Below, one piece after another: positions 1 to 64,000 of a stretch of 64,000 nt of DNA. A program made the translations under genes and the position numbers. The notes under the pieces are model-generated. The model ran no database searches and had not been told where the DNA came from. It saw nothing but the letters and a program-made list of their open reading frames with translations. Within the stretch, counting starts at the first letter, position 1, and each line of letters starts with the position of its first letter. The DNA comes from Bacillota bacterium (GTDB taxonomy: Bacteria > Bacillota > Sulfobacillia > JACIYH01), in contig JBFLXJ010000011.1 of the NCBI GenBank assembly GCA_040757085.1, forward strand, positions 36,086 to 100,085, written 5' to 3'.

Positions 1-121
1 TTTTTGGCGTAGGTGTAGAACCCTTCTTTCCGTTACCGCTGGCAAAGTACCCGGCTGGCGGGAGTGCACGGTGAGCTGCCAGGACCAAATTCATTAGGTT
101 CGGGGAAGGGAGTAGGGCAAC

Positions 122-679
122 GTGCTGGGGGATGTCGTCAGGCAGTTGCGCAGGGCCAAAGGGCTCACCCTGCAGCAGGTTTCCGAGTTGACCGGGTTGA
201 GCGCTGCCTTTATCTCGCAGGTTGAGAATAATCAGGCGAACCCCACGTTGTCTTCGTTGCGCAAAATCGCCAGTGCCGTAGGGACTTCGGTATTCGCGTT
301 GTTGGCTCAGGGCGAGCTGGGGGAGGCGGCCTGTGTCCGCATACCACGCGACCACCGCAGGTCGTTCGTGGCCCCTGGATTCAACACCACCTTCGAGCTG
401 GCCTCGGCGTCCCACCCCGGGGCGAAAATTCAGGCTGTGTGGGTGGAACTTGAACCGGGTATGGAGACGTGCGACGAGCCCATGTGTCATGGTCCGTGGG
501 ACGCCGAGGAGTGGGCACTGGTAATAGAGGGCGAGGTGGATCTTGAGGCTGGTACCGAAGGATGCCGGCTCCAGGCGGGCGATGCTGTCCACTTTCGTCC
601 CGCAGTTCCCCACAAGTATCGCAACACGGGCAAGACGCGCGCGCGGTTCATATGTATCATGTGCCCGCCCACGTTCTAG
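122..679 (+). CDS. XRE-family HTH transcriptional regulator with C-terminal cupin domain
   Basis: N-terminal helix-turn-helix pattern (LTLQQVSELTGLSAAFISQVENNQANPTLSSLRKIA) followed by cupin-like C-terminal half; GTG start with GGGAG ~9 nt upstream. Confidence 0.75.
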   Translation: MLGDVVRQLRRAKGLTLQQVSELTGLSAAFISQVENNQANPTLSSLRKIASAVGTSVFALLAQGELGEAACVRIPRDHRRSFVAPGFNTTFELASASHPGAKIQAVWVELEPGMETCDEPMCHGPWDAEEWALVIEGEVDLEAGTEGCRLQAGDAVHFRPAVPHKYRNTGKTRARFICIMCPPTF

Positions 680-697
680 CCGGTCGGGCGGCGGGAG

Positions 698-2410
698 GTG
701 CGAGAGTTGCTGGATCTACTTATCAAGAACGCCAGGGTGGTTGATGGCTCTGGCAATCCGTGGTTTCGGGGTGAGGTGGGAGTGCGGGGAGGAAAGGTGG
801 CGGTGGTTTCACGCCACTCGCTCGATGCCCCTGCGGCTCGCGCCATCGACGCCGCCGGTATGGTAGTTTGTCCCGGATTCATCGACCTGCACAGCCACTC
901 CGATTACACCGTTTGGGTGCACAATCGGGCCGAGAGCGCATTGCGTATGGGCGTGACCACGGAGGCTGTGGGTCAGTGCGGGGGTACTGTACATACGTTC
1001 TCCGGCGAGGCGTTGCGCGACCGTATCCGGGATACCATGGCCTCTTTCTCACTGGTCCTCCCGGCCGAAGCCGAGGTGCGGTGGAACACTCTGGCCGAGT
1101 GGCGGTCGGCGCTCGAGTCCCGGGGCATAGGAATCAATCTCTGCCCCTTCATCGGCCACGGCACGGTGCGCGAATCCGTGCTGGGAACGGAGGGTAAGGG
1201 CGGGGAAAGAAGCGAGCCGGCTCCCGAGGAGATGGAGAGGATGAAAGCCCTGGTGCGGCAGGGAATGGAGGACGGGGCCTTCGGAATCTCAACCGGACTC
1301 CGCTATGCCCCGGGGCGGAATGCGTTTACGGAAGAAGTAGTCGAACTCGCCAGGGTGGTGGCGGAGTGCGGCGGAGTTTATACTTCGCACATCCGCAGCG
1401 AAGAAGAGTACCTGGTCTCCGCGGTTAGGGAGCTTGTCCGCATCAGCCGGGAGGCCCGCTTGCCGGCATGCGTGTCCCACCACAAGGCCATGCTACCCGA
1501 GAACTGGGGCAAGACGTTCGAAACTATTCGCGTCCTTGAGCGTGCTCGCGACGAGGGTGTGGACGTCATCTGCGACGTTTATCCGTGGACGCTGGCGCGT
1601 CAGGCCAACCTCGGAACCTGGTTCATGGGGCACATCCTGTCTCCCGACAGCGGCACTCCGGAGTCCGAGCAGTTGTTCCGGCGCCTGAAGGACGATGGCG
1701 AGTGGGGCAAGATCAGGGAAGCGGTCCGAGCGGGGCATGCAAAGGAGGTGCAGCTGAACGAGGAGCGTCGCCGGGTTCTTGCCAGGAAGGGAGTGATGGT
1801 GCCTGACATCTGGGACCCGGAGACGTTCGACTACATAGTGTGGTCCCCGGCGCATCCCGAACTGGAGGGGCTGAACTTCCGCGATGTGGGGCGGGTCCTG
1901 GGCTGCGACGATTACTGGGATGCCGTGCGAATGGTGTACCTCGAAGACGAGGGCTTTACCCAGGTAGCGGCGGGCGGCATGGCCGAGGAAGACATGCTGC
2001 ATGTTCTGAGGTGGCCGTGGTCTTGCGTTTCGACGGACGGATTTGCGCTGGACAACTCTCCCGACCTTAGTCGCCCGCAATGCGGGGTGCACCCGCGGCA
2101 ATATGGGACCTACCCGAAGGTGCTGGGCCGATACGTACGGGAAGCCAGATTTCTCCGGCTGGAGGAAGCCATCCGCAAGATGACGTCGTTGCCTGCACAG
2201 TTCCTGGGGTTGAGAGACCGGGGGCTGGTGCGGGAAGGGATGTGGGCTGACCTGGTGGTTTTCGATCCCGAGACGGTGGCCTGCGCTGCGACGCACCGTG
2301 AGCCCTCGAAGTATCCGATGGGAATCGCGTACGTCCTGGTGAACGGGCAACTTGTGATAGACCAGGGGCGGCACACGGGTATTCTGGCTGGGAAGGTTTT
2401 GTCCAGGTGA
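698..2410 (+). CDS. D-aminoacylase / N-acyl-D-amino-acid deacylase (amidohydrolase superfamily)
   Basis: 570 aa; metal-binding amidohydrolase signature VCPGFIDLHSHSDYT; overall D-aminoacylase architecture. Confidence 0.75.
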   Translation: MRELLDLLIKNARVVDGSGNPWFRGEVGVRGGKVAVVSRHSLDAPAARAIDAAGMVVCPGFIDLHSHSDYTVWVHNRAESALRMGVTTEAVGQCGGTVHTFSGEALRDRIRDTMASFSLVLPAEAEVRWNTLAEWRSALESRGIGINLCPFIGHGTVRESVLGTEGKGGERSEPAPEEMERMKALVRQGMEDGAFGISTGLRYAPGRNAFTEEVVELARVVAECGGVYTSHIRSEEEYLVSAVRELVRISREARLPACVSHHKAMLPENWGKTFETIRVLERARDEGVDVICDVYPWTLARQANLGTWFMGHILSPDSGTPESEQLFRRLKDDGEWGKIREAVRAGHAKEVQLNEERRRVLARKGVMVPDIWDPETFDYIVWSPAHPELEGLNFRDVGRVLGCDDYWDAVRMVYLEDEGFTQVAAGGMAEEDMLHVLRWPWSCVSTDGFALDNSPDLSRPQCGVHPRQYGTYPKVLGRYVREARFLRLEEAIRKMTSLPAQFLGLRDRGLVREGMWADLVVFDPETVACAATHREPSKYPMGIAYVLVNGQLVIDQGRHTGILAGKVLSR

Positions 2411-2464
2411 GGCCGGCGGCTATAGGGCTGCATTGTACGGGCATATGGCAGGAGGTGTAACATC

Positions 2465-3559
2465 GTGAGCAAACCTGTGGCGGTGCTGGGCGGAGGTAAC
2501 GGGGGTCACTGCATGGCGGCTGACCTGGCCCTGGCGGGGTACCGGGTGAATTTTTACGAACTACCCGACTTCGCCGGTCGGGTTGAGAAGGTCCTGAGGA
2601 CGGGGGAGATCAAGCTTACGGGGATCGGGAGGCAGGGGATTGCTCGGCTGCACACGGCTACGACCGACATGGCCGAGGCCCTGCGGGACGTGGAGCTTGT
2701 CAACGTGGTGGTCCCCGCATTTGGCCACGGGCGGTTTTTCCGGGAAATGTTGCCTCACCTGCGGGACGGGCAGTTGGTGGTGATGTGGGCGGCTGACTTC
2801 GGTTCTCTGGAGCTGCTGCACTTTCTCAGGCAGAATGCCCCCGACTTGCGGGTAGACATCGTGGAGACCAACACTTTACCCTACGGGACCCGGATGGTGG
2901 AACCGGGCTGGGTTCACCTTGCCCTGGTTGCTCCCCTTGTTACGGCGGCTGCCCTTCCGGCCATGAGAAACGCCTCGGTGATTCCGCAACTGCAAGGGTA
3001 TTTCCCCATGGTGCAGCCGGCCCGGGACGTCCTCTCGTGTGCGTTCAGCAACCCCAACCCCATTGTCCATCCCCCCGGTTCTCTCCTCAACGTGGGTCGT
3101 ATCCAATACAGTGGCGGCGACTTCTACATGTACCGGGAAGGGATAACCGAGGCGGTGGCCAGGGTCATCCGCCGGGTGTTCGACGAGGTGAAGAGGGTGG
3201 CGGACGCCTACGGGACGGAGGTGATCGAGTACGAGGACCGTGACTTCAACACCACGGGGAGCATCATGGCGGTGGCTTTCCAGGCGCCATTTAACACCCT
3301 CGGTGTAATCGCCCAGATCAAGGGACCCAGTTCCGTACACGACCGGTATATCACCGAGGACCTGCCCCAGGGTTTGGTTCCCATCTCCCAGCTTGCCCGC
3401 AAGGCGGGCGTGAGCACGCCGCTCATCGACGCCATCGTTTCGCTGGGCTCGGCTGTGTGCGATCGGGATTTCTGGTCGGAGGGAAGGACACTGGCGAAGC
3501 TGGGAATCGACGGCCTTTCCGCCGCTGAAATCCAGCGCCTGGTGCGGGAGGGACTCTGA
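2465..3559 (+). CDS. opine dehydrogenase-family NAD(P)-dependent oxidoreductase (octopine/nopaline DH-like), copy 1
   Basis: N-terminal Rossmann motif VAVLGGGNGGHCMAADLALAGYRV; ~360 aa typical of opine DH family; GTG start 8 nt after GGAGGTG. Confidence 0.7.
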   Translation: MSKPVAVLGGGNGGHCMAADLALAGYRVNFYELPDFAGRVEKVLRTGEIKLTGIGRQGIARLHTATTDMAEALRDVELVNVVVPAFGHGRFFREMLPHLRDGQLVVMWAADFGSLELLHFLRQNAPDLRVDIVETNTLPYGTRMVEPGWVHLALVAPLVTAAALPAMRNASVIPQLQGYFPMVQPARDVLSCAFSNPNPIVHPPGSLLNVGRIQYSGGDFYMYREGITEAVARVIRRVFDEVKRVADAYGTEVIEYEDRDFNTTGSIMAVAFQAPFNTLGVIAQIKGPSSVHDRYITEDLPQGLVPISQLARKAGVSTPLIDAIVSLGSAVCDRDFWSEGRTLAKLGIDGLSAAEIQRLVREGL

Positions 3560-3627
3560 GCAGGTGCGCGAGTGTGAGGATTTATGAAACATCGCCCTGG
3601 ACAACCGCACGGGGAGGGAATGTAGCG

Positions 3628-5055
3628 ATGACGGGTGATTGGGCGCCATTTGAGGCGTATGCTGAGCGCATGATGGCGGCGTATCAGGTACCCGGGATTG
3701 CAGTCGCGGTAGCACAGGACGGCAAGCAGGTTTTCGGCCGCGGGTTCGGGTGGCGCGACCGGGAACGCGAGTTGCCGGTTACTGAGAACACGGTTTTTGG
3801 CATTGGCTCGATCACCAAGTCGTTCACCGCCGTGGCGATTATGCAGCTGGAGGAGGAAGGCAAGCTTTCGGTGGAGGACCCCGTCGTCAAGTACCTCCCG
3901 GAGTTCCGGGTGGGTAAGGACGGGGCCGCGGGGAAGATCACGATCCACCACTTCCTGACGCATACCAGCGGGCTGCCTCCTCTGCCTTCCCTGTTCTTGT
4001 GCATGGCCCCCAGCATGCAGGGCGATCCCAGCGTAAAGGACTTCCCGCTCAGCGTGGGCGTTGACGGTAAGCAACCGATTTACACGTACGAGCAGCTGAT
4101 GGACTTCATTGCCAGCCTGGACGTCCAACTGCTCGGCCCGCCCGGGGCATACTTCAGCTACTCCAACGATGCTTATGCCCTCCTGGGGGCGATTGTTGAG
4201 CGTGTGAGCGGGCAATCTTACGAGTCCTTCGTCACCGAACGCATCCTTGAACCGCTGGGGATGGAGCACACGACCTTTGATCTGAAGGTCATGGAGCAGT
4301 TTCCGGAAGTCACGGAGCTGTACGCTGCCCGGGAAAATAACGGCAAAGAGGAAGCGTATGCGGCACCCCAGTGGTGGGAGGCACCTGCCATGGTGGCAGC
4401 AGGCTTTCTGCGTTCCAACGTGGGTGACCTGCTGCGGTACATGGAGGTGTACCGCACGGGAGGCGTGGGAAACGGCCGACGCATCCTCTCGGCCGAAAGC
4501 GTGGCCCGGATGACAGCACCCCATGTCTGGTGTGAACCGGGGCTGTATTACGGCTATGGTCTGGTAATTCACCCCAACTACCACGGCGTATCTCTGGTCG
4601 AGCACGGGGGTGGCATCAAGGGGGTATCTGCGTACGTCAGTTGCGTTCCCGAAAAGGGTGTGACGGGGGCAGCTCTGGCCAACCTTGCGGGGGTTCCCTC
4701 GGGCCAGATCCTGCTTGGTGCGATGAATATCATCCTGGGCCTGCCGGTGGATACCCGCCGTTTCGACTACCCCGATTATGCGTGTCCCCCCGAGCGGCTG
4801 GAGCGGTATGCGGGTGAATACCGTTCGGGCGAGGGAGCTCAGATCAAGGTATCAGTCACGGACGGCACGCTCCAGGTCGAGATGCAGGGCAAGCGCATGC
4901 ACGCGAGGCCCGTTGGCGTTGGCATGTTCGTGATTAAGCAGAAAGAAGAGGAATCGTTGCTGCGTTTTCTCTTCAACGCCCGCGGTGAGGTATATGCGGT
5001 TGCCTCCGGTTTTCGCATCATCCCACGGGTGGGGGGCCTCGCCAGAACGGCGTGA
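3628..5055 (+). CDS. serine hydrolase, beta-lactamase/S12 D-aminopeptidase-like
   Basis: SxxK active-site motif GIGSITKSFTAV, YxN-like region (YSNDAY); ATG at 3628 preceded by GGGAGGG; six-frame ORF extends upstream to 3574. Confidence 0.7.
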   Translation: MTGDWAPFEAYAERMMAAYQVPGIAVAVAQDGKQVFGRGFGWRDRERELPVTENTVFGIGSITKSFTAVAIMQLEEEGKLSVEDPVVKYLPEFRVGKDGAAGKITIHHFLTHTSGLPPLPSLFLCMAPSMQGDPSVKDFPLSVGVDGKQPIYTYEQLMDFIASLDVQLLGPPGAYFSYSNDAYALLGAIVERVSGQSYESFVTERILEPLGMEHTTFDLKVMEQFPEVTELYAARENNGKEEAYAAPQWWEAPAMVAAGFLRSNVGDLLRYMEVYRTGGVGNGRRILSAESVARMTAPHVWCEPGLYYGYGLVIHPNYHGVSLVEHGGGIKGVSAYVSCVPEKGVTGAALANLAGVPSGQILLGAMNIILGLPVDTRRFDYPDYACPPERLERYAGEYRSGEGAQIKVSVTDGTLQVEMQGKRMHARPVGVGMFVIKQKEEESLLRFLFNARGEVYAVASGFRIIPRVGGLARTA

Positions 5056-5134
5056 GGCGCGCGGCGAAGGTCTGTTGGACTTGTGACCTCCCGGGAATAC
5101 ATCGTCAGGCGTGGGCTGAGAGGAGGCAGGAGTT

Positions 5135-7114
5135 GTGTCTGCCACCAGGTTGCCAAAGTATGAGGATTTGTATGACATCAAAATGGTGTCGGATCCACAG
5201 ATTGACCCTCAGGGCAACTGGGTAGTGTTTACGGTCACAGAGGTAGACAAGGAGTCAGATGGCTACCGTTCTTCGCTGTGGCTTGTCCCCACGCGGGGCG
5301 GGGAACCCCGCCGGCTCACCCACGTGGGCAAGGTTAACATGCAACCCCGGTGGTCGCCGCAGGGAGACAAGCTGGCCTTTATTTCCGATCGCGGGGGCGG
5401 CAATCAGGTTTGGGTGCTACCCTTTTCCGAGGGAGGGGAGGCGTACCCGGTCACTGCGGATCTCAGGGGGATTTCGTCTCCACCCGTGTGGCGCCCTGAT
5501 GGGAAAGCCCTGGCAGTAGTCGCTCTGGGTCCGGCTCAGCCGGGAGAAGATCTGCCCGAGAGATCTGAAATCAAGACGTCGGACCGTTTGCTACACAAGT
5601 TCGACGGGACAGGAGTGTTCGGTCCAGGCAGGCAGCAGGTGTACGTGGTTCCCTCTTCAGGAGGAAAAGCAACTCAGGTAACTTGGGGAGATTGCGATCA
5701 CGGCGTGCCCGCCTGGTCGCCCGACGGTCGCCGGCTGGCCCTGGCCGTCAGGCGTAGCGCTGATGCGGACCACACCGCCCTTAGCGATCTGTATCTGCTG
5801 GATGTCGGCTCGGGCGAATATCAACTCCTGCGTACGAATTTCTCCCGCTTCCTGCTTCCCAGCCCCGTGTGGTCGCCAGACGGAAGTAGGCTGCTAATGG
5901 TGGCCGCAGAGGGCAGGTCCTGGGGGAACCGCACTCCGGAAATATGGTTAGTCGAAGTGGAAAGCGGTCATGCCGAGAGCCTGACGCGCGAATTCGATCG
6001 ACCGCCAGCCCCGGTCGATAGCGGGGACATCGTGACGGTGGATGCCCGTCCTCTGCCGCAGTGGAGCCCGCACGGAGACAGGGTCTTTACCCTCTTCGCT
6101 GAAAGGGGGCAGTGCGAGCTTTATTCCCTCGACTTGCGTACGAGGGATATTGAGCGGCTCTCCAAAGGTCATCGCAGGGTCCTCACGGCCTTTTCCATGG
6201 CTCGCGACGGATCCTTCGCTTACACCGTTACCGATCCTTCCCGGCCCAACGAGGTGTACTACCTCAGTCCCACCGGAGAGGAAAAGAGGCTTACCGACTT
6301 CAACGGGTTCTATTTCGGCGAGATGGCGTTGCGACCGGTAGAGTTGGTCACGTATCAAGGACCTGATGGCCTCCCGCTGGAAGGCTGGCTGATAACCCCC
6401 GGGGGACAGGGGCCTCACCCCCTGATCCTCAGCATCCACGGAGGGCCCCACGGGGCTTACGGGTTTGCCTACCATCACGGGTTCCAGTGCCTGGCGGCCC
6501 AGGGTTACGCCGTGCTCTACACCAACCCCCGCGGCAGCCAGTCATACGGGACTGCCTTCGCCCAAGGTTGCGTGCGGGATTGGGGTGGCAAGGATTTCGG
6601 TGACCTCATGGCTGGCGTGGATGAAGCGGTCAGGCGGGGGGTCGCCGATCCCGATCGGCTGGGAGTGTCGGGATATAGCTACGGCGGCTTCATGACCAAC
6701 TGGATCATAACCCACAGTGCTCGATTCAAGGCTGCGGTCTCGGGCGGGTGCCTTAGCAACCTATTGAGCTTTTACGGCTCGTCCGACCTGGGGTATTTGT
6801 TCCTTCTGGATGAAATCGGAGGGCCTCCTTGGGAAACGGTAGAAGCCCTTCTCCAGCACTCTCCCCTGATGCACGTGGCCAACGTTACCACTCCCGTGCT
6901 CTTCCTGCACGGAGAAGCCGACGACCGTTGCCCCATTGAGCAGGCCGAGCAAATTTACGTGGCGCTCCGGCAACTGGGAAAGCAGGCGCAACTCGTGCGC
7001 TACCCCCAGAGTAGCCATCTGTTCATACTCACCGGCAAGCCGAGCTTCAGGATCGACTACTGGCGGCGCCTCACCGAATGGTTCGACCGGTATCTGAAGG
7101 ACCGGAGCAGCTGA
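5135..7114 (+). CDS. S9 family serine peptidase (acylaminoacyl-peptidase/prolyl oligopeptidase type) with N-terminal beta-propeller
   Basis: WSPDG-type propeller repeats in N-half; C-terminal alpha/beta hydrolase with GYSYGGFM nucleophile motif and HGEADDRCP; GTG start after GAGGAGG. Confidence 0.8.
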   Translation: MSATRLPKYEDLYDIKMVSDPQIDPQGNWVVFTVTEVDKESDGYRSSLWLVPTRGGEPRRLTHVGKVNMQPRWSPQGDKLAFISDRGGGNQVWVLPFSEGGEAYPVTADLRGISSPPVWRPDGKALAVVALGPAQPGEDLPERSEIKTSDRLLHKFDGTGVFGPGRQQVYVVPSSGGKATQVTWGDCDHGVPAWSPDGRRLALAVRRSADADHTALSDLYLLDVGSGEYQLLRTNFSRFLLPSPVWSPDGSRLLMVAAEGRSWGNRTPEIWLVEVESGHAESLTREFDRPPAPVDSGDIVTVDARPLPQWSPHGDRVFTLFAERGQCELYSLDLRTRDIERLSKGHRRVLTAFSMARDGSFAYTVTDPSRPNEVYYLSPTGEEKRLTDFNGFYFGEMALRPVELVTYQGPDGLPLEGWLITPGGQGPHPLILSIHGGPHGAYGFAYHHGFQCLAAQGYAVLYTNPRGSQSYGTAFAQGCVRDWGGKDFGDLMAGVDEAVRRGVADPDRLGVSGYSYGGFMTNWIITHSARFKAAVSGGCLSNLLSFYGSSDLGYLFLLDEIGGPPWETVEALLQHSPLMHVANVTTPVLFLHGEADDRCPIEQAEQIYVALRQLGKQAQLVRYPQSSHLFILTGKPSFRIDYWRRLTEWFDRYLKDRSS

Positions 7115-7274
7115 GACAACACGTAGCATGCCCGCGGTACACCGCAATGCCCTGTGCAACACCCGAGGAGGGAAGCCCTGGAAAGGGGGTGACGGCCGGG
7201 AAACTCTGGGTATTCACTACGGGTCAAGTTGGTTTGTGTGTGCGGGAAGGATGTCAGCTTCAGGAGGTGAGAAG

Positions 7275-8909
7275 ATGAGACGGTGGCGGTACATGGCCAT
7301 TACTTTAGTAGTGGTCCTGGTCGCGACGGTGCTGGTGGGTTGTCGGACGCGGTCAACCGGGGAGGGCGCGAAGGAGCCTGCCCAGGAGGTCAGGCGGGGC
7401 GGGACCGTGGTCATTGGCTACATGGAAGAACCCAACACGCTCGATCCCCACAAGACCGCAGCTGGTGCTGCCTATTTCGTGATGAGTCTTATATCCGATC
7501 CCGTCGTGCAAACCGATCCCCAAACCGGCGACTTCATCCCGCACCTGGCCAAGCGGTGGGAGGTATCCGGGGACGGGCTGGAGGTCACGTTGTACCTGCG
7601 CGATGACGTAAAGTTCCACTCAGGTGTTCCGTTCACCGCGCATGCCCTGAAAGCTACGTGGGACCGAGCCTTTGATCCCAAAACCAAGACCGTCGCAGCT
7701 TCGAAGATGCTCGGGCCGGTGAAGGAAATCATCGCCCTGGACGATTACACCCTCAAATTGCGTATGGAGAAGCCTTTTGGTCCCTTGTTCTACGGCTTGT
7801 CCCTGGGAGGGTATACGCACGCCATCGATCCCACCAACCTGGAGAAGTACGGTGAAGATTATGGCCGGCATCCGGCCAGCACCGGGCCGTACAAGTTCGA
7901 AGAATGGGTGACCGGTCAGTGGATCACGCTGGTGCGAAACGAGGACTACAAGTGGGCACCCAGTTTCGCCTCCAACCAGGGTCCCCCCTATCCCGAAAAG
8001 ATCCAGATCAAATACATCCTCGAGGATGCCACCCGCGTGGCGGCCCTGGAGGCCGGCGAGGTCCATATTGCCCCCGTGCCCCCCATGGAAGTTGACCGGT
8101 TCACGAATAACCCGAACTTCAGCGTGTTCTCCTACCTTGCATCAGGAGTAAGTATGTCCCTGTGGTTTAATCAGAACAAGCCCCCTCTGAACGACGTGCG
8201 GGTCAGGCAGGCCCTCTCTTACGCGATCGACAAGCAGGCCATTATAGAGGGAGCCGCCGCTGGGCACGCCCGCCCGGCCCACGGTCCCCTGCCCCCTACC
8301 ATATGGGGCTACTGGAAGGGCGTAGAGGATATCAGCTACAAATTCGACCCGGAGAAGTCCAAGGCGTTGCTGGAGGAAGCCGGCTGGAAGCTGGCCCCCG
8401 GGGACACGGTTCGAAAGAAGGAGGGTAAGCCCCTCAAGCTGAGCCTCTTCATCATGCCGGCGGATGCGTGGAGGCGCACGGCCGAGCTCCTGCAGGCACA
8501 GTTCCGTGATGTTGGGGTCCAGGTGGAGATCCAGAGCTACGAGTGGGGTGCGCTCATGCAGTACCTCGGCGAAGGGCGCCACCACATGAACCTGATGGGA
8601 TACGGTTACGGTGACCCCGACATCCTGTACCTCGCCCTGCACTCCTCCCAGGCGGGTTCGGGAGTGAACTGGTGTTTCGTGCGCGACCCTGACATCGACG
8701 CTGCTGTTGCGGGTCAGAGGAACACCGTGCTCCCCGAAGAACGCCTCCGCTATGCGGCCGAGGCGCAGCGGTTGGTCGTGGAACGGGCCGTTTGGGCCCC
8801 CATATACATCTCCGAGAATTACGTGGCGGTGAATAAGAAGGTGCAGGGCTTCAAGCTGAACTTCCGGGGGACCTGGCTATTGCATGACATCTGGTTGAAG
8901 GACAACTGA
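7275..8909 (+). CDS. ABC transporter substrate-binding lipoprotein, family 5 (peptide/opine/nickel type)
   Basis: ATG at 7275 with AGGAGGTG RBS; signal peptide plus lipobox (LVATVLVGC); length and motifs of DppA/OppA family. Confidence 0.8.
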   Translation: MRRWRYMAITLVVVLVATVLVGCRTRSTGEGAKEPAQEVRRGGTVVIGYMEEPNTLDPHKTAAGAAYFVMSLISDPVVQTDPQTGDFIPHLAKRWEVSGDGLEVTLYLRDDVKFHSGVPFTAHALKATWDRAFDPKTKTVAASKMLGPVKEIIALDDYTLKLRMEKPFGPLFYGLSLGGYTHAIDPTNLEKYGEDYGRHPASTGPYKFEEWVTGQWITLVRNEDYKWAPSFASNQGPPYPEKIQIKYILEDATRVAALEAGEVHIAPVPPMEVDRFTNNPNFSVFSYLASGVSMSLWFNQNKPPLNDVRVRQALSYAIDKQAIIEGAAAGHARPAHGPLPPTIWGYWKGVEDISYKFDPEKSKALLEEAGWKLAPGDTVRKKEGKPLKLSLFIMPADAWRRTAELLQAQFRDVGVQVEIQSYEWGALMQYLGEGRHHMNLMGYGYGDPDILYLALHSSQAGSGVNWCFVRDPDIDAAVAGQRNTVLPEERLRYAAEAQRLVVERAVWAPIYISENYVAVNKKVQGFKLNFRGTWLLHDIWLKDN

Positions 8910-9001
8910 ACACATACCGGGAGGGATGCGGCCTCCGGGGGCGGGGGATGAGGATCCTCCGCCCCCGGCGGATGCAACCGCAGGGCAGGAGGATCACCTA
9001 A

Positions 9002-9922
9002 ATGTCTACTTACCTTGCCAAGCGGGTTCTGGGAACCATTCCGGTGCTGGTGGGCGTGTCGATACTGGTGTTCTCTATGCTACATTTTGTGCCCGGGGAC
9101 CCGGCACGCATCATGCTGGGCATGGAGGCGGGAGCAGAAGACGTGGCCCGGCTGCGAAAGCAGCTGGGTCTGGATGATCCGTTGGCAGTGCAGTACCTGA
9201 GGTTTGCTGGGGGGGCTCTGCGGGGTGACCTGGGACGTTCCCTGAAGAGCAATCGCCCGGTTGTGGAGGAAATAACGGCGCGGTTCCCTGCCACCTTGAA
9301 ACTGGCATTCTGTAGCCTCAGCATAGCCGTCTCCGTCGGCGTCGTGGCTGGAGTGCTGGCAGCAAAGCACCATCAATCACTGCTGGATAACGCGGTCATG
9401 TTAGGGGCGATAGTGGGGGTCAGCGTCCCCGGTTTCTGGCTCGGACTGATGCTCATCTTCCTTTTTGCGGTCAATCTCCGCTGGTTCCCGGTCGCGGGAG
9501 CCGCGACTCTTCGGCACCTGGTGTTGCCGAGCCTTTCGTTGGGGCTGATGGCGTCCGCAGTTGTGGCGCGCATTACCCGTTCTTCGGTTCTGGAGGTCAT
9601 GCGCCAGGACTACATCCGAACGGCACGTTCGAAGGGCCTATCGGAACGAATCGTCATGTACCGTCACGCGCTCAAGAACGCCCTGATACCCGTGGTCACC
9701 GTCGTGGGATTACAGTTCGGCGGCCTCCTCGGCGGCGCGGTGATTGTCGAGCAGGTGTTCGCCTGGCCTGGCCTGGGGACGTTAGCCGTCACTGCTTTAC
9801 AGGCCCGAGACTTTCCTATGGTGCAGGGCATTGTTCTGTACATGGCGCTGGGATACGTGCTTGTGAACCTGATAGTGGACGTAATGTACAGCTATCTTGA
9901 TCCACGCATCCGTTATCAGTGA
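9002..9922 (+). CDS. ABC transporter permease (DppB/OppB-like)
   Basis: six predicted TM segments, conserved permease EAA-like loop (YIRTARSKGLSERIVMYRHALKNA). Confidence 0.85.
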   Translation: MSTYLAKRVLGTIPVLVGVSILVFSMLHFVPGDPARIMLGMEAGAEDVARLRKQLGLDDPLAVQYLRFAGGALRGDLGRSLKSNRPVVEEITARFPATLKLAFCSLSIAVSVGVVAGVLAAKHHQSLLDNAVMLGAIVGVSVPGFWLGLMLIFLFAVNLRWFPVAGAATLRHLVLPSLSLGLMASAVVARITRSSVLEVMRQDYIRTARSKGLSERIVMYRHALKNALIPVVTVVGLQFGGLLGGAVIVEQVFAWPGLGTLAVTALQARDFPMVQGIVLYMALGYVLVNLIVDVMYSYLDPRIRYQ

Positions 9923-10824
9923 GCTGGGAAGGTGGAACCTTGGCGGTGGTGGTTAAGAGAAAGGATATGCGTCGTGCCACGCCCGACTCGTTTTCGTTCC
10001 GGAAGTACGCCGTGCGCAGGTTCGTTCAGAACCGGGGCGCTGTGCTGGGCTTGTTGCTGTTTGTCTCCCTGATAGTCTCCGCCGTCCTGGCCCCCTGGAT
10101 TGCCCCCTATGACCCATACGAAGTGAGTTCTAACCGTCTCGCTCGTCCCTCGCGGGAGCATCCCCTGGGAACAGATGCGCTGGGAAGGGATGTCCTGAGC
10201 CGGATCCTGTACGGAGGCCGGATTTCCCTGCAGGTGGGAGTGATAGCGGTAGGCATTGCGGCAGTAACTGGGACTGTGCTGGGCCTCATCGCCGGCTACT
10301 TTGAAGGTTGGCTGGACCATGTCATCATGCGCTTGATGGAAGTCATGTTAGCCTTTCCAGGTATACTCCTGGCAATGGCAATTATCGCCGTGCTTGGCTC
10401 CGGCCTGTTCAACGTTATGATCGCGGTGGGCATTGCCTCCGTTCCCTCCTACACCAGACTGGTGCGGGGAGTGACTCTGTCGGTTAAGCAGAACGAATAT
10501 GTGCAGGCTGCTCGCGCGTTGGGTAGCGGGACCGGGCGCATCATGTTGCGCCACCTGGTGCCAAACATTGCTGCCCCCATCGTGGTTCTGTCCACCCTGG
10601 GGGTGGCGAGTGCCATCCTCACCTGTGCGGGGCTGAGTTTCATCGGGTTGGGCGCACCTCCTCCCACTGCGGAGTGGGGTGCCATGCTGGCTGCGGATCG
10701 GGTTTACCTGCGTCGTGCCTGGTGGGTGGTGGCTTTCCCGGGCCTGGCCATTACCATTTCAGTGCTAGCCATCAACCTGTTGGGTGACGGTCTGCGGGAC
10801 GCGCTGGATCCTCGGCTCAAGTGA
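9919..10824 (+). CDS. ABC transporter permease (DppC/OppC-like)
   Basis: GTGA start/stop overlap with upstream permease; DppC-type motif (YVQAARALGSGTGRIMLRHLVPN). Confidence 0.85.
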   Translation: MSWEGGTLAVVVKRKDMRRATPDSFSFRKYAVRRFVQNRGAVLGLLLFVSLIVSAVLAPWIAPYDPYEVSSNRLARPSREHPLGTDALGRDVLSRILYGGRISLQVGVIAVGIAAVTGTVLGLIAGYFEGWLDHVIMRLMEVMLAFPGILLAMAIIAVLGSGLFNVMIAVGIASVPSYTRLVRGVTLSVKQNEYVQAARALGSGTGRIMLRHLVPNIAAPIVVLSTLGVASAILTCAGLSFIGLGAPPPTAEWGAMLAADRVYLRRAWWVVAFPGLAITISVLAINLLGDGLRDALDPRLK

Positions 10825-11078
10825 GACGCCTCGAGGGACTGGGACGAGGGTCCTCCCGCGTAATCTGTTCCGGGTGAGAGGGTGGTTGACCGGGAAAGCA
10901 AGAGGGAAGTGGCCACCGATCCGGGCAACGCCGCCCGCACCGGGTCCAAGAGGCGCTTCCGGGTGATTCTGCGCGTCATCCCCGACGGGGGTCACGCCCT
11001 GACGAGGGCCAGGGGCTTCATCATCGACCGGTTTCTGGGCGAAATACTGGCGGAGCTCGAGGGCGAGGGCGACGGGCG

Positions 11079-12632
11079 TTGCGGGCGGTGATATACGCGC
11101 GCGTCTCCACCGACGAGCAGGCGACCCGGGGCTACTCCTTGGAAGACCAGGTGGAACGGTGCACTGCCCACGCCCGGGAACTGGGGGCAATCCAGATCGA
11201 AATCTTCCGTGATGTGGAATCCGGGAGTGTCCTCACCCGGCCGGGACTGTTGGCCGCACGGGAACGGGTGGCGAGGGGCGGGGTGGAGCTTTTCGTGTGC
11301 TACGACCCGGACCGGCTGGCGCGCAATCTATCCCACCAGCTCCTGCTCACGGAGGAGATCGAGTCACGGGGGACACGGCTGGAATTCGTCAACTTCGCAT
11401 GGAAGAACACCCCCGAGGGGAAGCTCTTTTACTCGCTGCGCGGCGCTATTGCCGAATACGAGAAAGAGAAAATCAGGGAACGGAGCGTGCGCGGCAAGTT
11501 GCGGAAGCTACGGGAGGGTCGGCTTACTCACGACCCGCGCACCTACGGTTACCGGTTTGATCGGGAGCGGGATACGCTGCTGGTGGTCCCCGAGGAGGCG
11601 ACCGTGGTGCGCCGTATCTTTTCCTGGTACGCCGATGAAAACCTGGGTTGCGGCGCCATTGTATCGCGGCTCACTTCCCTCGGCATCCTCCCTCCCCGGG
11701 GGAGAAGCTGGCACCGGTCAACCGTGTCCCGTATCCTGCGTAACCCGGCGTACATCGGTTCCGCCTGCTTTCACCGGTACAACGCCGAGGGCGTGCACGC
11801 CACCAGGAGACTTCCCCCCGGCCAGAGGGTGCTCAGGAAGGAACGACCTCCGGAGGAGTGGGTTGAGGTCCCCGTTCCCGCCATAGTGGACCGGGAACTG
11901 TTCGAGCGCGCGCAGGAGAAACACCGGATGGCGAGACGCCTCTGGGCGGGGAAGTCGAGAACCCAGTATCTCCTGCGGGGCCTGGTGTGGTGCGGGGTAT
12001 GCGGGGGCAGGATCAACGGCAACCTCATCACGTCTAAAGCTAAGAAGCGGAGGTATTATGTGTGCCGGGCCGGAACAGGCCGTACACAAGGAGGCAGGGC
12101 AGGGCCTGCTTGTACGCTGGGGTACGTCCCCGCCGACGACCTGGAACGGGCGGTCTGGTATGTGGTGCTCACCGCACTGTCCGACCCGGACGCCTACCGC
12201 CGTGATCTGCAGGAAAGGACCAGGGAGGCGTGCCTGTATTTGAACACGACCGTTGAGGGCATCCAGGAGCAGATCTCCCGGTGGGCAGAACGTCGTCGCC
12301 GCCTGCTCGAGTTGTACGAGAAGGGAGTGATCCACCTGGGGGAGGTCGAGGAGAGGCTTGCGCAGTTGGGACGTTTGGTGGCCGAGCTGACCCGGCGACG
12401 AGATGACCTCCTCAGGAATGGGCCCCCGGTGGTGGTTCCCACAGATCCGGCCAGGCTGGAGCACGTCGCGGCTAAACTGGTGGAGCGGTTGGGTCGCCTG
12501 GGTTTCGAGGAGCGTCAGACCCTGGTGCGCACGCTGGTTGCCGGGCTCACCGTTCTCCCTGACGCGGTGATCCTGCACGTGCGCTGGCCCGCCGGTGCGG
12601 CAGTCTCGGGGAAAGTTGCCTCGTGCGTATAG
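11079..12632 (+). CDS. large serine recombinase (resolvase catalytic domain + recombinase domain + zinc ribbon/coiled coil)
   Basis: N-terminal AVIYARVSTDEQ catalytic serine motif, CYDPDRLARN, GRLTHDPRTYGYRF recombinase-domain motif, Cys cluster WCGVCGG...YYVCRAG; ~517 aa. Confidence 0.85.
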   Translation: MRAVIYARVSTDEQATRGYSLEDQVERCTAHARELGAIQIEIFRDVESGSVLTRPGLLAARERVARGGVELFVCYDPDRLARNLSHQLLLTEEIESRGTRLEFVNFAWKNTPEGKLFYSLRGAIAEYEKEKIRERSVRGKLRKLREGRLTHDPRTYGYRFDRERDTLLVVPEEATVVRRIFSWYADENLGCGAIVSRLTSLGILPPRGRSWHRSTVSRILRNPAYIGSACFHRYNAEGVHATRRLPPGQRVLRKERPPEEWVEVPVPAIVDRELFERAQEKHRMARRLWAGKSRTQYLLRGLVWCGVCGGRINGNLITSKAKKRRYYVCRAGTGRTQGGRAGPACTLGYVPADDLERAVWYVVLTALSDPDAYRRDLQERTREACLYLNTTVEGIQEQISRWAERRRRLLELYEKGVIHLGEVEERLAQLGRLVAELTRRRDDLLRNGPPVVVPTDPARLEHVAAKLVERLGRLGFEERQTLVRTLVAGLTVLPDAVILHVRWPAGAAVSGKVASCV

Positions 12633-12792
12633 TTCCGGCACCTAAAAGGTGGGGGGCGGGGTTCTCCCTTTGTTGCGACCACGTGCGTGGTGGCGCCCAA
12701 GATCCCGTGCCCGCCCGGGTACCCGCCGCAGTTCCTGTTCCCGACTGTCGGAGTCGGCTAACCAGGACTATTACCCCCACCTGGCGTCATAG

Positions 12793-12813
12793 GGGGAGGG
12801 TGCATCCCTCCCC
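12793..12813. repeat. perfect 8-bp GC inverted repeat GGGGAGGG-TGCAT-CCCTCCCC in intergenic region 3' of recombinase
   Basis: seen directly; followed on + strand by AATCTTTGTCT; could be a terminator or a protein-binding site. Confidence 0.3.
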
Positions 12814-12887
12814 AATCTTTGTCTGGGGGATCGAAGTGAGATGACCAGGCAGAAAGACGGGCAACAACAAGGCCCCAGGCTGGGCCG

Positions 12888-13271
12888 TCAGCGTACGAGA
12901 ACGTGTTCTGCCCCCAGCTGGCGGAGGGCGGTGGTTACCCCCGCCAGCCGTTCTCTTTCCAGGTCCGTGATCACGACCAACATGTGATTCAGCCACTGCC
13001 GTTCCACAGCGGGGAGATCGCCCCCGGGGCGGGCCGACTCCAGGGCATCCCCCGCCTGCGTGGCAGCACGCAGGGCCGGGTTCTCCTTTCCTGCCCGTCC
13101 GGCCACGATGCTCTGTTCCGGCTCGGCCAGAGCGGCCTGGGCATCCAGCCAGCTCTGGGGACCCACCATTTGCACCTTTTCGGAGGGGAGGCCCGCCTGC
13201 ACCAGTTCCTGGCGGGCGAAGCGCGCCTTGTCTTCAGATGGGAAAGCTGCCACCACGGTGGCCATGCGCAA
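12888..13271 (-). CDS. small hypothetical protein, YflT/general-stress-protein-17M-like N-terminus
   Basis: 127 aa; N-terminal pattern TVVAAFPSEDKARFARQELVQAGLPSEKV resembles DUF1269/YflT family; weak. Confidence 0.4.
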   Translation of the reverse strand: MRMATVVAAFPSEDKARFARQELVQAGLPSEKVQMVGPQSWLDAQAALAEPEQSIVAGRAGKENPALRAATQAGDALESARPGGDLPAVERQWLNHMLVVITDLERERLAGVTTALRQLGAEHVLVR

Positions 13272-13553
13272 GCCTCCTTTCCGACCCCCGTGTATTTTCT
13301 CCCGGGGATGTGCAGGGGAATGAGCCCCCGGCCGTGGCGCAGGGCATCAATCTCCACGCAGGGGGATGGGGCCGTGACCGAAGTCGGTGAGGAGCATGTG
13401 GATACCGGTGCGCTCAAGGGGCGGCTTCCATGGACGGGCCAGTGTCCACAAGCGTGTGTCAGGAGCAGGACTTTCCGGCCAGGCGTCGAATACACACACC
13501 ATCGGGCAGCTGGGCTGCCCAGTGTCTGTGCAGTCATGGGCGGGAGTCGAGCG

Positions 13554-14243
13554 ATGTCGTTCCAGAAGGTCAGCCGGTATCGCTTGTACCAGGACGTGGT
13601 AGGACAGCTGGTCGAGCACATAAGGAGCGGCCGGATCCGGCCCGGTGAGCGTTTCCCTTCCGAACGGGAACTGGAGCGGCAGATGGGGGTGAGCCGGGGC
13701 ATCCTGCGGGAAGCGTTCCGGGTGCTGGAGGTTCGGGGCATTATCGAATCCCGGCCCGGGGGCGGTAGGTTTCTCAGGCAGCTTGATGGCCAGAGCCTGT
13801 TCGATCTGGAGGCGGGCTTCGTCAGGCTGGAAAAGGCAGTTTTGCTGGACATTTGCGAGGCTAGACAGATCATCGAGGTTAGGGCGGCCCAGCTGGCGGC
13901 GGAACGGGGCAAGGATGAGGAAATCAGCCACATCGGGAGGGTAATCAACGACTTCTTCAGTACGCAGTTCGATTTGGGAGAGCAGATGGACCGCGACCTG
14001 GACTTTCACGTGGCCGTGGCGCGTTCTACCGGGAATCTGGTGATATGGGAGCTGGTGCGGGTGCTGGTCGGGATCCTGCGGGAACACCGGCAGCAGATGC
14101 ACCTGCCACGCGAAGAATGGGCCACGATGTGCCGCCAGCACTGCCACATCTACGAGGCAATCAGAGGCCGCGACGGCCCGGAAGCAGCCCGGCGCATGGC
14201 GGAACACCTGGATCGGTTGCGGAAAGCGTTACAGGAATCATAG
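13554..14243 (+). CDS. GntR-family transcriptional regulator (FadR/FCD subfamily)
   Basis: winged HTH signature (PSERELERQMGVSRGILREAFRVLEVRGII) plus C-terminal FCD-like helical domain; ATG with GGGAG RBS; six-frame ORF upstream part overlaps antisense and is rejected. Confidence 0.85.
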   Translation: MSFQKVSRYRLYQDVVGQLVEHIRSGRIRPGERFPSERELERQMGVSRGILREAFRVLEVRGIIESRPGGGRFLRQLDGQSLFDLEAGFVRLEKAVLLDICEARQIIEVRAAQLAAERGKDEEISHIGRVINDFFSTQFDLGEQMDRDLDFHVAVARSTGNLVIWELVRVLVGILREHRQQMHLPREEWATMCRQHCHIYEAIRGRDGPEAARRMAEHLDRLRKALQES

Positions 14244-14259
14244 CCGGGAGGCGGTAGCG

Positions 14260-14643
14260 GTGCGGATCAGGGAGCATCCCATCCTGACTTTCCCTGCGCG
14301 CAGGAAGGTGACGTTTTTCTTCGAGGGCCGTCCCCTGGAAGGGTATGAGGGGGAACCGATTGCTGCGGCGCTACACGCGGCCGGAATCCGGGTATTGCGC
14401 GAGAGCCCGGTGCTGGGCCGGCCGCGGGGGTTCTTCTGTGCGGTGGGCAACTGTTCCTCGTGCCTGATGGTGGTGGATGGGGTGCCCAACGTGCGGGTGT
14501 GTGTGGAGAAATTACGGGAAGGAATGCGGGTGGAGCGTCAGGCGGGGAAGGGTAACCTGCTCGCTGCCGTGGGTGGGGGCCGGGCTTCCGGGCTGGACTC
14601 TGGCGCGGCGCTGCACGGGTGTGGGGGTGAGGAGGGTGCTTAA
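14260..14643 (+). CDS. (2Fe-2S)-binding small subunit (HcnA / opine oxidase / sarcosine-oxidase-alpha N-terminal-like)
   Basis: Cys cluster CAVGNCSSCLMVVDGVPNVRVC typical of HcnA-type 2Fe-2S subunits; GTG start after GGGAGG. Confidence 0.7.
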   Translation: MRIREHPILTFPARRKVTFFFEGRPLEGYEGEPIAAALHAAGIRVLRESPVLGRPRGFFCAVGNCSSCLMVVDGVPNVRVCVEKLREGMRVERQAGKGNLLAAVGGGRASGLDSGAALHGCGGEEGA

Positions 14644-14650
14644 CCCCCAG

Positions 14651-15736
14651 GTGATGGTGGTGGGTGCGGGGCCGGCGGGGATGTCGGCGGCCTTGGCGGC
14701 GGCGGAATGGGGAGCCCGGGTTCTTCTGGTGGATTTGTTCTCGGAGCCGGGTGGGCAGCTGGTGAAGCAGACCCACAAGTTCTTTGGGTCCCGGGGGCAG
14801 TATGCGGGCACGCGGGGGATCGAGATTGCCCGCCTGCTGGGGGAGAAGGTGCGGTCTCATCCCGGCATAGATCTGTTGCTGGACACCCAGGTGCTGGGGT
14901 ACTACCCCGACGGGGTGCTCACCATGGAGCGATCGTTCAACGGGGAATCGGAGTACCTGAAGGCGCGTCCGCGCCGGCTGGTGGTGTGCACGGGTGCGCA
15001 GGAGAGGCCGCTTGCTTTTCCCGGCAATGACCTGCCCGGGGTGTACGGGGCGGGGGCGGTGCAGACGCTGATGAACGTGCATGGGGTGAAGCCGGGGCGG
15101 CGGGCGGTGATGGTGGGTGCGGGCAACATTGGTCTCATCATCTCGTATCAGCTTCGCCAGGCGGGCGTGGAGGTAGCCGCGGTGGTGGAAGCTGCTCCCA
15201 CGATCGGGGGGTATGCCGTGCATGCCTCCAAGATCCGCCGGCTGGGGATACCCATCCTGACGTCGCATTCGGTGAAGGAGGCCCGTGGTGAGCGGGAGCT
15301 GGAGGGTGTGACGGTGTGGAGGCTGGACGAGAGGTGGCAGGGTATCCCGGGTACCGAGTGTGACTTCGAGGCGGACGTGCTGTGCCTGGCGGTGGGTTTG
15401 TCGCCCCTGACGGAGCTTCTGTGGCAGGCGGGGTGCCGCATGGTGTACGTGCCCGAGCTGGGTGGTCATGTTCCCTGGCGTGATGAGCACCAGCAGACGT
15501 CGGTGCCGGGGATATTTGTGGCTGGTGATGCCTCCGGGGTGGAGGAGGCGTCGTCGGCCATGGTGTCGGGGCGGATTGCGGGGCTGGCGGCGGCGGCTTC
15601 GCTGGGGTTGTGCCCGTGCTACCGGGAACTGGCCCGGGAGGCACATGCCCAGCTTGAGGTGCTGCGGGCGGGTCCTCCGGGGGAGAAGATTCGCCGGGGT
15701 CTTGCGCGTCTGGGGGAGGTGGCGCGGGCATGCTGA
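14651..15736 (+). CDS. FAD/NAD(P)-binding oxidoreductase subunit (HcnB/OoxA-like alpha subunit)
   Basis: two dinucleotide-binding folds: VVGAGPAGMSAALAAAEWGARVLLVD and AVMVGAGNIGLIISYQLRQAGVEV; start set at GTG 14651 downstream of the upstream gene's stop. Confidence 0.75.
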   Translation: MMVVGAGPAGMSAALAAAEWGARVLLVDLFSEPGGQLVKQTHKFFGSRGQYAGTRGIEIARLLGEKVRSHPGIDLLLDTQVLGYYPDGVLTMERSFNGESEYLKARPRRLVVCTGAQERPLAFPGNDLPGVYGAGAVQTLMNVHGVKPGRRAVMVGAGNIGLIISYQLRQAGVEVAAVVEAAPTIGGYAVHASKIRRLGIPILTSHSVKEARGERELEGVTVWRLDERWQGIPGTECDFEADVLCLAVGLSPLTELLWQAGCRMVYVPELGGHVPWRDEHQQTSVPGIFVAGDASGVEEASSAMVSGRIAGLAAAASLGLCPCYRELAREAHAQLEVLRAGPPGEKIRRGLARLGEVARAC

Positions 15737-16233
15737 GGCAGACGGGGGTGCCCGCGGTGGAAGACCTGGCGCGGGTGATGCCTCCTGAGGAGGTGAGGCG
15801 CCGGGGGCCGGTGGCGATATTCGAGTGTTTTGAGCGGATCCCGTGTGATCCGTGTTACTGGGCGTGCAAGCGGGGTGCGGTGAGGCCGTTTAAGGACATC
15901 AATGATCTTCCCGGTGTTGATTGGGAGAGGTGCAATGGGTGCGGTCTGTGTGTGGCTGCCTGTCCGGGGCTGGCCGTATTCGTGGTGCACGAGGGGTACA
16001 CGGATAGCACGTCGCTGATCAAGTTGCCCTATGAGTTCCTCCCCCTGCCCGAGGTGGGGCAGGTGGTGGAAGCCCTGGACCGCGAGGGGAATTGCGTTGG
16101 TGAGGCGCGGGTGGTGAAGGTGCAGAGGTCGCGGGAGAAGGTGGGCACCCCGGTGCTGTGGATCGAGGTGGAGAGGGACCTGGCCCATGTAGTAAGGAAC
16201 ATTGCCGTGGCCGGGGGTGGGCAAGGTGAGTGA
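15730..16233 (+). CDS. ferredoxin-like Fe-S subunit (Cys-rich)
   Basis: CDPCYWAC...CNGCGLCVAACPGLAV 4Fe-4S-type motif; 7-nt overlap with upstream gene. Confidence 0.55.
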   Translation: MLRQTGVPAVEDLARVMPPEEVRRRGPVAIFECFERIPCDPCYWACKRGAVRPFKDINDLPGVDWERCNGCGLCVAACPGLAVFVVHEGYTDSTSLIKLPYEFLPLPEVGQVVEALDREGNCVGEARVVKVQRSREKVGTPVLWIEVERDLAHVVRNIAVAGGGQGE

Positions 16234-16594
16234 CCGGGATCAGGACGTGGTGATCTGCCGCTGTGAGGATGTCACGTTGGCCGAGATCAGGCGTCTGGTT
16301 GCCGAGGGTGCCTGTACTCTGGATGAGATAAAGAGGCTGACGCGGGCGGGGATGGGTTTGTGTCAGGGGCGTACGTGCCGGCACCTGATCCTGCAGGAGG
16401 TGTCGCGGCTGACCGGGGTGCCGGTGGAGGAGCTGGTGCTGCCCACCTTCCGTCCTCCCACCCGTCCTGTGAAGCTGGGTGTTATCGCGCGCGCGGCGGC
16501 TGCCCATGAGGCCGGCGCCGGGGTGGCTGCCCAGCACGCTGTCGGCGAGGTGCCTGCCTGCCAGGCTCCGGCAGGGGATGGTGGCCATGGTTAA
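16226..16594 (+). CDS. BFD-like (2Fe-2S)-binding domain protein
   Basis: CRCEDVTLAEI...GMGLCQGRTC pattern of BFD-like [2Fe-2S] domain; start uncertain (TTG 16202 / GTG 16226). Confidence 0.55.
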   Translation: MSDRDQDVVICRCEDVTLAEIRRLVAEGACTLDEIKRLTRAGMGLCQGRTCRHLILQEVSRLTGVPVEELVLPTFRPPTRPVKLGVIARAAAAHEAGAGVAAQHAVGEVPACQAPAGDGGHG

Positions 16595-17732
16595 GACGGC
16601 GGATGCGGTGGTGGTGGGTGGGGGGATCCAGGGGGTATCGGTGGCCTACCAGTTAGCGCTGCGGGGCCTGAAGCCGCTTCTGGTGGAGAAGGGGTACCTG
16701 GCCTCCGGGTCCACGGGCCGGTGTGCGGCGGGTGTGCGGCAGCAGTGGGGTACGGAGATGAACATCCGGCTGGCCCGGGCCAGCATCAAGATGTTCGAGC
16801 GGCTTGAGGAGGAGCTGGGTTACGCGCGGGGGATAGAGTTCAAGCAGCGAGGGTATTTGATTCTGGCGTACCAGGAGAGGCAGTGGGAGCAGTTTTTGCG
16901 GAACGTGGCCCTGCAGCGTTCGCTGGGTGTTCCCGTGGAGGTGCTTACGCCCGAGGGGGCGCGGGAGATAGTACCCTACCTGAACCCTGAGGGGGTGGTG
17001 GGTGCCACTTTCTGTCCGGAGGATGGGCATATCAATCCCTTCCGGGCGGTGGAGGCGTATGCGCAGGGGGCCTGCCGGCTGGGGGCAGAGATTTGGACTT
17101 TCACGCGGGTGACGGGGGTCAGGGTGGAAGGTGGGCGGGTGGTGGGGGTGTGCACCACCCGGGGAGAGGTTTCCACTCCGGTGGTGGTGAACACCGCCGG
17201 TCCCTGGTCGGACGAGGTGGCGGAGATGGCGGGTCTTGACATCCCCACCTATGCTCAGCGGCATCAGATTCTGGTCACTGAGCCGGTGGGGCCAATGCAG
17301 GGTCCGATGGTGATTTCCTTCTTCCACGGGCTGTACTGCCAGCAGACGCCGCACGGGAGCTTCATCATGGGGCTGGGGGATCCCCACGAGCCCCGCAACC
17401 TGGACTGCGGGGCCACCTGGCGTTTTCTGGAGGAGATGGCTGGTATCGTTGTGCGCATCCTGCCGCCTCTGGCCCATCTGCGGGTAGTGCGGCAGTGGGC
17501 GGGTTCTTACGACATGACGCCCGATGCCCAGCCCATTGTGGGGCCGGCTCCCGAACTGGAGGGCTACTACTATTCGGTGGGGTTCTCCGGGCACGGCTTT
17601 ATGCTGGCTCCCATGACGGGGAAGCTGCTGGCGCAGATCATCGTGGGCGAAGAGCCGGACATCCCTGTCGACCGGCTGGGTCCGGATCGCTTCGCACGCG
17701 GTGAGTTGATCCTTGAACCCGCGGTGGTGTGA
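16587..17732 (+). CDS. FAD-dependent oxidoreductase, sarcosine-oxidase-beta/HcnC/OoxB-like (beta subunit copy 1)
   Basis: DAVVVGGGIQGVSVAYQLALRG FAD fold, C-terminal GFSGHGFMLAP motif of DAO family. Confidence 0.8.
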   Translation: MVKTADAVVVGGGIQGVSVAYQLALRGLKPLLVEKGYLASGSTGRCAAGVRQQWGTEMNIRLARASIKMFERLEEELGYARGIEFKQRGYLILAYQERQWEQFLRNVALQRSLGVPVEVLTPEGAREIVPYLNPEGVVGATFCPEDGHINPFRAVEAYAQGACRLGAEIWTFTRVTGVRVEGGRVVGVCTTRGEVSTPVVVNTAGPWSDEVAEMAGLDIPTYAQRHQILVTEPVGPMQGPMVISFFHGLYCQQTPHGSFIMGLGDPHEPRNLDCGATWRFLEEMAGIVVRILPPLAHLRVVRQWAGSYDMTPDAQPIVGPAPELEGYYYSVGFSGHGFMLAPMTGKLLAQIIVGEEPDIPVDRLGPDRFARGELILEPAVV

Positions 17733-17808
17733 AGGAGCCCCCGCCGCAGGACGGGCGTGACCCCTGAGGCGGGAGGGAGCCGGGCAGGGCGGAGCGCGGG
17801 GTGGGAGC

Positions 17809-18963
17809 GTGGCAGACCTGATCGAGCGCACAGCCGACGCGGTCATAGTGGGGGGCGGGGTGCACGGGTGTGCGGTTGCCTACCACCTCTGCCGCCGTGG
17901 GCTCAAGGTTTCTCTGTTCGAACGGGGATACCTGGCCAGCGGCGCCACCGGGCGTTCTGCGGCGGGGGTCCGCCACCAGTTCGGCACCGAGATAAACTGC
18001 CGCCTGGCCATCTGGAACATTCGTCTCCTGGAGCACCTGGGGGAGGAACTCGACTACCCGTACGACCTGGAATTCACCCAGGGAGGGTACCTCCTGCTGG
18101 CGTACACACCCGGCCAACTGGAGCAGTTTGCCCGGAATGTGACCCTGCAGCGCAGCCTGGGCATTCCGTCAACCATCCTGTCTCCCGAGGAAGTGGCCCG
18201 GGTCGCACCTGGTCTCAACCTGGACGGGGTTCTGGGAGCCAGTTTCTGCGCGCGGGACGGTCACGTCAACCCCTTCCACCTCACCTGGTCGTACGCCCGG
18301 GCGGCCCGGCGCCTTGGTGCCCGCATTCACTGTTTTTGCCCGGTACATGCCGTGCTCGCCGGTGACTCGCGGGTGCGCGGCGTGCTTACCGGTGCCGGAC
18401 GGGTGGAGGCCCCGGTGGTGGTGATATGTGCGGGGGCGGAAGGAGCGGAACTGGCCCGCGCTCTGGGGCTAGATGTCCCTGTGTATGGTGAGCGGCACCA
18501 GATCCTGGTCACTGAGCCCGTGGCCCACTTCCTCGATCCCATGGTGCTCTGTTTCGAGGACGGCAGTTACTTCAAGCAGACCCCTCACGGCAGCCTGCTC
18601 ATGGGTATCGGAAGCCCCTTCGAGCCCAAAGGGTACGGGCAGGGGTCCAGCTGGCACTTTATGGAGGAGATGGCGTCGCGCATCGTGCGCCACGTTCCTG
18701 CCCTGGCCGGCGTGCGGGTGGTGCGGCAATGGGCCGGCCTCTATGATATCACTCCGGATTCCCAAGCCATCGTGGGGCCTGCCCCCCTGGAAGGGTTGTG
18801 GCTGGACCTGGGCTGGAGCGGCCACGGTCTGCAATTTGCCCCCAGTATCGGCCTCATCCTGAGCCAGCTCATCGTGGGAGAGCCTCCCTTGGTGGATGTC
18901 AGCCCGTTCCGCCTGGGGCGTTTTGCCACCGGCGAACTGGTACCGGAACCGGCCTGTGTGTGA
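17809..18963 (+). CDS. FAD-dependent oxidoreductase, sarcosine-oxidase-beta/HcnC/OoxB-like (beta subunit copy 2, tandem paralog)
   Basis: DAVIVGGGVHGCAVAYHLCRRG; collinear similarity to the upstream 16587-17732 gene (e.g. RHQILVTEPV, VVRQWAG, GWSGHG). Confidence 0.8.
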   Translation: MADLIERTADAVIVGGGVHGCAVAYHLCRRGLKVSLFERGYLASGATGRSAAGVRHQFGTEINCRLAIWNIRLLEHLGEELDYPYDLEFTQGGYLLLAYTPGQLEQFARNVTLQRSLGIPSTILSPEEVARVAPGLNLDGVLGASFCARDGHVNPFHLTWSYARAARRLGARIHCFCPVHAVLAGDSRVRGVLTGAGRVEAPVVVICAGAEGAELARALGLDVPVYGERHQILVTEPVAHFLDPMVLCFEDGSYFKQTPHGSLLMGIGSPFEPKGYGQGSSWHFMEEMASRIVRHVPALAGVRVVRQWAGLYDITPDSQAIVGPAPLEGLWLDLGWSGHGLQFAPSIGLILSQLIVGEPPLVDVSPFRLGRFATGELVPEPACV

Positions 18964-19075
18964 TGCAAGAGGAAGGAGGCGAGAGCGACCCATATTCCGG
19001 TGACTCGTAGCGGCCCCAGAGGCCAGGTCAAAGGCGGTTAGAGTCAAGCTCACCATCAGCCAGGAGGAGAGAACG

Positions 19076-20227
19076 ATGAGAAAAATAATGGTGTGTGTGG
19101 TTGTCCTGGGTCTATTGCTCTCCGTATCCGCTGCCTGCGCCCAGCAACCCAAGGCCAAGCCTACGATCAAAATCGGTTACTTGGCGCCTCTAACGGGTGA
19201 TTGGGCGTTCGAAGGCCAGGAGGGCATAAAGAAGCCACTCGAAATGCTGGTCGAGCAGGTGAACAAGCAAGGCGGGTTGTTGGGAGGCAGGCAGATCGAG
19301 CTTATCTCCGCCGACGATCAGAGTGATGCCAAGCAGGCTGCTCTAGCTGCCCAAAAGCTCATAACAGCCGGTGCGAAAATCGTTATCGGGTCTTACGCTT
19401 CCACGTGTACCGAACCGGCTTCGCAGCTGTTCAACGACGCAGGGATCCTGCACATCACGCCGATATCCACGGCTACACGGCTAACGGAAAAAGGCTACAA
19501 ACGATTCTTCCGTACCTGCGTTACGGACGACAAGCAGGGGCTGTTTGCTGCTGAGTTCATTTCCAAGACGCTGGGCAAGAAGCGGGTAGCCATCATACAC
19601 GACAACACCACGTACGCCAAAGGCCTTGCTGATTGGAGCAAGAAGTACATGGAAGACGCCGGGCTGGAAGTGGTGTTCTTCGATGCAATTACTCCCAAAG
19701 AAAAGGACTACACGGCTGTTCTTACGAGGCTCAAGGCCGCTAAGCCCGAGGTCTGGTACTTTACCGGCTATTACCCAGAAGCTGCTCTACTGGTCAGACA
19801 GGCCGCAGACGTGGGTTTGGATGCGCAGATGATGGTGGGCAATGCAGTTAACAACCCCGAGTTCGTGAAGATGGCGGGAATTGAGTTTGCCAAGCGTGTG
19901 ATCATCACTACCGAGCCGATGCCGAAGGACCTCCCATGGCCGGAGGCCAGGAAGTTCCTGGAAGATTACAAGGCTCGGTATGGCGAATATCCGCGCAGCG
20001 TCTGGGCGCCTTTCACCGCAGATGCTTTCCGCGTAATCGTGGAGGCGATCAACCGCACGAACTCGGACGACCCAGCCAAACTTGCTGAGTACCTGCATAA
20101 TGAGCTTAAGGATTTCCCTGGCATCAGCGGACTGATACCAGGCTTCGATGAAAAGGGCGACCGTAAGGGCACCATCCACATGGCGTATACCGTTAATGAC
20201 CAGGGCGAGTTCGTGCTGTGGAAGTAG
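19076..20227 (+). CDS. ABC transporter substrate-binding protein, branched-chain/hydrophobic amino-acid (LivJ/K) family
   Basis: signal peptide; type-I periplasmic binding fold motifs; AGGAGG RBS. Confidence 0.85.
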   Translation: MRKIMVCVVVLGLLLSVSAACAQQPKAKPTIKIGYLAPLTGDWAFEGQEGIKKPLEMLVEQVNKQGGLLGGRQIELISADDQSDAKQAALAAQKLITAGAKIVIGSYASTCTEPASQLFNDAGILHITPISTATRLTEKGYKRFFRTCVTDDKQGLFAAEFISKTLGKKRVAIIHDNTTYAKGLADWSKKYMEDAGLEVVFFDAITPKEKDYTAVLTRLKAAKPEVWYFTGYYPEAALLVRQAADVGLDAQMMVGNAVNNPEFVKMAGIEFAKRVIITTEPMPKDLPWPEARKFLEDYKARYGEYPRSVWAPFTADAFRVIVEAINRTNSDDPAKLAEYLHNELKDFPGISGLIPGFDEKGDRKGTIHMAYTVNDQGEFVLWK

Positions 20228-20233
20228 CCGTGG

Positions 20234-20266
20234 GGGGGAGGGGCGGTCGAGTACCGCCCTTTCCCC
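20234..20266 (+). promoter_or_regulatory. strong GC stem-loop immediately after the SBP gene stop (possible intra-operon attenuator/partial terminator)
   Basis: GGGGGAGGGGCGGT-CGAGT-ACCGCCCTTTCCCC, ~13 bp stem; no U-tract. Confidence 0.3.
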
Positions 20267-20299
20267 TGTCGATCCTGAAGGGGTAGGGTGGTTCGAGCC

Positions 20300-21301
20300 A
20301 TGGCGTGCTGCTTCGAGGTGGTTGACACCCACACGCAGGGGGAACCCACGCGGGTTGTGGTGAGAGGTGTCGAAGATGTGCCCGGCTCCACCATGCGAGA
20401 GAAGAAACAGTATCTGGCTGAACACCTGGACCACATCAGGCAGTTGCTGATGTTTGAGCCACGAGGGCACATCGATATGTTCGGAGCGATCATTCTCCCG
20501 CCGACCTCCCCGAAAGCCCACCTGGGCGTGATCTTCGCGGAGGGTGCAGGGTACCTGGACATGTGCGGACACGGTACCATGGGAGTCGTCCGGGTTGCCA
20601 TTGAGTTAAAGCTTGTTCCTGTCCAAGAACCACACACGACGATTGTTCTTGATACCCCTGCGGGGCTCGTTACGACCCATGCACAGGTGAAGGATGGTAA
20701 GGTCTCCGCGATCACCGTCGCAAATGTTCCCTCCTTTGTACGGTACCCCAACGTTCGTGTTCGGCTCCCCGATGGGCGCACTGTAGACGCAGCCGTGGCT
20801 TACGGTGGAAACTTCTTCGTCCTTGTGCGGGCCAGGGACGTTGGGCTGAACATCGAACGGGGCAACGTGCAGCAATTCAGGCAGATGGGGGAACTGATCA
20901 GGCGAGCGGTGTCAGATGCGGTTGATATAACTCACCCGGATGCGCCGTCGGTTAGGCACACGCCCTTGGTTGAGTTTTACGAAGAAGCCGATTCCGTGAC
21001 CGGTCGACCTGCGCGGAACGTGGTGTTCTTCGGGGCTGGCCAGATCGACAGGTCGCCGTGCGGAACAGGCACCTGTGCTAAGATGGCGTGGATGTACGCC
21101 CGGGGGGAGTTACGGCTGAATGAGGACTTTGTGCATGAGTCTATCCTGGGAACTAGATTCGTCGGGCGTGTCATAGGCGAAACGACCGTGGGGTCCTATC
21201 GTGCGGTGATCCCGCAGGTAAGTGGCAACGCCTTTATAACCGGCTACAATCGGCTGGTCTTGGAGGAGGACGATCCGTTTCCCCACGGGTTCCTGCTTTG
21301 A
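20300..21301 (+). CDS. proline racemase family enzyme (proline racemase / 4-hydroxyproline 2-epimerase)
   Basis: both catalytic Cys contexts present (DMCGHGTMG and DRSPCGTGTCA); N-terminal VDTHTQGEPTRVV; start ATG 20300 or GTG 20288. Confidence 0.8.
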   Translation: MACCFEVVDTHTQGEPTRVVVRGVEDVPGSTMREKKQYLAEHLDHIRQLLMFEPRGHIDMFGAIILPPTSPKAHLGVIFAEGAGYLDMCGHGTMGVVRVAIELKLVPVQEPHTTIVLDTPAGLVTTHAQVKDGKVSAITVANVPSFVRYPNVRVRLPDGRTVDAAVAYGGNFFVLVRARDVGLNIERGNVQQFRQMGELIRRAVSDAVDITHPDAPSVRHTPLVEFYEEADSVTGRPARNVVFFGAGQIDRSPCGTGTCAKMAWMYARGELRLNEDFVHESILGTRFVGRVIGETTVGSYRAVIPQVSGNAFITGYNRLVLEEDDPFPHGFLL

Positions 21302-21373
21302 AGCTCCCAGGTGTTGCTGGCTGGGACGCCAGGGGGCTCACTGGGCCTTGTTAGGTGGAGGTAGGCGAGGCGC

Positions 21374-22279
21374 ATGGAGCAAATCGTTCAGCAGGTGTTA
21401 AATGGGCTCACGGTGGGGTCGGGTTACGCCCTGGTTGCCCTGGGCTACACGATGGTATACGGGGTCCTGAAGTTCATCAACTTTGCTCACGGAGACCTGT
21501 TCATGTTGGGCACGTACGTCGGCCTCAGCGTGGCCCTTGTTTGTCTGGGCGGCGGCTTGTCGAATCAATGGCTCGTTCTCTTACTGGTATTCGTCGCAGC
21601 CATGAGTCTGGTCGGCCTCGTCGGGGTATCCATAGAGCGCGTTGCGTACCGTCCTCTCCGCAGGTCGGGCAGGCTGGCCCCGGTCGTGTCTGCCCTAGGA
21701 TGCGCGGTTGTATTGCAGAACGCGGTTATGCTGGCTTCCGGTGCTCGCTACCAGGTGTTCCCGGAAGGGCTGGTGCCAAGCGCGGCATGGAGGGTGGCAG
21801 GCATGACCGTCCCCTTGCTGAGAGTAAGTGTGCTGATCCTCTCTTTGATCTTCATGGGACTCTTGTACCTGTTCATCCATCGCACTACTGTGGGGGCGGC
21901 CATCCGCGCCACTGCGCTGGATCACGATACTGCCCGGCTCATGGGCATCAATGTGGACCGCATCATAATGCTGGTGTTCCTGATCGGCCCTGCCTTGGGC
22001 GCGGCAGCAGGCATTATGATCGGGCTCTACTACCGGCAAGTATACTTTACCATGGGCTGGAGCTATGGTCTGAAGGCTTTCACCGCGGCCGTCTTGGGAG
22101 GGATTGGCAACATCCCCGGGGCTATGGTAGGTGGCATAATCCTCGGCTTGTTGGAGACCCTTGGTGCAGCATACATCTCGGCGGCTTGGAAGGATGCCTT
22201 CGCCTTTCTCCTGCTCATCAGTATCTTGATCTTGCGCCCCACCGGCCTCTTGGGCGAGCGGGTAGCGGAAAAGCTTTAG
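21374..22279 (+). CDS. livH: branched-chain amino acid ABC transporter permease (LivH-type)
   Basis: typical LivH N-terminus MEQIVQQVLNGLTVGSGYALVALGYTMVYG, 8 TM. Confidence 0.8.
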   Translation: MEQIVQQVLNGLTVGSGYALVALGYTMVYGVLKFINFAHGDLFMLGTYVGLSVALVCLGGGLSNQWLVLLLVFVAAMSLVGLVGVSIERVAYRPLRRSGRLAPVVSALGCAVVLQNAVMLASGARYQVFPEGLVPSAAWRVAGMTVPLLRVSVLILSLIFMGLLYLFIHRTTVGAAIRATALDHDTARLMGINVDRIIMLVFLIGPALGAAAGIMIGLYYRQVYFTMGWSYGLKAFTAAVLGGIGNIPGAMVGGIILGLLETLGAAYISAAWKDAFAFLLLISILILRPTGLLGERVAEKL

Positions 22280-22291
22280 GGGGCGGCAGAG

Positions 22292-23278
22292 ATGGTGAGC
22301 AAGATACCCCGCAGAGCTTGGGTCAGTGTTCTGGTAGCAGGTCTCGTTGCTTGCCCATGGCTGGTAAGTGACTATTGGGTAGATGTAATGAACTTCTGCG
22401 GCATCTACATCTTGCTGGGCCTGAGTTTGAACGTCATCGTCGGGTACGCGGGACTGTTCAATCTGGGGCATGCGGCATTCTATGCGGTAGGTGCGTACAC
22501 CACAGCTATTCTTTCTACCCGCCTGGGCATACCATCGCTGCTACTCCTGCCTGTGTCCGCGCTGGCAGCTGCCGCCTTCGCGTATATCATCTCCCGTCCC
22601 ATTATCCACCTCCGGGGCGACTACCTGTGCGTAGTGACCATCGGGTTCGGCGAGATCGTGCGCATTGCCCTGCTCAACAATCCATGGGGCCTCACGGGCG
22701 GAGTCAACGGCGTGTTTGGTATCCCGCGACCCAGCCTGGGATTCTTCACCATACGGACGGTGGACCAGTACTACTACTTCATCCTGCTGTTCATCGTGCT
22801 GTTCGTGTGGGCCATGAGGCGCTTGGAGAGGTCCCGCGTGGGCAGAGCATGGACGTGCATAAGGGAGGACGAAACGGCAGCCGAGGCCATGGGGATGGAT
22901 ACCGCATCGCTGAAGCTGCTTGCGTTCGTGCTGGGGGCGGCGGGGGCGGGAATCGCCGGCAACATCTATGCATCCAAGATGACCCTGATTGCCCCCGAGA
23001 GCTTTAACTTCTGGGAGTCGTGCGTCATGTTTTGCATCGTGGTACTGGGCGGAACTGGTTCCATCCCAGGGGTAATTGTAGCCTCCTTGGGCATGACCGC
23101 CCTGCCCGAACTGTTCCGGGAATTTGCCCGGGCGCGCATGCTCGTCTTCGGCCTGGCCATGGTGCTCATGATGATCTTCCGCCCCCAGGGGTTGTGGCCC
23201 AGCGCCCACTGGCGCCGGCAGGTCCAGCGAGAGGGGGACCTGGCCGGGACTCCAACGGCGGCTACAGGTCCCGGCTAG
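22292..23278 (+). CDS. livM: branched-chain amino acid ABC transporter permease (LivM-type)
   Basis: hydrophobic LivM-like permease, follows livH. Confidence 0.8.
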   Translation: MVSKIPRRAWVSVLVAGLVACPWLVSDYWVDVMNFCGIYILLGLSLNVIVGYAGLFNLGHAAFYAVGAYTTAILSTRLGIPSLLLLPVSALAAAAFAYIISRPIIHLRGDYLCVVTIGFGEIVRIALLNNPWGLTGGVNGVFGIPRPSLGFFTIRTVDQYYYFILLFIVLFVWAMRRLERSRVGRAWTCIREDETAAEAMGMDTASLKLLAFVLGAAGAGIAGNIYASKMTLIAPESFNFWESCVMFCIVVLGGTGSIPGVIVASLGMTALPELFREFARARMLVFGLAMVLMMIFRPQGLWPSAHWRRQVQREGDLAGTPTAATGPG

Positions 23279-23372
23279 CGGGCTTTCGCCCGATGCTTGC
23301 TGGTGAGTGCTCTGGCGGTGGGGGCTGGGTGCCGCATCCTGGGCCAGTTTCGCAAGGAGCAGGTGGTGACCC

Positions 23373-24143
23373 TTGCTGGAAGTGAAGTCCCTGACAAAGC
23401 GGTTCGGTGGACTGGTGGCGGTCAACCGGGTGGAGTTCGAGTTACGTCCGGGCGAGATCCTGGGCATGATAGGGCCCAACGGGGCCGGCAAGACCACGGT
23501 TTTCAACATGATCACGGGGATTTACCGGCCTGACGAAGGGAGCATCCGCCTTGAGGGCCGGGAACTGGTGGGGCTGCGCCCCCACGACATCACCGCCCTG
23601 GGGATCGCGCGGACCTTCCAGACCATCAGGCTTTTTCCTAACCTGACTGTCATGGAAAACGTGATGGCGGGCCAGTACTGTCGCACGCGGGCGGGGATAT
23701 GGGACGCCCTGGTGCTCAGCCGGCGCCACCGTCAGGAAGAAGCGGCTATCCTGGAGGAAGCGGAGAGGCGACTGGCCTTCATGGGCCTTTCCCACCTGGC
23801 GGAGGAACTCGCCCGCAACCTCCCCTATGGTTTGCAGCGCCGGCTGGAGATCGCCCGTGCCCTGGCCACGCGGCCCAAGCTCCTGGTCCTGGACGAACCC
23901 GCGGGGGGATTAAACGACCAGGAGACTAGAGAGTTGATGGACTGGGTGGTCCAGATCCGGGACAGTGGGATCACCGTTTTCCTGATCGAGCACGACATGA
24001 CGGTGGTAATGGGGATCTGCGACCGCATCATCGTGCTGGATAACGGCGAAAAGATCGCCGAAGGCACACCCGCAGAGGTACAGTCCAACCCGCGGGTGAT
24101 CGAAGCATATCTGGGGAAGGAAGAAGAGGGGTTCCATGGTTGA
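23373..24143 (+). CDS. livG: ABC transporter ATP-binding protein (LivG-type)
   Basis: Walker A GPNGAGKTT, signature and Walker B LLVLDEPAGGLN, LivG C-terminal extension. Confidence 0.85.
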   Translation: MLEVKSLTKRFGGLVAVNRVEFELRPGEILGMIGPNGAGKTTVFNMITGIYRPDEGSIRLEGRELVGLRPHDITALGIARTFQTIRLFPNLTVMENVMAGQYCRTRAGIWDALVLSRRHRQEEAAILEEAERRLAFMGLSHLAEELARNLPYGLQRRLEIARALATRPKLLVLDEPAGGLNDQETRELMDWVVQIRDSGITVFLIEHDMTVVMGICDRIIVLDNGEKIAEGTPAEVQSNPRVIEAYLGKEEEGFHG

Positions 24144-24861
24144 CCAAGGCATCCTGGAAGTGCAAGACCTGCACGTCTATTACGGTCACGTCCATGCCCT
24201 CAAGGGCGTTACGTTTCAGGTCTACCCGGGAGAAATCGTGGCCCTGCTTGGAGCCAACGGGGCGGGCAAGTCCACCACCCTGCGGGCAATTTCCGGGTTG
24301 GTCCGTCCCCGCCAGGGGGATGTGCGGTGGCAGGGCCAGTCTCTGCGTAACGTCCCTGCTCATGCCATCGTGGCCAGAGGGGTTTCCCACGCCCCCGAGG
24401 GGCGCAGAGTGTTCAGTACCCTTACCGTGGAGGAGAACCTGAACCTGGGCGCGTACAGCAGGCGCGGGGATCGAGAGGGTGTAGCCCGCAGCAAGGAGCG
24501 TGTCTTTACCCTCTTCCCCCGGCTGGCCGAGCGCCGCCACCAGCTAGCCGGCACGCTCTCGGGAGGAGAACAGCAGATGCTGGCGATCGGCCGGGCCCTG
24601 ATGTCCTCGCCCCGTCTTCTCCTCCTGGACGAGCCCTCCCTGGGACTGGCCCCTCTGCTGGTGCGTGCCATCTTTCAGACCATCCGGGAGATAAACGAGC
24701 AGGGGGTCACCATCCTGCTGGTGGAACAGAACGTGCGGGCGGCCTTGCGTCTGGCTCACCGCGCCTACGTTCTGGAAACGGGTAGGCTGGCCCTGGCGGG
24801 TACGGCGGAGGAATTGCGCCAGGATCCCCGCGTGCGCAAGGCCTACCTGGGCGAGAAATAG
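24136..24861 (+). CDS. livF: ABC transporter ATP-binding protein (LivF-type)
   Basis: Walker A GANGAGKSTT, LSGGEQQMLAIGRAL signature, 8-nt overlap with livG. Confidence 0.85.
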   Translation: MVDQGILEVQDLHVYYGHVHALKGVTFQVYPGEIVALLGANGAGKSTTLRAISGLVRPRQGDVRWQGQSLRNVPAHAIVARGVSHAPEGRRVFSTLTVEENLNLGAYSRRGDREGVARSKERVFTLFPRLAERRHQLAGTLSGGEQQMLAIGRALMSSPRLLLLDEPSLGLAPLLVRAIFQTIREINEQGVTILLVEQNVRAALRLAHRAYVLETGRLALAGTAEELRQDPRVRKAYLGEK

Positions 24862-24939
24862 CTGGCCCGAGACCTGCCCGGGGTGGGAACGCGGTCTCGG
24901 GGAAAACGCCCGGTCCCGCCGGGCAAGGAGGTGCTCGCT

Positions 24940-25938
24940 GTGCCCGGGGATTTGCTCATACTCACGGCGGACGACGTCAGGCGGGCTCTGCCCATGGAGC
25001 GGGCCATTTCGGCGTGTGAGGAAGCCTATGGAGCCTACTCCTCAGGCCAGGCCCTGGTTCCCCTGCGCACCCAGATTCCCGTGCCCGAATTCGAAGGGGT
25101 CAGCGTTTTCATGCCCGGTCACGTTTCCGGCGCGGGGGCGACCGGTCTCAAGGTGGTCTCCGTGTACCCGCGCAACCCGGAACACGGGCTGCCCACGATC
25201 ATGGGGATGGTGGTCCTGCTCGATGCTTCCACAGGTACCCCCCTGGCCCTGCTGGAAGGTGGGTACCTTACCGCCCTGCGCACGGGAGCGGCAGCGGGGG
25301 TGGCAGCCCGGTACCTTGCCCCCGCCGGTGCCCGGGTGGCAGCGCTGTTTGGGGCCGGGGTCCAGGGCCGCACCCAGGTGCTGGCGCTGGCGGCCGTGCG
25401 ACCCATCGAGGAGGTGCGGGTGTTCGATCCCGTGCCCGGACGCGCCCAGGCGCTGGCCCGCGACCTGGCCGGCGAGCTCCCCGCGGTAAGGTGGGTGTTT
25501 CCCTCCCACCCCCGGGAGGCAGTGGCGGGAGCGCAGGTGGTGCTCGCTGCTACCACTTCCTCGCGGCCGGTATTTCCCGGCGATGCTCTCGCCCCGGGTA
25601 CCCACGTCACTGCCATCGGGGCATTTACCCCCAGCATGCAGGAGATAGATGAAACTACTATCTTGCGCGCCAGCAAACTGGTGGTGGATTCCCGGGAGGC
25701 GGTGCTGGCCGAGGCCGGGGACATCATCATTCCCCTCCGGGAGGGGAAGATCACCCGTGATCACATCTTCGCAGAAATAGGCGAGATAGTGCTCGGCCGT
25801 AAACCCGGCCGCCAGGCCGCCGACGAGACCACCGTGTACAAGGCGGTGGGTCTGGCGGTGCTCGATGTGGCGGCCGCGGCCGCCGCCTACCGGGGCGCCC
25901 GGGAACTGGGCCTGGGCACCAGAGTGCGGCTGCTCTGA
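24940..25938 (+). CDS. ornithine cyclodeaminase / mu-crystallin family enzyme
   Basis: OCD-family Rossmann segment ALFGAGVQGRTQVLALAAVRP; GTG start 8 nt after AAGGAGG; six-frame ORF upstream extension rejected. Confidence 0.8.
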   Translation: MPGDLLILTADDVRRALPMERAISACEEAYGAYSSGQALVPLRTQIPVPEFEGVSVFMPGHVSGAGATGLKVVSVYPRNPEHGLPTIMGMVVLLDASTGTPLALLEGGYLTALRTGAAAGVAARYLAPAGARVAALFGAGVQGRTQVLALAAVRPIEEVRVFDPVPGRAQALARDLAGELPAVRWVFPSHPREAVAGAQVVLAATTSSRPVFPGDALAPGTHVTAIGAFTPSMQEIDETTILRASKLVVDSREAVLAEAGDIIIPLREGKITRDHIFAEIGEIVLGRKPGRQAADETTVYKAVGLAVLDVAAAAAAYRGARELGLGTRVRLL

Positions 25939-26063
25939 CCGCATCCCGGCGCTTCCCACGTCCACTCAATTGCAGGCTGTGCTTTGTAACTCAGGTCAGC
26001 CGCCCTCGTCCGCGGCGCGAAGACGCCCCCCTGGGGAAAAGTATGGGCGAGAGGTGATCGCCC

Positions 26064-27206
26064 GTGGGCGTGGGCAAAACGCGCCCAGTGTTCGCTGTGC
26101 TGGGGGGAGGCAACGGGGGGCTGGCCGCTGCCGCCGACCTCGCGCTGAAGGGGTTTGAGGTCAGGCTGTTTGAACTTCCCGAGTTCGCCCACACTGTAGC
26201 ACCGGTGTCGGAAGCGGGAGGAATCCAGTGCGAGGTGCTCCCCAGCACCGGGCTGAGGGAGGGATTTGCCCGCCTGGCTGCCGTCACCACGGACATCGGG
26301 GCGGCGGCCAGGGGGGCCGACGTGGTACTGGTCATCGTGCCCTCCTTTGCCCACCGCCGCTTTGCGGAAATGTGTGGTTCCGTGCTGGAACCCGGCCAGG
26401 TGGTGCTGGTCGCGCCCGGGAACTTCGGTGGGGCGCTGGAGTTTGCGCTCACCTGGAAGAGACAGGGGATGAACCCGGGCGGGGTGGTGCTGGCCGAGGC
26501 GGAGTCCCTCATTTACGCCTGCCGCAAGAAGGGACCCACCACCATCTGGATTCGGGGATACAAGCGGTCCTTGCGCGTAGCAGCCCTCCCCGCCACCCGC
26601 ACGGATCGAGTTCTGGCGACCCTCAAAGAAGCATATCCCACCCTGGAGGCAGCCCAGAATGTCTTGGAAACCAGCCTGAGTAATCCCAACGCCCCCACCC
26701 ACCTTCCCGTGATGATTCTCAACGCCGCGCGCATTGAACGGACGCAGGGCGATTTCCTCTTCTACAAAGAGGGGATGAGTCCGGCAGTGGGACGGGTAAT
26801 CGAGGCGATAGATGCCGAGCGCCTGGCGGTGGGCAGGGCCCTGGGCCTGCGAAGGATGCGCTCCCTGTACGAGCAGGACATGTCCTGGTATGCCCACCAG
26901 GGTACCTTTGGACAGAACATTTACGAGACCAACGTAAACAATCCCATATACAGTTGGAGCCGGGCGCCCGAGTCCTTCGAGCACCGCTACGTCACGGAAG
27001 ACGTCCCTTACGGTCTTGTGCCCCTCGAGGACCTGGGGGCAACGCTGGGGATCCCGACCGCCACCACCACGGCCGTCATCCACCTGGCGGGGGTGATTGC
27101 TGACCGGGACCTGCGCGAAGGTGCCCGCACCCTGCAGGCGCTGGGCCTCGGTGACGTTCCCCTCACACGCCTGATAGAGATGGTCGAGGAGACGGGCGTG
27201 GCATGA
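26064..27206 (+). CDS. opine dehydrogenase-family NAD(P)-dependent oxidoreductase, copy 2
   Basis: VFAVLGGGNGGLAAAADLALKGFEV; collinear with copy 1 (e.g. YELP/FELPEF, VVPAFGH/IVPSFAH, NPN..HPP/NPNAPTHLP, TEDVPQGLVP/TEDVPYGLVP). Confidence 0.7.
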   Translation: MGVGKTRPVFAVLGGGNGGLAAAADLALKGFEVRLFELPEFAHTVAPVSEAGGIQCEVLPSTGLREGFARLAAVTTDIGAAARGADVVLVIVPSFAHRRFAEMCGSVLEPGQVVLVAPGNFGGALEFALTWKRQGMNPGGVVLAEAESLIYACRKKGPTTIWIRGYKRSLRVAALPATRTDRVLATLKEAYPTLEAAQNVLETSLSNPNAPTHLPVMILNAARIERTQGDFLFYKEGMSPAVGRVIEAIDAERLAVGRALGLRRMRSLYEQDMSWYAHQGTFGQNIYETNVNNPIYSWSRAPESFEHRYVTEDVPYGLVPLEDLGATLGIPTATTTAVIHLAGVIADRDLREGARTLQALGLGDVPLTRLIEMVEETGVA

Positions 27207-28642
27207 GGTACTTCGTCACCGGTGGGACGGTGGTTACCGGGGACGGGCGTACTGTGCTGGAAGAAGCCGCCGTGGTGGTGGAGGGGACGCTCATCGCGGA
27301 TGTGCTCCCCGGTTCCCCTGCGGATAACCCCACAGCCCCCGATCCTTCGGGGGGTGCGACAGGTCCCTCCGGTTCGGCCTCCACTGCCTGCGCGGGAGAG
27401 GTCATCGATGCCCGCGGGTGTTACGTGGTCCCCGGTCTCATCAACCATCACGCCCACGGCTGCGCTCTGGGCCCCCTTTTTGCCAGCGGGGCCGAGCCCC
27501 TTTCCGGGGAGGAAGTACGACAGAACCTGCTCAGGCATCTGGAGGCCGGCACCACCACCATACTGAACGTGGACGGGTTCGCCCTGCCCGAGGAGGTGGA
27601 AGCCGCTCGTCGATACCATCCCCTGAACCTGAAGACGGCCAGTTCCCACACCCCGCTCAACCTCAAGGCGGCGGCGCTGGCGGATGGTAAGGGGCTTTCC
27701 CCGCGACACCGCAAGATGACGGCGGAGAAGATGGTGGAGGCCGGGGCCGTCTGCCTGGGAGAAATCGGAGGGGGTCATACCCTGGGTGGGGGTGGCCAGG
27801 AATACCTGTACATACCGCGGGCCATACGGGCACGGACGGGAAGGTACGTATCGCCGGCCGGGGCGCGAGCTCTTAAGACGGCCGTGCTGGGCCGGTACAT
27901 CGATCCCCGGGCTTACAGCGAGGAAGCCGTGCGGGCGGTGTTGGCCGAGCTGGGCCTCGCCGGCCTCCTTTCGCCCGAGGAGGCGAGACGACTGGTGGAA
28001 GACGCGGTGCTGCCTTCGTTCCGGGTGGCGCTGGACGGGATGCGGGAGGCCGCCGAAGTGGCGGCCCGGCTGGGAGTCCCCGTCATCCTCCACACCGCCG
28101 CCCCTTCCAAGGCCGTATTGCTGGAACTGAGCCGAAAGGCACCCCGGCTCACGGCGGGAGACCGGTCCGCGGGGGAATGCCGGTTCATCGCCGCCCACTG
28201 CAACCACGATTCCCTGCTGGTAGATGAAGCGGTCGACTTGGCCGTGCGGCTGCGGGCAGCCGGGATCCTGGTGGATGTGGCCACCTTCGATGCGTTGGGG
28301 GCCCGGTACACCACCCCGGGCCCGGAAGTCCTCCTGGAGCTGGTCGCACGGGGGGCTGCCGACCTGGTGTCCACGGACTACGCGGGAGGCCTGTTCGACC
28401 CCCAGGTGGTGGCTCTGGCGGAGGTGGTAAGGCGCGGATTGCGGCCCCTTCCCGAGGCAGTGGCCATGGTCACGGGAAGGGTGGCGGATGCCATCCCCTG
28501 CCTGGCTCCCGGTCGCGGTTACCTGGCGCGGGGCCGGGTGGCCGACCTGGTCCTTCTCCGCCAGGATGACCTGACCCAGGTGGAACTGGTGATGGTGGAG
28601 GGCCGAGTGGTGACCCATCGTGCCCCGGACGTCCGGGTATGA
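27203..28642 (+). CDS. amidohydrolase-family metal-dependent hydrolase
   Basis: GCYVVPGLINHHAHG HxH metal motif near N-terminus; 4-nt overlap with upstream gene. Confidence 0.6.
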   Translation: MRYFVTGGTVVTGDGRTVLEEAAVVVEGTLIADVLPGSPADNPTAPDPSGGATGPSGSASTACAGEVIDARGCYVVPGLINHHAHGCALGPLFASGAEPLSGEEVRQNLLRHLEAGTTTILNVDGFALPEEVEAARRYHPLNLKTASSHTPLNLKAAALADGKGLSPRHRKMTAEKMVEAGAVCLGEIGGGHTLGGGGQEYLYIPRAIRARTGRYVSPAGARALKTAVLGRYIDPRAYSEEAVRAVLAELGLAGLLSPEEARRLVEDAVLPSFRVALDGMREAAEVAARLGVPVILHTAAPSKAVLLELSRKAPRLTAGDRSAGECRFIAAHCNHDSLLVDEAVDLAVRLRAAGILVDVATFDALGARYTTPGPEVLLELVARGAADLVSTDYAGGLFDPQVVALAEVVRRGLRPLPEAVAMVTGRVADAIPCLAPGRGYLARGRVADLVLLRQDDLTQVELVMVEGRVVTHRAPDVRV

Positions 28643-28677
28643 CTCTCCGGCCCCGTCGGCGTTGTTTTTGATCGGTC

Positions 28678-29679
28678 ATGTTGGCTACAATGGACGTACA
28701 CAGGCAAGACGGTGTGCAGGAGGGGTTCTCGTTGAAGTGCACCGTGTGCAGGGGAGAGGCGGAGGTGAGGCTCCCTGCCCATAACTCCAAGTTCTGCCGG
28801 GAGCACTTCGACCGGTTCTTCTTGCGCCAGGTCGAGAAGGTTATCTCCGAGTTCAGGATGCTGGAGGCGGGGGCACCCGTGCTGGTGGCTGTGTCCGGAG
28901 GCAAGGACTCCCTGACCGTGGCCGATGTGCTGGCAAGGCTGGGATACTCCGTGGTGGGGCTGCACATCGACCTGGGGATCCACAGTGGCGGCTTCTCTGC
29001 TGCTTCACGGGAAGCAAGCGAACGGTTCTTTGCCCGCCTGGGCCGCCCCCTGCACATCCTCTCTCTGGAGGAGGAGTTTGGCCTGGGGGTGCCGCAGGTG
29101 GTGCGCAGGTTCGATCGGCCGTGCGCCGTATGCGGCCTGACCAAGCGGCACCTGCTCAACGAGTACGCTTACCGGCACGGGTTTACGGCTCTGGCCACCG
29201 GCCACCACCTGGATGACCTGTCGAGCACCCTGCTCGCCAACGTCCTGCGCTGGGACACGAGGTACCTGCGCAAGACGCTGCCGGTGCTCCCGGCCGGTGA
29301 CGGTCTGGCCAGGAAGATCAAGCCCCTGGCCTTCCTTACGGCGGAGGAGATCAGGACTTACGCCCGGTTCCGGGGGATCGAGCCGGTCCTGGGCAACTGT
29401 CCCTTTTCGGCGGAAGCCAAGTTCAAGAGATACGCCCGGCTTCTCGATGCCGTCGAAGACGAGTCTCCGGGCACCAAGCGGGGCTTTTACCAGAATTTCT
29501 TGCGTATCGCCTCCGTTTTTGCAGAGGCCGCCCCGGCTGCAGGGCAGGCCCCCCGGTCGGAGTTGCCCGAGCTACGCCGGTGCCGGGTGTGCGGTGCCCC
29601 CACTCCCTCAGAAGTGTGTGCCTTCTGCCGCATCTGGCGACCGGACCGCGCGAAGGCGGTTGGTGCCGCCCATGGCTAG
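28678..29679 (+). CDS. PP-loop ATPase, TtuA/NcsA-like tRNA 2-thiolation enzyme with N- and C-terminal zinc fingers
   Basis: SGGKDS PP-loop, CTVCRGE...CREH and CRVCGAP...CAFC zinc-finger pairs, internal CAVCGLTKRH. Confidence 0.65.
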   Translation: MLATMDVHRQDGVQEGFSLKCTVCRGEAEVRLPAHNSKFCREHFDRFFLRQVEKVISEFRMLEAGAPVLVAVSGGKDSLTVADVLARLGYSVVGLHIDLGIHSGGFSAASREASERFFARLGRPLHILSLEEEFGLGVPQVVRRFDRPCAVCGLTKRHLLNEYAYRHGFTALATGHHLDDLSSTLLANVLRWDTRYLRKTLPVLPAGDGLARKIKPLAFLTAEEIRTYARFRGIEPVLGNCPFSAEAKFKRYARLLDAVEDESPGTKRGFYQNFLRIASVFAEAAPAAGQAPRSELPELRRCRVCGAPTPSEVCAFCRIWRPDRAKAVGAAHG

Positions 29680-30290
29680 CAGATGACCTGGCGGAGGAGG
29701 CAGGCAAGAGAAGCCAGGTCTTGCTCCAGGGTGATTTTGAGTTCTTCCCGGTAAAACACGGCGGCGGGATGGTGGGTGGCGAAGATGATGCGTCCGTCCC
29801 GCTCCAGGGGGCGGCCACGCACCTCGCTGAGCTTGAATCCCGGGCCCAGGACGGCCCTGACCGCCGCCGTCCCCTGGGGGCAGATGATGCGTGGCCGTAT
29901 GATCTGGATTTGGGGCCAGAGGTAGTGACGGGCGCACACTTCGATTTCTGACGCCCTGGGCGTGCGGTTTCCCGGCGGCCGGCACTTCACAGCCCCGGTG
30001 ATGAATATCTCCTGCCGATCCAGCCCGGCTCCCTCCAGCAGGTGATCGAGCAGGTGACCGGTGTTGCCGACGTACGGGCGGCCGGTCTCATCTTCCTTTT
30101 CGCCGGGGGCTTCTCCCACCAGGACCAGCGCCGCATCCGGCGGGCCTTCGCCCGGCACGGCCAGGCGGCGCGACTCGCCCAGGGGGCACAGGTAACAACG
30201 CAGCGCCTCCTCCGCCAGGGCCTGCAGGCGCTGCCCCCGCTCGGCCCTCATTGCTCCACCTGCCCGGCCGATGGTGCTCTCCTCCCTCAT
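29676..30290 (-). CDS. uracil-DNA glycosylase, family 4 (Fe-S type)
   Basis: CxxC near N-term (CYLCPL), GEAPGEKEDETGRPYVGNTG motif, C-terminal CRPPGNRTP; start taken at internal ATG 30288-30290 (MREEST...), long upstream extension in six-frame track rejected. Confidence 0.7.
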   Translation of the reverse strand: MREESTIGRAGGAMRAERGQRLQALAEEALRCYLCPLGESRRLAVPGEGPPDAALVLVGEAPGEKEDETGRPYVGNTGHLLDHLLEGAGLDRQEIFITGAVKCRPPGNRTPRASEIEVCARHYLWPQIQIIRPRIICPQGTAAVRAVLGPGFKLSEVRGRPLERDGRIIFATHHPAAVFYREELKITLEQDLASLACLLRQVIC

Positions 30291-31144
30291 TTCTCCACCC
30301 GGCCGGCCAGGGGCGTGGTGTGGGCCTCCAGCACCGTCCGGGCGGTGACCAGAGGAGTAGGCCAGGTTAGCTCCAGCAACTCCCTGATCATGCGTCCGTT
30401 GATGACCGCCTGCCCTCGGCGGTGGTTGTTCATGCTCACGAATACCTTCCCCGCCTGCCGGTCCAGGAGGCGGATGCGAGGCACCCACTCGGCCAGTTCC
30501 TCCCGCGTGTACAGGTAATCGTAGCGTTCCGAAGGTTCTTCGTGGTGCCACCATTTCTGGTAGTTGCGCCCGTGGAAGCGAACATAGGCCACATCTGCCG
30601 TCGCACGCACTGCAGGGGGCACCAGGGTGCGGAATGCTGGTTCGTCCACACAGGTGAACCCCAGTCCGGTTTCTCTGAGGAGTTCGAACACATCCTCGCG
30701 CAGCCACTCCTGGTGACGGAATTCGACCACGGCCGGAGTCCCGTTGAGGTCCTGCCCCAGTTGCCGGACCAACATCGTGTTTTCGCCGTTGCAGCGGAAG
30801 CTGGTGGGAAACTGAAGCAGGACGCAGCCCAGGCGTCCCTCCTGGCGCAGGGGGTCCAGCGCCTGGAGCAGGGTGCGCAGGTCTTGCCGGGGTTTTTCCC
30901 GCTCGTGGGTGATGCCCCGGTATGCTTTCACGGCGAAGGAAAAGCGAGGAGGAGTCATCCTGGTCATGTTCCGCAGCATGTGCGGGCTGGGTTGCCGGTA
31001 GTAGGTGGTATTCAGTTCCACGAAGTCGAATTCCCGGCTGTAGAATTCCAGCATGCGGTTTTTGGGCAGGTCCGGCGGATAGAACACGCCCCGCCAGTCA
31101 TCGTACGAGTAGCCTCCTGTCCCCACCAGGATCATCTTCATCAC
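30287..31144 (-). CDS. DUF72 family protein
   Basis: 285 aa, DUF72-type conserved blocks (ILVGTGGYSYDDWRGVFYP, VAYVRFHGRNY, KVFVSMNNH); stop overlaps UDG start (ATGA). Confidence 0.7.
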   Translation of the reverse strand: MMKMILVGTGGYSYDDWRGVFYPPDLPKNRMLEFYSREFDFVELNTTYYRQPSPHMLRNMTRMTPPRFSFAVKAYRGITHEREKPRQDLRTLLQALDPLRQEGRLGCVLLQFPTSFRCNGENTMLVRQLGQDLNGTPAVVEFRHQEWLREDVFELLRETGLGFTCVDEPAFRTLVPPAVRATADVAYVRFHGRNYQKWWHHEEPSERYDYLYTREELAEWVPRIRLLDRQAGKVFVSMNNHRRGQAVINGRMIRELLELTWPTPLVTARTVLEAHTTPLAGRVEK

Positions 31145-34100
31145 CCCGCCTAGCTTTCTCCCCCAGGGCCGATGCTAAAAGACGCCAGTGACCGCCTCGC
31201 CGTTCCAGCCTCCCCCGGACCGTCAGGTGCCTGGGGTCGATCTCCAGGGCGTCCCTCTCGTATATCCTGGCGGGTACGTGCACGTGCACCATTTCGCGTC
31301 CGGTATCAACCAGCAGCACCAGGCGGTAAGCCCCTCTTGCTGCGGGAATGCGTTCCCCTTGCACCACCCTCCCCTCGAGCACTACCTCCTCGCCCTCCCG
31401 GGCGGCGAGTCCTTCCCGTTTCAATACTTGCCTGCCCTGGCGGGCGGCTTCTGCCTCGTGCCATGCGGCCACCAGGGAGGAGAGGGCGGTAGCCGATACC
31501 TTGTCCCGCAGGCGGGCAGCGAGGTCCTGGGGAGATCGGAACTCTCCACCGCTGGCCCGTTCCCGCAAGCAGGCCAGCGCCGCCTGGAAACCTATACCCG
31601 GGAGGGAGAGAAGCCCGGCGCGGATAGCTCCTTCTTCCACCCGCCAGAACGCCCCGCTGTGGTTGGGGTGGGGCGGCAGGACGGCGATTCCCAGGCGCCT
31701 GGCCTCGTACGCGTAGAGTGCGGGCGGATAGTACCCGCCGGGATTGGAAAGGAGGGCGGCCAGGTAGGGGGCAGGGTAGTGGGCCTTGAGGTACGCGGCC
31801 TGGTAGGCCAGGCGCGCGTAGCAGGTGGCGTGAGCGCGGTTGAAGGTGTATCCGGCTGCCCTGCGCAGCCAGCGGAAGGCCTCCCGGGCCTCGGCCTCGG
31901 CTATCCCCTGGTTGAGGGTACCCCGTATGAACCGGGATTCCCACTCCCGGATTTCATGACCGGGCTGGCGCTGCGCCTTTTCCAGGGCGCGTCGCATCAG
32001 GTCGGCTTCTCCCAGGCTCATTCCGGCCAGGCGGTGACCAGCTTCCATGACCTGTTCCTGGTACACCAGGATTCCACCGGTGGACCCCAGGATGGGCCTC
32101 AAACAGGGAGGAAGCCCTCCGGTGTGCGTGGGCGCCCCCGGTCTGCGTGCCCTCAGGGGTCCTGGTTTGTATGAGGCGATGGCGATGGCCAGGTCTCGCA
32201 GGGAGCGGGGCCGCATGCGCTCTAGCAGGTTACGGACCCCCTCGCTTTCCAGCTGGAAGCAGCCCACCGTCTGGCCGGTGGCTACGAGCTCCCAGGTGAG
32301 CGGGTCGTGCGGGTCGAGGTCTTCCAGTGAGAAGGACGGCTCGGTCTGCCTCACCATGCGCACCGTGTCGCTGGCCACCGTGAGGTGCCGCAATCCCAGC
32401 ACGTCCAGCTTGGGCAGACCCAGCATTTCCAGGGAGTCGGCGTCGTACTGGCTGACCGGTTGGCCGTCGGGAGCGACATACAGGGGCAGCATCTCTTCTT
32501 TGCCGGGCGGGACAGCGATTATGCCCGAAGGATGACGGGATCGGCCCACCGGTATGCCCTCCAGGAGCGCGGCCGCTCCAAACAGGGTGCGAAACGGCTC
32601 CCGGTCCCGGGGGATGGCCCGCAATTCTGGCACTGCGTCCAGGGCGTGGGCCAGGGCGCCCGGTCCCCGTTCCCGGGGCAAGGCGGCTGTCAGGGCACCG
32701 ATCTGCTCGGCGGGCAGGCCCAGGGCTTTCCCCACCAGGCGCAGGGCCGAACGGGCACCCAGGGTGGTGAAGGTGACCACTCCCAGCGCGCCGGCTTCCC
32801 CGGTGAGCATTTGGATGACGTCCGGGCGGCGGCGCTGGCACACATCCATGTCGATGTCGGGCAGGTCGGGCCTTTCGGGATTCAAGAATCGTTCGAACAG
32901 CAGCCCTTCCTCCAGGGGATCCACGTCGGTGATCCCCAGGCAGTAGCACACCAGGCTCCCCGCCGCCGAGCCGCGCCCTGGCCCTACCGGGATTCCCTCC
33001 TGCCGGCACCACGACGCCACCTGGTGCGCCAGCAGGAAGTAGTCGGCGAGGTGGCGGGCGAGGATGATTTCCAGTTCGCGTTGCAGGCGGGGAGCCACCC
33101 CGGTGGGTTCCCCGGCCGGATAGCGCCACCGCCTCCCCTGTTCGACCAGGTACCGGAGGATATCCCCTGACCCGGCGGACCCGGGGGAGTTGCTGGACCC
33201 GGCAGAGGTGACGGTGAACGGCTGGAGTTCCCAGCGGCACTCCTGCGCGATGGCCAGCGTACGGGCGAGAGCCTCTTGCCTCACCGGGCCAGGCAGGAAG
33301 GCCAGCCGTCGGCTCATTTCCTTTTCCGAACAAAGCCAGAGGTCACCTGGTTTCCCAGCTGCAGAGGTGGGCCCACCCCTGCCGGCCAGCAACAGGCGTC
33401 GCATCAGGGCCTCACGGCGCTCGGCGTAGTGGACGTCGGCCGTGGCCACCACGGGGATGCCCGCCTCCTGAGCCAGTTCGACCAGGCCGCGCAGCAGGTG
33501 CTCCATGGGAGGCTGGCGGCGTTTCCCGGCAGGTTGGGGGGCTTCGGCGGCGGGCGAGACCTGTTCCCCGGTAAAGAGCGTGGCCGGTAGCTCGACGAAG
33601 AACGCCCCTGGGAAGATTTCCGCAAGCAGGCGTGCCGTGCACATGGCCCGGTTGCGTTGACCCGCTGCGAGCAGCCGGACCAGGGGTCCTCGGTGGGAGC
33701 CGCTCAGGCACAACAGTCCCCCCGCGTTTTGCCACAGCAGCGACAGGGGCAGGGGGCGGCCCGCACCGCCCCCATCCCCTCCGCGGCCCAAGCCTCGCGA
33801 GCCGCCCGCACCGCCCGCGGGCCCCCCGCGGCTGGCGCCACCCCGGTGGCCCCCGTCGTCGTGACGGTATCCCTGAGTGGCGCTGCTCAGGCGGCACAGG
33901 TTGCGGTAACCCGTCTCATCGCGGCATAGGAGAACCAGGTGGAAGGGATCCGCCCCTGGTACCTCTGCGTTGCCAGCTTCCCCATCTGGCCAAAAGGAGA
34001 ACTCAATCCCCACCACTGGGCGTATGCCCTGGCGCCGGCAGGCGGCCACGAATGCCGGCACGCCATGGAGGACGCCATGGTCGGTGAGGGCCAGGGCGGG

Positions 34101-34214
34101 CATGCCGAGGGATGCAGCCCTCTTCGCCAGAGCCTCGGGAGGGGTGGGGGAATCGAAGAAGCTATAATGGCTTTGAACGTGCAGGTGTACGAACATCTCC
34201 CCTAGTTTTCCCAT
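31098..34214 (-). CDS. dnaE: DNA polymerase III alpha subunit (DnaE-type, PHP domain N-terminus)
   Basis: N-terminal PHP motif FVHLHVQSHYSFFDS...LALTDHGVLHG; polymerase core motifs; ~1040 aa; contains Gly/Arg-rich low-complexity insert. Confidence 0.8.
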   Translation of the reverse strand: MGKLGEMFVHLHVQSHYSFFDSPTPPEALAKRAASLGMPALALTDHGVLHGVPAFVAACRRQGIRPVVGIEFSFWPDGEAGNAEVPGADPFHLVLLCRDETGYRNLCRLSSATQGYRHDDGGHRGGASRGGPAGGAGGSRGLGRGGDGGGAGRPLPLSLLWQNAGGLLCLSGSHRGPLVRLLAAGQRNRAMCTARLLAEIFPGAFFVELPATLFTGEQVSPAAEAPQPAGKRRQPPMEHLLRGLVELAQEAGIPVVATADVHYAERREALMRRLLLAGRGGPTSAAGKPGDLWLCSEKEMSRRLAFLPGPVRQEALARTLAIAQECRWELQPFTVTSAGSSNSPGSAGSGDILRYLVEQGRRWRYPAGEPTGVAPRLQRELEIILARHLADYFLLAHQVASWCRQEGIPVGPGRGSAAGSLVCYCLGITDVDPLEEGLLFERFLNPERPDLPDIDMDVCQRRRPDVIQMLTGEAGALGVVTFTTLGARSALRLVGKALGLPAEQIGALTAALPRERGPGALAHALDAVPELRAIPRDREPFRTLFGAAALLEGIPVGRSRHPSGIIAVPPGKEEMLPLYVAPDGQPVSQYDADSLEMLGLPKLDVLGLRHLTVASDTVRMVRQTEPSFSLEDLDPHDPLTWELVATGQTVGCFQLESEGVRNLLERMRPRSLRDLAIAIASYKPGPLRARRPGAPTHTGGLPPCLRPILGSTGGILVYQEQVMEAGHRLAGMSLGEADLMRRALEKAQRQPGHEIREWESRFIRGTLNQGIAEAEAREAFRWLRRAAGYTFNRAHATCYARLAYQAAYLKAHYPAPYLAALLSNPGGYYPPALYAYEARRLGIAVLPPHPNHSGAFWRVEEGAIRAGLLSLPGIGFQAALACLRERASGGEFRSPQDLAARLRDKVSATALSSLVAAWHEAEAARQGRQVLKREGLAAREGEEVVLEGRVVQGERIPAARGAYRLVLLVDTGREMVHVHVPARIYERDALEIDPRHLTVRGRLERRGGHWRLLASALGEKARRGDEDDPGGDRRLLVR

Positions 34215-34340
34215 GCCTTGGTTGCAGGGTGGGGGTACTGGGCCCTCCAAATGCTGAAACTGAAGGTAAGATGTGGGCCGGTGGCGAATCCTTCCTGTGA
34301 TCAATTGGGGGCCAGTGTGCCCGTCAAGGGGGGGCTTGGG

Positions 34341-34973
34341 GTGCTGGTACGCGATCGCATGTCAAAAGACCTGGTGACGGTGTCACCTTCCACTCCCGTT
34401 CCCGAGGCCTTGCGCATGATGGAGCAAAGGCGCATCCGGCGACTGCCCGTGGTTCAGGATGGCCGGTTGGTCGGAATTGTCACCCTGCTCGACCTGTTCC
34501 GGGTGTCTCCTTCTCCGGCCACCAGCCTCAGCATCTGGGAATTGAACTACCTGATTGCGCGGCTCCCGGTGGAAGAGGCTATGACACGCAAGGTCATTAC
34601 GGTATCGCCGGATGCCACTCTGGAGGAAGCCGCTCTGCTCATGCGGCACCACCGGGTGGGCGGTTTGCCGGTGGTGGAAGACGGCCGACCTGTGGGCATA
34701 ATCACGGAGACGGACATATTCGATGCCTTCCTCGATCTGATGGGGCTGCGGCAGCCCGGTCTGCGCGTGACACTGGTATTGCCCGACAGGGTGGGCATGC
34801 TGGCGAGCGTGACTGCCATCTGCCGGGATCACGGCGTGAATATTGTCAGCGTGGCTTCTTTCCCGCCCCACGAGGGTGAGGCCAGGATCATCATGCGCCT
34901 GTCCGGCGAACAGGCGAGCAAGGCGGTGGAAGCTATCAGGGATGCCGGCTACCGGGTAGCCGATGTTCGCTGA
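34341..34973 (+). CDS. CBS-pair + ACT domain protein (AcuB-like)
   Basis: two CBS motifs (RRLPVVQDGRLVGIVT; GGLPVVEDGRPVGIITETD) then ACT-like C-terminus; GTG start after AGGGGG. Confidence 0.7.
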   Translation: MLVRDRMSKDLVTVSPSTPVPEALRMMEQRRIRRLPVVQDGRLVGIVTLLDLFRVSPSPATSLSIWELNYLIARLPVEEAMTRKVITVSPDATLEEAALLMRHHRVGGLPVVEDGRPVGIITETDIFDAFLDLMGLRQPGLRVTLVLPDRVGMLASVTAICRDHGVNIVSVASFPPHEGEARIIMRLSGEQASKAVEAIRDAGYRVADVR

Positions 34974-35937
34974 ACTTTGTCAGCAGGGCGGCTGACTCGG
35001 TCAGGGCCTGCAGTTCCTCGGCTGCCAGGGGTAGGGCCAGCACCTGTTCCCTTCCTCTCCTGCCCACTATGGTGGGAAGGCTGAGGCAGACGTCACCCAG
35101 GCCGTAGGCTCCTTCGACCAGGCCGGAGACTGTCAGTACGGAATGCTCATCGTTCAGGATGGCCTCCAGGATGCGGCGCAGTACCACTGCGATGGCGTAG
35201 TACGTGGCGCCCTTGCGTGAGATCACTTGTTGAGCAGCTTCCCGTACGCGGGCAAAAAAGGCGCTGCGGTCCCCTATGTGCTTTCCGGTCAGAGCTTCGA
35301 ACTCGGATACGGTGAAGCCGGCCACCGTGGCCCGGCTCCACAGTGGTACTTCGGTATCGCCATGTTCTCCTACCACATAGGCGTGGACGTTGCGGGGATC
35401 TACCCCGAAGTGATGACCCAGGGCCTGGCGGAAGCGCGCACTATCCAGCACCGTACCGGATCCGATGACCCGTGAGGGCGACCATCCCGTCAGCCGGAGG
35501 GCAGCCAGGGTGAGAACGTCCACGGGGTTGGAAACCATCAACAGGATGGCCTGGGGGCAGGCGGTCAGCAGAGGTAGTGAATCACGCAAAACCTCCAGGT
35601 TTTGCTCCACCAGGTCGAGGCGGCTCTGCCCCGGTCGTTGCGCAGCCCCAGCGCAAAACAGTACGAGGTCTGCATCCCGGCAGTCTTCATAACCGCCCGC
35701 TCTCACCTCCACGGGTGCCGTCAGGGGACTGCCATGCACCAGGTCCAGCGCATGTCCTTCGGCCCTGGCCCTGTCCACGTCTACCAGGACCAGACGGCGG
35801 GCCAGGCCCGAGAGCATGATGGTGTAAGCTGCGGTGGAGCCCACATACCCTGCCCCCACTATGGCCACTTTGGGCCCGGAATCAGTGCCCATTCCTCCAT
35901 CACCGTTTCCAGTATGTGCAGGCACATCCGCGTCCAT
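34936..35937 (-). CDS. ldh: L-lactate dehydrogenase
   Basis: KVAIVGAGYVGSTAAYTIM NAD fold, LVDVD...G.ALDL, catalytic-loop region GEHGDTEVPLWS; start uncertain (35937 or 35892). Confidence 0.8.
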   Translation of the reverse strand: MDADVPAHTGNGDGGMGTDSGPKVAIVGAGYVGSTAAYTIMLSGLARRLVLVDVDRARAEGHALDLVHGSPLTAPVEVRAGGYEDCRDADLVLFCAGAAQRPGQSRLDLVEQNLEVLRDSLPLLTACPQAILLMVSNPVDVLTLAALRLTGWSPSRVIGSGTVLDSARFRQALGHHFGVDPRNVHAYVVGEHGDTEVPLWSRATVAGFTVSEFEALTGKHIGDRSAFFARVREAAQQVISRKGATYYAIAVVLRRILEAILNDEHSVLTVSGLVEGAYGLGDVCLSLPTIVGRRGREQVLALPLAAEELQALTESAALLTKFSEHRLPGSRHP

Positions 35938-36209
35938 GCCCCAGCATCGGCTGGCGGCTGGAGTCCGGTGACCGGTCAGCGGGACGACCGGAGTGCCAGG
36001 ACCGTTGCGGGGGGCGTGTTCTGTTCTGAGTTGCGGGGAAGCAAGAGGAAATACCGGGTGGCGGTGGAACATAGTAATGCCGGGGGGATACCGTGGACTG
36101 GAGTCGCATTTTGGGTTGGGGATCGCCCATCGGTCTGGGTTTCTTCCTCGTTTGTTTGGCTATTTTCTTCTGGGGTTTCAGAAGCGGGACGGGCAGGCGA
36201 TAGGGCCCG

Positions 36210-37505
36210 GTGTGTTCCGATGACGGTTCGCAGGGGCTGCGTAAGGAAGTAGACCTGGGCAAGGCAGGAGCCCCAGTTCAGGTGTGCAGGGTCAGCCTGG
36301 TTCGTGCCAGCCAGGAACAGGCAGTCCGGCGCGCTGTGCAACTGGCCGGGGCGCTTGACCTGATGGTGGGGTCCGGGAGTCGGGTACTGATCAAGCCCAA
36401 CCTGGTGGCCGTGCCTCCGCACCCGCGCAACGGGGCGGTCACGTGGGTCGAGGTGGTCCGCGCGGTGGCCGACGTGGTGCGGGACATGGGGGGGCGTCCT
36501 GTCATCGCCGATTCGGCGGCGGTGGGGGCCTGCACCGAGGACGTCGTGGCCGTCTGCGGCTATGGTGCTCTCCGGGAGAAGGGATACCCGGTGCTGGACC
36601 TCAAGGACACCGAGGAAGTCGAGGTGGCGGTACCGGGCGGCGTCGTCCTTTCTCACCTGGTGACGTACCGGCCCGTGCTGGAGGCAGACCTGGTGGTGAG
36701 CGTGCCGGTCCTCAAAACCCACGACCAGTTGGGAGCCAGCCTGGCCATCAAGAATCTCAAGGGACTGCTCGCCGACCGGGACAAGAAGCGTCTGCACGCG
36801 GTGGGCGTGGTGGAGGGAGTATGTGACCTCCTCACCGTCCTGCCCCCCCTGTATGCAGTGGTGGACGGCACCGTGGGCCAGGAAGGACTGGGACCGGTGT
36901 TCGGGCGTCCGGTTCCTCTGGGGGTCGTGCTGGCGGGGGCCGACCTGGTAGCGGTCGATACGGTGGCGGGATGGATCATGGGCTTCGGGCCCGGGGAGCT
37001 GCCGCTTTCCCGCCGGGCAGCGGAACGGGGCCTGGGATGCGGGGATCTGGAGGCCATAGAGGTGACGGGGGAGGATCCTGCTCGGGTACGCCGGCGGTTT
37101 GTACGGGCAGAAGAGGATGTCTCCCTGGACATCCCCGGCTTCCGGGTAGTGTTCGCACCGCGGACCTGCACGGGGTGCCACCACACCGTGCTTTCCGTGG
37201 TGGCGGAGATCACAGGGGAGGGACGGACGGCCGCTCTGCACGGCAAGACGGTGGTGGCGGGGCGGCTTTCCCCTGCGGACGTGCAAGGCTTTGACCAGGA
37301 TAGGCGCGGGAGTGCAGCGGATTGTCCCGGTGGATGCAGCAGCCCCCGGTTTTTCCCTTGCCCCGGCGAGCCTTACGAGAAGAATGTGGTGCTGGTGGGA
37401 AACTGCCTGGCTGAGCATGCCCGCCTGGGAAGCTGCTGGGTGAGGGGATGCCCACCCCACAACGCCTGGGTCAAGGATGCCTTACTGCGGGGTCCCGGCC
37501 CCTGA
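36210..37505 (+). CDS. DUF362 domain protein (putative Fe-S/ Cys-rich C-terminus)
   Basis: DUF362-type core (VLIKPNLVAV...PVLKTHDQLGASLAIKNLKG) and C-terminal Cys cluster; start uncertain. Confidence 0.6.
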   Translation: MCSDDGSQGLRKEVDLGKAGAPVQVCRVSLVRASQEQAVRRAVQLAGALDLMVGSGSRVLIKPNLVAVPPHPRNGAVTWVEVVRAVADVVRDMGGRPVIADSAAVGACTEDVVAVCGYGALREKGYPVLDLKDTEEVEVAVPGGVVLSHLVTYRPVLEADLVVSVPVLKTHDQLGASLAIKNLKGLLADRDKKRLHAVGVVEGVCDLLTVLPPLYAVVDGTVGQEGLGPVFGRPVPLGVVLAGADLVAVDTVAGWIMGFGPGELPLSRRAAERGLGCGDLEAIEVTGEDPARVRRRFVRAEEDVSLDIPGFRVVFAPRTCTGCHHTVLSVVAEITGEGRTAALHGKTVVAGRLSPADVQGFDQDRRGSAADCPGGCSSPRFFPCPGEPYEKNVVLVGNCLAEHARLGSCWVRGCPPHNAWVKDALLRGPGP

Positions 37506-37612
37506 ACAGGCGGGTCAGAGCGCGAATATCATTGCGAATATCATTCCCTGCCCCCCAGTCTACTCGGCCGGGTAGGGCCCCGGTCGGCCCGGTCGCGGCC
37601 CCGGCCGGCTGG

Positions 37613-37641
37613 TTGACAGAAGTGGTAGGCTGTGCTATAGT
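37613..37641 (+). promoter_or_regulatory. sigma-A type promoter (TTGACA-17 nt-TATAGT, with TGn extended -10)
   Basis: TTGACA at 37613-37618, TATAGT at 37636-37641, 17-nt spacer; ~30 nt upstream of riboswitch. Confidence 0.6.
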
Positions 37642-37669
37642 GGGCGCCAAACACAATACGGGTCGGGGG

Positions 37670-37811
37670 ACTCTTATCCAGAGCGGCGGAGGGACTGGCC
37701 CGATGAAGCCCGGCAACCGGTCACGGGGCTAAGGCCGGCGACGGCCCCAGCCCGAGAGCGTGATGACGGTGCCAACTCCTGCGGAACCCCACGGTTCCGA
37801 GAGATGAGAGG
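37670..37811 (+). ncRNA. SAM-I (S-box) riboswitch
   Basis: matches S-box consensus blocks: CTCTTATCcAGAGcGGCGGAGGGACTGGCCCGATGAAGCCCGGCAACC ... GGTGCCAACTCCTGCGG ... GAGAGATGAGAGG. Confidence 0.85.
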
Positions 37812-37821
37812 TCCGGCTGGA

Positions 37822-37849
37822 CGCCTCTTCCTCTCGGAGAGGCGTTTTT
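37822..37849 (+). terminator. riboswitch expression-platform intrinsic terminator
   Basis: CGCCTCTTCCTCTCGGAGAGGCG hairpin followed by TTTTT; 5' arm can alternatively pair with the riboswitch P1 3' strand (antiterminator). Confidence 0.7.
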
Positions 37850-37889
37850 CGTTCTCCGGGGCTCCCGGGGGTCCCCCACCCGGGAGGAG

Positions 37890-39431
37890 GTGCCCATCTT
37901 GCCCAAGACGTTCGCCGAGATCAACCAGCGCATCCGGGAGGGCAAGGCGGTTGTGGTCACCGCCGAGGAAGTCATCCCGCTGGTGCGGGAGAAGGGCCCC
38001 CGCCGGGTGGCCCAGGAGGTGGATGTGGTTACCACGGCCACCTTCGCCCCCATGTGCTCGTCGGGAGCGTTCCTGAATTTCGGCCACAGCGAACCGCCCA
38101 TCAAGATGCAGTCGGTACGCCTGAATGACGTCCCCGCCCATGCCGGGGTGGCGGCGGTGGACGCCTACCTGGGGGCCACCGAACTCAGCCGCGTGCGGGG
38201 GATGGACTACGGGGGCGCGCACGTCATCGAAGACCTGGTATCGCGGCGGCCGGTCCTGCTGGAGGCGGAGAGCTACGGGACTGACTGTTACCCGCGGCGG
38301 TCGATCCGTACTTTCATCAGCCTGGACTCCCTGAACCAGGCCTACCTTTTTAACCCCCGGAACTGTTATCAGAACTACGCCGCCGCCACCAACGGCTCGG
38401 ACCGGATCATCTACACCTACATGGGCAAGCTCCTGCCCCGCTTCGGTAACGTGACGTATTGCAGTGCCGGCCAGCTCAGCCCCCTGCTCAACGACCCCGA
38501 CCTGCGTACGGTGGGCATTGGCACCCGGGTGTTCCTGGGCGGGGGCATCGGATACGTGGCCTGGGAGGGAACGCAGCATTTCCCGGCGCGCCGTCGCCGG
38601 GGTGACACACCGGTGGGGCCGGCGGCCACCCTGGCGCTGGTAGGGGATTTACGGGGGATGGACCCGCGCTTCCTGCGCGCCGCCACCTTCACGGGCTACG
38701 GGGTCACCCTGTTCGTGGGGGTGGGGATTGCCATCCCCATCCTGGATGAGGATCTGGCTCGCCAGGTGGCGGTGAGCGACCGGGAAATCCACACGGTGGT
38801 CCTGGACTACGGCCAACCCCACCGGGATCGCCCCGTGGTGGCCGAGGTGAGCTACGCGGAGCTACGCTCCGGGCGTGTGCTGTTGCGGGATCGCTGGGTG
38901 CCCGCTGCGCCGCTGTCCAGCCTGCGCAAGGCGCGCGAGATCGCTGTCATCCTGAAAGATTGGGTGGCGAGCGGACGTTTCTTGCTAACGGAGCCGGTTG
39001 CTCCCCTTCCCTGGCGTGATTCCCTGCACACCCTGGCCGTTACTCCGCGGGCCGGAAGCGATCCTGCTGCGGCGGAGACAGCTGCCTCTGCAGAGGGGGA
39101 CGGTCGGGGAGCATCGGGTAGGGCGGGTGTACCTGCTGCCCCGGAGGTCGCGGCCCCGGCGCAGGGGGCCGAGGGCAAGGGGGTAGAGGTTCCCCCCAGC
39201 CCTGCGACCGATCTTCTGCGGAACGGCAGGGGAAGGCCCGAACCGGATGGGGAACGCTGTGTGGCGTGTGGTGCCTGCACCGGGGTGTGCCTGCCGGGGG
39301 CGCTGCACCTTGACCCGGCCACCTGGGAGCTCTGCTGGCGGCCGGATCTGTGCACATCCTGCGCCCTGTGCCTGGATGCTTGCCCGGTGGGGGCCCTGGG
39401 CGTGGCCGTGCCCGCTGGAGGAGAGGGGTGA
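37890..39431 (+). CDS. homocysteine biosynthesis enzyme, COG1900/DUF39 family (sulfur incorporation) with C-terminal 4Fe-4S ferredoxin domain
   Basis: DUF39-type N-terminal region (AVVVTAEEV...VDVVTTATFAPM), C-terminal CVACGACTGVCLPGA...CTSCALCLDACPVGA; sits under SAM riboswitch. Confidence 0.7.
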   Translation: MPILPKTFAEINQRIREGKAVVVTAEEVIPLVREKGPRRVAQEVDVVTTATFAPMCSSGAFLNFGHSEPPIKMQSVRLNDVPAHAGVAAVDAYLGATELSRVRGMDYGGAHVIEDLVSRRPVLLEAESYGTDCYPRRSIRTFISLDSLNQAYLFNPRNCYQNYAAATNGSDRIIYTYMGKLLPRFGNVTYCSAGQLSPLLNDPDLRTVGIGTRVFLGGGIGYVAWEGTQHFPARRRRGDTPVGPAATLALVGDLRGMDPRFLRAATFTGYGVTLFVGVGIAIPILDEDLARQVAVSDREIHTVVLDYGQPHRDRPVVAEVSYAELRSGRVLLRDRWVPAAPLSSLRKAREIAVILKDWVASGRFLLTEPVAPLPWRDSLHTLAVTPRAGSDPAAAETAASAEGDGRGASGRAGVPAAPEVAAPAQGAEGKGVEVPPSPATDLLRNGRGRPEPDGERCVACGACTGVCLPGALHLDPATWELCWRPDLCTSCALCLDACPVGALGVAVPAGGEG

Positions 39432-39435
39432 CCCC

Positions 39436-40177
39436 CGTGCAGGTGGAGGAAAGATTCTACCGCCACGTCATGGGGGGTGCCGACCTGGTCACCTTCCAGG
39501 TGCAGGAAGGAGAAACAGACCTGTGGGTAGGGGTGGATCGGGAGAGTTGGCGTCTCGATCTCCCCGACCGGGTCCGCGAAGTCGTGCGGCGTGTGCGCCG
39601 GGACCTGGAAGACTACATCGGCAGAGACAGCAGGTTTATGACTTCCCTGGTGCCGGTGCCGGTCCCCGAGGATGTCCCCGGCGTGGTCCGCGAGATGGCC
39701 ATTGCCGCTGCCCGGGTGGGGGTAGGTCCCATGGCGGCTGTGGCCGGCGCGGTGGCCGAAGAGGTGGGACGGGCCCTTCTGGGCGAGGCCGGCGAGGTCA
39801 TCGTGGAGAACGGCGGTGACATCTTCCTCTGCAGCCGCAAACCGCGCCGGGTGGCGATCCTGGCCGGAACGTCGCCGTTCTCCATGCGGGTGGGCCTGCT
39901 CATCCGGGGAGACGGCCGTCCCGTGAGCGTGTGCACCTCGGCGGGACGCTGGGGGCATTCGCTGAGTTTGGGGCGGGCGGACGCGGCGGTGGCGGTGGCC
40001 CCGTCAGGGGCTCTGGCCGATGCCGCCGCTACCTGGCTGGGGAACCTGGTTCGGGAAGTGGGGGACCTTCCCACCGCTCTGGAACAGGCCCGCCGCCTGT
40101 CCGGGCTGACGGGGGCGGTGCTGATCAAAGACGCTCAGTTGGCGGCCTGGGGCGACATCCACCTTACCCCCGTCTGA
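39436..40177 (+). CDS. UPF0280/COG2122 (ApbE-like) family protein, partner of COG1900
   Basis: size and conserved blocks (GPMAAVAGAVAEEVG, VIVENGGDIFL) consistent with COG2122; GTG start after GGAGGAGAGGGG. Confidence 0.6.
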
Positions 40178-40286
40178 CCCTCAGGCCGCTCGAAGGCTCG
40201 CCAGGGGCTGCCGGGGTCCCGGCGCCCGGATGCCGGCCCCGGCAGGCGCTGGCTGGCGCGGGTGGTGTGGGCGGGTGGTGGCGGCG

Positions 40287-40316
40287 TTGACAACATGAGC
40301 GGGCAGATGCTATTTT
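40287..40316 (+). promoter_or_regulatory. sigma-A type promoter of hrcA operon (TTGACA-18 nt-TATTTT)
   Basis: TTGACA 40287-40292, TATTTT 40311-40316, immediately upstream of CIRCE. Confidence 0.55.
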
Positions 40317-40327
40317 CTTGATGGGTT

Positions 40328-40354
40328 TTAGCACTCTGCTGGCCGGAGTGCTAA
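40328..40354 (+). promoter_or_regulatory. CIRCE operator (HrcA binding site), perfect consensus
   Basis: TTAGCACTC-TGCTGGCCG-GAGTGCTAA, perfect 9-N9-9 inverted repeat. Confidence 0.85.
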
Positions 40355-40363
40355 GGTGAGACG

Positions 40364-41401
40364 GTGGACGAGCGCAAGCGGAGGATACTGCAGGCCATAG
40401 TGGAGGACTACGTGGCCACGGCCGAGCCGGTGGGTTCTCGCACCATCGCGCGCAAGTACGGGCTCGGGGTCAGCGCGGCCACTATCCGCAATGAGATGGC
40501 GGATCTGGAAGAGTTGGGGTACGTGGAGCAGCCCCATGCTTCGGCGGGGCGTATCCCATCTGACCGGGGATACCGCTACTACGTGGACGAACTGATGGAG
40601 GTGAAGCCGCTACCTGCCCCTGTGGCCGAGCGTGTCCAGGAACTGTGTGAGGGCCGCGTGCGGGCCATGGAAGCGGTGCTTCAGCAGGTGGCGCGCCTCC
40701 TCAGCGAGGCTACCAGTTCGTTGGCCATCCTGGTGGGGCCCCATGCTGGTCAGATGGTGTTCCGCAGCCTGGATCTGGTTCCCATCGGGCCCGGGCGGGC
40801 GCTGCTGGTGGCCGTGGCGGACCTCGGATTGCTGGAGTCGGGTATGGTGGAAGTCCCTGCGGATCTTACCCGGGCTGAACTCCAGTACATCTCCCAGGTG
40901 CTCACCCGGGCGCTGCGTGGCCTGACGGTGCAGGCACTGACTCAGAGCGTATTGCGGGAACTGGACGCGGAGCTGGCCCGTTACCGTCAGGTGCTGGAGC
41001 AGGTCCTGGAGATTCTGGTGGCCTCGGCCGGCGAACATCCCTCCGAGCGTATGTACCTGGTAGGGCTGAGCGCCCTGCTTTCGCAGCCCGAGTTCCACGA
41101 TCGGCAGCGGCTGCGGGCGGTGATATCAGTCCTCGAACAGGAGGTCCTGGTGAAGTACCTGCTTCTGGCCTCGGGGGAGCGAGCGGTGGAGTCGGGGGTG
41201 ACGGTGAGCATAGGCCAGGAGAATCCTCTGGGCGAGGTGCGCGACCTGAGCCTGGTGTTCGCTCCCTATCGGGTGGGCATGTCCCTGGGACGGCTGGCGG
41301 TGATAGGTCCCAAGCGTATGGACTACGGCCGGGTCGTGGGGGCGGTGTCGGAGTTCGAACGGGTACTGAGCGATCTCCTGGGGAGGTGGACCCTCGTGTA
41401 G
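40364..41401 (+). CDS. hrcA: heat-inducible transcription repressor HrcA
   Basis: N-terminal RKRRILQAIVEDYVATAEPVGSRTIARKYGLGVSAATIRNEMADLEELGY; GTG start. Confidence 0.9.
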   Translation: MDERKRRILQAIVEDYVATAEPVGSRTIARKYGLGVSAATIRNEMADLEELGYVEQPHASAGRIPSDRGYRYYVDELMEVKPLPAPVAERVQELCEGRVRAMEAVLQQVARLLSEATSSLAILVGPHAGQMVFRSLDLVPIGPGRALLVAVADLGLLESGMVEVPADLTRAELQYISQVLTRALRGLTVQALTQSVLRELDAELARYRQVLEQVLEILVASAGEHPSERMYLVGLSALLSQPEFHDRQRLRAVISVLEQEVLVKYLLLASGERAVESGVTVSIGQENPLGEVRDLSLVFAPYRVGMSLGRLAVIGPKRMDYGRVVGAVSEFERVLSDLLGRWTLV

Positions 41402-41464
41402 GGAGGGCGTCACCGGCCCCAGATTTCGCTCCTAAATCTTTTTTTTGTGCAGGGAGGTCTATAG

Positions 41465-43060
41465 ATGGCGCTCAAGCAGGTGGCGTCCGGTGCCGAGATC
41501 GACGAAAAGCTGGCGGCCCTATTGACAAATGCCAACGCGGTGCGTGCGATCGCCTCCGCAGTGGAAGGCACCATCGGTCCCAAGGGTCTCAACACCCTGC
41601 TGGTTGACCGCTTCGGAGACGTGACCATAACCAACGACGGGGTGACCATCCTTACCAAGATGGACGTCAACCACCCCGCCGCCAAGATGGTCATCAACGT
41701 GGCCCGTGCCCAGGAAGAGGAAGTGGGGGACGGTACCACAACCGCCACCATCATGGCAGGAGCGCTCCTCACCGAGGGTGTGAACCAGGCGGTGAGAGGG
41801 GTACCGGTGACGCGCATCATCGAGGGGGTCAAGCTCGGCATCCGCAAAGCGATCGAGGAAGTGGAGGCCAGGTCGCGACCGGTAGCCGGAGTGGATGATC
41901 CCATCCTGCGCCGGGTGGCGTACATTTCCGGACGGGAACAGGAGGACATCGCCGACCTGGCGGTGCGGGCGGCCGCCATGGTGGGAAAAGAGAAACTCCT
42001 CGACCGCTCTTTCAAGCTTTCGGACACCGTGGTGGCCAAGGCCGGGGCGGATAACGAAGTGTTCATGGGGGTCATCGTGGACAAGCAACGCACGAACAGG
42101 GAGATGCCCAAAGAGGTGTTCCCCGTCCGGGTCCTGGTGGTGGACGATGCTCTGGAGCCCGAGGAGATAGAAGAGGAAGCCCTCGGCACCGAGGCCGGCT
42201 TTGGCCGCTACATGCAGTTGCAGGAAGAGTTCCGTGCCAACGTGCGCAAGGTGATCTCCCTGGGCGTCAACCTGGTAGTGGTGGACCGCGGAGTGGACGA
42301 GGCCGCGGAGGAAATGTTCACTGACGCCGGGGTCATGGTGCTGCAGCGGGTATCGTCCCGGGAGCTGCGCCAGGTGGCCGAGCATACTGGGGCCAGAGCG
42401 ATCAAGCGCACCGCCCTGCGCAAGGAGCCGGCGGAACTGGAGAAGTATCTGGGCGCGGCGGACCGGGCGTACGAAGACGAGAAGCTGGAGCACGTGCGCA
42501 TCCTGGGTGGAAAGGGCAAGCCCATGGCCACCATCCTGGTGGGTGCAGCCACCCAGGAGGTGGTGGGTGAGCGGGAACGCATCGCCAAAGATGCCACCTC
42601 GGCCGTGCAGGCAGCGGTGCGGGGCGGGGTGGTCCCGGGAGGAGGGGCCATCGAGCTGGCGGTGGCGCGGGAGGTAGAGAAGCTACGCGCCAGCGTGCGG
42701 GGGATGGCAGCCTACGGGGTCGATTGCGTGGCGGAAGCCCTCAAGAAGCCCCTTTCCCAGATTGTGGCCAACGCCGGTTTCAATCCCCTGGAGAAAGTGG
42801 GGGACGTAATCGCTGCTCAGGTGGAGAGGGGCTCGGATTCGCTCGCGGTGGACTGCGACACCGGTGAAGTGGTGGACATGTACGAGGCGGGGGTGGTCGA
42901 TCCCACTCCTGTCAAGACCTATGCTCTGCGGGCGGCGGGAGAGATCGCGGAAGCTATCCTGCGCATCGACACGATCATAAAGAAGAAGGATGAGGGAGGA
43001 CCCGGCCAGCAGGGCGGGGAAGAGACTGGCGGTTCCCCTGGGGGAGAGATGGACTTCTGA
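41465..43060 (+). CDS. group II (thermosome/TCP-1 family, archaeal-type) chaperonin
   Basis: TCP-1 signatures LGPKGLNTLLVDRFGDVTITNDGVTIL, HPAAKM, EVGDGTTTATIMAGALL; 531 aa; GGGAGG RBS. Confidence 0.85.
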   Translation: MALKQVASGAEIDEKLAALLTNANAVRAIASAVEGTIGPKGLNTLLVDRFGDVTITNDGVTILTKMDVNHPAAKMVINVARAQEEEVGDGTTTATIMAGALLTEGVNQAVRGVPVTRIIEGVKLGIRKAIEEVEARSRPVAGVDDPILRRVAYISGREQEDIADLAVRAAAMVGKEKLLDRSFKLSDTVVAKAGADNEVFMGVIVDKQRTNREMPKEVFPVRVLVVDDALEPEEIEEEALGTEAGFGRYMQLQEEFRANVRKVISLGVNLVVVDRGVDEAAEEMFTDAGVMVLQRVSSRELRQVAEHTGARAIKRTALRKEPAELEKYLGAADRAYEDEKLEHVRILGGKGKPMATILVGAATQEVVGERERIAKDATSAVQAAVRGGVVPGGGAIELAVAREVEKLRASVRGMAAYGVDCVAEALKKPLSQIVANAGFNPLEKVGDVIAAQVERGSDSLAVDCDTGEVVDMYEAGVVDPTPVKTYALRAAGEIAEAILRIDTIIKKKDEGGPGQQGGEETGGSPGGEMDF

Positions 43061-43066
43061 CCTGGA

Positions 43067-43357
43067 GTGGTGGGTTTGGAAGCCGGCGATGACCCACTGG
43101 TACTCAAGCTGGCCCAGTACCTGACCACCGAGTTCCGGGAGCGAACCGGGGTGGACCTGCGCTCTGACCCGGTGGCCTGGGACAAAGTCCTGCGGGCGGC
43201 CAGGCAGGCACGCCGGCAACTCGCCCGCTCCACGGTATACAGCGTCTCGCTCCCCTTCCTCGTGAGGGGGAATGAAGGACCCCTTCACCTGGACGTGGTG
43301 ATCACGCAGCGCCAGTTCCTGGAACTCATGATGGGGGAGGTACCCGGGGAGGGCTAG
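43067..43357 (+). pseudogene. Hsp70/DnaK-like fragment (96 aa, corresponds roughly to DnaK residues ~225-320); probable remnant
   Basis: alignable to DnaK segment [58 protein letters not shown]...IKVTRAKLESL (~30% identity by eye); no N-terminal ATPase start or C-terminal SBD. Confidence 0.45.
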
Positions 43358-43359
43358 CT

Positions 43360-44469
43360 TTGCCCGACAAGCGGGACTACTACGAGATCCTCGGTGTGAG
43401 CCGGGATGCCAGCCAGGAGGAAATAAAGAAGGCGTTCCGGCGGCTGGCTCGCCAGTACCACCCGGACGCCAACCCCGGTGACCCCACTGCCGAGGAGAAG
43501 TTCAAACAGATTAACGAGGCGTACGCGGTCCTTTCCGACCCTGAGAAGCGGGCGCGCTACGACGCCTTCGGCGCGGTCGACGGTGCCCCCGACCTGGGGA
43601 GTCCCTTCGCTGGCATCCAGGACCTGTTCGACATGTTCTTCGGGACCGGCCGGCCCCGGGGGCCGCGGCCCCATGAGCCCAAGCGGGGGGCCGACCTGCG
43701 CTTGGATCTGGACATCACCCTGGAGGAAGCCTTCGCCGGGGTCGAGAAAGAGCTGGAAGTACCGCGGGTGGAGCGGTGCCCCATCTGCGATGGGACGGGG
43801 GCCCGGCCCGGGAGTCCACCGGTAATATGTTCCCGATGCCGGGGTAGCGGGCAGGTGGAAACGGTGTCCGACAGCCTGTTCGGTCGCTTCGTCTCCATCC
43901 GCACCTGCCCGGCGTGCGGCGGAGAAGGGAGGGTGGTGACCGACCCCTGTCCCGACTGCGGAGGACTGGGCCGGGTGCGGCGGGTGCGGCACATCAACGT
44001 CAAGGTCCCCCCGGGGGCGGACAGCGGTTTGCGGCTGCGCCTGGCCGAAGAAGGTGAACCCGGTGCCCGGGGTGGACCTCCTGGCGACCTGTACGTGGAC
44101 ATCCATGTGCGGCCGCATCGCTTCTTCCGCCGGGAAGGCGACGACCTGCACTGTGAGGTAACCATCAGTTTCATCCAGGCTGCCCTGGGCACCGTGCTGG
44201 AAGTACCCACTCTGGAGGGGTCAAGTCCGGTTAAGGTGCCCGAGGGGACGCAACCCGGAACGGTGATCCGGCTGCGGGGCCTGGGGATGCCCCGCCTGCG
44301 GGGAGGAGGAAGGGGTGACCTGCACGTACACCTGGACGTGCGCACTCCTACCGGGCTCAGCCCCCGGGAGAAGGAGTTGCTGCGGGAGCTGGCTGCCATC
44401 CGCGGGGAGGGCGTCAAGGGGAAGGACAAGGGGATATGGGGGCGCGTGAAAGAAGCCTGGAACAGCTGA
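43360..44469 (+). CDS. dnaJ: molecular chaperone DnaJ
   Basis: J-domain DYYEILGV...HPD, Gly/Phe region, four CxxCxGxG zinc-finger repeats. Confidence 0.9.
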
Positions 44470-45254
44470 ACCCCTGCCCCCATGCCCGCTTCACCGTGGA
44501 AGCGGGGGCCATCCGGGGCGACGAAGTGCTGTTCGGACAGGAGGCGGCCTGGCAAATGGCGCGCGTCCTGCGTCTCGGGCCCGGCCAGGTGGTGGGGGTG
44601 ATGGTGGAAGGGCGGGAACTGGCCGTCAGGCTCGAAGAGGTGGGGCCACGGCAGAGCAGGGGGCGGGTGCTGGGGCCGGTGGACAGGTTCACCGAGCCGG
44701 GGGTAACGGTGGCCATCCTCCAGGCCCTGCTCAAGGGGGACCGCACGGACCTGGTGGTGCAGAAAGCCACCGAACTGGGGGTCAGCTACATCTTCCCCGT
44801 TATCACCGCCCGAACGGTGGTGCGCCCCTCCGCATCCCCAGGGAAATTGCAGAGGTGGGAGAAGATCGCCCGCGAGGCTGCCGAACAGTCACTGCGCACC
44901 CGGGTGCCGGCCATCTTTCCTCCCCAGAATCTGGAGCAGGCCCTGGAGCAGGCCCGTCAGTTGTTGCCGGGGGCTACTCTTGTCGTCCTCTGGGAAGAAG
45001 AGCGGAAGGTGGGTTTGTGCGATGTGCTGGCGGGCGACGGTAAGGAAATCATATTGCTGATGGGACCCGAGGGAGGCCTGACGGCGGACGAGGTGGCCGG
45101 GGTGCTGGCACTGGGTGGCAGGTCGGCCAGCCTGGGTACCCGCATCCTGCGTTCGGAGACGGCGGCGCTCGCTGCCCTCACCCTGGTGCTGGCGTCCCGG
45201 GGCGAGATCGGCCGCGCCCCCGGGGGGTGGAGACCGGGGTGTGTTTCGTCTTGA
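44436..45254 (+). CDS. rsmE: 16S rRNA (uracil1498-N3)-methyltransferase RsmE
   Basis: RsmE-type N-terminus (ARFTV...) and C-terminal SPOUT motif [15 protein letters not shown]...[17 protein letters not shown]; start uncertain (overlaps dnaJ). Confidence 0.75.
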
Positions 45255-46633
45255 GCGAGGGCGGGCCGCGGGGGAAGGTGGCCTTTTACACCTTGGGTTG
45301 CAAGGTGAACCGGTACGATACCGAGGCCATGGCCGAACTTTTCCGCCGGGCGGGATGGGAGATAGTCGACTTCCGGGATATGGCCGACGTGTACGTCGTC
45401 AACACGTGCACGGTCACGGCCCGGAGCGAGGCCCAGTCCCGTCAGGCGGTGCGGCAGGCACGGCGTCGGAATCCCGCCGGCCTGGTGGTGGTGTGCGGTT
45501 GTTATCCCCAGGTGCAGGGGGAAGAAGCACTTTCTGCCACGGGCGCCGACGTGGTGCTGGGAACGCGGGGACGGGGTAAGATCGTCTCCCTGGTGGAAAG
45601 GGCCCTGCGGGGCGAGAAGCCCTTGGTGGAGGTGGCGCCCGGGCCCGCCATGAGCACCCGCCCTGCACCGGTTACCCCGGAGGCTGCTACGGCTCCAGAG
45701 CAGTACGAGGAGGTTCCGGTGGTGGGCCAGGGTCGCACGCGGGCTATCCTCAAGGTGCAGGAAGGGTGTAACATGCGCTGTACATACTGCATCGTCCCCG
45801 CTGCCCGGGGACATGCCCGCAGCCGCGACCCGGGGGCTGCCCTGGAGGAAGCCCGCCGCCTGGTGGCGGCCGGGTTCCGGGAGATCGTCCTTACCGGCAT
45901 CCAGCTGGGCGCCTACGGCCGCGACCTGGGCATTCCCGATGGGCTGGCCTGGCTGGTGGAGAAGATGGCCGCCATCGGCGGCCTGTGGAGGCTGCGCCTG
46001 AGTTCCATCGAGCCGGTGGACCTCACGGACGCGCTCGTTGGCACCATGGCTTCTCAGCGGGTTGTTTGCCCCCACCTGCACCTCCCCCTGCAAAGCGGCT
46101 CCGACCGCGTCCTGGCGGCCATGGGGCGGCCTTACTCCGCCGGGGATTACCTGCGCCTGGTGGAGCGGGCCCGGGAAAAGATGCCGGGAATGGCCCTCTC
46201 CACCGACGTGATGGTCGGGTTCCCCGGCGAGACGGACGAGGACTTCGCCGCCACGCTGCAGGTGGTGGAAAAGGCTGGTTTCATGCGGCTGCATGTCTTC
46301 CCCTATTCCCCCAGGCCAGGCACGGCCGCTGCCCGGTTGCCGGACGGGGTGCCCGAGAAAGTGAAGGAGGAGAGGGCTCGCGTCCTGCGCGAACTGGGTA
46401 TGCGTCTGGGCCGGGCCTTTGCGGAGCAAATGGTGGGACAGGTGGTGGAGGTTCTGGCGGAGCGGGAGCAGGACGGCCAGGTGTCCGGGTTGACCCGGAA
46501 CTACGTGAGGGTTCGCTTCCCCGGCGGGCCGGAACTGGAAGGATGCCTGGTCGAGGTGCGCGTCATCGGTGCCGACCCCGACGGTGCGCGGGGCGAGTTG
46601 ACGGGCGTGCTGGCAGCTCCGGAAGACGAATAG
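45227..46633 (+). CDS. mtaB: radical-SAM methylthiotransferase, MtaB (YqeV)-like
   Basis: MTTase N-domain (VAFYTLGCKVNRYDTE), radical SAM CxxxCxxC (CNMRCTYC), TRAM C-terminus; conserved position after rsmE as in Bacillus yqeV. Confidence 0.75.
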   Translation: METGVCFVLSEGGPRGKVAFYTLGCKVNRYDTEAMAELFRRAGWEIVDFRDMADVYVVNTCTVTARSEAQSRQAVRQARRRNPAGLVVVCGCYPQVQGEEALSATGADVVLGTRGRGKIVSLVERALRGEKPLVEVAPGPAMSTRPAPVTPEAATAPEQYEEVPVVGQGRTRAILKVQEGCNMRCTYCIVPAARGHARSRDPGAALEEARRLVAAGFREIVLTGIQLGAYGRDLGIPDGLAWLVEKMAAIGGLWRLRLSSIEPVDLTDALVGTMASQRVVCPHLHLPLQSGSDRVLAAMGRPYSAGDYLRLVERAREKMPGMALSTDVMVGFPGETDEDFAATLQVVEKAGFMRLHVFPYSPRPGTAAARLPDGVPEKVKEERARVLRELGMRLGRAFAEQMVGQVVEVLAEREQDGQVSGLTRNYVRVRFPGGPELEGCLVEVRVIGADPDGARGELTGVLAAPEDE

Positions 46634-46653
46634 GCTAACGCGGGGGTGGGACG

Positions 46654-47796
46654 GTGCCGCAAAAACTGCGGGTGGGCATCGTCTTCGGAGGACGTTCCGG
46701 GGAACACGAAGTTTCCCTGATGTCCGCTGCTTCGGTCATCTCGGCCCTTGACCGGGAGAAGTACGAGCGCGTGCTGGTGGGGATAGACAAGGAGGGCCGA
46801 TGGCGCCTGTTGCCGCCCCTGACGGGACAGGTGAACCCGGTGATGCTGGCCGAGGCCATGGCGCGAGCACCGGTGGTGACGCTGGCCGCCGATCCCCGGG
46901 AGCCCTTCCTCTTCGGGTTACCAGGGCGGGACGCCGCAGCGGTCATGCAAAGGATGGACGTGGTGTTCCCCGTCCTCCATGGTCCCTACGGCGAGGACGG
47001 CTCCGTGCAGGGGCTCCTCGAACTGGCCGGCATCCCGTACGTGGGGGCCGGGGTGCTTGCCTCTGCCCTGGGGATGGATAAGGCGGTCATGAAGGTGGTT
47101 TTTTCCGCCCACGGTCTCCCCGTAGCCCCCTTTCGGGTGGTGTTGAGGAGTCGCTGGGAAAAGGCCCGGGATGCGGTGGCCGAGGAACTGGAGGCGGCGT
47201 TCGGTTATCCCTGCTTCGTCAAACCGGCCAACCTGGGTTCTTCGGTGGGGGTTGCCCGATGCCAGAACCGGGGGCAGCTGATGAAGGCGATGGACAATGC
47301 TGCCCGGTACGACCGCAAACTGGTGGTGGAGAAGGGTGTCCGCTGCCGGGAGCTGGAGTGCAGCGTGCTGGGCAACGACGAGCCCCTGGCGTCGGTGGTG
47401 GGTGAGATCGTTCCCGGGCGGGAGTTTTACGACTACGCCTCCAAGTACCTGGATCCCCGCACCCGGCTGGTCATCCCGGCCCCGGTGCCCGATGAGGTTT
47501 CCCGCCAGGTGCAGGATCTGGCTATCCGGGCCTTCCGGGCTATTGACTGTTCCGGGATGGCCCGGGTGGACTTCTTCTGGGACCAGGATTCGGGGGAGGT
47601 GCTGGTGAACGAGATCAACACCATCCCCGGGTTCACCGCGGTGAGCATGTACCCCAAGCTCTGGGAGGCCACCGGCCTGCGATACTCGCACTTGCTGGAT
47701 CGGCTCATCGAACTGGCCCGGGAGCGGCACCGGGAAATGAGCCGTCGCCTAACCAGCTACGTGCCCGAAGAGGATGACGGGCAGGGAGCGCCTTGA
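46654..47796 (+). CDS. ddl: D-alanine--D-alanine ligase
   Basis: N-terminal VGIVFGGRSGEHEVSLMSA, ATP-grasp motifs (GYPCFVKPANLGSSVGV; MARVDFF; NEINTIPGFT). Confidence 0.85.
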   Translation: MPQKLRVGIVFGGRSGEHEVSLMSAASVISALDREKYERVLVGIDKEGRWRLLPPLTGQVNPVMLAEAMARAPVVTLAADPREPFLFGLPGRDAAAVMQRMDVVFPVLHGPYGEDGSVQGLLELAGIPYVGAGVLASALGMDKAVMKVVFSAHGLPVAPFRVVLRSRWEKARDAVAEELEAAFGYPCFVKPANLGSSVGVARCQNRGQLMKAMDNAARYDRKLVVEKGVRCRELECSVLGNDEPLASVVGEIVPGREFYDYASKYLDPRTRLVIPAPVPDEVSRQVQDLAIRAFRAIDCSGMARVDFFWDQDSGEVLVNEINTIPGFTAVSMYPKLWEATGLRYSHLLDRLIELARERHREMSRRLTSYVPEEDDGQGAP

Positions 47797-47810
47797 CGGA
47801 GGCGAGGTCC

Positions 47811-48155
47811 ATGGAGGAATGCCCATTCTGTCGGATCGTGAAAGGGGACCTGCCCTCCCAGAAGGTCTACGAAGGGGAGAGGGTAGTGGCCTTCCGGGAC
47901 ATCCGTCCCCAGGCGCCCGTGCACGTGCTGGTGATTCCCCGCCGGCACGTGGGGTCGCTCCTGGAACTGGGGGATGCTGACGGGGATCTGGCCGGCGAAC
48001 TGCTGCTGACGGCGGTGCGGGTAGCTCGCCAGGAGGGAGTGGACCGCGACGGTTTTCGCCTGGTGGTGAACACGGGATGGCGCTCGGGGCAGACCGTGGG
48101 CCACCTGCACATCCATGTGCTGGGGGGTCGCATCTTCCGCTGGCCTCCCGGCTGA
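47811..48155 (+). CDS. HIT family (histidine triad) protein
   Basis: CPFCRI...APVHVLVIPRRHV...GQTVGHLHIHVLGG histidine triad. Confidence 0.8.
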   Translation: MEECPFCRIVKGDLPSQKVYEGERVVAFRDIRPQAPVHVLVIPRRHVGSLLELGDADGDLAGELLLTAVRVARQEGVDRDGFRLVVNTGWRSGQTVGHLHIHVLGGRIFRWPPG

Positions 48156-48218
48156 CGGTTGCCCGGCTTACCCGTGCGGTGGCTTCCCGGCTGAGGTCCC
48201 CGCACGGCCCTTCGCCGA

Positions 48219-48247
48219 TTGACAGGCCCCTGCTGGTGCCATACAAT
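48219..48247 (+). promoter_or_regulatory. sigma-A type promoter for rpsU (TTGACA-17 nt-TACAAT)
   Basis: TTGACA 48219-48224, TACAAT 48242-48247. Confidence 0.6.
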
Positions 48248-48303
48248 GGCGGTGTTGGCGCGGGTGGCGTTTGCTCCCCGCGGAGATTCGTCGGGGAGGA
48301 GGG

Positions 48304-48486
48304 ATGCAGGTGACCGAAGTACGCGTCGGGAAGGACGAATCCCTCGACAACGCCTTGCGCCGCTTCAAACGGGAATGTCAGAAGACGGGAATCCTGGCGG
48401 AAATCCGGCGACGTGAGCACTACGAAAAGCCCAGTGTCAGGCGCAAGAAGAAGTCCAAGGCGGCCCAGCGCAGAAAGCACCGTTGA
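48304..48486 (+). CDS. rpsU: 30S ribosomal protein S21
   Basis: [45 protein letters not shown]; GGGGAGGAGGG RBS before ATG 48304. Confidence 0.85.
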
Positions 48487-48553
48487 GCAGGCCCGAGCAC
48501 CGTGGAGAAAGACCCAGGCGACCAGTCCCCAGCGGGACTGGTCGATAATTTTG

Positions 48554-50332
48554 GTGGGACCATTACGCGCCGGGGGCGGGAGTGGGCAGGTGGTGGTAGG
48601 CGAGGTGGCAAGGGTCTGGGTGGAAGACGGAAAGGTGCGAGTTGAGCACCCGGAGGGAGGACCGTACCCGGTGGTCCTGCCCGGTCCGGGTATGCTGCTG
48701 TACGTCAACGGACAGCTTCAAGCGGGGCCGGTCGAGGTGAAGGCGACAGACCAGGTGGAGGTGCGGTTGCGCGATGAGGAAAGGGCCGGTGCCTGGCGCC
48801 TGGAGATTACCCCCGATGGGATGGAGGCGGCCGTGATCGTATCCATGGCTGTCACCGTTCGGCGCAGGCTCCGGGACCTTCCACCTTCCCCGCGGTTGCA
48901 ACTTCAGGTGGAAGAGGAGATCAGGACCCGGTCGCCCCTCGAACCCGGGGAATTACGGACGGCCCTGGCCCGGGCGGGGGTGGTGTACGGGATTGACGAG
49001 CAGGCTGTGGACCGGGTGGGAGACCTTACCCGTGATACCAGACTGGTGGTGGCCCGAGGCAAACCCCTTGTGCCTCCACAGGACGCGCGGGTCGAGCACT
49101 TCTTCTCTCCGGAGGAGAGGTTGCCCGTTTCCTACGGGGAAGCGGCTGCTGACCTGCGCCTGCGTTTCACCTTCACCTCCGTAGCACCCGGCGAGTTGCT
49201 GGCCCGCCGGCACCCACCGATACCGGGCGAGCCGGGGACCACGGTACGGGGCGAAGCCGTGCCCGTGAAGGCACCCCGAGACCTGGTGCTGGTGGCCGGA
49301 CGGGGGGCGGAACTCAGCCAGGACGGGCAGGAGGTGCGGGCCACCTCCTGCGGTCGTCCCATGTCGGTGCGAAAAGGGGACCGGGTGCAGGTATACGTGG
49401 TGTCGGAACTGGTACATCCCCGCGACGTGGACCTTTCCACCGGACACGTGCACTTCAAAGGGGACGTTAAGGTGGGGGGCAGCGTGCTGGAGGGCATGGA
49501 GATAATGGCCCTGGGCACGGTGGAGATCGGGGGAAGCGCCGTGGGGGCCAGGGTTGTGGGCGGGGGCGGGGTCAAGGTAGGCCGGGGTGTGATTTCCAGC
49601 ACGGTCGTGGCCGGGCAGCGCCCGGGATGGCTATCTGCCGTCCTCCCCCTTCTGACCGGGGTAGTGAAGGACCTGGGGGACCTGGGAGCAGCCCTGTCCC
49701 AACTGTGGGAGGCCGGCGAAGTGCTGCCGGGACCCGCCCTGCGCCTGCTGCTGGAGAGCAGTCGGTTCGGGCAACTCGGGAGCCGGGTGGGGCAGTTGAC
49801 GTCCCAGTACATGAGCGTTCCTATCCGGGAACGCGACGAGGATCTGGCGGCAGCGCTGAAGAGGCTGCAACGGCTCCTCTCTGCCCCCATGGGATTGCGG
49901 GATCCCCAGGAACTGTTTGGTCTCTTGCGTGCCCTGCAGGAAAGGGGTATGGAACTGGAAGGGATGAACCAGGAGACTGCTCCCCTCAGGTGTGGATACG
50001 CCATGAACTCGACCCTGCAGGCCACCGGGGATATCCTGGTGGCTGGCGACGGCTGCCATAGTACCCGCCTGGTTGCCGGCGGTTCCGTGCGGGTGGAGAA
50101 AGTGTTTCGAGGGGGCGAAATCCAGGCCGGACGTGAGGTGTGGGTGGGGGAACTGGGTGCCCCCGGCATCCCCACCCGGGTCCGGGTGCCGCATTCCGGG
50201 CAGGTGAAGCTGCGCCGGGTGGCCGAAGACAGCGTGGTGCAGGTGGGGGACCGCGTTTACCAATTCCTCAAGGAAGAACAAAAGGTGGGCCTGCGCCTCA
50301 ACTCCGAGTCCCAGCTGGAATTCTTCTGGTAG
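48554..50332 (+). CDS. DUF342 (FapA-like) domain protein
   Basis: C-terminal glycine-rich beta-helix repeats (VKVGGSVLEGMEIMALGTVEIGGSAVGARVVGGGGVKVGRGVISSTVVAG); start uncertain (TTG/GTG ~48551-48554; six-frame ORF from 48413 overlaps rpsU). Confidence 0.6.
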   Translation: MGPLRAGGGSGQVVVGEVARVWVEDGKVRVEHPEGGPYPVVLPGPGMLLYVNGQLQAGPVEVKATDQVEVRLRDEERAGAWRLEITPDGMEAAVIVSMAVTVRRRLRDLPPSPRLQLQVEEEIRTRSPLEPGELRTALARAGVVYGIDEQAVDRVGDLTRDTRLVVARGKPLVPPQDARVEHFFSPEERLPVSYGEAAADLRLRFTFTSVAPGELLARRHPPIPGEPGTTVRGEAVPVKAPRDLVLVAGRGAELSQDGQEVRATSCGRPMSVRKGDRVQVYVVSELVHPRDVDLSTGHVHFKGDVKVGGSVLEGMEIMALGTVEIGGSAVGARVVGGGGVKVGRGVISSTVVAGQRPGWLSAVLPLLTGVVKDLGDLGAALSQLWEAGEVLPGPALRLLLESSRFGQLGSRVGQLTSQYMSVPIRERDEDLAAALKRLQRLLSAPMGLRDPQELFGLLRALQERGMELEGMNQETAPLRCGYAMNSTLQATGDILVAGDGCHSTRLVAGGSVRVEKVFRGGEIQAGREVWVGELGAPGIPTRVRVPHSGQVKLRRVAEDSVVQVGDRVYQFLKEEQKVGLRLNSESQLEFFW

Positions 50333-50438
50333 TGGCCGGGCCCTAACTTCGTACGGGGTGGACATAAGGCGACGCGTCGCGGGGTGCTTGGGCGTGGGGT
50401 ACGAGCAGGCGAGCATAGACTAGAGGCGGGGAGACTGT

Positions 50439-50717
50439 TTGCCGCAACGACAGCGCGGGCGCCTCTCAGAACGCGTCGCCGGCGTGCTGGAGTTGCCGCG
50501 GGAAGTGGTGCTCCACGTGCCCCGGTTGGTGATCGTGGGGAACCTACACCTTACCATTGAGAATCACCGGGGCGTGGTGGAGTTCGGCCCCGAGAGGCTG
50601 GTGGTGGGGGTAGGCGAGGGTCAGGTCGCGGTCGAAGGCGAGGACCTCACCATCGTCCGCATCGGGCGCGAAGACATGGCGGTGACCGGACGTATCAGGT
50701 GCCTGCGCTTCTCCTGA
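50439..50717 (+). CDS. yqfC: sporulation protein YqfC
   Basis: 92 aa; YqfC-family pattern (LPREVVLHVPRLVIVGNLHLTIENHRGVVEF...) and conserved position before yqfD/phoH. Confidence 0.7.
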   Translation: MPQRQRGRLSERVAGVLELPREVVLHVPRLVIVGNLHLTIENHRGVVEFGPERLVVGVGEGQVAVEGEDLTIVRIGREDMAVTGRIRCLRFS

Positions 50718-50733
50718 CAGGCGAGGCCGCAGC

Positions 50734-51915
50734 ATGAGGCTGGTGCTTTTGTGGCTGGGGGGCTTTCTGCGCGTCACCATCCGGGGGGCCGCGCCGGAGC
50801 GATTCGTCAACCTGGCAGCCCGCCGGGGGATTCCTCTCTGGCAACTGCGTGACCGGGGAGACTGCATGTCGGCCGTCATGGCTGCTTCCCATTTCGGGCT
50901 CACCCGGCCCCTGGCCCGGCGGTCCCGCTGTCGCCTGCACGTGGAGGCCAGGGTGGGCCTACCCTTTCTCTGGCGTAAGGTTGGCCGTCGACCGGGGCTG
51001 GTGGCTGGCGCCGCCTGTGCACTGGCCTTGCTGGCGGTATGCAACGCCCTGGTCCTGTTCGTGGAGGTGAGCGGGGCTTCTGCCGGACACCGGGAGGAGA
51101 TTCTGGCCCTGGTGCACCAACTGGGGTTGCGTCCCGCTACCCTCCGTTTCACGCTGAATGGCCCCGCGCTGGAGGAGCAGGTAGCCGGCCGCCTCCCCTA
51201 CGTGTCCTGGGCCCGGCTTACGTTTCAGGGAACCCTGGCCCGTCTGGAGGTGGGGGAGCGGGAGTTGCCGCCTCCTCCGTCGCCGCCCGCAGGGCCTGCC
51301 GACGTGGTGGCGGCAAAGAGCGGTGAACTGGTGTACTTTCTTCCCCTCATGGGCGTACCCCAGGTGCAGATCGGGCAAAAGGTAGTGGCCGGGCAGGTGC
51401 TCATATCAGGGGTGATTCCGGGGAGAAAGGTAAACGAAAAGGAGGTGGGGCCTCCCCGGTTGGTGGCGGCCAGAGGCGTCTGCCTGGCTCGGGTCGCTTA
51501 TCAGGCCATGGTGTGGGTGCCCTGCCGCGAGGTGGTGAACCGGCCCACGGGGCGGACGTGGCAGGGGTGGGTTGTCTTCGTAGCAGGAAAGGAGATAGTA
51601 TGGAGAGGGAAGGTCCCCTTTGACCTGTACGAGATGTCGCGCACGCGGGCGGCTTGCTGGGGGAGGAATGGAAAGCCGATCGTCGAAGTCTTAAGAACAA
51701 CCTATCACGAAATGGAGCCGGTGACCTTCGTGCGCACGGCAGAGGAAGCTGTCCGGGTGGCACGGGAGCGTGCTCTCGGGCAGGTGCTGGCGGAGGTGCC
51801 GCCCGCCGCAGAGAGGGAATTGATCGAGGCAGAAGTGGAGGTACGAGATGAGGGAGCCACCGCTCGGGTGACTGTGGTGGCCATCGAGGATATCGGCCGG
51901 GTGGTGCCCCGTTAG
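50734..51915 (+). CDS. yqfD: sporulation protein YqfD (stage IV sporulation family)
   Basis: ~390 aa membrane protein, synteny yqfC-yqfD-phoH. Confidence 0.7.
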   Translation: MRLVLLWLGGFLRVTIRGAAPERFVNLAARRGIPLWQLRDRGDCMSAVMAASHFGLTRPLARRSRCRLHVEARVGLPFLWRKVGRRPGLVAGAACALALLAVCNALVLFVEVSGASAGHREEILALVHQLGLRPATLRFTLNGPALEEQVAGRLPYVSWARLTFQGTLARLEVGERELPPPPSPPAGPADVVAAKSGELVYFLPLMGVPQVQIGQKVVAGQVLISGVIPGRKVNEKEVGPPRLVAARGVCLARVAYQAMVWVPCREVVNRPTGRTWQGWVVFVAGKEIVWRGKVPFDLYEMSRTRAACWGRNGKPIVEVLRTTYHEMEPVTFVRTAEEAVRVARERALGQVLAEVPPAAERELIEAEVEVRDEGATARVTVVAIEDIGRVVPR

Positions 51916-51941
51916 GCTTTCGGGGAGGGATATGACCGGTA

Positions 51942-52916
51942 TTGGACACGACCAGAGTCGCCAGTGAACGCCTGCGCCTCAACGACGCCCAGGACGCGCT
52001 GTACCTTTTTGGGCACAACGATGCCCACCTGCGGGCAATAGAGCAGCAGTTTGACGTAAAATTGCAGAGCCGGGGAAGCGAGGTGGTGGTGACCGGCTCT
52101 GATGAAGAAGTGGCACGGGTGTCCCGGCTGCTGCACAGCCTCTTACCCCTGGCGCGGGAGGGGACCCTGGACAGTCACGACGTGGCATACGCCATCCGGC
52201 TGGCCCGGGAGGGGAACGAAGAAGCCCTCGCCGCCCTGCGGGGGGACACGGTGATCGTAACTTACCGGGGCAAGGCGATTCGCCCCAAGTCGGCGGGCCA
52301 GAAGAAGTACGTGGAGGCCATCCGCAATCACGGTATCACCTTCGGGATCGGCCCGGCGGGAACGGGGAAGACTTACCTGGCCGTCGCGGTGGCCGTGGCA
52401 GCGTACAAGGCCAAGGGATGCAACCGCATCGTACTCACCCGTCCGGCGGTGGAAGCGGGCGAGAAACTGGGGTTCCTGCCTGGTGGCCTGGAAGAGAAGG
52501 TCAACCCGTATCTGCGGCCCCTGTACGACGCCCTGTTCGATATCCTGGGGGTGGAGGCATTCGAGCGCCTGCTGGGGCGGAATCTGATCGAGGTGGCACC
52601 CCTGGCGTATATGCGCGGCCGTACCCTGGATGACTCTTTCATCATCCTGGACGAGGCGCAGAACACCACCCCCGAACAGATGAAGATGTTCCTCACCAGG
52701 CTGGGACTGGGTTCGCGGGCGGTGATCACGGGCGACATCACGCAGGTCGACCTGCCCCGGGGACAGGTGTCGGGCCTGGAAGAGGCCCGCCGCGTGCTGG
52801 CGGATGTCGAAGGCATCGCCTTCGTCTACCTGACCGAAGAGGACGTGGTCAGGCACGAACTGGTCACCAGGATAATCAAGGCCTACGAGCGCTGGGACAG
52901 GGAAAAAGGAGGTTAG
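51942..52916 (+). CDS. phoH: PhoH-like ATPase
   Basis: Walker A GPAGTGKTYLAV, Walker B SFIILDEAQNTTP, PhoH C-terminal region. Confidence 0.85.
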   Translation: MDTTRVASERLRLNDAQDALYLFGHNDAHLRAIEQQFDVKLQSRGSEVVVTGSDEEVARVSRLLHSLLPLAREGTLDSHDVAYAIRLAREGNEEALAALRGDTVIVTYRGKAIRPKSAGQKKYVEAIRNHGITFGIGPAGTGKTYLAVAVAVAAYKAKGCNRIVLTRPAVEAGEKLGFLPGGLEEKVNPYLRPLYDALFDILGVEAFERLLGRNLIEVAPLAYMRGRTLDDSFIILDEAQNTTPEQMKMFLTRLGLGSRAVITGDITQVDLPRGQVSGLEEARRVLADVEGIAFVYLTEEDVVRHELVTRIIKAYERWDREKGG

Positions 52917-52919
52917 GGC

Positions 52920-55091
52920 TTGACCACCTCCCGCTGGCGGCAAGTGTCGGGGATTTCCTGGCGCAGAGCAGGCTGGGGCTTGCTCTTCCTCATACTGTGG
53001 TCGACGGTGTTTTACGCGGATCTGGCTCCTCGTCCCCTCAACCTGCTGGAGGGGCAACTGGCCCCTGAAACCATACGGGCGCCCCGCCAGGTGGTTGATC
53101 GGGTTCGGACGGAACAGTTGCGGGAGGAGGCCGCTGCCGCCGTCCCGGACGTGTTTGACCTGGATCCCCGGGCCACGGCGGAGGCGGAGCGTGCCGTCGC
53201 CGATGCCTTTGCCCGGTTGAGGGAAGTGGCCGCCCAGGCCGGGAAACCCGATGAGAAGGCGCGCCTGCTGGCAGGGGAACTGGGCATCACCGATCAAGAC
53301 GCCATCCTGGCCGCCCTGCGTGCCGATCCTGGCCAGCTGGAAACGCTGGAGGCGTGGGCGCGGGACACCCTGGTGGCTGTCATGCAGGTGGGGGTGCGAG
53401 AAGAAAACCTGGACGCCACCCGCCAGCAGATAAGGCAGCGCGTGGAGGTGCTGCGGCAGCCCCGGGACCTGAAGAATTTTGCCGCCGAGGTGGCGGCAGC
53501 CAGGGTGCGCCCAAACCTGGTCTTCAACGCCAGGGATACGGAGGCCCGGCGCCAGCACGCCCGGGAGCAGGTGCGGCCCGTATACGTCCAGCGCGGTGAC
53601 GTAATCCTCCGCAAGGGAGAGCTGGTCACCGCGGCCCATCTGGTCCTGCTGCGGGACCTGGGCTTGATGCAGGGTGGGGGCAACTGGCTGCTGGGCGCCG
53701 GTGCAGTGGTGCTGGCGCTGTTGCTGGGAGGAGCGCTCGTCGTTTACCTGCGCGTATTTGCCCCGGCGGTGTGGAATTCCGAGCACCTCCTGGTCCTGGT
53801 GGGACTGGTCACCTCTGTGGCCCTGGTGCTGGGTCACCTGGTGCGGGGAGTGTCCGGGCACCTGACCCCTGTCGCTACCGCATCCCTGCTCCTGGCCGTG
53901 CTGGTGCGGTCCGAAGTGGCGGTGGTGGCCTCTCCCGTGCTGGCCGTGGGCGTGGCTGCTATGAACGGGCTGCACGCGGAGTTTGCGGTGACCAACCTCT
54001 TCGGTGCCCTGGCGGGGGCCTACGCCGTGGGGCGGATCACCCAGCGCACCGACTTCCTGCGGGCAGGCTTCCTGGCGGGGATGGGGCAGTTGGGGGCGGC
54101 GGTGGCGCTCAGCCTGGTGGGCGGGCTGGCGCAGGACAGCCTGGCTCTGTGGCAGGTGTACCTCTTCTCGTTCCTGAGCGGACCCACCTCGGGCGTGCTG
54201 GGGGTGGGCCTGCTGCCGTTCCTGGAGAGCGCCTTCGGGGTGGTCACCCCCATCAAGTTGCTGGAACTCTCCAATCCCAACCATCCCCTGCTGCGACGGC
54301 TCCTGGTGGAAGCACCGGGCACGTACCACCACTCCATCCTGGTGGCCAACCTGGCCGATGCCGGGGCGGAGGCCATCGGGGCCGACGGTCTGCTTGCCCG
54401 GGTGGGAGCGTATTACCACGACATAGGCAAGATCAGGCGTCCCTACTTCTTCATTGAGAATCAGATGGGCCAGGAGAACCCCCACGACAAAATGTCGCCG
54501 GCCCTATCCGCGGTGGTGATCACCGCTCACGTGAAAGACGGGCTGGAACTGGCCCGCGAGTACCGGTTGCCTCCCAGCGTGACCGCTTTCATCGCGGAGC
54601 ACCACGGTGATTCCCTGGTCTCCTACTTTTACAGCCGTGCAGCGGAGAACGGCGGTCCGGTAGAGGAGCAGGGCTTCCGCCACCACGGGCCCCGTCCTCA
54701 ATCGCGGGAGACGGCCATCGTCATGCTGGCCGACGCCGTGGAGGCCGCAGTGCGGGCCCTTCCCGATCCCACCCCGGCGGCTATCGAGGGGGTAGTGCGG
54801 AAGATCATCAGGGACCGCCTGCAGGATCGCCAGCTCGACCAGGCTCCCATCACCCTGCGGGACCTGGACCGGGTGGCGGCGGCGTTCGTGCGCGTCCTGA
54901 GCGGGATATACCACCCCCGCATTGAGTACCCGGAGGGGAAGGGTGAAGGCGATGAAACCAAGGGTGGCAGTGACCCGCGATCCGGGGGTCAGGGTTCCCC
55001 CGGGGACCGTGGGGTTGGTACGGCAAGCGGTGAAGATGACGCTGGAGAAAGCCGACAAGTCGGGGACGGTGAGCGTGGCCCTGGTGGGTGA
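52920..55091 (+). CDS. pgpH: 7TM receptor with intracellular HD hydrolase (PgpH/YqfF family c-di-AMP phosphodiesterase-type)
   Basis: N-terminal extracellular region, 7 TM helices, HD domain (HHSILVANLA...YHDIGK); TTG start after AAGGAGG; Gly/Asp-rich low-complexity C-tail. Confidence 0.8.
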   Translation: MTTSRWRQVSGISWRRAGWGLLFLILWSTVFYADLAPRPLNLLEGQLAPETIRAPRQVVDRVRTEQLREEAAAAVPDVFDLDPRATAEAERAVADAFARLREVAAQAGKPDEKARLLAGELGITDQDAILAALRADPGQLETLEAWARDTLVAVMQVGVREENLDATRQQIRQRVEVLRQPRDLKNFAAEVAAARVRPNLVFNARDTEARRQHAREQVRPVYVQRGDVILRKGELVTAAHLVLLRDLGLMQGGGNWLLGAGAVVLALLLGGALVVYLRVFAPAVWNSEHLLVLVGLVTSVALVLGHLVRGVSGHLTPVATASLLLAVLVRSEVAVVASPVLAVGVAAMNGLHAEFAVTNLFGALAGAYAVGRITQRTDFLRAGFLAGMGQLGAAVALSLVGGLAQDSLALWQVYLFSFLSGPTSGVLGVGLLPFLESAFGVVTPIKLLELSNPNHPLLRRLLVEAPGTYHHSILVANLADAGAEAIGADGLLARVGAYYHDIGKIRRPYFFIENQMGQENPHDKMSPALSAVVITAHVKDGLELAREYRLPPSVTAFIAEHHGDSLVSYFYSRAAENGGPVEEQGFRHHGPRPQSRETAIVMLADAVEAAVRALPDPTPAAIEGVVRKIIRDRLQDRQLDQAPITLRDLDRVAAAFVRVLSGIYHPRIEYPEGKGEGDETKGGSDPRSGGQGSPGDRGVGTASGEDDAGESRQVGDGERGPGG

Positions 55092-55404
55092 TGAGCAGAT
55101 ACGGGAACTCAACCGCCGTTTTCTGGACCGGGACCGGCCCACCGACGTGCTGGCCTTTCCCCTGGGCACCGGTGAGCCGGGGGCCTGGGGTGAGGTGGTG
55201 GTGTCAGTGGATACCGCCCGCCGCCAGGCAGCGGAAAGGAATGGCGGCCTCCAGGAAGAATTGCTGCTTCTGGCTGTTCATGGCACCCTCCACCTGCTGG
55301 GGCAGGACGATGACACCCCCGCGGGGTGGCAGCAGATGATGGAAGATGCCCGGGAGATAGTGGCGGCCTGCCTGCGTGAGAGAGGGGCCGGATCACCCGG
55401 CTAG
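54952..55404 (+). CDS. ybeY: rRNA maturation RNase YbeY
   Basis: PTDVLAFP, HGTLHLLGQDD zinc motif; start at ATG 54952 (overlaps pgpH tail by ~140 nt) inferred from family length. Confidence 0.8.
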   Translation: MKPRVAVTRDPGVRVPPGTVGLVRQAVKMTLEKADKSGTVSVALVGDEQIRELNRRFLDRDRPTDVLAFPLGTGEPGAWGEVVVSVDTARRQAAERNGGLQEELLLLAVHGTLHLLGQDDDTPAGWQQMMEDAREIVAACLRERGAGSPG

Positions 55405-55504
55405 CGAGCCCAAGGGCTTCGCAGGGTACCCCAAAGTTGGGGCGTTGCCCCCCGGACCTGGGACGCGGCCAGGGGACGGGGGTGGCCTGAGCCGGGAGGC
55501 GGTG

Positions 55505-56104
55505 ATGACGTTGGGAGGGAGATTTCGTAACCTGTTCCTGAGCGGGCTGGCGGTACTGGTTCCGGTGGTCCTCACCGTGTTTGCCCTCAAATGGCTGTTC
55601 AAGGTGGGGGATGGCGTCCTGCGTCCGCTGGTGGTGGGGCTGCTGGGCAGGTATGTGCCCGGGTTGGGCATCGTTTCCGGAGTCCTGTTCGTCCTGCTGG
55701 TGGGGTGGCTGGCGCGGGCGTATGTGGGCCGGTGGATATTCCGCGCGGTGGAGACGGCCTTCCTGCGCGTGCCCGTTGCCCGGGAGGTCTACAGTACGGT
55801 GAAGGCGGTGGTTGACGCGTTCTCCGGCCAGCACATGGCCCTGGGCCGGGTGGCCATGGTGGAGTACCCCCGTCCTGGCCTGTACTCAGTGGGGTTTGTC
55901 ACGGGAGCAGGGCTCCGGGAAGCCTCTTCTCGCCTGGGAGAAGAGACCGTTTGTGTGTTCATCCCCACCACGCCCAATCCTACTTCCGGGTGGATGGTAG
56001 TGGTTCCCCGCTCCCAGGTGGTCTTCCTCGATCTAACCCCGCAGGAGGGGATGCGACTGGTGATATCGGCCGGGGCTGCGGAGTTGCGTCCGCGGAGGGA
56101 GTGA
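55505..56104 (+). CDS. DUF502 family membrane protein
   Basis: ~200 aa, N-terminal TM helices (LFLSGLAVLVPVVLTVFALKWLF), DUF502-like layout. Confidence 0.6.
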   Translation: MTLGGRFRNLFLSGLAVLVPVVLTVFALKWLFKVGDGVLRPLVVGLLGRYVPGLGIVSGVLFVLLVGWLARAYVGRWIFRAVETAFLRVPVAREVYSTVKAVVDAFSGQHMALGRVAMVEYPRPGLYSVGFVTGAGLREASSRLGEETVCVFIPTTPNPTSGWMVVVPRSQVVFLDLTPQEGMRLVISAGAAELRPRRE

Positions 56105-56110
56105 AATGAC

Positions 56111-57169
56111 GTGCGGTACATATGCATGTTATTGCTCCTGGTCGCCGTTACGGTGTTGGCCTGCGGATGCTTCCGGGGCGGGGGCGAGCCCGCCGTGCCC
56201 GCCCGGGGGCCGGAGGGCCCCCCGGGGGGCACAGCAGCCCAACCGGAGGTACCCAGGCGGCCCTGCCCCCTTTGCGGGCAGCCGGTTCCCGAAGGCCTGA
56301 TACATAGACGCCCTTTCGCCCTCATGATCGACAACGCCCCCCAGGCCCGCCCCCAATCCGGACTGGGGGAAGCGTGCCTGGTGTACGAGATGCTGGCGGA
56401 AGGCGGTATTACGCGTTTTCTGGCCTTCTACCTGCACCAGGACCCGCTCAGGGCTGGCCCCGTGCGCAGCGTGCGCCCCTACTTCCTCGACCTAGTCCTG
56501 CCCCTGGATGCCGTGCTGGGTCACGCGGGGGCAAGCGACCAGGGATTCGCGGACCTGCGGGCGCTGGGCGTACCTCACCTGGACGAGATATACGGAGGCG
56601 GGGAAGCTTACTGGCGGGTTTCCCCCTCGGAACGGAAGCCCCCCCACGCCACCTACACCTCGGGCGAGCTTTTCCGTGCCGCCATGGAGAAGCGGGGTTG
56701 GGAGAAAGAGGGACCGTTCCCGTCGCCGTTCCCCTTCCGGGACGCCGGGAAGGAAGGGCCGCCGGGCAAGGACGCCGTCCTGGTGACGGTATGGTACCCG
56801 GGAGGGTGGCAGGGATACCGGGTAAGTTATGCGTATGACAGGGACACGGGCAGATGGTTGCGCTCCGTGGATGATGAGCCCCATCGGGATACAGAAGGCC
56901 GCACCCTGTGGGCGCGCAACGTAATCGTACAGTTCGTCGAGATGCGGCAGATCCCCGGGGACAAACTCTTGCACATGGAAGCCAAGATGACCGGGCAGGG
57001 ACGGGTGGTCGTGTTCAGCGGGGGCAAGTACCGGGAGGGGATCTGGCGCAAGCAGAGCCGCAAGTCTCCGGTCGTGTACCGGGACGAAAAGGGCCATCCC
57101 CTGGAAGTGGAGCCCGGTCCCACCTGGGTGCTGGTGGTACCGGTGGGTACGAAGGTGGAGATCAGGTGA
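56111..57169 (+). CDS. DUF3048 domain lipoprotein (YerB-like)
   Basis: signal peptide with lipobox (LLVAVTVLACGCF); DUF3048-type body; stop overlaps era start (GTGA). Confidence 0.6.
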   Translation: MRYICMLLLLVAVTVLACGCFRGGGEPAVPARGPEGPPGGTAAQPEVPRRPCPLCGQPVPEGLIHRRPFALMIDNAPQARPQSGLGEACLVYEMLAEGGITRFLAFYLHQDPLRAGPVRSVRPYFLDLVLPLDAVLGHAGASDQGFADLRALGVPHLDEIYGGGEAYWRVSPSERKPPHATYTSGELFRAAMEKRGWEKEGPFPSPFPFRDAGKEGPPGKDAVLVTVWYPGGWQGYRVSYAYDRDTGRWLRSVDDEPHRDTEGRTLWARNVIVQFVEMRQIPGDKLLHMEAKMTGQGRVVVFSGGKYREGIWRKQSRKSPVVYRDEKGHPLEVEPGPTWVLVVPVGTKVEIR

Positions 57170-58086
57170 GCGGGGAGGGTGACGCTCTGGCGGAGGAGGC
57201 TTTCCGTTCCGGGTTCGTAGGGGTAGTGGGGCGTCCCAACGTGGGGAAATCCACACTGGTCAACGCTCTGGTCGGGCGCAAGGTGGCCATCGTTTCCGAG
57301 AAACCCCAAACCACCCGTAACCGCATCCTGGGGGTGCTCAACGGGTCCGGGTATCAGATGGTGTTCCTGGATACCCCCGGGATGATCGAGCCTCGCTGCG
57401 AACTGGACCAGTTCATGGTGAAGATCACCCGCGGCACGGTCAGCGACGTGGACGTGGTGCTCTTGGTGGTCGATGGCACCCAGAATCCCGGTCCCGGCGA
57501 GAGGGCGCTGGTGGCCAGTTTCCCCCGCAAGCCTGTGGCGGCGGTGCTGGCCGTCAATAAGGTCGACCTCCTCACCGGACCAAAGGTGGCGGCTGCCCTG
57601 GAGGCATACCGGGAACTGTATGCCTTCCGGCATGCGGTGGCCATTTCTGCCCTCCTGGGCACCAACCTGGATCTCTTGCGGGATGCGATTTACGACTGCC
57701 TGCCTCCGGGGCCCCGCTATTATCCCGAGGACCTGGTTACCGATCAGCCCGACCACTTTTACGTGGCTGAGGTCATCCGGGAGAAGGTGCTGGACCTGGT
57801 CCGAGACGAGGTACCCTATGCGGTGGCCGTGGTGGTGGAAGAAATTACGCCCCGGCGCGACGACCTGCTTTACATCAGGGCCTACCTCTATTGCGAACGG
57901 GCTGGCCAGCGGGGCATCCTGGTGGGACACAACGCGCGGGTCCTGAAGACGGCGGGGACCAGGGCGCGGCAGGAACTGGAGGCGTACTTCGGGAAGAAGA
58001 TATACCTCGACCTGTGGGTGAAGGTCAGGCGCGACTGGCGGGACGACCCCAGCACGCTGCAGCAACTGGGATACAGGTTGAAGTAG
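57166..58086 (+). CDS. era: GTPase Era
   Basis: G1 GRPNVGKST, G3 DTPG, G4 NKVD, C-terminal KH domain; GTG start. Confidence 0.9.
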   Translation: MSGEGDALAEEAFRSGFVGVVGRPNVGKSTLVNALVGRKVAIVSEKPQTTRNRILGVLNGSGYQMVFLDTPGMIEPRCELDQFMVKITRGTVSDVDVVLLVVDGTQNPGPGERALVASFPRKPVAAVLAVNKVDLLTGPKVAAALEAYRELYAFRHAVAISALLGTNLDLLRDAIYDCLPPGPRYYPEDLVTDQPDHFYVAEVIREKVLDLVRDEVPYAVAVVVEEITPRRDDLLYIRAYLYCERAGQRGILVGHNARVLKTAGTRARQELEAYFGKKIYLDLWVKVRRDWRDDPSTLQQLGYRLK

Positions 58087-58089
58087 GTC

Positions 58090-58854
58090 ATGGCCCTTTA
58101 TCACGTGGAAGCCATAATCCTGCGCAGCCGCGACGTGGGCGAGGCTGACCGCCTGGTCACCGCGTATTCCCTGGAAGAGGGAAAGCTGGCTGCCATCGCC
58201 AGGGGCGCCCGTCGTCCGGGAAGCAGGCTGGCGGCGGCGGTGCAACCCTTTGCCTGCGCCCGTCTCCTTCTCTGGCGGGGGAAGCGCCTGGACGTGGTCA
58301 CCCAGAGCCAGTTGCGGCAATCATTCCCCCGCCTCCGTTCCGACCTGGCCGGGGTGGCGGCGGCCAGCCTGCTCACGGAACTGGTGGACTCCTTCGCCCA
58401 GGAGCGCGACCCCGCCCCGTCTCTATTTGCGCTCCTGCGGGGCAGCCTGGCTGCCCTGGACGAGGCGGTGGGGGAAGCGGGGCGGTCGGTGGAGGCAGTG
58501 GTGTACGCCTTCGTGCTGGGCCTTCTGGCCCTGGCCGGGTACGCCCCGCGGCTGAGCCGTTGCGTATACTGCGGTGAGGATCCCGGGACAGGGGGTTGCT
58601 CCTTCGACGCCGGCGCGGGAGGGGTGGTGTGCGCGCGCTGCCGCGCCGGTAACCGTACTTCCCACCTGTCGGAAGCCTCCCGCAGGGTGCTGCTGCACCT
58701 GGCAGGTGCTTCCCCCCAGATGGCGTCCCGCCTTGCTGTGAGCCCGGGGACCATGGACGAGGTGCGGGCAGCGGTGGTGTCCTGCCTGGAGGTACGGCTG
58801 GATGCCCGACCGCGGGCCTGGGAATTCTGGTACCAGCAGGTGGGAAGGCGGTGA
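58090..58854 (+). CDS. recO: DNA repair protein RecO
   Basis: N-terminal OB-fold region MALYHVEAIILRSRDVGEADRLV..., C-terminal zinc motif CVYCG...CARC; conserved era-recO order. Confidence 0.85.
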   Translation: MALYHVEAIILRSRDVGEADRLVTAYSLEEGKLAAIARGARRPGSRLAAAVQPFACARLLLWRGKRLDVVTQSQLRQSFPRLRSDLAGVAAASLLTELVDSFAQERDPAPSLFALLRGSLAALDEAVGEAGRSVEAVVYAFVLGLLALAGYAPRLSRCVYCGEDPGTGGCSFDAGAGGVVCARCRAGNRTSHLSEASRRVLLHLAGASPQMASRLAVSPGTMDEVRAAVVSCLEVRLDARPRAWEFWYQQVGRR

Positions 58855-58860
58855 ATCCCC

Positions 58861-59856
58861 TTGCCCGCTGATCCGGTTGCGCCGGACGTGCGGCGGCTGG
58901 TGTTGCCCACCCCGTATGCCGTGGGCCCCGTCAACGCCTACCTTCTCCTGGGGTCGGAACCCACGCTCGTCGACGCCGGTCCCGCCACCCCGGAGGGGGT
59001 GGAGACCCTGCTTGCGGGGCTGGCAGCGGCAGGGATGGAGCCGGGGGACGTGCGCCGTGTGGTCGTCACCCACGCCCATCCCGACCACTACGGAGGGTTG
59101 GCCCTGCTCCAGGAGGCCGGCTGGGAGGTGGCCGCCCACCCCCGGGCCCTGCTGTGGATGTCGGGCGACCCGGTTTTGCTGGAAGCCCGGGTATCGTTCT
59201 ACCTGGGGTTCCTGCACCGGGCCGGGGTACCAGACAGGGTCCTGCGAGTCATGGAGCGACAAGGCCTGGGGCTGCGGCAGTACCCCCGGGGGGTCAGCGT
59301 GCACCGTTTCCTCGAGGAGGGCGACTTGGTGCCGGCCGGAGATGACCTGCTGGTGGTGCACCACACGCCGGGGCACGCCTCTTCGGCGCTCTGCCTGGAG
59401 CGTCCGCGGGACGGCCTGCTTTTCTCGGGGGATACCCTCCTGGGCCACATATCTTCCAACGCCGTCGTGGAGCCGGTGGATTCCTGGTCGGGGGAACGCC
59501 GGCACAGTTTACCCGAGTACCTGAGGACCCTGGCGCACCTCCAGACCATGGCGGTTCGTCTCGTGTTGCCCGGTCACGGCGACCCCATCTGCGACCCGGG
59601 TGAGCTGGTCTCGCGGCGCCTGAAGTTCTACGAGTTGCGCCGGGATCGGGTATTGGACCTCTTGCGGGCGGGTCCGGCTAGCGTGTACGCCCTCTCTCTT
59701 TCCCTGTTTCCCGATCTCGCGGAGGACCAGCTCTTCCTGGCGCTGTCCGAAACCGTGGGTTACCTCGACCTGCTGGAAGAAGAAGGGCTGGTGGGGCATA
59801 CCGCGCATGCTGGTGTGCATATGTATCACCGTATCCCCGGCGGGGCAGCGGTCTAG
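58861..59856 (+). CDS. MBL-fold metallo-hydrolase
   Basis: HxHxDH motif VVVTHAHPDHYGG and downstream His/Asp ligands. Confidence 0.7.
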   Translation: MPADPVAPDVRRLVLPTPYAVGPVNAYLLLGSEPTLVDAGPATPEGVETLLAGLAAAGMEPGDVRRVVVTHAHPDHYGGLALLQEAGWEVAAHPRALLWMSGDPVLLEARVSFYLGFLHRAGVPDRVLRVMERQGLGLRQYPRGVSVHRFLEEGDLVPAGDDLLVVHHTPGHASSALCLERPRDGLLFSGDTLLGHISSNAVVEPVDSWSGERRHSLPEYLRTLAHLQTMAVRLVLPGHGDPICDPGELVSRRLKFYELRRDRVLDLLRAGPASVYALSLSLFPDLAEDQLFLALSETVGYLDLLEEEGLVGHTAHAGVHMYHRIPGGAAV

Positions 59857-59895
59857 CCCGGCGTTCCGGGTGCTCATCAGAGGCAGGGGACGGGG

Positions 59896-61494
59896 ATGCC
59901 GGTCACGCTCACGTTTCTCGACGGTGTGGGGTGCATAGGAGGCACCAAGGTACTCCTGGAGGCGGACTCGGGAAGCCTGCTCCTCGACTTTGGGGTCAAC
60001 TTTGCTGCGGAACGGGCGTTCTTCGATGAGTTTCTCCGTCCCCGCGGTTCTGTGGGGATCGGTGACCTGCTGGAGCTGGGCCTCCTACCCCCGCTGCGGG
60101 GCATATACCGCCGCGACCTGGATCAGCCCGCCCGGCAGTGGTGGAGCCGGTTGGAGGGGCGACGAGGTTACCGCCAGGTGGAGGTGGCGGGTGTGCTCCT
60201 CAGCCACGCCCACCTCGACCACAGCGGGTACACATCCTTCCTGGAAGGCACCATCCCGGTCTTTACCGGCCTGGCGTCGGCGGTGATCGCCAAGGCGGTG
60301 CAGGACACCGTCCCCGGCACCATGGAGCGGGAAGTGGCCTATCTCACCCCGCGGGAAGAAAAGGAGGGCCTGCTGCGGGCGGTCGATTACCGCAAAGCTC
60401 CCGCCCGGCTGCGCCCCTTCGTGGTATTTTCCCCTGGGTTCACCGCTGCCCGCTCCCAGGCTGCTGCGGAGTTCTGGCTGCGACCAGCCGCCTCCCGCGA
60501 GCTGGAAGGGGATCCCCTACGGGTGGTGGAAGGCCGCGAGGCTCTAGTGGCGGGGATGCGCGTGCGCTGGTGGCCCGTGGATCACTCTGTGCCGGGTGCC
60601 GGTGCCTTCGCTGTCGAGACCCCGGCCGGATGGGTGGTGTACACCGGCGACCTGCGCCTGCACGGGTCGCGCGGTCACCTGACCCGGGCCTTCGCAGAGG
60701 AAGCTGCACGTCTGCAGCCCGCCCTGCTCCTCTGCGAGGGTACCCACCCCCGCACCGGGACCCCCGTGGGCGAAGAAGAGGTACGGCAGAGGGCGTGCGA
60801 GGCGATCCGTCGGGCGGAGGGGCTGGTGATCGCCGATTTCGGGCCCCGGCATGTGGAGCGCCTGCTCTCCTTCCTGGAGGCTGCCCGTGTTGCGGGGCGT
60901 CGGCTGGCGGTCACCGCCCGCGACGCGTACCTCCTGGAAGCGCTGCATGCAGCCGGAGAAGGCGATGCGCCCGACCCGTTTGGCGAGCCCTGCCTGGCGG
61001 TGTACTTCGAGGCCAAGGTGCAGCGGCCAGTATGGGAGCGCATCCTGATGGAGCGTTACCTGTCCTCGTGCCCGGACCGGGTGGTTTCCGCCCGCGAAGT
61101 CGCCGCCCGGCCGGGCGAGTACGTGTGCGCTTTCTCTTACTGGGACCTGAGCGAACTGGTGGACATTGCCCCGCGCGGGGGCACGTATATTTACTCATCC
61201 ACGGAGGCGTTCAACGAGGAAATGCACACGGACCTGGACCGCCTCCGCAACTGGATCTCCCACTTTGGCCTGCGTCTGCTCGGTGATCCGGGCGACCGCG
61301 CCGGCCAGGGCCGCGATCCCGGCTGGCACGCCAGCGGGCATATCCACGGCGCCGGCCTGGTGGAACTGGTAGAGACCATCCGCCCCCGCGCCCTGGTGCC
61401 CATCCATACGGAGGACCCGGCCTTCTTCCGGGAGAACCTGGGCCACCTCGCCCGGGTGGTCATCCCCGAGCCCGGCTCGACCCTCACGCTGTAA
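59896..61494 (+). CDS. MBL-fold metallo-hydrolase with beta-CASP-like C-terminal region (RNase J/CPSF-like layout)
   Basis: LLSHAHLDHSGY motif, C-terminal H-containing motifs (HASGHIHGAGLVELV; PIHTE). Confidence 0.65.
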   Translation: MPVTLTFLDGVGCIGGTKVLLEADSGSLLLDFGVNFAAERAFFDEFLRPRGSVGIGDLLELGLLPPLRGIYRRDLDQPARQWWSRLEGRRGYRQVEVAGVLLSHAHLDHSGYTSFLEGTIPVFTGLASAVIAKAVQDTVPGTMEREVAYLTPREEKEGLLRAVDYRKAPARLRPFVVFSPGFTAARSQAAAEFWLRPAASRELEGDPLRVVEGREALVAGMRVRWWPVDHSVPGAGAFAVETPAGWVVYTGDLRLHGSRGHLTRAFAEEAARLQPALLLCEGTHPRTGTPVGEEEVRQRACEAIRRAEGLVIADFGPRHVERLLSFLEAARVAGRRLAVTARDAYLLEALHAAGEGDAPDPFGEPCLAVYFEAKVQRPVWERILMERYLSSCPDRVVSAREVAARPGEYVCAFSYWDLSELVDIAPRGGTYIYSSTEAFNEEMHTDLDRLRNWISHFGLRLLGDPGDRAGQGRDPGWHASGHIHGAGLVELVETIRPRALVPIHTEDPAFFRENLGHLARVVIPEPGSTLTL

Positions 61495-61502
61495 CGCAGG
61501 TG

Positions 61503-62366
61503 TCAGCGCAGGCCCAGGTATTCGGCGATGTTGGCCCGCTCCACCTGCACTGGGCGGATCCTTCCGGTCAGAGAGGTCATCAGGGACGTCACCCCCGGCC
61601 CGTGACCCGAAGTGTAAGAGTCACTGTGGACCACGACGCCGATAATGACTGCTCCCCGGCGGTAGCTGCGTCCGTAGTACGAGGAAGCGTCCCGGATGGC
61701 CACAATGTCGCCCAGGCGGAGCCGGTCCAGCCCCAGTTCGCGCAGTCCCTCTTTCTCCATGGAGGTGATGTCGTAGTCGCCCCGCTCGGCGGCCGCCGAT
61801 CCCAGCCCGCTCCCCATGAACTCAGGGGGGACGATGCCCGCCACCGGCACCTCCAGGACGCCATTCTTCTCCTGGATACCCATCTTGTCCAGCAGGCGCG
61901 GGTCCAGGTTCATACACTTGACGTCGGGGTATCCCTCGATCTCCAGGCCCTGGCCCCACGCCCGCACCTGGATCTTATCGCCAATTACCAGCTTCTCCAG
62001 TACCTCGGGCGGGAAGTCGATGAGGACGTGCTCTATCCCCCCGTGCTTGCCCGTCACCACTCCTTTGGCCCCCTTGGCATCGCCCGAGACCACATAGGCA
62101 TCGTTGCCCACGCAGCACAGGGTGTTGTAGCCGTGGTTGGGGTTGTCGTCCTTGTTCCTGGTGCTTACACCGGGCTCCACGTGGTCACCCGCCCAGCCGA
62201 AGGCGGGGTCGCCCACCCTTACGTTGTAGGTGATGCCACCCGTAGCCGGCAGCACCCGGGCCACCCCGTCGTATCCCACCCGGTGCGGAGGCTGTGCTCC
62301 TCCCGGGCTCGATACCTCGCCCAGCACCGATATCATAACCAGCCGCTCCCTGTTCGTCTTCAGCAC
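61503..62366 (-). CDS. conserved hypothetical protein
   Basis: 287-aa ORF with coding-like composition, divergent from mrp; no family recognised with confidence. Confidence 0.5.
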   Translation of the reverse strand: MLKTNRERLVMISVLGEVSSPGGAQPPHRVGYDGVARVLPATGGITYNVRVGDPAFGWAGDHVEPGVSTRNKDDNPNHGYNTLCCVGNDAYVVSGDAKGAKGVVTGKHGGIEHVLIDFPPEVLEKLVIGDKIQVRAWGQGLEIEGYPDVKCMNLDPRLLDKMGIQEKNGVLEVPVAGIVPPEFMGSGLGSAAAERGDYDITSMEKEGLRELGLDRLRLGDIVAIRDASSYYGRSYRRGAVIIGVVVHSDSYTSGHGPGVTSLMTSLTGRIRPVQVERANIAEYLGLR

Positions 62367-62546
62367 ACGAACACCCCTCTCTCGCAGGTACGTGTATCAG
62401 GCTTCGCCACCCTGCCCCCGCCGACCTGCCGGCGCCGACGTGCGGTTCGTCAGTTTTCGCGGGCCGGGCAGGGATGCAGGGGGAAACTGAAGTAAGAGGG
62501 AGTAGGCAAGCTTGCCGCGCGATGTGCACATGGAGGAGAGAAGCAC

Positions 62547-63602
62547 ATGGTTTCACGGGAGCAGGTTCTGGAAGCACTTGGCAGGGTGATGGATCCGGAG
62601 CTCGGTCGCAGCCTCACCGAGCTGGGTATGGTCAGGAGTGTTCAGGTCGAGGGAGGGAAAGTGCGGGTGGGGGTGGCTCTCACCGTGCCGGGGTGCCCCC
62701 TGCGCAACAAGATCCGGGACGATGTGGTGGCCGAGGTCGGGCGTCTCCCTGGGGTAGAGGGGGTGGAGGTAGACCTGTCGGCCATGACCGACGCCGAGCG
62801 CGACGCCCTGGGTGAGCGGCTGCGGCGGGAGATGGCCCGTCCCACTGGCATCATGAGCCCCGCCTCCCGCACCCGGGTAATCGCAGTGGGTAGCGGCAAG
62901 GGGGGTGTGGGCAAGTCCACTGTCACCGTCAACCTGGCGGCGGCGCTGGCGGCAGCCGGCCGCGAGGTGGGCCTGCTCGACGCCGACATCCACGGCTTCA
63001 GCATTCCCCACCTGCTGGGGATCAATGGTACCCCCCGCGCCGAGAACGGGAGGATCATCCCCCTGGAGCGCCACGGCATGAAGGTGATGTCCATCGGCTT
63101 CTTCCTGCCCGAGGACCAGCCCATCATCTGGCGGGGCCCCCTGCTCATCCGGGCACTGCAGCAGATGCTCCAGGACGTAGAGTGGGGCGACCCCGAGTTC
63201 CTCTTCATCGACCTCCCGCCCGGAACCGGCGACATCCCCCTGTCGGTGACCCAGATGCTGCCCCGGAGTGCGCTGGTGCTGGTGACCACCCCCCAGCCCG
63301 CCTCGGTCCAGGTGGCCACCCGGGCGGGGGCCTTCGCCCGCCGGGCCCATCAGGAGATCCTGGGTGTGGTGGAGAACATGTCCTGCTTCATCTGCCCGGG
63401 GTGCGGTCGCCGCAGCTACGTGTTTGGCCGGGGTGGGGGAGAGGAGCTGGCACGGCACCTGGGCGTGCCTTTCCTGGGGGAAATTCCCCTCACAGAGGAG
63501 GTCCGCGCCGGTTCGGACCTGGGCCGACCGGTGGCCATCTACCAGGCGGACAGCGAGGCCGGACGCGCATTTGCTGCCATCGCCCGCCGACTGACGGGCT
63601 GA
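62547..63602 (+). CDS. mrp: Mrp/NBP35/ApbC family Fe-S cluster carrier ATPase with N-terminal DUF59 (MIP18) domain
   Basis: VIAVGSGKGGVGKSTVTVNLAAALA deviant Walker A, CxxC (CFICPGC), DUF59 N-terminus. Confidence 0.85.
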   Translation: MVSREQVLEALGRVMDPELGRSLTELGMVRSVQVEGGKVRVGVALTVPGCPLRNKIRDDVVAEVGRLPGVEGVEVDLSAMTDAERDALGERLRREMARPTGIMSPASRTRVIAVGSGKGGVGKSTVTVNLAAALAAAGREVGLLDADIHGFSIPHLLGINGTPRAENGRIIPLERHGMKVMSIGFFLPEDQPIIWRGPLLIRALQQMLQDVEWGDPEFLFIDLPPGTGDIPLSVTQMLPRSALVLVTTPQPASVQVATRAGAFARRAHQEILGVVENMSCFICPGCGRRSYVFGRGGGEELARHLGVPFLGEIPLTEEVRAGSDLGRPVAIYQADSEAGRAFAAIARRLTG

Positions 63603-63609
63603 CCTGGCA

Positions 63610-64000
63610 TTACGGCGCCTTCCTGGAAACGCGGTCTTGCTCTGCGGCGGCCCGGTCCTCTCGTTCCTCCGGATGACGGAGCAAATCGGTCAGATCTCGG
63701 GCGTTTTGCAGGGCAAACCCCTGGGCGTCGTTGTTGAAGTAAGCGAAGACGTCCCGGCCCCCCGCGCGCCACCGGGTGATTTTCTCCACCCAGGCCCTCA
63801 ACTCTTCCGTAGAGTAGCAGGAACTGTAAAGCCTGTGGCTGCCGTGAAAGCGGACGTACACGAAATCGGCAGTGACCTCCTCGCAGGAGGGCCAGCGGGG
63901 TGCGTCCGCCACGCACAGGGCCAGATTGCGCTGTCTCAGGAACTCATAGAGTTCTGGGGTGAACCAGCTCTGGTGCCGGAACTCGAAGGCGTGCCGGGTG
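63610..64000 (-). CDS. DUF72 family protein, second paralog (partial; 5' end beyond window)
   Basis: collinear with C-terminal half of the 30287-31144 DUF72 (FEFRHQSW..., DFVYVRFHG, DVFAYFNND); reading frame stays open to window edge. Confidence 0.65.
   Translation of the reverse strand, partial: TRHAFEFRHQSWFTPELYEFLRQRNLALCVADAPRWPSCEEVTADFVYVRFHGSHRLYSSCYSTEELRAWVEKITRWRAGGRDVFAYFNNDAQGFALQNARDLTDLLRHPEEREDRAAAEQDRVSRKAP

Follow-up and report, generated by a model that had tools for sequence, protein, structure and literature searches.

A large serine recombinase (LSR) gene found intact in the window (the whole 64 kb stretch of DNA analysed) probably encodes the site-specific recombinase of an integrated, non-phage element of 21,547 bp, which splits a BMQ_0737-like spore coat gene and whose excision would rebuild that gene during sporulation. 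The element was delimited by comparing the window with a public contig (GCA_049324795.1) that carries both attL and attR, and its architecture, its att sites and the in-frame reconstitution of the split gene can be read directly from these sequences. The LSR gene lies at the right end of the element. The whole cargo comprises an [FeFe]-hydrogenase cluster, peptidase, opine and Dpp genes, a conserved 69-aa ORF and the LSR.

Attachment sites and extent of the element

The right border of the element is attR (nt 12660–12709, + strand), made up of a P arm (GGTTCTCCCTTTGTTGCGACCACG, nt 12660–12683), a TG crossover (nt 12684–12685) and a B' arm (CGTGGTGGCGCCCAAGATCCCGTG, nt 12686–12709). This places the boundary at 12684/12685, on the 3' side of the LSR gene, whose stop codon ends at nt 12632, so that the recombinase gene adjoins the att site. 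The other border, attL (L095:1016), falls outside the window: on the public contig it precedes the first window base by 8.86 kb (8,862 nt). The window is 100% identical to this contig over every stretch compared (within nt 1–19265), and nt 1–10679 correspond to L095:9880–20558 (100% identity). A reading of the window made from the sequence only had placed the LSR at an island boundary and proposed a search of its flanks for att-like repeats; both sites do exist, with the boundary on the far side of the LSR and the Dpp genes inside the element as cargo.

The crossover TG is identical at the two junctions. At attL the P' arm (L095:1018–1043) lies in the expected orientation behind an identical TG and CGTGGT core, and it agrees with the reverse-complemented P arm at 20/24 to 20/26 positions, compared with a shuffle maximum of 16–18/24. 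An AGAAC-like distal motif occurs at +19–23 in the P-type arms and at +15–19 in the B-type arms, where it is 4 bp nearer the centre. In known LSR att sites the half-site register likewise differs between P-type and B-type arms. The sites are of the LSR type: they are quasi-palindromic, share their central dinucleotide and have the distal motif set nearer the centre in the attB-type half-sites. The P arm of the window is also colinear with those of four related loci (L091, L003, L092 and L093). From these arms, the attB junction is predicted to be GTTCCTGCCGAG-TG-CGTGGTGGCGCCCAAG (longer form CGTACGGGTTCTGCGTTCCTGCCGAG-TG-CGTGGTGGCGCCCAAGATCCCGTGCC) and the attP junction GTTGCGACCACG-TG-CGTGGTTGCAACAAGAGG (longer form GGGGTTCTCCCTTTGTTGCGACCACG-TG-CGTGGTTGCAACAAGAGGAGAAACTG). 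With attB, attP and the TG fully defined, the LSR and its coupled small ORF (orf69, below) are directly assayable as an integrase/directionality-factor pair.

Two smaller interpretations were rejected. The interval nt 12660–12709 is not an intact attP, as the spacing in its right arm is that of a B-type half-site and the genuine P' arm was located elsewhere. Nor is there a minimal 2-kb element of orf69, LSR and hairpin: no P'-like arm or inverted repeat occurs to the left of orf69, and the conserved block to the right of the LSR is the 3' end of the target gene. G+C content, a further potential island marker, does not discriminate (0.634 in the element and 0.64–0.66 in the flanks, with no clear difference).

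To the right of the element, the host flank (nt 12888–14243) holds orf127 (127 aa, nt 12888–13271, - strand) and a gene for a GntR/FCD regulator (nt 13545–14243, + strand), which head a cluster of opine/sarcosine-oxidase-like and Liv-type transport genes. The small gene had been described as stress-protein-like; it and its GntR neighbour are present, while family searches with the 127-aa product returned no match. This flank is absent from L091 in the alignment. An empty site in relatives had been suggested as a check, and only occupied sites were seen: neither an empty attB nor an excised circle (attP) was found, the site being occupied in 4/4 contigs that contain the right flank (retrieved through orf127). 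A DppC scan of GTDB representatives gave nothing closer than 57%, and a metagenome scan with the LSR gave one distant locus.

The split spore coat-like gene

The element interrupts a host coding region of 186 codons, and its precise excision, as computed, restores the ORF. The 162-codon 5' part of the gene lies to the left of attL (L095:533–1018), and the 3' fragment (nt 12686–12761, + strand) supplies the last base of a Cys codon, 24 further codons (VVAPKIPCPPGYPPQFLFPTVGVG) and a TAA stop. The two parts are in frame across the TG, so that excision at the TG would restore the reading frame. A check for a gene split across an element had been proposed, and the coat-like gene is such a case. 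The reconstituted protein is cysteine-rich (16 Cys in 186 aa) and matches NF052457, the BMQ_0737 morphogenetic spore coat protein family (E=5e-13, profile positions 1–192 of 199). The alignment of the interrupted ORF stops at the junction (residue 161); with the 3' fragment added, it reaches profile position 192 of 199 instead of 176, and the score climbs from 44.7 to 49.6 bits, a value below the NCBI curated cut-off of 71 bits. No Pfam match was found. BMQ_0737 itself is a protein of the outer spore layer (PMC4656864). The split gene is thus a putative homologue of this outer spore-coat family, with a family score under the curated cut-off, and a role in sporulation is suggested by this similarity. 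In another organism (L091), an LSR 65% identical to that of the window occupies the same position at the 3' end of the same coat-like gene, with the coding frame kept; over the first 17 codons past the junction the two sequences differ by 3 synonymous changes and 1 conservative change.

A tyrosine-recombinase gene ends only 2–4 nt from the start of the split gene, and for this reason a promoter belonging to the split gene is not visible. The split gene may lie in or beside another element.

Beyond the 3' fragment, a terminator scan detected an intrinsic-terminator-like hairpin (nt 12793–12823, + strand; GGGGAGGG-TGCAT-CCCTCCCC followed by AATCTTTGTC). It had been noticed earlier as a perfect 21-bp GC hairpin 3' of the LSR; the hairpin does occupy nt 12793–12813, but instead of 21 paired bp it has a stem of 8 bp, 7 of them G-C, closed by a 5-nt loop and followed by T-rich sequence. 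The stem is kept in L091, and similarity between the two sequences ends just past it. It is not an att feature but the predicted terminator of the split host gene, and with the element integrated this terminator is downstream of the LSR as well. Other identities considered for the downstream block were rejected. Rfam gave no match at E<=10, and a resemblance by eye to a decayed dual-wield NTPase fragment was not recovered by tblastn, by Smith-Waterman comparison with shuffled sequences or by an HMM of 120 N-fragments.

The recombinase and its coupled small ORF

The LSR gene (nt 11088–12632, + strand) encodes 514 aa from a GTG at nt 11088, or 517 aa from a TTG at nt 11079. Profile searches show a Resolvase domain (PF00239, E=2.6e-32) followed on its C-terminal side by Recombinase (PF07508, E=4.8e-23) and zinc-ribbon (Zn_ribbon_recom, PF13408, E=1.1e-12) domains. 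The catalytic domain retains the Ser nucleophile and conserved arginines, in the motif VIYARVSTDEQ (R5 and S7 in the 514-aa numbering) and in a DRLAR motif, and the ribbon cysteines are C302, C305, C326 and C342. The sequence-only reading was accordingly right that an intact LSR sits between dppC and the small gene with its GntR neighbour; its description as solitary needs amendment, as a conserved 69-aa ORF overlaps the LSR start. The nearest homologues are 54–65% identical. NCBIfam scores for CcrB (96.6 bits, cut-off 900) and XisF (94.8 bits, cut-off 375) are far below their thresholds, and the protein is orthologous to none of the curated LSR families tested (CcrA/B/C, XisF). Among PDB entries it matches SprA (YokA) over residues 122–310 (E=1.4e-11). 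The label 'SpoIVCA-type' applies to it as an analogy of mechanism only, and catalysis at the att sites described here is putative.

The small ORF, orf69 (69 aa, nt 10882–11091, + strand), overlaps the LSR start by GTGA, an arrangement indicating translational coupling. It is kept upstream of, and coupled to, the LSR in every close relative examined (54–65% identity), with the core motif RVxxRV(I/V)xDGGxxLxxxRxF(I/L)(I/V)xR(F/Y)L. No match was obtained in Pfam, NCBIfam or the PDB, and no similarity was seen to SprB, to other solved proteins or to known directionality factors. A word-based homologue search recovered only its own cluster, and among 1.84e9 representatives only 6 distant relatives were found in addition to that cluster. 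We regard it as a candidate for the role of recombination directionality factor. Between dppC and orf69, nt 10825–10881 (+ strand) hold the leader and RBS of the orf69-LSR operon and possibly its promoter; when the upstream sequences are aligned, the part homologous to the recombination modules of L091, L003, L005, L092 and L093 begins at about nt 10831. A promoter scan upstream of the operon found no sigma-70-like sites, and no sporulation-type promoter could be called there, with no recognisable sigma-E or sigma-K promoter. A conserved motif does precede orf69, the window version of which differs from that of the relatives.

Cargo

The right-hand 10.8 kb of the cargo lies within the window (nt 1–10824, + strand), and the element continues for 8,862 nt to the left. 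By Pfam assignment, this part carries genes for an XRE-cupin regulator (nt 122–679), an amidohydrolase (nt 698–2410), an octopine-DH-like protein (nt 2465–3559), a beta-lactamase-fold protein (nt 3574–5055), an S9 peptidase (nt 5135–7114), an SBP_bac_5 protein (nt 7128–8909), DppB (nt 9002–9922) and a full-length DppC (nt 9919–10824). The called cargo genes all belong to metabolic, regulatory or transport Pfam families, with no phage or conjugation genes among them. Judged on these families, the element lacks the structural, replication and lysis genes that would mark a prophage or prophage remnant.

Related elements in dual-wield NTPase genes

LSR relatives 54–57% identical to that of the window split the gene for the dual-wield NTPase (dwNTPase, PRK06851) at one fixed site in many spore-formers; elements in this gene occur in Clostridia and Peptococcaceae. 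The split falls between DGTAPH and VVDPK, and 117/120 of the best N-fragment clusters found end there. Like the window element, these elements have a coupled small ORF, a homologous P arm and an LSR of the same clade. Their B' half-site is very similar (CGTGGTTGATCCCAAAAAC vs CGTGGTGGCGCCCAAGATC), coding for VVDPK vs VVAPK, but the target gene is another one: the window subclade, which includes L091, targets the coat-like gene, and no dwNTPase fragment occurs within the window. A complete attL and attR pair is present in the dwNTPase element of D. kuznetsovii (Desku_0525), where the LSR is 42% identical to that of the window and the P arm more loosely similar; an ORF in the same position precedes this LSR and resembles orf69 by eye only, the motif search giving no match. 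The LSR clade as a whole occupies fixed positions within spore-former genes. The idea of two paralogous LSR types serving two junction types was discarded, given that LSRs 86% identical occur at either side.

The dwNTPase family has a striking predicted fold and, to our knowledge, no known function. Elements splitting its gene were not found in the literature searched. It is conceivable, and put forward here tentatively, that the LSR, the coupled small ORF and their relatives make up a lineage of gene-intervening elements linked to sporulation, widespread among Clostridia-like Bacillota and apparently not described before, in which the window subclade was retargeted to the coat gene through the near-identical B' half-site. 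As a very common insertion site of the same recombinase family, the dwNTPase gene offers a testable link to sporulation. If this reading holds, and if excision is specific to the mother cell, dwNTPase would count among the mother-cell sporulation genes, the small ORF would represent a new family of directionality factors co-translated with the integrase, and metabolic islands ([FeFe]-hydrogenase and peptide-catabolism clusters) would leave the mother-cell chromosome late in sporulation.

Excision during sporulation and alternative explanations

In the proposed mechanism, LSR dimers would bind attL and attR at their P-type and B-type half-sites, with the co-translated 69-aa protein acting as the presumed directionality factor. 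The sites would be cut at the shared TG and rejoined, yielding a circle with attP and a restored coat gene. Sporulation-specific timing is suggested by analogy with skin/SpoIVCA, SPbeta/SprA-SprB and gin/GirC-GirX: excision would be expected in the terminally differentiated mother cell, and the germ line would for that reason keep the element. The host had been taken to be a spore-former, and this is upheld by the presence of YqfD (PF06898, nt 50734–51915, E about 1e-84) and a YqfC-like ORF (nt 50439–50717).

The same architecture would be seen if the LSR had simply put a metabolic island into the coat-like gene, inactivating it, with perhaps occasional excision for transfer or loss and no developmental programme. 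Such an ordinary integrative island would account for the lack of a recognisable sigma-E or sigma-K promoter upstream of orf69-LSR and for the sub-threshold family match of the target. We consider it rather unlikely, as the cargo holds no transfer or phage functions through which a free circle could persist, and the frame of the 24-codon 3' fragment is apparently constrained in two lineages with LSRs sharing only 65% identity. The host, moreover, is a spore-former, and the whole LSR clade lies at fixed positions inside genes of such organisms, as known sporulation intervening elements do. Less probable again is an immobilised relic, in which the recombination system is dead and the island fixed in the chromosome. 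The occupied state of the site in all strains and contigs seen would agree with this, as would the departure of the motif upstream of orf69 from that of the relatives, and the LSR of a strain variant (L002, 98.6% identical) shows 7 non-synonymous vs 7 synonymous changes, a sign of weak constraint. Against decay, however, the LSR and orf69 are intact, as are both att sites, with no frameshifts or stops; P and P' still match at 20/26 positions with an identical core and crossover; and nt 12655–12852, covering the att region and 3' fragment, show zero differences between the two strains.

The sequence-only reading had preferred a junction directly after dppC, with the DppD/F ATPase genes lost through an insertion or deletion. 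Its observation was correct: Pfam confirms a peptide transporter with an SBP and two permeases, there is no DppD/F-type ATPase in the 64 kb, and the only ABC ATPases in the window are LivG/F (nt 23373–24861). An ATPase gene directly follows dppC at 44/78 DppC-homologue loci, which would favour a loss, and is absent from that position at the remaining 34/78. The three closest loci (L045, L052 and L058; 57–59% identity) have SBP-DppB-DppC and no ATPase in the sequence examined, which spanned +/-10 kb for L045 and L052 and ended about 300 bp past dppC for L058. As dppC is full length and the nearest homologous operons likewise show no ATPase genes, an ATPase-less SBP-DppB-DppC operon is, on this comparison, apparently normal for the subfamily and not a truncation. 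Furthermore, the window contains neither an att half-site between dppC and orf69 nor a second P-like arm, and the real junctions are at nt 12684 and 8.86 kb to the left of the window, which makes a dppC junction very improbable indeed.

Comparison with known systems

Excision of the element in the mother cell, the explanation preferred here, would add a BMQ_0737-like outer-coat target and an uncultured high-G+C lineage to a short list of sporulation-specific gene-intervening elements, in which vfbin and vrin stand beside skin, SPbeta and gin. It would be a second clear non-phage case after gin. Its cargo is purely metabolic, and one may ask whether harmless removal, confined to the mother cell, is what allows such elements to persist.

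The gerE-intervening element gin of Bacillus cereus ATCC 10987 provides a precedent for a non-phage intervening element with a small directionality factor, and encodes the LSR GirC together with GirX, a directionality factor of 42 aa (PMC5595907). Like gin, the window element is non-phage, about 20–30 kb in size and inserted in a small late-sporulation gene (a putative one in the present case), and it shares with gin an LSR, attL and attR sites with a short common core, and a very small accessory protein without known motif. The two differ in target (gerE vs the BMQ_0737-like coat gene) and in the number of LSRs (three in gin, one here). The window element has its small ORF immediately in front of the LSR and translationally coupled to it, carries metabolic cargo (hydrogenase, peptidases, Dpp permease genes) and resides in an uncultured member of the Bacillota with about 65% G+C; its excision is predicted from sequence.

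The skin element, with SpoIVCA (sigK; B. subtilis and C. difficile), and SPbeta, with SprA-SprB (spsM), are likewise bounded by LSR att sites (PMC4191935, PMC5499854, PMC5025042). They interrupt a mother-cell gene for the spore envelope or late regulation, as the window element putatively does, and precise excision restores the ORF, as is predicted here. Directionality in both is set by a small, separately encoded factor, for which orf69 is the candidate in the window. Unlike the window element, they are prophages or prophage remnants, and their LSRs are only distantly related to that of the window. The phage integrases of Bxb1, phiC31, A118/LI and TP901-1 share with the window LSR a common domain architecture, dyad-symmetric att sites and a 2-bp crossover, and their attP half-sites are longer than the attB half-sites, as at the window sites; the window LSR differs from them in having no phage context, and its sequence similarity to them is limited to the catalytic domain.

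Recombinase, attachment sites and element extent

The locus combines a large serine recombinase (LSR), whose catalytic and DNA-binding domains are intact, with complete attL and attR sites and a host ORF that would be restored by precise excision. The LSR (nt 11079/11088 – 12632) has Resolvase, Recombinase and Zn_ribbon_recom domains, each well over the Pfam cut-off, and keeps the VIYARVSTDEQ catalytic motif, the DRLAR motif and all four ribbon cysteines; the three domains and the first motif bear out the sequence-only reading of an LSR with an intact catalytic serine. By its NCBIfam scores, none of the curated LSR families is orthologous to it. Its nearest homologues (54–65% identity) likewise look solitary and occur in unrelated neighbourhoods. 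The window gene is surrounded by genes for an S9 peptidase, an SBP_bac_5 binding protein, DppB and full-length DppC on the 5' side, and by a 127-aa ORF without family, then a GntR/FCD regulator, on the 3' side. The description of it as solitary overlooked a 69-aa ORF (orf69, nt 10882 – 11091) that overlaps the LSR start by GTGA. A small upstream ORF is common to all nearest LSR homologues, with the core motif RVxxRV(I/V)xDGGxxLxxxRxF(I/L)(I/V)xR(F/Y)L. Detectable relatives of orf69 are very few, and it does not resemble any known directionality factor. It is nevertheless the obvious candidate for that role, a tiny conserved protein translated together with the LSR.

Aligned 3' ends of the LSR genes all show a homologous element-side P arm, TTTGTnnCGAC…, which in the window is followed by CGTGGTGGCGCCCAAGATC, colinear with the host-side B' half-site of the dwNTPase gene split by related elements (CGTGGTTGATCCCAAAAAC in Desulfofundulus kuznetsovii, GTGGTCGACCCCAAG at locus L093). 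This likeness ends after ~22 nt, and no dwNTPase sequence was found in the window by tblastn, Smith-Waterman comparison against shuffles, or an HMM of the N-terminal fragments. The block 3' of the LSR has no Rfam match. The window and locus L091 (LSR 65% identical) have in common ~150 nt of ~85% identity, from the att site to the end of a hairpin, and diverge beyond it. This hairpin (nt 12793 – 12813) is real, but has an 8-bp stem, 5-nt loop and T-rich tail and is not the perfect 21-bp structure previously described.

The regulator at nt 122 – 679 is also encoded on NCBI contig JBMONE010000026.1 (here L095; assembly GCA_049324795.1, 'MAG: Bacillota bacterium'), which is 100% identical to nt 1 – 10679 and nt 6888 – 19265 and reaches further left. 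The reverse-complemented P arm, run against the window and this left extension, gave one outstanding match in the expected orientation, CGTGGTTGCAACAAGAGGAGAAAC (20/24 positions, against a shuffle maximum of 16–18), which is situated 8.86 kb to the left of the window start. Searching the flanks for att-like inverted repeats, as had been suggested, has thus yielded a complete attL (CGTACGGGTTCTGCGTTCCTGCCGAG-TG-CGTGGTTGCAACAAGAGGAGAAACTG) and attR (nt 12658 – 12711; GGGGTTCTCCCTTTGTTGCGACCACG-TG-CGTGGTGGCGCCCAAGATCCCGTGCC) with an identical TG crossover, and an element length of 21,547 bp. When reconstructed, attP forms a near-perfect inverted repeat (20/26 positions) and attB a weaker one (14/26). 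In B-type arms, an AGAAC-like distal motif is shifted 4 bp towards the centre relative to P-type arms, as is established for LSR att sites. Neither an empty site nor a circle junction turned up among the contigs that carry the right flank.

A split coat-like gene

The attL site falls within ORF L095:533-1084. Its first 162 codons and nt 12686 – 12761 of the window join in frame across the TG, so that the search for a gene split by the element had a positive outcome: an uninterrupted 186-aa protein with 16 cysteines, ending in VVAPKIPCPPGYPPQFLFPTVGVG and a stop ~30 nt 5' of the terminator hairpin. The reconstituted protein aligns to NCBIfam NF052457 ('BMQ_0737 family morphogenetic spore coat protein') with E=5e-13, covering positions 1–192 of the 199 in the profile; the alignment of the interrupted ORF, at 44.7 bits, goes no further than the junction (residue 161, position 176 of the profile). 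As the score of the reconstituted protein, 49.6 bits, is under the curated 71-bit cut-off, and Pfam gave no match, homology to this family is only probable. BMQ_0737 is a Bacillus megaterium spore protein of the outer layer (PMC4656864). Between L091 and the window, the first 17 codons of the 3' fragment show three synonymous differences and a single Tyr/Phe replacement, which indicates a gene under coding constraint or one that was intact until recently.

A tyrosine recombinase (Phage_integrase) gene (L095:9-530, ~9.4–9.9 kb left of window position 1) ends 2–4 nt from the start of the coat-like gene or overlaps it (GTGA), and a direct repeat, CCGTTAGCA, occurs twice at L095:465-489. A second element may adjoin the coat-like gene. 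The coat-like gene starts directly after the tyrosine recombinase gene, and no promoter of its own is visible.

Cargo and host flank

From left to right, the element carries a sensor kinase that has hydrogenase-like and PAS domains, a sigma-54 activator, genes for a NuoF-like protein, an [FeFe]-hydrogenase and a NuoE-like protein, then the XRE-cupin regulator (nt 122 – 679), an amidohydrolase, an octopine-DH-like gene, a beta-lactamase-fold gene, an S9 peptidase, SBP-DppB-DppC, and orf69 with the LSR. None of the called cargo genes is a phage or transfer gene.

The missing Dpp ATPase genes had been taken as the mark of an integration or deletion boundary. They are indeed absent: no DppD/F-type ATPase is encoded in the 64-kb window, where LivG/F (nt 23373 – 24861) are the sole ABC ATPases. 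The absence is not a junction scar, however, as in 34 of 78 DppC-homologue loci with enough downstream sequence dppC is not immediately followed by an ATPase gene, and the three closest operons (L045, L052 and L058; DppB and DppC identity 57–59%) consist of just SBP-DppB-DppC, ATPase genes being absent from the sequence examined (±10 kb at L045 and L052; L058 ends ~300 bp past dppC). No close relative of the host is present among GTDB species representatives. That the host is a spore-former is confirmed by the presence of YqfD and a YqfC-like ORF.

In the host flank, nt 13545 – 25938 form a coherent cluster for the catabolism of opines, hydroxyproline and amino acids, with GntR/FCD, subunits like those of heterotetrameric sarcosine/opine oxidases, two DAO genes, a Liv-type transporter, a gene of the proline racemase family and an ornithine cyclodeaminase. 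In function the cluster is akin to the octopine-DH, peptidase and Dpp cargo of the element. At nt 19000 – 23000, G+C dips locally to 0.55–0.60, below that of the element itself, over Liv-type binding protein, racemase and permease genes. The only Rfam match of the window at gathering threshold is a SAM (S-box) riboswitch (nt 37671 – 37810, + strand; 84.5 bits).

Related recombinases and the dwNTPase gene

At loci L003, L004, L005 and L092 the LSR 3' end adjoins the truncated 5' part of an opposite-strand P-loop gene, and at L093 and L094 the 3' part of that same gene, a member of PRK06851, the 'dual-wield NTPase' (dwNTPase) family of unknown function (bioRxiv 10.1101/2023.02.19.529160). LSR-bearing elements (L087:10001-16119, L086, L003/L004, L005, L092, L093/L094) split it between DGTAPH and VVDPK. 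A single D. kuznetsovii locus (L087) holds the 5' fragment, cargo of ~5 kb, a small ORF, the LSR and a 3' fragment starting HVVDPK, and the element ends are clear inverted repeats. With a 97-aa dwNTPase fragment as database query, the best 120 matches were all 94–170 aa long, and 117 of these 120 N-fragment clusters stop at a fixed site, a median of 9 residues past DGTAPH. On these comparisons, relatives in the LSR clade interrupt the dwNTPase gene at one constant position in a great many spore-formers; no description of this was found in the searchable literature, and it is the more novel by-product of the analysis. The MAG that supplied L095 has a second small-ORF and LSR module (L003:9816-11900, contig JBMONE010000032.1), whose LSR (P0003) is 57% identical to that of the window and adjoins the 5' fragment of a dwNTPase gene; within 10 kb, the matching 3' fragment does not occur.

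The LSRs of L092:5212-6969 and L093:8374-10807 are 86% identical, the former adjoining the 5' fragment convergently and the latter the 3' fragment co-directionally; both element orientations therefore occur relative to the dwNTPase gene. The attB core of this site has a palindromic CACGTG. In D. kuznetsovii, a second, partial copy of the 3' fragment (L087:18080-18484; 92–94% identical) lies 2 kb past the first and has duplicated UPF0175 and DUF3368 genes on its flanks. The element of P. thermopropionicum (L086:10001-20333), after the 5' fragment PTH_0726, has defence-type cargo (Piwi/Argonaute, DpnII/MboI-like and HTH-Peptidase_M78 genes, transposases). A 40%-identical LSR homologue (P0078, 631 aa; 2.9-kb Logan contig) is called as a single ORF with a fused Spore_YtfJ domain (PF09579), possibly a further case of an LSR element meeting a sporulation gene.

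Proposed excision and comparison with known elements

By the established LSR mechanism and the examples of skin, SPbeta and gin (PMC4191935, PMC5499854, PMC5025042, PMC5595907), the LSR and a small directionality factor would, in the mother cell, recombine the attL and attR sites, freeing a 21.5-kb circle and rebuilding the coat gene, and the element would be kept in the forespore. No sporulation promoter could be called upstream of orf69-LSR. We hold the element architecture to be highly probable and developmental excision, argued by analogy, to be about an even chance; together these make the whole statement somewhat favoured.

In kind, the window element matches the known sporulation gene-intervening elements. 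Its closest counterpart is gin, both being non-phage; what sets it apart from the known elements is its target gene, metabolic cargo, coupled small ORF and host lineage.

Follow-up and report, generated by a model that had tools for sequence, protein, structure and literature searches.

A putative composite operon for proline uptake and oxidation in a heat-loving member of the Bacillota

The window analysed here comprises 64,000 nt of contig JBFLXJ010000011.1 (GCA_040757085.1), and the locus under study spans positions 13554-28642. Pfam and independent gene calls on the identical public contig place 16 genes there, all on the + strand (Table 1), and every gene and family listed in an earlier sequence-only reading of this DNA is present. 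Between neighbours there is either an overlap of 4-8 nt or a gap of no more than 125 nt. Downstream of the final stop codon stands a terminator-like hairpin with a T-run, although the total count of such hairpins over the region, obtained by consensus scan, is no higher than in shuffled sequences and is therefore weak evidence. GC and GC3 equal those of the flanks except in the substrate-binding protein (SBP) and racemase genes, and two related MAGs, L005 and L010, share the operon. The 15-kb locus is a real operon, and its composition and conservation do not support an island in the sense of foreign DNA.

Table 1. Features of the locus and possibly related upstream genes
Feature	Position	Strand	Basis
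Second amidohydrolase, non-homologous to AHS2; upstream, possibly related	698-2410	+	Pfam and NCBIfam
ODH1, second opine-dehydrogenase homolog; upstream, possibly related, paired with the 698-2410 amidohydrolase	2465-3559	+	Pfam and NCBIfam
GntR/FCD regulator, FadR-subfamily	13554-14243	+	Pfam GntR and FCD
Fer2_4, small [2Fe-2S] subunit	14260-14643	+	Pfam Fer2_4
Alpha subunit core, FAD/NAD-binding	14636-15736	+	Pfam Pyr_redox_2
4Fe-4S ferredoxin-like subunit, gamma/PdhF position	15730-16233	+	Pfam Fer4 families
BFD-like [2Fe-2S]/SO_alpha_A3 subunit, delta/PdhX position	16226-16594	+	Pfam
Beta1, catalytic FAD subunit	16587-17732	+	Pfam DAO
Beta2, second catalytic FAD subunit	17809-18963	+	DAO
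Liv-type SBP lipoprotein (Peripla_BP_6)	19076-20227	+	Pfam
Proline racemase	20300-21301	+	Pfam Pro_racemase, 391 bits
LivH/LivM-type permeases	21374-22279, 22292-23278	+	Pfam BPD_transp_2
LivG/LivF-type ATPases	23373-24143, 24136-24861	+	Pfam ABC_tran, BCA_ABC_TP_C
OCD/mu-crystallin family protein	24940-25938	+	Pfam
ODH2, NAD(P)-dependent opine-dehydrogenase-family enzyme	26064-27206	+	Pfam Octopine_DH
AHS2, metal-dependent amidohydrolase	27203-28642	+	Pfam Amidohydro_1 and Amidohydro_3
Terminator-like hairpin with T-run, operon end	28647-28659	+	Consensus scan

The GntR/FCD protein is probably the regulator of the operon; at metagenomic locus L075 a GntR gene, 57% identical, lies directly upstream of an orthologous module. 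No canonical TNGTNNNACNA operator was found near the GntR gene. Further upstream are genes for an Amidohydro_3 protein, ODH1, a beta-lactamase-family protein, an S9 peptidase, and a Dpp-type SBP with permeases, among which the D-aminoacylase, first opine dehydrogenase copy and peptidases of the earlier reading can be recognized. ODH1 and ODH2 are 33% identical, and the two amidohydrolases have the HxH region alone in common.

Five adjacent genes, encoding the Fer2_4, alpha, Fer4, BFD-like and beta1 subunits, form the core of the locus. The Fer2_4 subunit carries the motif C60-x4-C65-x2-C68-x12-C81 and is 41% identical to the gamma subunit of the Azospirillum gamma-alpha-beta cluster; an equivalence for such small [2Fe-2S] subunits has been described (PMC4575208). 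Alpha matches SoxA residues 170-487 and PH1363 and contains two GxGxxG motifs, no GCV_T folate domain being found in it with Pfam; it is annotated as an electron-transfer or NADH-dehydrogenase subunit. The 4Fe-4S subunit has a CxxCxxCxxxC motif at residues 68-78 in addition to C33/39/42/46. The BFD-like subunit aligns to residues 385-460 of Azospirillum alpha, and delta is equivalent to the alpha C-terminus (PMC4575208); it matches the C-terminal piece of an unsplit alpha. The best solved relative of beta1 is 1y56_B, the beta subunit of Pyrococcus horikoshii L-proline dehydrogenase (L-ProDH), at 310 bits, against 247 for the proteobacterial (Azospirillum) gamma-alpha-beta enzyme and 154-164 for SoxB. 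Neither a folate-binding SoxA half nor SoxD or SoxG is encoded at the locus; a sarcosine oxidase, considered as a candidate, was rejected on these scores and absences, and the clustering with sarcosine-pathway proteins that would have spoken against the earlier reading was not seen. The gene order alpha-ferredoxin-delta-beta is that of pdhA-F-X-B in T. profundus and OCC_00347..00332 in T. litoralis. By subunit content and order, the five genes are the bacterial counterpart of the heteromeric, dye-linked L-proline dehydrogenase (alpha-beta-gamma-delta) of archaea, and beta1 is probably the L-proline dehydrogenase itself, with P5C as its product.

Modules of this kind are widespread in bacterial metagenomes, and comparison with 40 long metagenomic loci sets the core apart from what surrounds it. 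Alpha and a single beta, the latter 53-71% identical to beta1, occur in all 40, and the module is found in the same gene order with Fer2_4 (39 loci), BFD-like (38) and Fer4 (35) subunits. Immediately 3' of beta, six loci carry a P5C dehydrogenase (TIGR01236, L-glutamate-gamma-semialdehyde dehydrogenase; 793.6 bits for a representative, cutoff 613.6) and 14 an aldehyde:ferredoxin oxidoreductase (AOR), which is preceded by a ferredoxin gene in 11 of these 14. In a neighbour-joining tree without support values, beta1 falls within the clade of single-beta bacterial modules with P5C dehydrogenase or AOR downstream. Both enzymes are absent from the operon and from the main ORFs of the window in Pfam scans, whereas one or the other is present in half of the orthologous loci. 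Liv ABC genes adjoin the module in 6-9 of the 40. The locus of L005 starts at the alpha gene and that of L010 at the BFD-like gene; from there, gene order is kept through AHS2 at 76-83% nucleotide identity. In L005 the operon lies beside UDG-DUF72-dnaE, as in this genome, and in L010 TtuA follows it. Set against the metagenomic modules, beta2, the Liv importer, the reductase described below and the ODH2-AHS2 pair are additions of this lineage to the core.

The SBP has a signal peptide with a lipobox-like SAAC and is 69-70% identical to its counterparts in the relatives, compared with 78-91% for the neighbours Fer4 through ODH2; AHS2 stands at 74-75%. The racemase gene lies between SBP and permeases, as the earlier reading had it, and the 1.1 kb at 20244-21371 that contain it have no counterpart in L005 or L010; by this comparison, the gene is a lineage-specific insertion amid transporter genes. 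Both catalytic cysteines are kept (Cys89 in MCGH, Cys254 in DRSPCGTG), a point on which the earlier reading could have failed, and specificity sites 1 and 5 are Phe61 and Phe244. The closest solved relative is A. sticklandii ProR, and a homolog with 51% identity resides inside a prd D-proline reductase operon (PrdF-type). The protein scores under the trusted cutoff of every NCBIfam family model (405 vs 556), its second and third matches being the 4-hydroxyproline epimerase and T3LHyp dehydratase models.

The OCD/mu-crystallin protein was correctly assigned to its family, but ornithine cyclodeaminase activity is improbable: Val, Phe and Met replace Glu56, Asp228 and Lys232 of OCD, positions at which the T. 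litoralis pyrroline-2-carboxylate (Pyr2C) reductase TlLhpI has Leu, Val and Ala. That reductase (6t3e) is also its best solved relative (268 bits), and its second-ranked NCBIfam match, NF004793, names a bifunctional Pyr2C/Pip2C reductase (243.5 bits, under the 322-bit cutoff). The protein is probably an NAD(P)H-dependent reductase of pyrroline-2-carboxylate or piperideine-2-carboxylate.

Beta2 is 55% identical to beta1 and less distinct in its affinities, with 219 bits to 1y56_B, 227 to Azospirillum beta and 177-191 to SoxB; in the same unsupported neighbour-joining tree its branch lies outside the single-beta clade. It has been seen in this lineage only, L005 and L010 included, as opposed to the single beta of all 40 metagenomic loci, and has no electron-transfer partner genes of its own. 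That one alpha-gamma pair can serve two beta subunits has been shown experimentally for an opine dehydrogenase (PMC4575208), the precedent being 'subunit exchange' in B. japonicum OdhB1-C-A-B2. We propose, as a guess, D-proline or another imino acid as its substrate.

ODH2 matches CENDH (1bg6) at 206 bits, keeps the catalytic His202/Asp297 and has Asn at 111 and 198. The AHS2 start overlaps its stop by 4 nt. In AHS2, H83/H85, H297, H332 and D392 are invariant and K144 is kept in the four closest sequences. Single-sequence search returned no solved relative and profile search matched the N-terminal HxH region alone; an AF2 model (pLDDT 90.8) gave Foldseek TM scores of 0.45-0.56 to dihydroorotase, hydantoinase and beta-aspartyl dipeptidase. 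AHS2 belongs to an uncharacterised amidohydrolase subfamily. All Bacillota loci examined have the ODH2 and AHS2 genes side by side, running in one direction in nine and divergently in L015; in L006, L008 and L011-L015 the pair occurs without flavoenzyme or proline genes, and elsewhere an M19 dipeptidase is often its neighbour. This distribution marks the pair as a mobile module of two genes in its own right and not as integral to the proline pathway.

On balance, the evidence tips towards a composite operon for proline uptake and oxidation. In general terms, a unit that breaks down a cyclic or N-alkylated amino acid is thereby retained; an opine island is not, since the evidence favours proline. 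The Liv-type ABC system would bring in proline, and beta1 would oxidize L-proline to P5C, in equilibrium with glutamate semialdehyde. Electrons could travel by way of FMN/FAD, both [2Fe-2S] components and the ferredoxin subunit, with NAD+ or a ferredoxin or quinone as acceptor, and the step from P5C to glutamate would fall to a P5C dehydrogenase whose gene lies beyond the window. Four lineage-specific accessories would widen the input. Beta2, borrowing the same alpha, gamma and delta, may take D-proline or a similar imino acid and oxidize it at C2, giving pyrroline-2-carboxylate, which the TlLhpI-like reductase would return to L-proline. The captured PrdF-type racemase would provide a direct D/L shortcut in this genome only, and ODH2-AHS2, recruited from elsewhere, probably acts on an amino-acid derivative that is N-substituted or D-configured, releasing and dehydrogenating it. 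The T. litoralis cluster holds L-ProDH, ProR and LhpI, and a route from D-Pro through Pyr2C to L-Pro has been proposed where a Cys-Cys racemase replaces the dehydratase in the cluster (Watanabe et al.). Against this reading stand the lack of P5C dehydrogenase and AOR genes among the Pfam-scanned main ORFs, the equal scores of beta2 against the archaeal and proteobacterial enzymes, the inactivity on proline reported for type-2 flavin opine dehydrogenases, the racemase's sub-cutoff scores and the ODH2-AHS2 pairs found away from proline genes.

Opine-type catabolism, the lead proposal of the earlier reading, is an unlikely alternative, in which the flavoenzyme, especially beta2, would cleave an imported N-(carboxyalkyl) amino acid like OoxAB/NoxAB/OdhABC, ODH2 and the amidohydrolase would process the same or related opines, lactams or amides, and the OCD-family enzyme would take the released amino acid. 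A separate gamma-type [2Fe-2S] subunit resembles OdhC, the documented case of one alpha-gamma pair serving two betas is itself an opine dehydrogenase, and the beta of type-2 flavin opine dehydrogenases is reported to lie near that of archaeal L-ProDH yet to be inactive on proline (PMC4575208). Beta2 scores as well against the proteobacterial gamma-alpha-beta enzyme, which a Liv ABC system adjoins, as against L-ProDH beta; ODH2, with its catalytic His-Asp dyad, is a true PF02317 enzyme, two ODH copies lie within one 28-kb stretch, and the PF02317 homolog PP_4452 flanks the P. putida OdhABC genes (PMC4575208). However, the operons in the clade of beta1 close with a gene for P5C dehydrogenase or AOR, and the ferredoxin and split delta fit the proline enzyme pdhA-F-X-B, whereas OdhABC is described with three subunits and without these (PMC4575208). 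Cyclodeaminase residues on which the occ/noc pathways rely are missing from the OCD-family protein; this, the ferredoxin layout and the P5C dehydrogenase after orthologous modules leave the classical octopine/nopaline analogy weak. No Agrobacterium record is among the best 15 plasmid matches (identity at most 37%), the gene acquired amid the transporter genes encodes a proline racemase, and ODH2-AHS2 travels independently of the flavoenzyme. Because the pair is a separate mobile module, an opine-like substrate is possible for it or for beta2.

As ODH2-AHS2 is found elsewhere without proline genes, the operon may also have no single unifying substrate, its proline dehydrogenase, generic amino-acid ABC importer, reductase and ODH2-AHS2 having been concatenated by chance under a shared strand and regulator. 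Each module also turns up on its own elsewhere, the five-gene one in all 40 metagenomic loci, which agrees with this reading, but we hold it to be slightly less probable than an opine pathway: the conserved order in L005 and L010, the tight spacing with overlaps, accessories whose substrates are all imino acids or secondary amines, and a proline racemase inserted mid-operon argue for a common substrate.

Improbable, to our judgement, is a pipecolate/D-lysine branch in which the flavoenzyme would oxidize L-pipecolate, the OCD-family enzyme would reduce piperideine-2-carboxylate and proline would be a side substrate. The alpha4beta4 L-ProDH and TlLhpI are also active on L-pipecolate and piperideine-2-carboxylate (Watanabe et al.), and the sub-cutoff NF004793 match is in keeping with it, but the enzyme that accompanies orthologous modules is P5C dehydrogenase (TIGR01236 equivalog) and not aminoadipate-semialdehyde dehydrogenase, and the captured gene is a proline, not a lysine, racemase.

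Least probable is use of trans-4- or trans-3-hydroxy-L-proline, suggested in the earlier reading. The racemase would then be an epimerase, a beta subunit the D-hydroxyproline dehydrogenase, and the OCD-family enzyme would supply the Pyr2C reductase step of 3-hydroxyproline breakdown. In its favour, T. litoralis has a cluster of these enzyme families that is tied to T3LHyp metabolism, TlProR also epimerizes hydroxyprolines and the racemase's lower-ranked NCBIfam matches point the same way. Against it, no DHDPS-family Pyr4H2C deaminase, no AcnX and no aldehyde dehydrogenase, that for alpha-ketoglutarate semialdehyde included, came up when the main ORFs of the window were scanned with Pfam; there is no Cys-Thr dehydratase, the sole family member being Cys-Cys and missing from L005 and L010, which keep the rest of the operon; and its site 5, at which hydroxyproline is discriminated, is Phe, the ProR type, as against Trp in TlProR and Cys/Tyr in HypE.

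Pfam scans and independent gene calls recovered, at its expected place, every gene that the sequence-only reading had listed; the gene calls came from contig JBMONE010000026.1 (GCA_049324795.1), which is base-for-base identical over 21 kb covering the locus. A GntR/FCD regulator gene is followed by genes for a Fer2_4 protein, a Pyr_redox_2 alpha subunit, a 4Fe-4S protein, a BFD/SO_alpha_A3 protein, two DAO beta subunits (hereafter beta1 and beta2), a Liv-type substrate-binding protein (SBP) and a Pro_racemase protein. Two permeases, two ATPases, an OCD/mu-crystallin protein, an Octopine_DH protein (ODH2) and an amidohydrolase (AHS2) complete the series (Table). Neighbouring genes either share 4-8 nt or leave a gap of no more than 125 nt, and a terminator-like hairpin lies 3' of the last one. 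A search with the FadR-type consensus GntR operator returned no site near the operon, with counts below chance. The window has a GC content of ~65%, and the genes downstream of the operon include yqfD, hrcA, dnaJ and ddl, a set that fits a spore-forming member of the Bacillota. An IVYWREL fraction of 0.44 in the encoded proteins translates by the Zeldovich regression, a rough and GC-sensitive estimator, into an optimal growth temperature of ~76-79 C.

Coordinates of the features discussed (window positions, or positions in loci, designated L, recovered from other genomes and metagenomes)
Feature	Sequence	Positions
Second putative catabolic cluster	window	122-10824
Octopine_DH copy 1 (ODH1)	window	2465-3559
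Recombinase region	window	10882-13265
Serine recombinase gene	window	11088-12632
Operon, + strand	window	13554-28642
Fer2_4 (gamma-type)	window	14260-14643
Alpha	window	14636-15736
4Fe-4S protein	window	15730-16233
BFD-like protein (delta position)	window	16226-16594
beta1	window	16587-17732
beta2	window	17809-18963
SBP	window	19076-20227
Segment without counterpart in L005/L010	window	20244-21371
Proline racemase	window	20300-21301
OCD-family gene	window	24940-25938
ODH2	window	26064-27206
AHS2	window	27203-28642
TtuA-like gene	window	28732-29679
Region of Cpn60_TCP1-family gene	window	40364-44469
Cpn60_TCP1-family gene	window	41465-43060
Peptidase_M19 gene	L006	3651-4604
Peptidase_M19 gene	L008	8842-9810
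Peptidase_M19 gene	L012	7571-8683
Peptidase_M19 gene	L013	89-1285
Five-gene module	L122	2568-12790
Five-gene module	L114	9611-13458
Cluster of plasmid homolog of beta2	L073	7224-10146
Region of AHS2 homolog, Lutispora saccharofermentans	L071	6305-10930
Region of AHS2 homolog, Clostridia MAG	L072	6434-10649
Region of AHS2 ortholog, Arthrobacter/Pseudarthrobacter	L017	7511-14397

The locus had also been described as an island. In the sense of foreign DNA this description failed, since the GC profile matches that of the flanks and the operon is shared, through the amidohydrolase gene, with two related MAGs, L005 (GCA_030019365.1) and L010 (JACIYH010000005.1); in L005 it adjoins UDG-DUF72-dnaE, as in the window. 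The comparison begins at the alpha gene in L005 and at the BFD-like gene in L010, where these loci start, and most segments are 76-83% identical to the window at the nucleotide level (~70% for the SBP gene). The operon was therefore vertically inherited, and only a 1.1-kb segment carrying the racemase gene is an insertion. A TtuA-like tRNA 2-thiolation gene lies 3' of the operon in the window and in L010, and is not at that position in L005, so that the right-hand junction is variable.

The catalytic core of the operon resembles the heteromeric 'dye-linked' proline dehydrogenases, which to our knowledge have been characterised biochemically mainly in Thermococcales. The nearest solved relative of beta1 is 1y56_B, the beta subunit of the alpha4beta4 L-proline dehydrogenase of Pyrococcus horikoshii (PH1363/PH1364, PDB 1Y56), with 310 bits versus 247 bits for the beta subunit of an Azospirillum gamma-alpha-beta enzyme. 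The Pfam order Pyr_redox_2, Fer4, BFD/SO_alpha_A3, DAO matches the alpha-ferredoxin-delta-beta layout of the archaeal pdhA-F-X-B genes, in which PdhF is presumably the ferredoxin-like subunit. This layout, that of Thermococcus profundus, corresponds to OCC_00347/342/337/332 of T. litoralis (PMC4364671). Also common to both are the GxGxxG motifs (GAGPAG and GAGNIG in alpha, GGGIQG in beta1, GGGVHG in beta2), the RxW motif of the FMN site (RQW302 in beta1, RQW306 in beta2), the Fe-S motifs and a linkage to proline-related genes.

D-hydroxyproline dehydrogenase and flavin opine dehydrogenase have a separate gamma subunit, which is equivalent to the first ~120 residues of archaeal alpha; delta, in turn, is the counterpart of the last ~90 residues of alpha subunits that are not split (PMC4575208; Watanabe et al.). 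Judged from its sequence, the locus fits both equivalences. Unlike in the archaeal enzymes, the four-Cys [2Fe-2S] domain is not fused to alpha: as with the gamma subunits, it is encoded by a separate ORF, of 127 aa, which overlaps the start of alpha by 8 nt and carries the gamma-type motif C-x4-C-x2-C-x12-C. Alpha itself is divided between a core and a BFD-like piece, the latter aligning with residues 385-460 of the unsplit Azospirillum alpha, and the 167-aa 4Fe-4S protein is encoded in between. The archaeal enzymes further differ from the window's system in that the latter has one electron-transfer set for two beta genes and belongs to a bacterial host.

Clustering of the enzymes with the sarcosine pathway would have spoken against the earlier proposal, and the scores point the other way: beta1 reaches only 154-164 bits with SoxB and is much closer to the proline dehydrogenase subunit. 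Sarcosine oxidase is excluded because the 366-aa alpha subunit consists of Pyr_redox-type domains only, an FAD/NAD core that is devoid of the folate-binding GCV_T half of SoxA, and because Pfam detected neither soxD nor soxG among the operon genes; scores for TIGR01372 and TIGR01373 fall far under the cutoffs.

A scan of metagenome contigs with a beta alignment provided a broader view of this core. Eighty loci were kept (L074-L153), of which 40 span at least 12 kb, and the ORFs neighbouring these 40 were clustered to count contexts. All 40 encode alpha and a single beta that is 53-71% identical to beta1, accompanied in the same gene order by Fer2_4 (39/40), BFD-like (38/40) and Fer4 (35/40) genes, and in 39 of these bacterial loci Fer2_4 is split from alpha. 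The split five-gene form is thus common in bacteria of anaerobic digesters, fermenters and sediments; L122 and L114 are examples, and the sources are bioreactor, anaerobic digester, fermentation and sediment metagenomes. Within 10 kb of the module, none of the 40 loci contains a second beta, OCD-family, racemase, Octopine_DH or AHS2 gene. An aldehyde-oxidising enzyme follows the module directly in half of them. In six it is an aldehyde dehydrogenase immediately 3' of beta, a representative of which scores 793.6 bits against TIGR01236 (L-glutamate gamma-semialdehyde/pyrroline-5-carboxylate (P5C) dehydrogenase; cutoff 613.6). In 14 an aldehyde:ferredoxin oxidoreductase (AOR) gene lies 3' of beta, with a ferredoxin gene in between in 11. 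Additionally, Liv-type ABC genes adjoin the module in 6-9 of the 40 loci, and a sigma-54 activator gene is found near it in nine, including four of the five with Liv ABC genes upstream.

The linkage to P5C dehydrogenase and AOR, together with homology to 1y56_B, is the strongest evidence on the beta1 module and lends indirect support to its being a proline dehydrogenase that would yield P5C/glutamate semialdehyde in this organism. Such wiring suggests that anaerobes take proline to glutamate by a ferredoxin-linked route that does not depend on PutA. In the window itself, Pfam scans of the main ORFs revealed neither a P5C dehydrogenase nor an AOR, so such an enzyme must be encoded elsewhere if the proline model is right. 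Our preferred reading, to which we give somewhat better than even chances, is that the locus is an operon for proline uptake and oxidation, in which the SBP would presumably bind proline. Family assignments, active-site residues, synteny and the linkage of orthologous modules to P5C dehydrogenase or AOR are observed; the ligand of the SBP, the reaction catalysed by beta1 in this organism and the functions of beta2 and of the ODH2-AHS2 pair are inferred.

The second beta subunit opens the door to a different substrate. beta2 is 55% identical to beta1 and scores 219 bits against 1y56_B, 227 against the Azospirillum gamma-alpha-beta enzyme's beta and 177-191 against SoxB; in a neighbour-joining tree that carries no support values, its branch lies outside the entire clade of single-beta modules. 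beta2 is not accompanied by dedicated alpha, gamma or delta genes. A precedent exists in Bradyrhizobium japonicum, where the two beta subunits of OdhB1-C-A-B2 assemble with shared alpha and gamma subunits (PMC4575208), and beta2 would represent a 'subunit exchange' if it assembled with the shared alpha, gamma and delta. The OdhABC, OoxAB and NoxAB enzymes and D-hydroxyproline dehydrogenase, gamma-alpha-beta heterotrimers, belong to the same superfamily and share with the window's system the separate [2Fe-2S] gamma, the linkage to an ABC importer and a PF02317 gene and, as in B. japonicum, two betas for one set of common subunits. Catabolism of an opine-type compound, as envisaged by the sequence-only reading, draws on this separate gamma, on the two-beta precedent, on two genuine PF02317 genes and on the type-2 opine dehydrogenase beta, which is close to archaeal L-proline dehydrogenase and inactive on proline (PMC4575208). 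Against it, alpha is split with an inserted ferredoxin subunit, in place of a three-subunit gamma-alpha-beta enzyme with unsplit alpha; unlike the opine enzymes, beta1 clusters with modules followed by P5C dehydrogenase, and the 'OCD' protein is not a cyclodeaminase. We regard opine catabolism as unlikely.

A plasmid-wide tblastn search with beta2, a weak test of relationship to OoxB/NoxB, returned no Agrobacterium among its best 15 records, all of at most 37% identity. The best plasmid homolog (L073, plasmid p3 of Azospirillum argentinense) belongs to an unsplit gamma-alpha-beta flavoenzyme cluster in the OdhC-A-B order, unannotated as to function. This cluster directly follows a Liv-type ABC importer and lies next to a complete sarcosine oxidase operon.

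The OCD-family protein is closest to the pyrroline-2-carboxylate (Pyr2C) reductase of T. litoralis, TlLhpI (6t3e; 267.6 bits, versus 193 for AfAlaDH), and reached no NCBIfam equivalog cutoff. Glu56, Asp228 and Lys232 of ornithine cyclodeaminase (P. putida numbering) are replaced by Val, Phe and Met; the same positions are Leu, Val and Ala in TlLhpI, and AfAlaDH keeps Asp and Lys. These catalytic residues rule out an ornithine cyclodeaminase (EC 4.3.1.12), and proximity to TlLhpI with non-polar residues at all three positions identifies the protein as a predicted TlLhpI-like Pyr2C reductase. In the scheme of Watanabe, D-Pro is converted to Pyr2C and Pyr2C to L-Pro; within a proline operon, beta2 might act comparably, oxidising D-proline or an imino acid to supply the reductase.

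The last two genes of the operon, ODH2 and AHS2, are treated here as a recruited module. ODH2 matches Pfam Octopine_DH with 156 bits and the N-(1-D-carboxyethyl)-L-norvaline dehydrogenase CENDH/ArODH (1BG6) with 206 bits; it belongs to the same fold family and keeps the catalytic dyad, with His and Asp aligned to His202 and Asp297. At specificity positions 111 and 198 it carries Asn and Asn, in contrast to Ala/Asn in ArODH and Arg/Gly in the hot-spring mODHs, and it differs from both in being adjacent to an AHS2 amidohydrolase. Even with the best of the substrates tested, the published hot-spring enzymes of this family showed very weak activity (kcat/Km ~0.04 per s per mM), for which reason the genomic context of the ODH-AHS2 pair offers concrete leads to the real substrate. 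The AHS2 start overlaps the ODH2 stop by 4 nt, and the two genes are adjacent in all Bacillota loci examined (L005, L006, L008 on the same contig as L014, L010-L013 and L015), co-directionally except in L015, where they diverge. The more distant of these loci contain no flavoenzyme or OCD genes. In L008/L014, L012 and L013 an M19 dipeptidase gene lies immediately 5' of the pair in divergent orientation; in L006 such a gene is found beyond an intervening Liv ABC operon. Genes for an M14 carboxypeptidase and a CN_hydrolase protein occur near some pairs in Bacillota MAGs.

AHS2 defines a small family, with 138 matches at E <= 1e-10 among 8,000 candidates scored from a collection of 5.8 billion proteins. 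An alignment of 32 sequences shows no variation at H83/H85, H297, H332 and D392; K144 is kept in the four closest sequences, and its column in the alignment is neither invariant nor nearly so. This metal-ligand pattern and the amidohydrolase-like fold of the AF2 model (pLDDT 90.8) place AHS2, as a predicted enzyme, in the metal-dependent amidohydrolase superfamily. Foldseek retrieved generic cyclic-amidohydrolase folds only (probability 1.0, TM 0.45-0.56), a single-sequence PDB search gave no match, and a profile search aligned only the generic HxH N-terminus and matched no characterised subfamily. No specific function emerged from these searches or from the gene contexts, which are heterogeneous.

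Homologs of AHS2 with 39-43% identity in L. saccharofermentans and a Clostridia MAG have two fumarase-like (class I, mesaconase-like) genes on one side and a methylaspartate ammonia-lyase gene on the other, under a sigma-54 PrpR-type activator; to judge from this context, the substrate class of the family may be amides or cyclic amides of (methyl)aspartate-like acids. Full-length orthologs (40-43% identity) are also found in Arthrobacter/Pseudarthrobacter (L016-L027), with no adjacent ODH gene and with neighbours encoding an HTH-cupin regulator, an Asp/Glu/hydantoin-racemase-like protein, an amidase-signature enzyme, an HpcH aldolase and SBP_bac_5. Arthrobacter is the genus that yielded the opine dehydrogenase CENDH.

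The upstream Octopine_DH copy, ODH1, is 33% identical to ODH2 and is paired with a non-homologous D-aminoacylase-like amidohydrolase; opine-dehydrogenase homologs are thus repeatedly paired with amide hydrolases. The carbon oxidised by opine dehydrogenases has the D-configuration, and the hydrolase partners are of a type associated with D-amino-acid release: AHS2 occurs elsewhere with an M19 dipeptidase, and ODH1 with its D-aminoacylase-like amidohydrolase and a beta-lactamase-family peptidase. For these reasons the ODH homologs of these thermophilic Bacillota may, as NAD(P)-linked dehydrogenases, act on amino or imino acids of D-configuration and not be opine enzymes, a reading we hold to be rather improbable. 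ODH2 (D-Pro to and from Pyr2C) and the TlLhpI-like reductase (Pyr2C to L-Pro) would then form a D-/L-proline redox route, a redox 'racemase' feeding the proline dehydrogenase, and the true proline racemase, captured later, would be a shortcut. If true, this would amount to a new pathway and to a new activity for PF02317 and the AHS2 subfamily. That the genes are a functionally unlinked mosaic is likewise improbable.

The racemase gene bears more directly on proline. A loss of catalytic cysteines had been foreseen as a ground for doubt, and both are present: Cys89 in MCGH and Cys254 in DRSPCGTG. The Cys-Thr pair of LhpH-type enzymes is absent, the second residue being Cys (SPCGTG) versus the SPTGTG of the solved dehydratase-type protein 6r76. 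Phe61 and Phe244 occupy ligand sites 1 and 5 and align with F62 and W241 of TlProR. At site 5, the bifunctional TlProR carries Trp and hydroxyproline epimerases carry Cys or Tyr (Watanabe 2015); the W241F mutant of TlProR favours proline. NCBIfam scores all lie under trusted cutoffs, the proline racemase model NF010576 (405.1 bits, cutoff 556) still ranking first, ahead of HypE (323.8) and trans-3-hydroxy-L-proline (T3LHyp) dehydratase (314). The best solved relative is ProR of Acetoanaerobium sticklandii (335 bits), and a 51% identical homolog in Caldanaerovirga lies inside a prd D-proline reductase operon. The window's enzyme shares the Cys-Cys site and Phe at sites 1 and 5 with PrdF of the clostridial Stickland operon, and differs in being encoded within an oxidative proline operon, between SBP and permease genes; no prd genes were found by Pfam scans of the window's main ORFs.

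In L005 and L010 the segment carrying the racemase gene has no counterpart, and livH comes next after the SBP gene. Since, in addition, the hairpin-containing spacer 3' of the SBP gene is retained and GC3 is at its lowest in the operon (0.68) in the SBP and racemase genes, the racemase gene is a recent capture into an existing operon. This capture supports proline as the operon's substrate in this organism. A pipecolate/D-lysine branch, in which the reductase and flavoenzymes would serve the six-membered homologs, is by comparison very unlikely. Utilisation of hydroxyproline, also named by the earlier reading, is most improbable: the racemase carries Phe244, a dehydratase is missing, and in Pfam scans the main ORFs of the window yielded neither a DHDPS-family deaminase nor an aldehyde dehydrogenase (Aldedh) domain.

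The proline operon proposed here is of a known kind, since L-proline dehydrogenase, a Cys-Cys racemase and a TlLhpI-type reductase have been described together in T. litoralis and some thermophilic bacteria. The T. litoralis cluster comprises two L-proline dehydrogenases, TlProR, TlLhpH, TlLhpI and transporter genes (Watanabe et al. 2014, 2015), and thermophilic bacteria with a Cys-Cys racemase in place of the dehydratase have already been noted (Watanabe et al.). The window shares with it the heteromeric dehydrogenase, racemase, reductase and transporter genes. Unlike T. litoralis, it lacks a Cys-Thr T3LHyp dehydratase, has Phe in place of Trp at site 5, acquired its racemase by recent insertion and carries the appended opine-dehydrogenase/amidohydrolase pair. 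New features are the bacterial module split into five genes, which is broadly distributed across metagenomes; its direct linkage to P5C dehydrogenase or AOR; an additional beta gene unaccompanied by dedicated alpha, gamma and delta genes; a PrdF-type racemase whose recent insertion can be demonstrated; and the ODH-amidohydrolase module appended to the operon. The locus can be described as an elaborated five-gene module with a second catalytic subunit and a captured Stickland-type racemase.

Upstream of the operon, Pfam confirmed the D-aminoacylase-like protein, first opine-dehydrogenase copy and peptidases reported previously. They are part of a second putative catabolic cluster, which encodes an HTH-cupin regulator, Amidohydro_3, ODH1, a beta-lactamase-family protein with DUF3471, an S9 peptidase (Dpp5-like), SBP_bac_5 and DppB/DppC, and in which, once more, an opine-dehydrogenase homolog is paired with an amide or peptide hydrolase. 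Pfam scans of the window detected no ATPase genes for this Dpp-type transporter. A large serine recombinase gene (Resolvase, Recombinase, Zn_ribbon_recom) separates the Dpp-type permease genes from the GntR gene; repeats around it that resemble att sites are short and at chance level. Its flanking ORFs, one of 69 aa and one of 125 aa on the reverse strand, have no family match. Further downstream, between hrcA and dnaJ, a Cpn60_TCP1-family gene is followed by a 96-aa ORF.

Follow-up and report, generated by a model that had tools for sequence, protein, structure and literature searches.

A SAM-I riboswitch leader upstream of COG1900-ferredoxin and COG2122 genes in an uncultured Bacillota bacterium points to a SAM-repressed route to homocysteine

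Results

Organization of the locus

Two genes preceded by a riboswitch leader were found on the forward strand of the window, the 64,000-nucleotide stretch of DNA from an uncultured Bacillota bacterium analysed in this study (Table 1). The first encodes a COG1900-type protein carrying a ferredoxin domain at its C-terminus, the second a COG2122 protein, and the promoter and operator of a heat-shock operon follow.

Table 1. Features of the leader, the two genes and the downstream boundary (positions in the window)
Feature	Position	Strand	Details
Sigma-70-type promoter	37613..37641	+	-35 TTGACA 37613-37618; 17-nt spacer with TG extension; -10 TATAGT 37636-37641
SAM-I (S-box) riboswitch aptamer, full length	37671..37810	+	RF00162
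Predicted antiterminator helix	37796..37838	+	37796-37816 pairs with 37817-37838; -26.7 kcal/mol
Intrinsic terminator of the expression platform	37819..37852	+	12-bp stem 37819-37847; 5-nt loop; T-run
Gene 1, COG1900a/HcyBio (L-aspartate-semialdehyde sulfurtransferase-type) plus 2x[4Fe-4S] ferredoxin	37899..39431	+	510 aa
HcyBio/COG1900 catalytic domain	37947..38987	+	Holds Cys53 and Cys130 (510-aa numbering)
Ala/Pro/Gly-rich linker	38997..39239	+	~80 aa; pLDDT <50 at residues 392-438; disordered
C-terminal dicluster ferredoxin domain	39246..39398	+	CVACGACTGVC and CTSCALCLDACP
Gene 2, COG2122/UPF0280 (ApbE-like)	39428..40177	+	249 aa; GTG start
Unit boundary	40287..40354	+	Next promoter 40287-40316; perfect CIRCE operator 40328-40354; hrcA heat-shock operon

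A complete S-box leader

The promoter is near-consensus, with 11 out of 12 matches in TTGACA-17-TATAGT, and is kept in the related locus L001; in the leader region as a whole, four promoter-like sites were found versus 0.1 expected in shuffled sequences. When the 64-kb window was searched with Rfam, the SAM-I aptamer was the sole match, covering the whole RF00162 model (1-108 of 108) with 84.5 bits (E = 1.6e-18), well over the gathering score of 44.4. P3 of this aptamer is extended by an insertion of ~38 nt, and it is to this extension that the differences from the otherwise almost identical aptamers of L001 and L002 are limited. A U-run hairpin of -18.1 kcal/mol, as calculated by folding, lies 9 nt past the aptamer and ~47 nt ahead of the Shine-Dalgarno sequence, and this terminator is also kept in L001 and L002. 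Aptamer and terminator are nearly invariant among the three loci, whereas their flanks diverge.

According to the folding calculations, the predicted antiterminator would compete with the terminator: its pairing takes in the 5' half of the terminator stem together with 37803-37810, the 3' strand of P1. The unconstrained minimum free energy fold of the whole leader was uninformative, showing no clear gain over shuffled sequences (z = -1.4), as is usual for high-GC leaders; support for the switch model therefore comes from the Rfam match and from local helices. An earlier, sequence-only reading of this DNA had described a complete S-box leader, a description borne out by the SAM-I score and by the presence of promoter, terminator and predicted antiterminator.

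Gene 1 encodes a COG1900-ferredoxin fusion protein

The start codon of gene 1 is most likely TTG 37899 rather than GTG 37890, which opens the reading frame. The TTG start agrees with the NCBI gene call (510 aa), and a Shine-Dalgarno sequence (GGGAGGAGG) is located at 37882-37890. The 513-aa product of the GTG start was discarded: an exact look-up matched nothing, as expected if translation begins at TTG 37899, and the 510-aa product is 100% identical to P0001, a protein from a Bacillota metagenome-assembled genome (MAG) named "homocysteine biosynthesis protein" by NCBI.

The product matches PF01837 (HcyBio) over the entire profile (1-349 of 349; E = 1.8e-148; 494.6 bits versus a gathering score of 26.2), and most of residues 1-370 are modelled by AlphaFold with pLDDT values of 80-97. 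Structural relatives of the COG1900 domain were sought among solved structures and none was found. Cys130 is invariant in all 79 homologues aligned, and position 53 is occupied by Cys in 40 of them and by Glu in the other 39. Judging by residue number and motif, Cys53 and Cys130 would correspond to MA1821 Cys54, which is essential, and MA1821 Cys131, the two cysteines reported as conserved in COG1900a, the homocysteine-forming subfamily (PMC12068725).

The disordered linker stands where relatives show a gene boundary and a NIL domain. No match to NIL (PF09383) was obtained in the gene 1 product at E<=1, compared with 1e-12 to 1e-16 for three controls (L006, L014, and L021), and a custom NIL HMM matched 29 loci, the window not being among them. 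NIL is a regulatory accessory domain. The product also has no CBS domain. Beyond the linker, Fer4, Fer4_7, and Fer4_6 matches were obtained, with the Fer4 families placed at residues 453-503, and the sequence itself shows eight cysteines arranged in two CX2CX2CX3C(P) motifs; the best PDB matches of this domain are the polyferredoxin MvhB and HycF-type ferredoxins. The assignment of gene 1 to COG1900/DUF39 with a C-terminal dicluster ferredoxin, proposed from the letters of the DNA, is consequently upheld by the PF01837 and Fer4 matches.

Gene 2 encodes a COG2122 protein and ends the SAM-controlled unit

For gene 2, the start codon is either GTG 39428, which overlaps the stop codon (TGA) of gene 1, or GTG 39437; both replace a start at 39350. 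With the first of these starts, stop and start codons overlap in GTGA and the two genes are translationally coupled. The product scored 279.3 bits against NF003323 (PRK04334/UPF0280; NCBIfam cutoff 271; profile positions 6-249 of 250), is a 249-aa gene call with PF27030 (AbpE_bact) in precomputed annotation, and matches PDB entry 2o34 with E = 2.7e-39. An invariant Cys166 and the motifs GPMAAVAG and NGGD were found in 26/26 homologues. The COG2122/UPF0280 identity suggested for this gene was thereby confirmed. Neither outcome named beforehand as fatal to the sequence-only reading, a SAM-I score under the threshold or a lack of DUF39/COG1900 and UPF0280/COG2122 matches, was obtained. Since the promoter and CIRCE operator of the hrcA operon follow, the SAM-controlled unit consists of two genes only.

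Recurrence of the operon and of its riboswitch

The gene order COG1900, ferredoxin (with or without NIL), COG2122 recurs in ~30 additional loci of Bacillota and Thermoplasmata, and in 11 of these a SAM-I aptamer lies upstream of the gene set. A terminator follows the aptamer in 10 of the 11, with unrelated sequences. No U-run terminator was found behind the aptamer in L037, where the riboswitch also covers an open reading frame that, by eye, resembles an aspartate kinase gene.

True COG1900-ferredoxin fusions were restricted to the window, L001, L002, L037, and the proteins P0002-P0009. Three other candidates (L004, L005, and L012) were rejected because, once translated, they showed a stop codon in frame, with the NIL-ferredoxin encoded by a gene of its own. 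The window protein belongs to a small clade from Bacillota MAGs (P0001-P0009, L001, L002, and L037) in which the fusion is made through a long disordered linker.

The NIL domain is also missing from 10 other loci. Among the sampled bacterial loci, whose clades are not independent, SAM-I was present in 9/10 NIL-less versus 3/12 NIL-containing operons. NIL-less relatives therefore tend to carry the riboswitch, a trend rather than a demonstrated rule.

Discussion

Proposed function of the operon

The protein families with their motifs, the match to an RNA family and the conservation of gene order are direct observations, from which we infer SAM binding, termination in vivo, the chemistry of the enzyme and the role of COG2122. 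Taken together, they indicate that the locus is very probably a two-gene methionine biosynthesis operon, repressed by SAM through transcription attenuation and devoted to a sulfide-dependent route to homocysteine. When SAM is scarce, the antiterminator would form and RNA polymerase would enter the genes; binding of SAM to the aptamer would make P1 retain its 3' strand, allowing the terminator to form and transcription to end. Gene 1 would encode a single-polypeptide L-aspartate-semialdehyde sulfurtransferase (COG1900a), whose COG1900 domain, bearing the conserved pair of cysteines, is predicted to transfer sulfide-derived sulfur to aspartate semialdehyde, while the tethered 2x[4Fe-4S] ferredoxin would supply the two electrons converting the intermediate into homocysteine. 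The COG2122 protein, with its single invariant cysteine, would act as a third component, probably in the delivery or relay of persulfide sulfur. Since the protein has neither the methionine-binding NIL nor the SAM-binding CBS domain, feedback would be exerted at the RNA level.

That the pair serves methionine biosynthesis had already been put forward in the sequence-only reading, and this agrees with the recurrence of SAM-I in 11 loci and with the genetics of D. vulgaris, in which DUF39, NIL/ferredoxin and COG2122 are all needed for homocysteine synthesis and the route does not pass through homoserine (PMC5764234). The same reading called the route archaeal-type; the homocysteine pathway itself stands, but the qualifier was overstated, the route being widespread and genetically shown in anaerobic bacteria.

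A broader evolutionary scenario can be offered only tentatively, as somewhat short of an even chance: in lineages lacking NIL and CBS, feedback on the DUF39 route may have shifted wholly from protein allostery to SAM-I, and the clade of the window may further have joined COG1900 to a ferredoxin stripped of NIL, so arriving at a minimal L-ASST on one chain.

Alternative interpretations

The operon could be real but auxiliary or redundant, with the genome also encoding the canonical pathway of homoserine acylation and sulfhydrylation (metA/metX together with metY or metB/metC); methionine metabolism in this organism would then be nothing unusual as far as the locus shows. This was judged less likely than not. 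The sequence seen amounts to the 64 kb and an overlapping contig (L081), and M. acetivorans has both routes; deletion of MA1821-22 in that organism is said to cause auxotrophy only when combined with deletion of oahs. The open reading frames annotated in the window, which leave several stretches uncovered, include no metA, metX, metY, metB, metC, metE, or metH, a result that says little about the genome. The DUF39 route is the sole one in Desulfovibrio and Dehalococcoides (PMC5764234). In any case, redundancy bears on the exclusivity of the route and not on the identity of the locus.

It appears highly unlikely that the COG1900-ferredoxin protein makes another thiol, acting on another aldehyde in the manner of the CoM synthase MMP16, or that it serves general sulfide trafficking. 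MMP16/ComF likewise joins COG1900 and ferredoxin, and COG1900 enzymes are partly interchangeable (PMC12068725). Moreover, COG2122 of M. acetivorans affects sulfide assimilation generally, and the corresponding mutant is rescued by high sulfide, which was counted against the interpretation favoured here (PMC5764234). However, the score of the gene 1 product against TIGR03287 (MMP16, CoM synthase) was 133.3 bits versus a cutoff of 363.95, and its ferredoxin is C-terminal, whereas that of MMP16 (COG1900d) is inserted inside the domain; these two results rule out an MMP16/CoM synthase identity for gene 1. The cysteines occupy COG1900a positions, and SAM-I riboswitches control methionine/SAM genes, which, given their recurrence on this operon in 11 other loci, also argues against a different product. 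Equally slight is the chance that the riboswitch works mainly on translation or mRNA stability, or that it is a non-switching relic. The modest global fold z and the lack of a U-run terminator in L037 would fit such a view, but the strong U-run hairpin placed between aptamer and Shine-Dalgarno sequence, the overlap of the antiterminator with P1, and the near invariance of aptamer and terminator in three loci with diverged flanks all favour transcription attenuation.

Significance and novelty

Earlier publications already cover the pathway, the fusion to ferredoxin and the neighbouring position of COG2122 (Kuehl 2014, Rauch 2014, Price 2018); DUF39 often lies beside COG2122 and is often fused to ferredoxin or next to it (PMC4045070). 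The subunits, cysteines and NIL/CBS regulation of L-ASST have also been described (PMC12068725). The route being known from methanogens and Desulfovibrio, the locus is ordinary and changes no concept. The literature searched contained no explicit connection of SAM riboswitches with DUF39/COG1900, although Rodionov 2004, Rauch 2014, or RegPrecise may describe one, and the pairing of SAM-I with the DUF39 route is common in genome data. The small new point is the riboswitch tendency in NIL-less relatives. The locus nonetheless provides independent regulatory evidence, in Bacillota, for a role of the DUF39/COG2122 pair in methionine synthesis, because cells wire the pair to a SAM sensor as they do metY/metA. 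In addition, a fused L-ASST version free of NIL and CBS, probably thermostable, could suit enzymology and structural work on the COG1900 family.

Comparison with known systems

The operon resembles the methanogen L-ASST (MA1821/MA1822) in its parts, namely a COG1900a domain with the two conserved cysteines, a partner ferredoxin of the 2x[4Fe-4S] type and an accompanying COG2122 protein, and in the proposed reaction, in which aspartate semialdehyde, sulfide and two electrons would yield homocysteine (PMC12068725, PMC5764234). In contrast to the methanogen system, COG1900 and ferredoxin form one polypeptide in the window, without the methionine-binding NIL domain or the SAM-binding CBS pair, COG2122 is encoded in the same operon, and feedback would be exerted by SAM-I instead of allosteric domains.

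The same three modules are found in a bacterial setting in Desulfovibrio (DvMF_1464, DUF39; DvMF_0262, NIL/ferredoxin; DvMF_0044, COG2122; and Dde_3007), where all of them are required for methionine prototrophy (PMC5764234, PMC4045070). The three Desulfovibrio genes are scattered, however, and the ferredoxin carries NIL, whereas in the window the modules are packed into one operon under a riboswitch, two of them fused; no cis-acting SAM riboswitch has been reported for the Desulfovibrio DUF39 gene, for which regulation in trans by the DseA RNA has been proposed (10.1101/803072). Another likeness, drawn by description, is that to Thermosipho africanus THA_1098, an orthologue of DUF39 that carries a fused ferredoxin domain and was noted in 2014 (PMC4045070); the fusion in the window has a long disordered linker.

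With respect to regulation, the leader shares its aptamer family, its terminator/antiterminator logic and the predicted negative feedback by SAM with the classical S-box regulon of Bacillota (metK, metY-metA, hom, and metNPQ), of which C. difficile offers examples (PMC11477304). Unlike that regulon, the genes placed under the switch in the window belong to the DUF39 route and not to the acyl-homoserine route.

A SAM-I leader precedes the COG1900-COG2122 operon

When the whole window was scanned, RF00162 (SAM-I/S-box) was the sole Rfam match at the gathering threshold, and the aptamer covers the complete model (positions 1-108 of 108), with P3 lengthened by an insertion of about 38 nt. A promoter precedes the aptamer and a terminator follows it (see table); a consensus promoter scan of 37400-40500 returned 4 promoter-like sites against 0.1 expected from shuffles. 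In the predicted antiterminator, the first strand contains the 3' strand of P1 and the second forms the 5' half of the terminator, an alternative pairing of the classical S-box antiterminator type. When the entire leader was folded without constraints, the result was indistinguishable from shuffles (z -1.4), so that the switch model depends on conservation, the local helices and the Rfam match. The Rfam score and local helices bear out the sequence-only reading, which had proposed a SAM-I leader complete with promoter, aptamer and terminator/antiterminator.

Features of the leader, the downstream heat-shock operon and other neighbours (window positions)
Feature	Position	Strand	Details
DUF362 gene	36210-37505	+	PF04015, E 7e-45
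Promoter TTGACA-17 nt-TATAGT	37613-37641		upstream of aptamer; near-consensus, 11/12 matches, TG extension
SAM-I aptamer	37671-37810	+	RF00162, 84.5 bits vs threshold 44.4, E 1.6e-18
Antiterminator pairing (predicted)	37796-37816 with 37817-37838		-26.7 kcal/mol
Terminator	37819-37852		12-bp G+C-rich hairpin, then T-run; 9 nt 3' of aptamer; -18.1 kcal/mol
Promoter of hrcA	40287-40316		next promoter
CIRCE operator of hrcA	40328-40354		perfect
hrcA	40364-41401		heat-shock operon
Thermosome-like "group III" chaperonin	41465-43060		heat-shock operon; Cpn60_TCP1
Stand-alone HSP70 fragment	43067-43357		heat-shock operon; 93-96 aa
dnaJ	43360-44469		heat-shock operon
Opine dehydrogenase-like gene	2465-3559		
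Large serine recombinase	11079-12632	+	Resolvase, Recombinase, Zn_ribbon_recom
Oxidoreductase/transporter cluster	14477-25938	+	

Products of the two genes

The product of the first ORF (37890-39431) gives a full-profile match to PF01837 "HcyBio" (E 1.8e-148), and its residues 453-503 match several 4Fe-4S dicluster families, with two legible CX2CX2CX3C(P) motifs (CVACGACTGVC and CTSCALCLDACP). At NCBI, the Bacillota MAG GCA_049324795.1 has a 100% identical protein of 510 aa (P0001) named "homocysteine biosynthesis protein"; the pipeline name is correct, and the identity places the start most likely at TTG 37899, eight nucleotides after the Shine-Dalgarno sequence GGGAGGAGG. A coenzyme M synthase reading was rejected, the methanogen model TIGR03287 giving 133 bits only (cutoff 364). 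Across 79 aligned COG1900 homologues, Cys130 is invariant and position 53 is Cys in 40 and Glu in 39. The homocysteine-forming COG1900a proteins are marked by two cysteines, the essential Cys54 and Cys131 (PMC12068725), of which Cys53 and Cys130 are, by position, the putative counterparts. The catalytic domain and the ferredoxin are joined by some 80 residues rich in Ala, Pro and Gly; AlphaFold models residues 392-438 as disordered (pLDDT below 50) and the COG1900 domain confidently. The product lacks a NIL domain, whereas the PF09383 controls (loci L006, L014 and L021) matched at 1e-12 to 1e-16; a custom NIL HMM found no match anywhere in the window, and the product has no CBS domain.

The start of gene 2 overlaps the gene 1 stop codon (GTGA at 39428; alternative GTG at 39437). 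Its product exceeds the NF003323 cutoff (PRK04334/UPF0280; 279.3 bits, cutoff 271), carries the precomputed annotation PF27030 AbpE_bact and matches the uncharacterised structure 2o34 (E 2.7e-39). The COG2122 alignment has one invariant cysteine and GPMAAVAG and NGGD motifs in 26/26 homologues; this residue, Cys166 in 246-aa numbering (VCTSAG-x2-GHS-x-S-x-G-x-AD), would suit the persulfide relay suggested in published work. The identities proposed earlier, COG1900 with a C-terminal double-Cys ferredoxin and COG2122/UPF0280, were both recovered by these profiles.

Genomic surroundings

The SAM-controlled unit ends at 40177 and is directly followed by a CIRCE/HrcA-controlled heat-shock operon (40287-44469) without grpE or full-length dnaK. 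Group III chaperonins are already known in dnaK operons (PMC5635000). Judged by eye only, the HSP70 fragment resembles DnaK nucleotide-binding subdomain IIB; its counterpart in the homologous locus L001 (2817..2491) keeps the size, with 78% identity. Upstream, a DUF362 gene whose product has a Cys-containing C-terminal extension adjoins the riboswitch promoter, outside the SAM-controlled unit. The serine recombinase could mark an integrated or developmentally excised element. The oxidoreductase/transporter cluster encodes FAD oxidoreductases, of which one is Pyr_redox_2 and two are DAO, along with a branched-chain amino acid ABC transporter, an ornithine cyclodeaminase and a small 4Fe-4S protein; taken with the opine dehydrogenase-like gene, it resembles an island for the catabolism of amino acids or opines. 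Canonical met genes were absent from the annotated ORFs of the window, several stretches of which carry no annotation.

Relatives of the operon

A search of species-representative genomes yielded 80 loci, about 30 of which, in Bacillota and Thermoplasmata, have the order COG1900, ferredoxin gene, COG2122. The ferredoxin module takes three forms: most commonly a NIL-ferredoxin of about 135 aa, matching in form MA1822, the partner of the Methanosarcina acetivorans COG1900a protein MA1821; a bare ferredoxin of 63-72 aa (L003, L010, L011, L013, L016, L019, L031); and the fusion through a low-complexity linker (the window, L001, L002, L037 and the proteins P0002-P0009). The homologues with Glu in place of the essential catalytic Cys54 of MA1821 (39/79; Cys131 is kept in 79/79) should be, from the locus range, the 39 cyanobacterial loci L042-L080. 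Within 6 kb of these loci lies neither a ferredoxin gene nor COG2122, and their COG1900 proteins probably have a role other than L-aspartate-semialdehyde sulfurtransferase chemistry. Near the COG1900 locus of a Peptococcaceae MAG, Rfam matched SECIS_4 (L034 8818-8855, minus strand; 52.8 bits, threshold 38).

Rfam placed SAM-I upstream of the operon in 11 relatives (L001, L002, L010, L011, L013, L014, L015, L019, L031, L037, L039), 10 of them with a hairpin and U-run 3' of the aptamer; terminator sequences are unrelated from clade to clade. The exception, L037, shows no obvious U-run terminator. There (4336-8095), the aptamer (4336-4449) is followed by an ORF that looks by eye like aspartate kinase, then COG1900-ferredoxin and COG2122; if so, this fits a flow from aspartate through aspartate semialdehyde to homocysteine under SAM control. 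In the bacterial loci whose upstream sequence was long enough, SAM-I accompanies 9/10 NIL-less but 3/12 NIL-containing operons (Fisher p 0.004), a trend and not an independent correlation, since SAM-positive loci fall in two or three clades of the neighbour-joining tree.

A feedback model and known systems

In the model with the best support, SAM exerts negative feedback on a homocysteine operon by attenuating its transcription. Following the published chemistry, the operon would turn aspartate semialdehyde and sulfide directly into homocysteine, the COG1900 domain transferring sulfur, the tethered dicluster ferredoxin delivering reducing equivalents and COG2122 acting as a required accessory, possibly in persulfide relay. 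The overall observation of the sequence-only reading is confirmed and its homocysteine-operon interpretation supported; only its label "archaeal-type" and its implication that metX/metY are absent have no evidence to back them. The literature searched, with incomplete coverage, held no explicit link between SAM riboswitches and DUF39 operons; in genome data, the two are plainly associated.

That bacteria require all three genes was established by Price et al. (2018; PMC5764234): Desulfovibrio vulgaris mutants in DUF39, NIL/ferredoxin or COG2122 are methionine auxotrophs, and methionine is made without need of homoserine dehydrogenase. PMC5764234 and PMC12068725 cite work in which homocysteine was formed from aspartate semialdehyde and sulfide by methanogen extracts, and in which Cys54 of MA1821 was essential. 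For M. acetivorans, methionine binding by NIL and SAM binding by CBS are reported (PMC12068725). The window protein has neither domain, which leaves the riboswitch as the visible feedback device at this locus.
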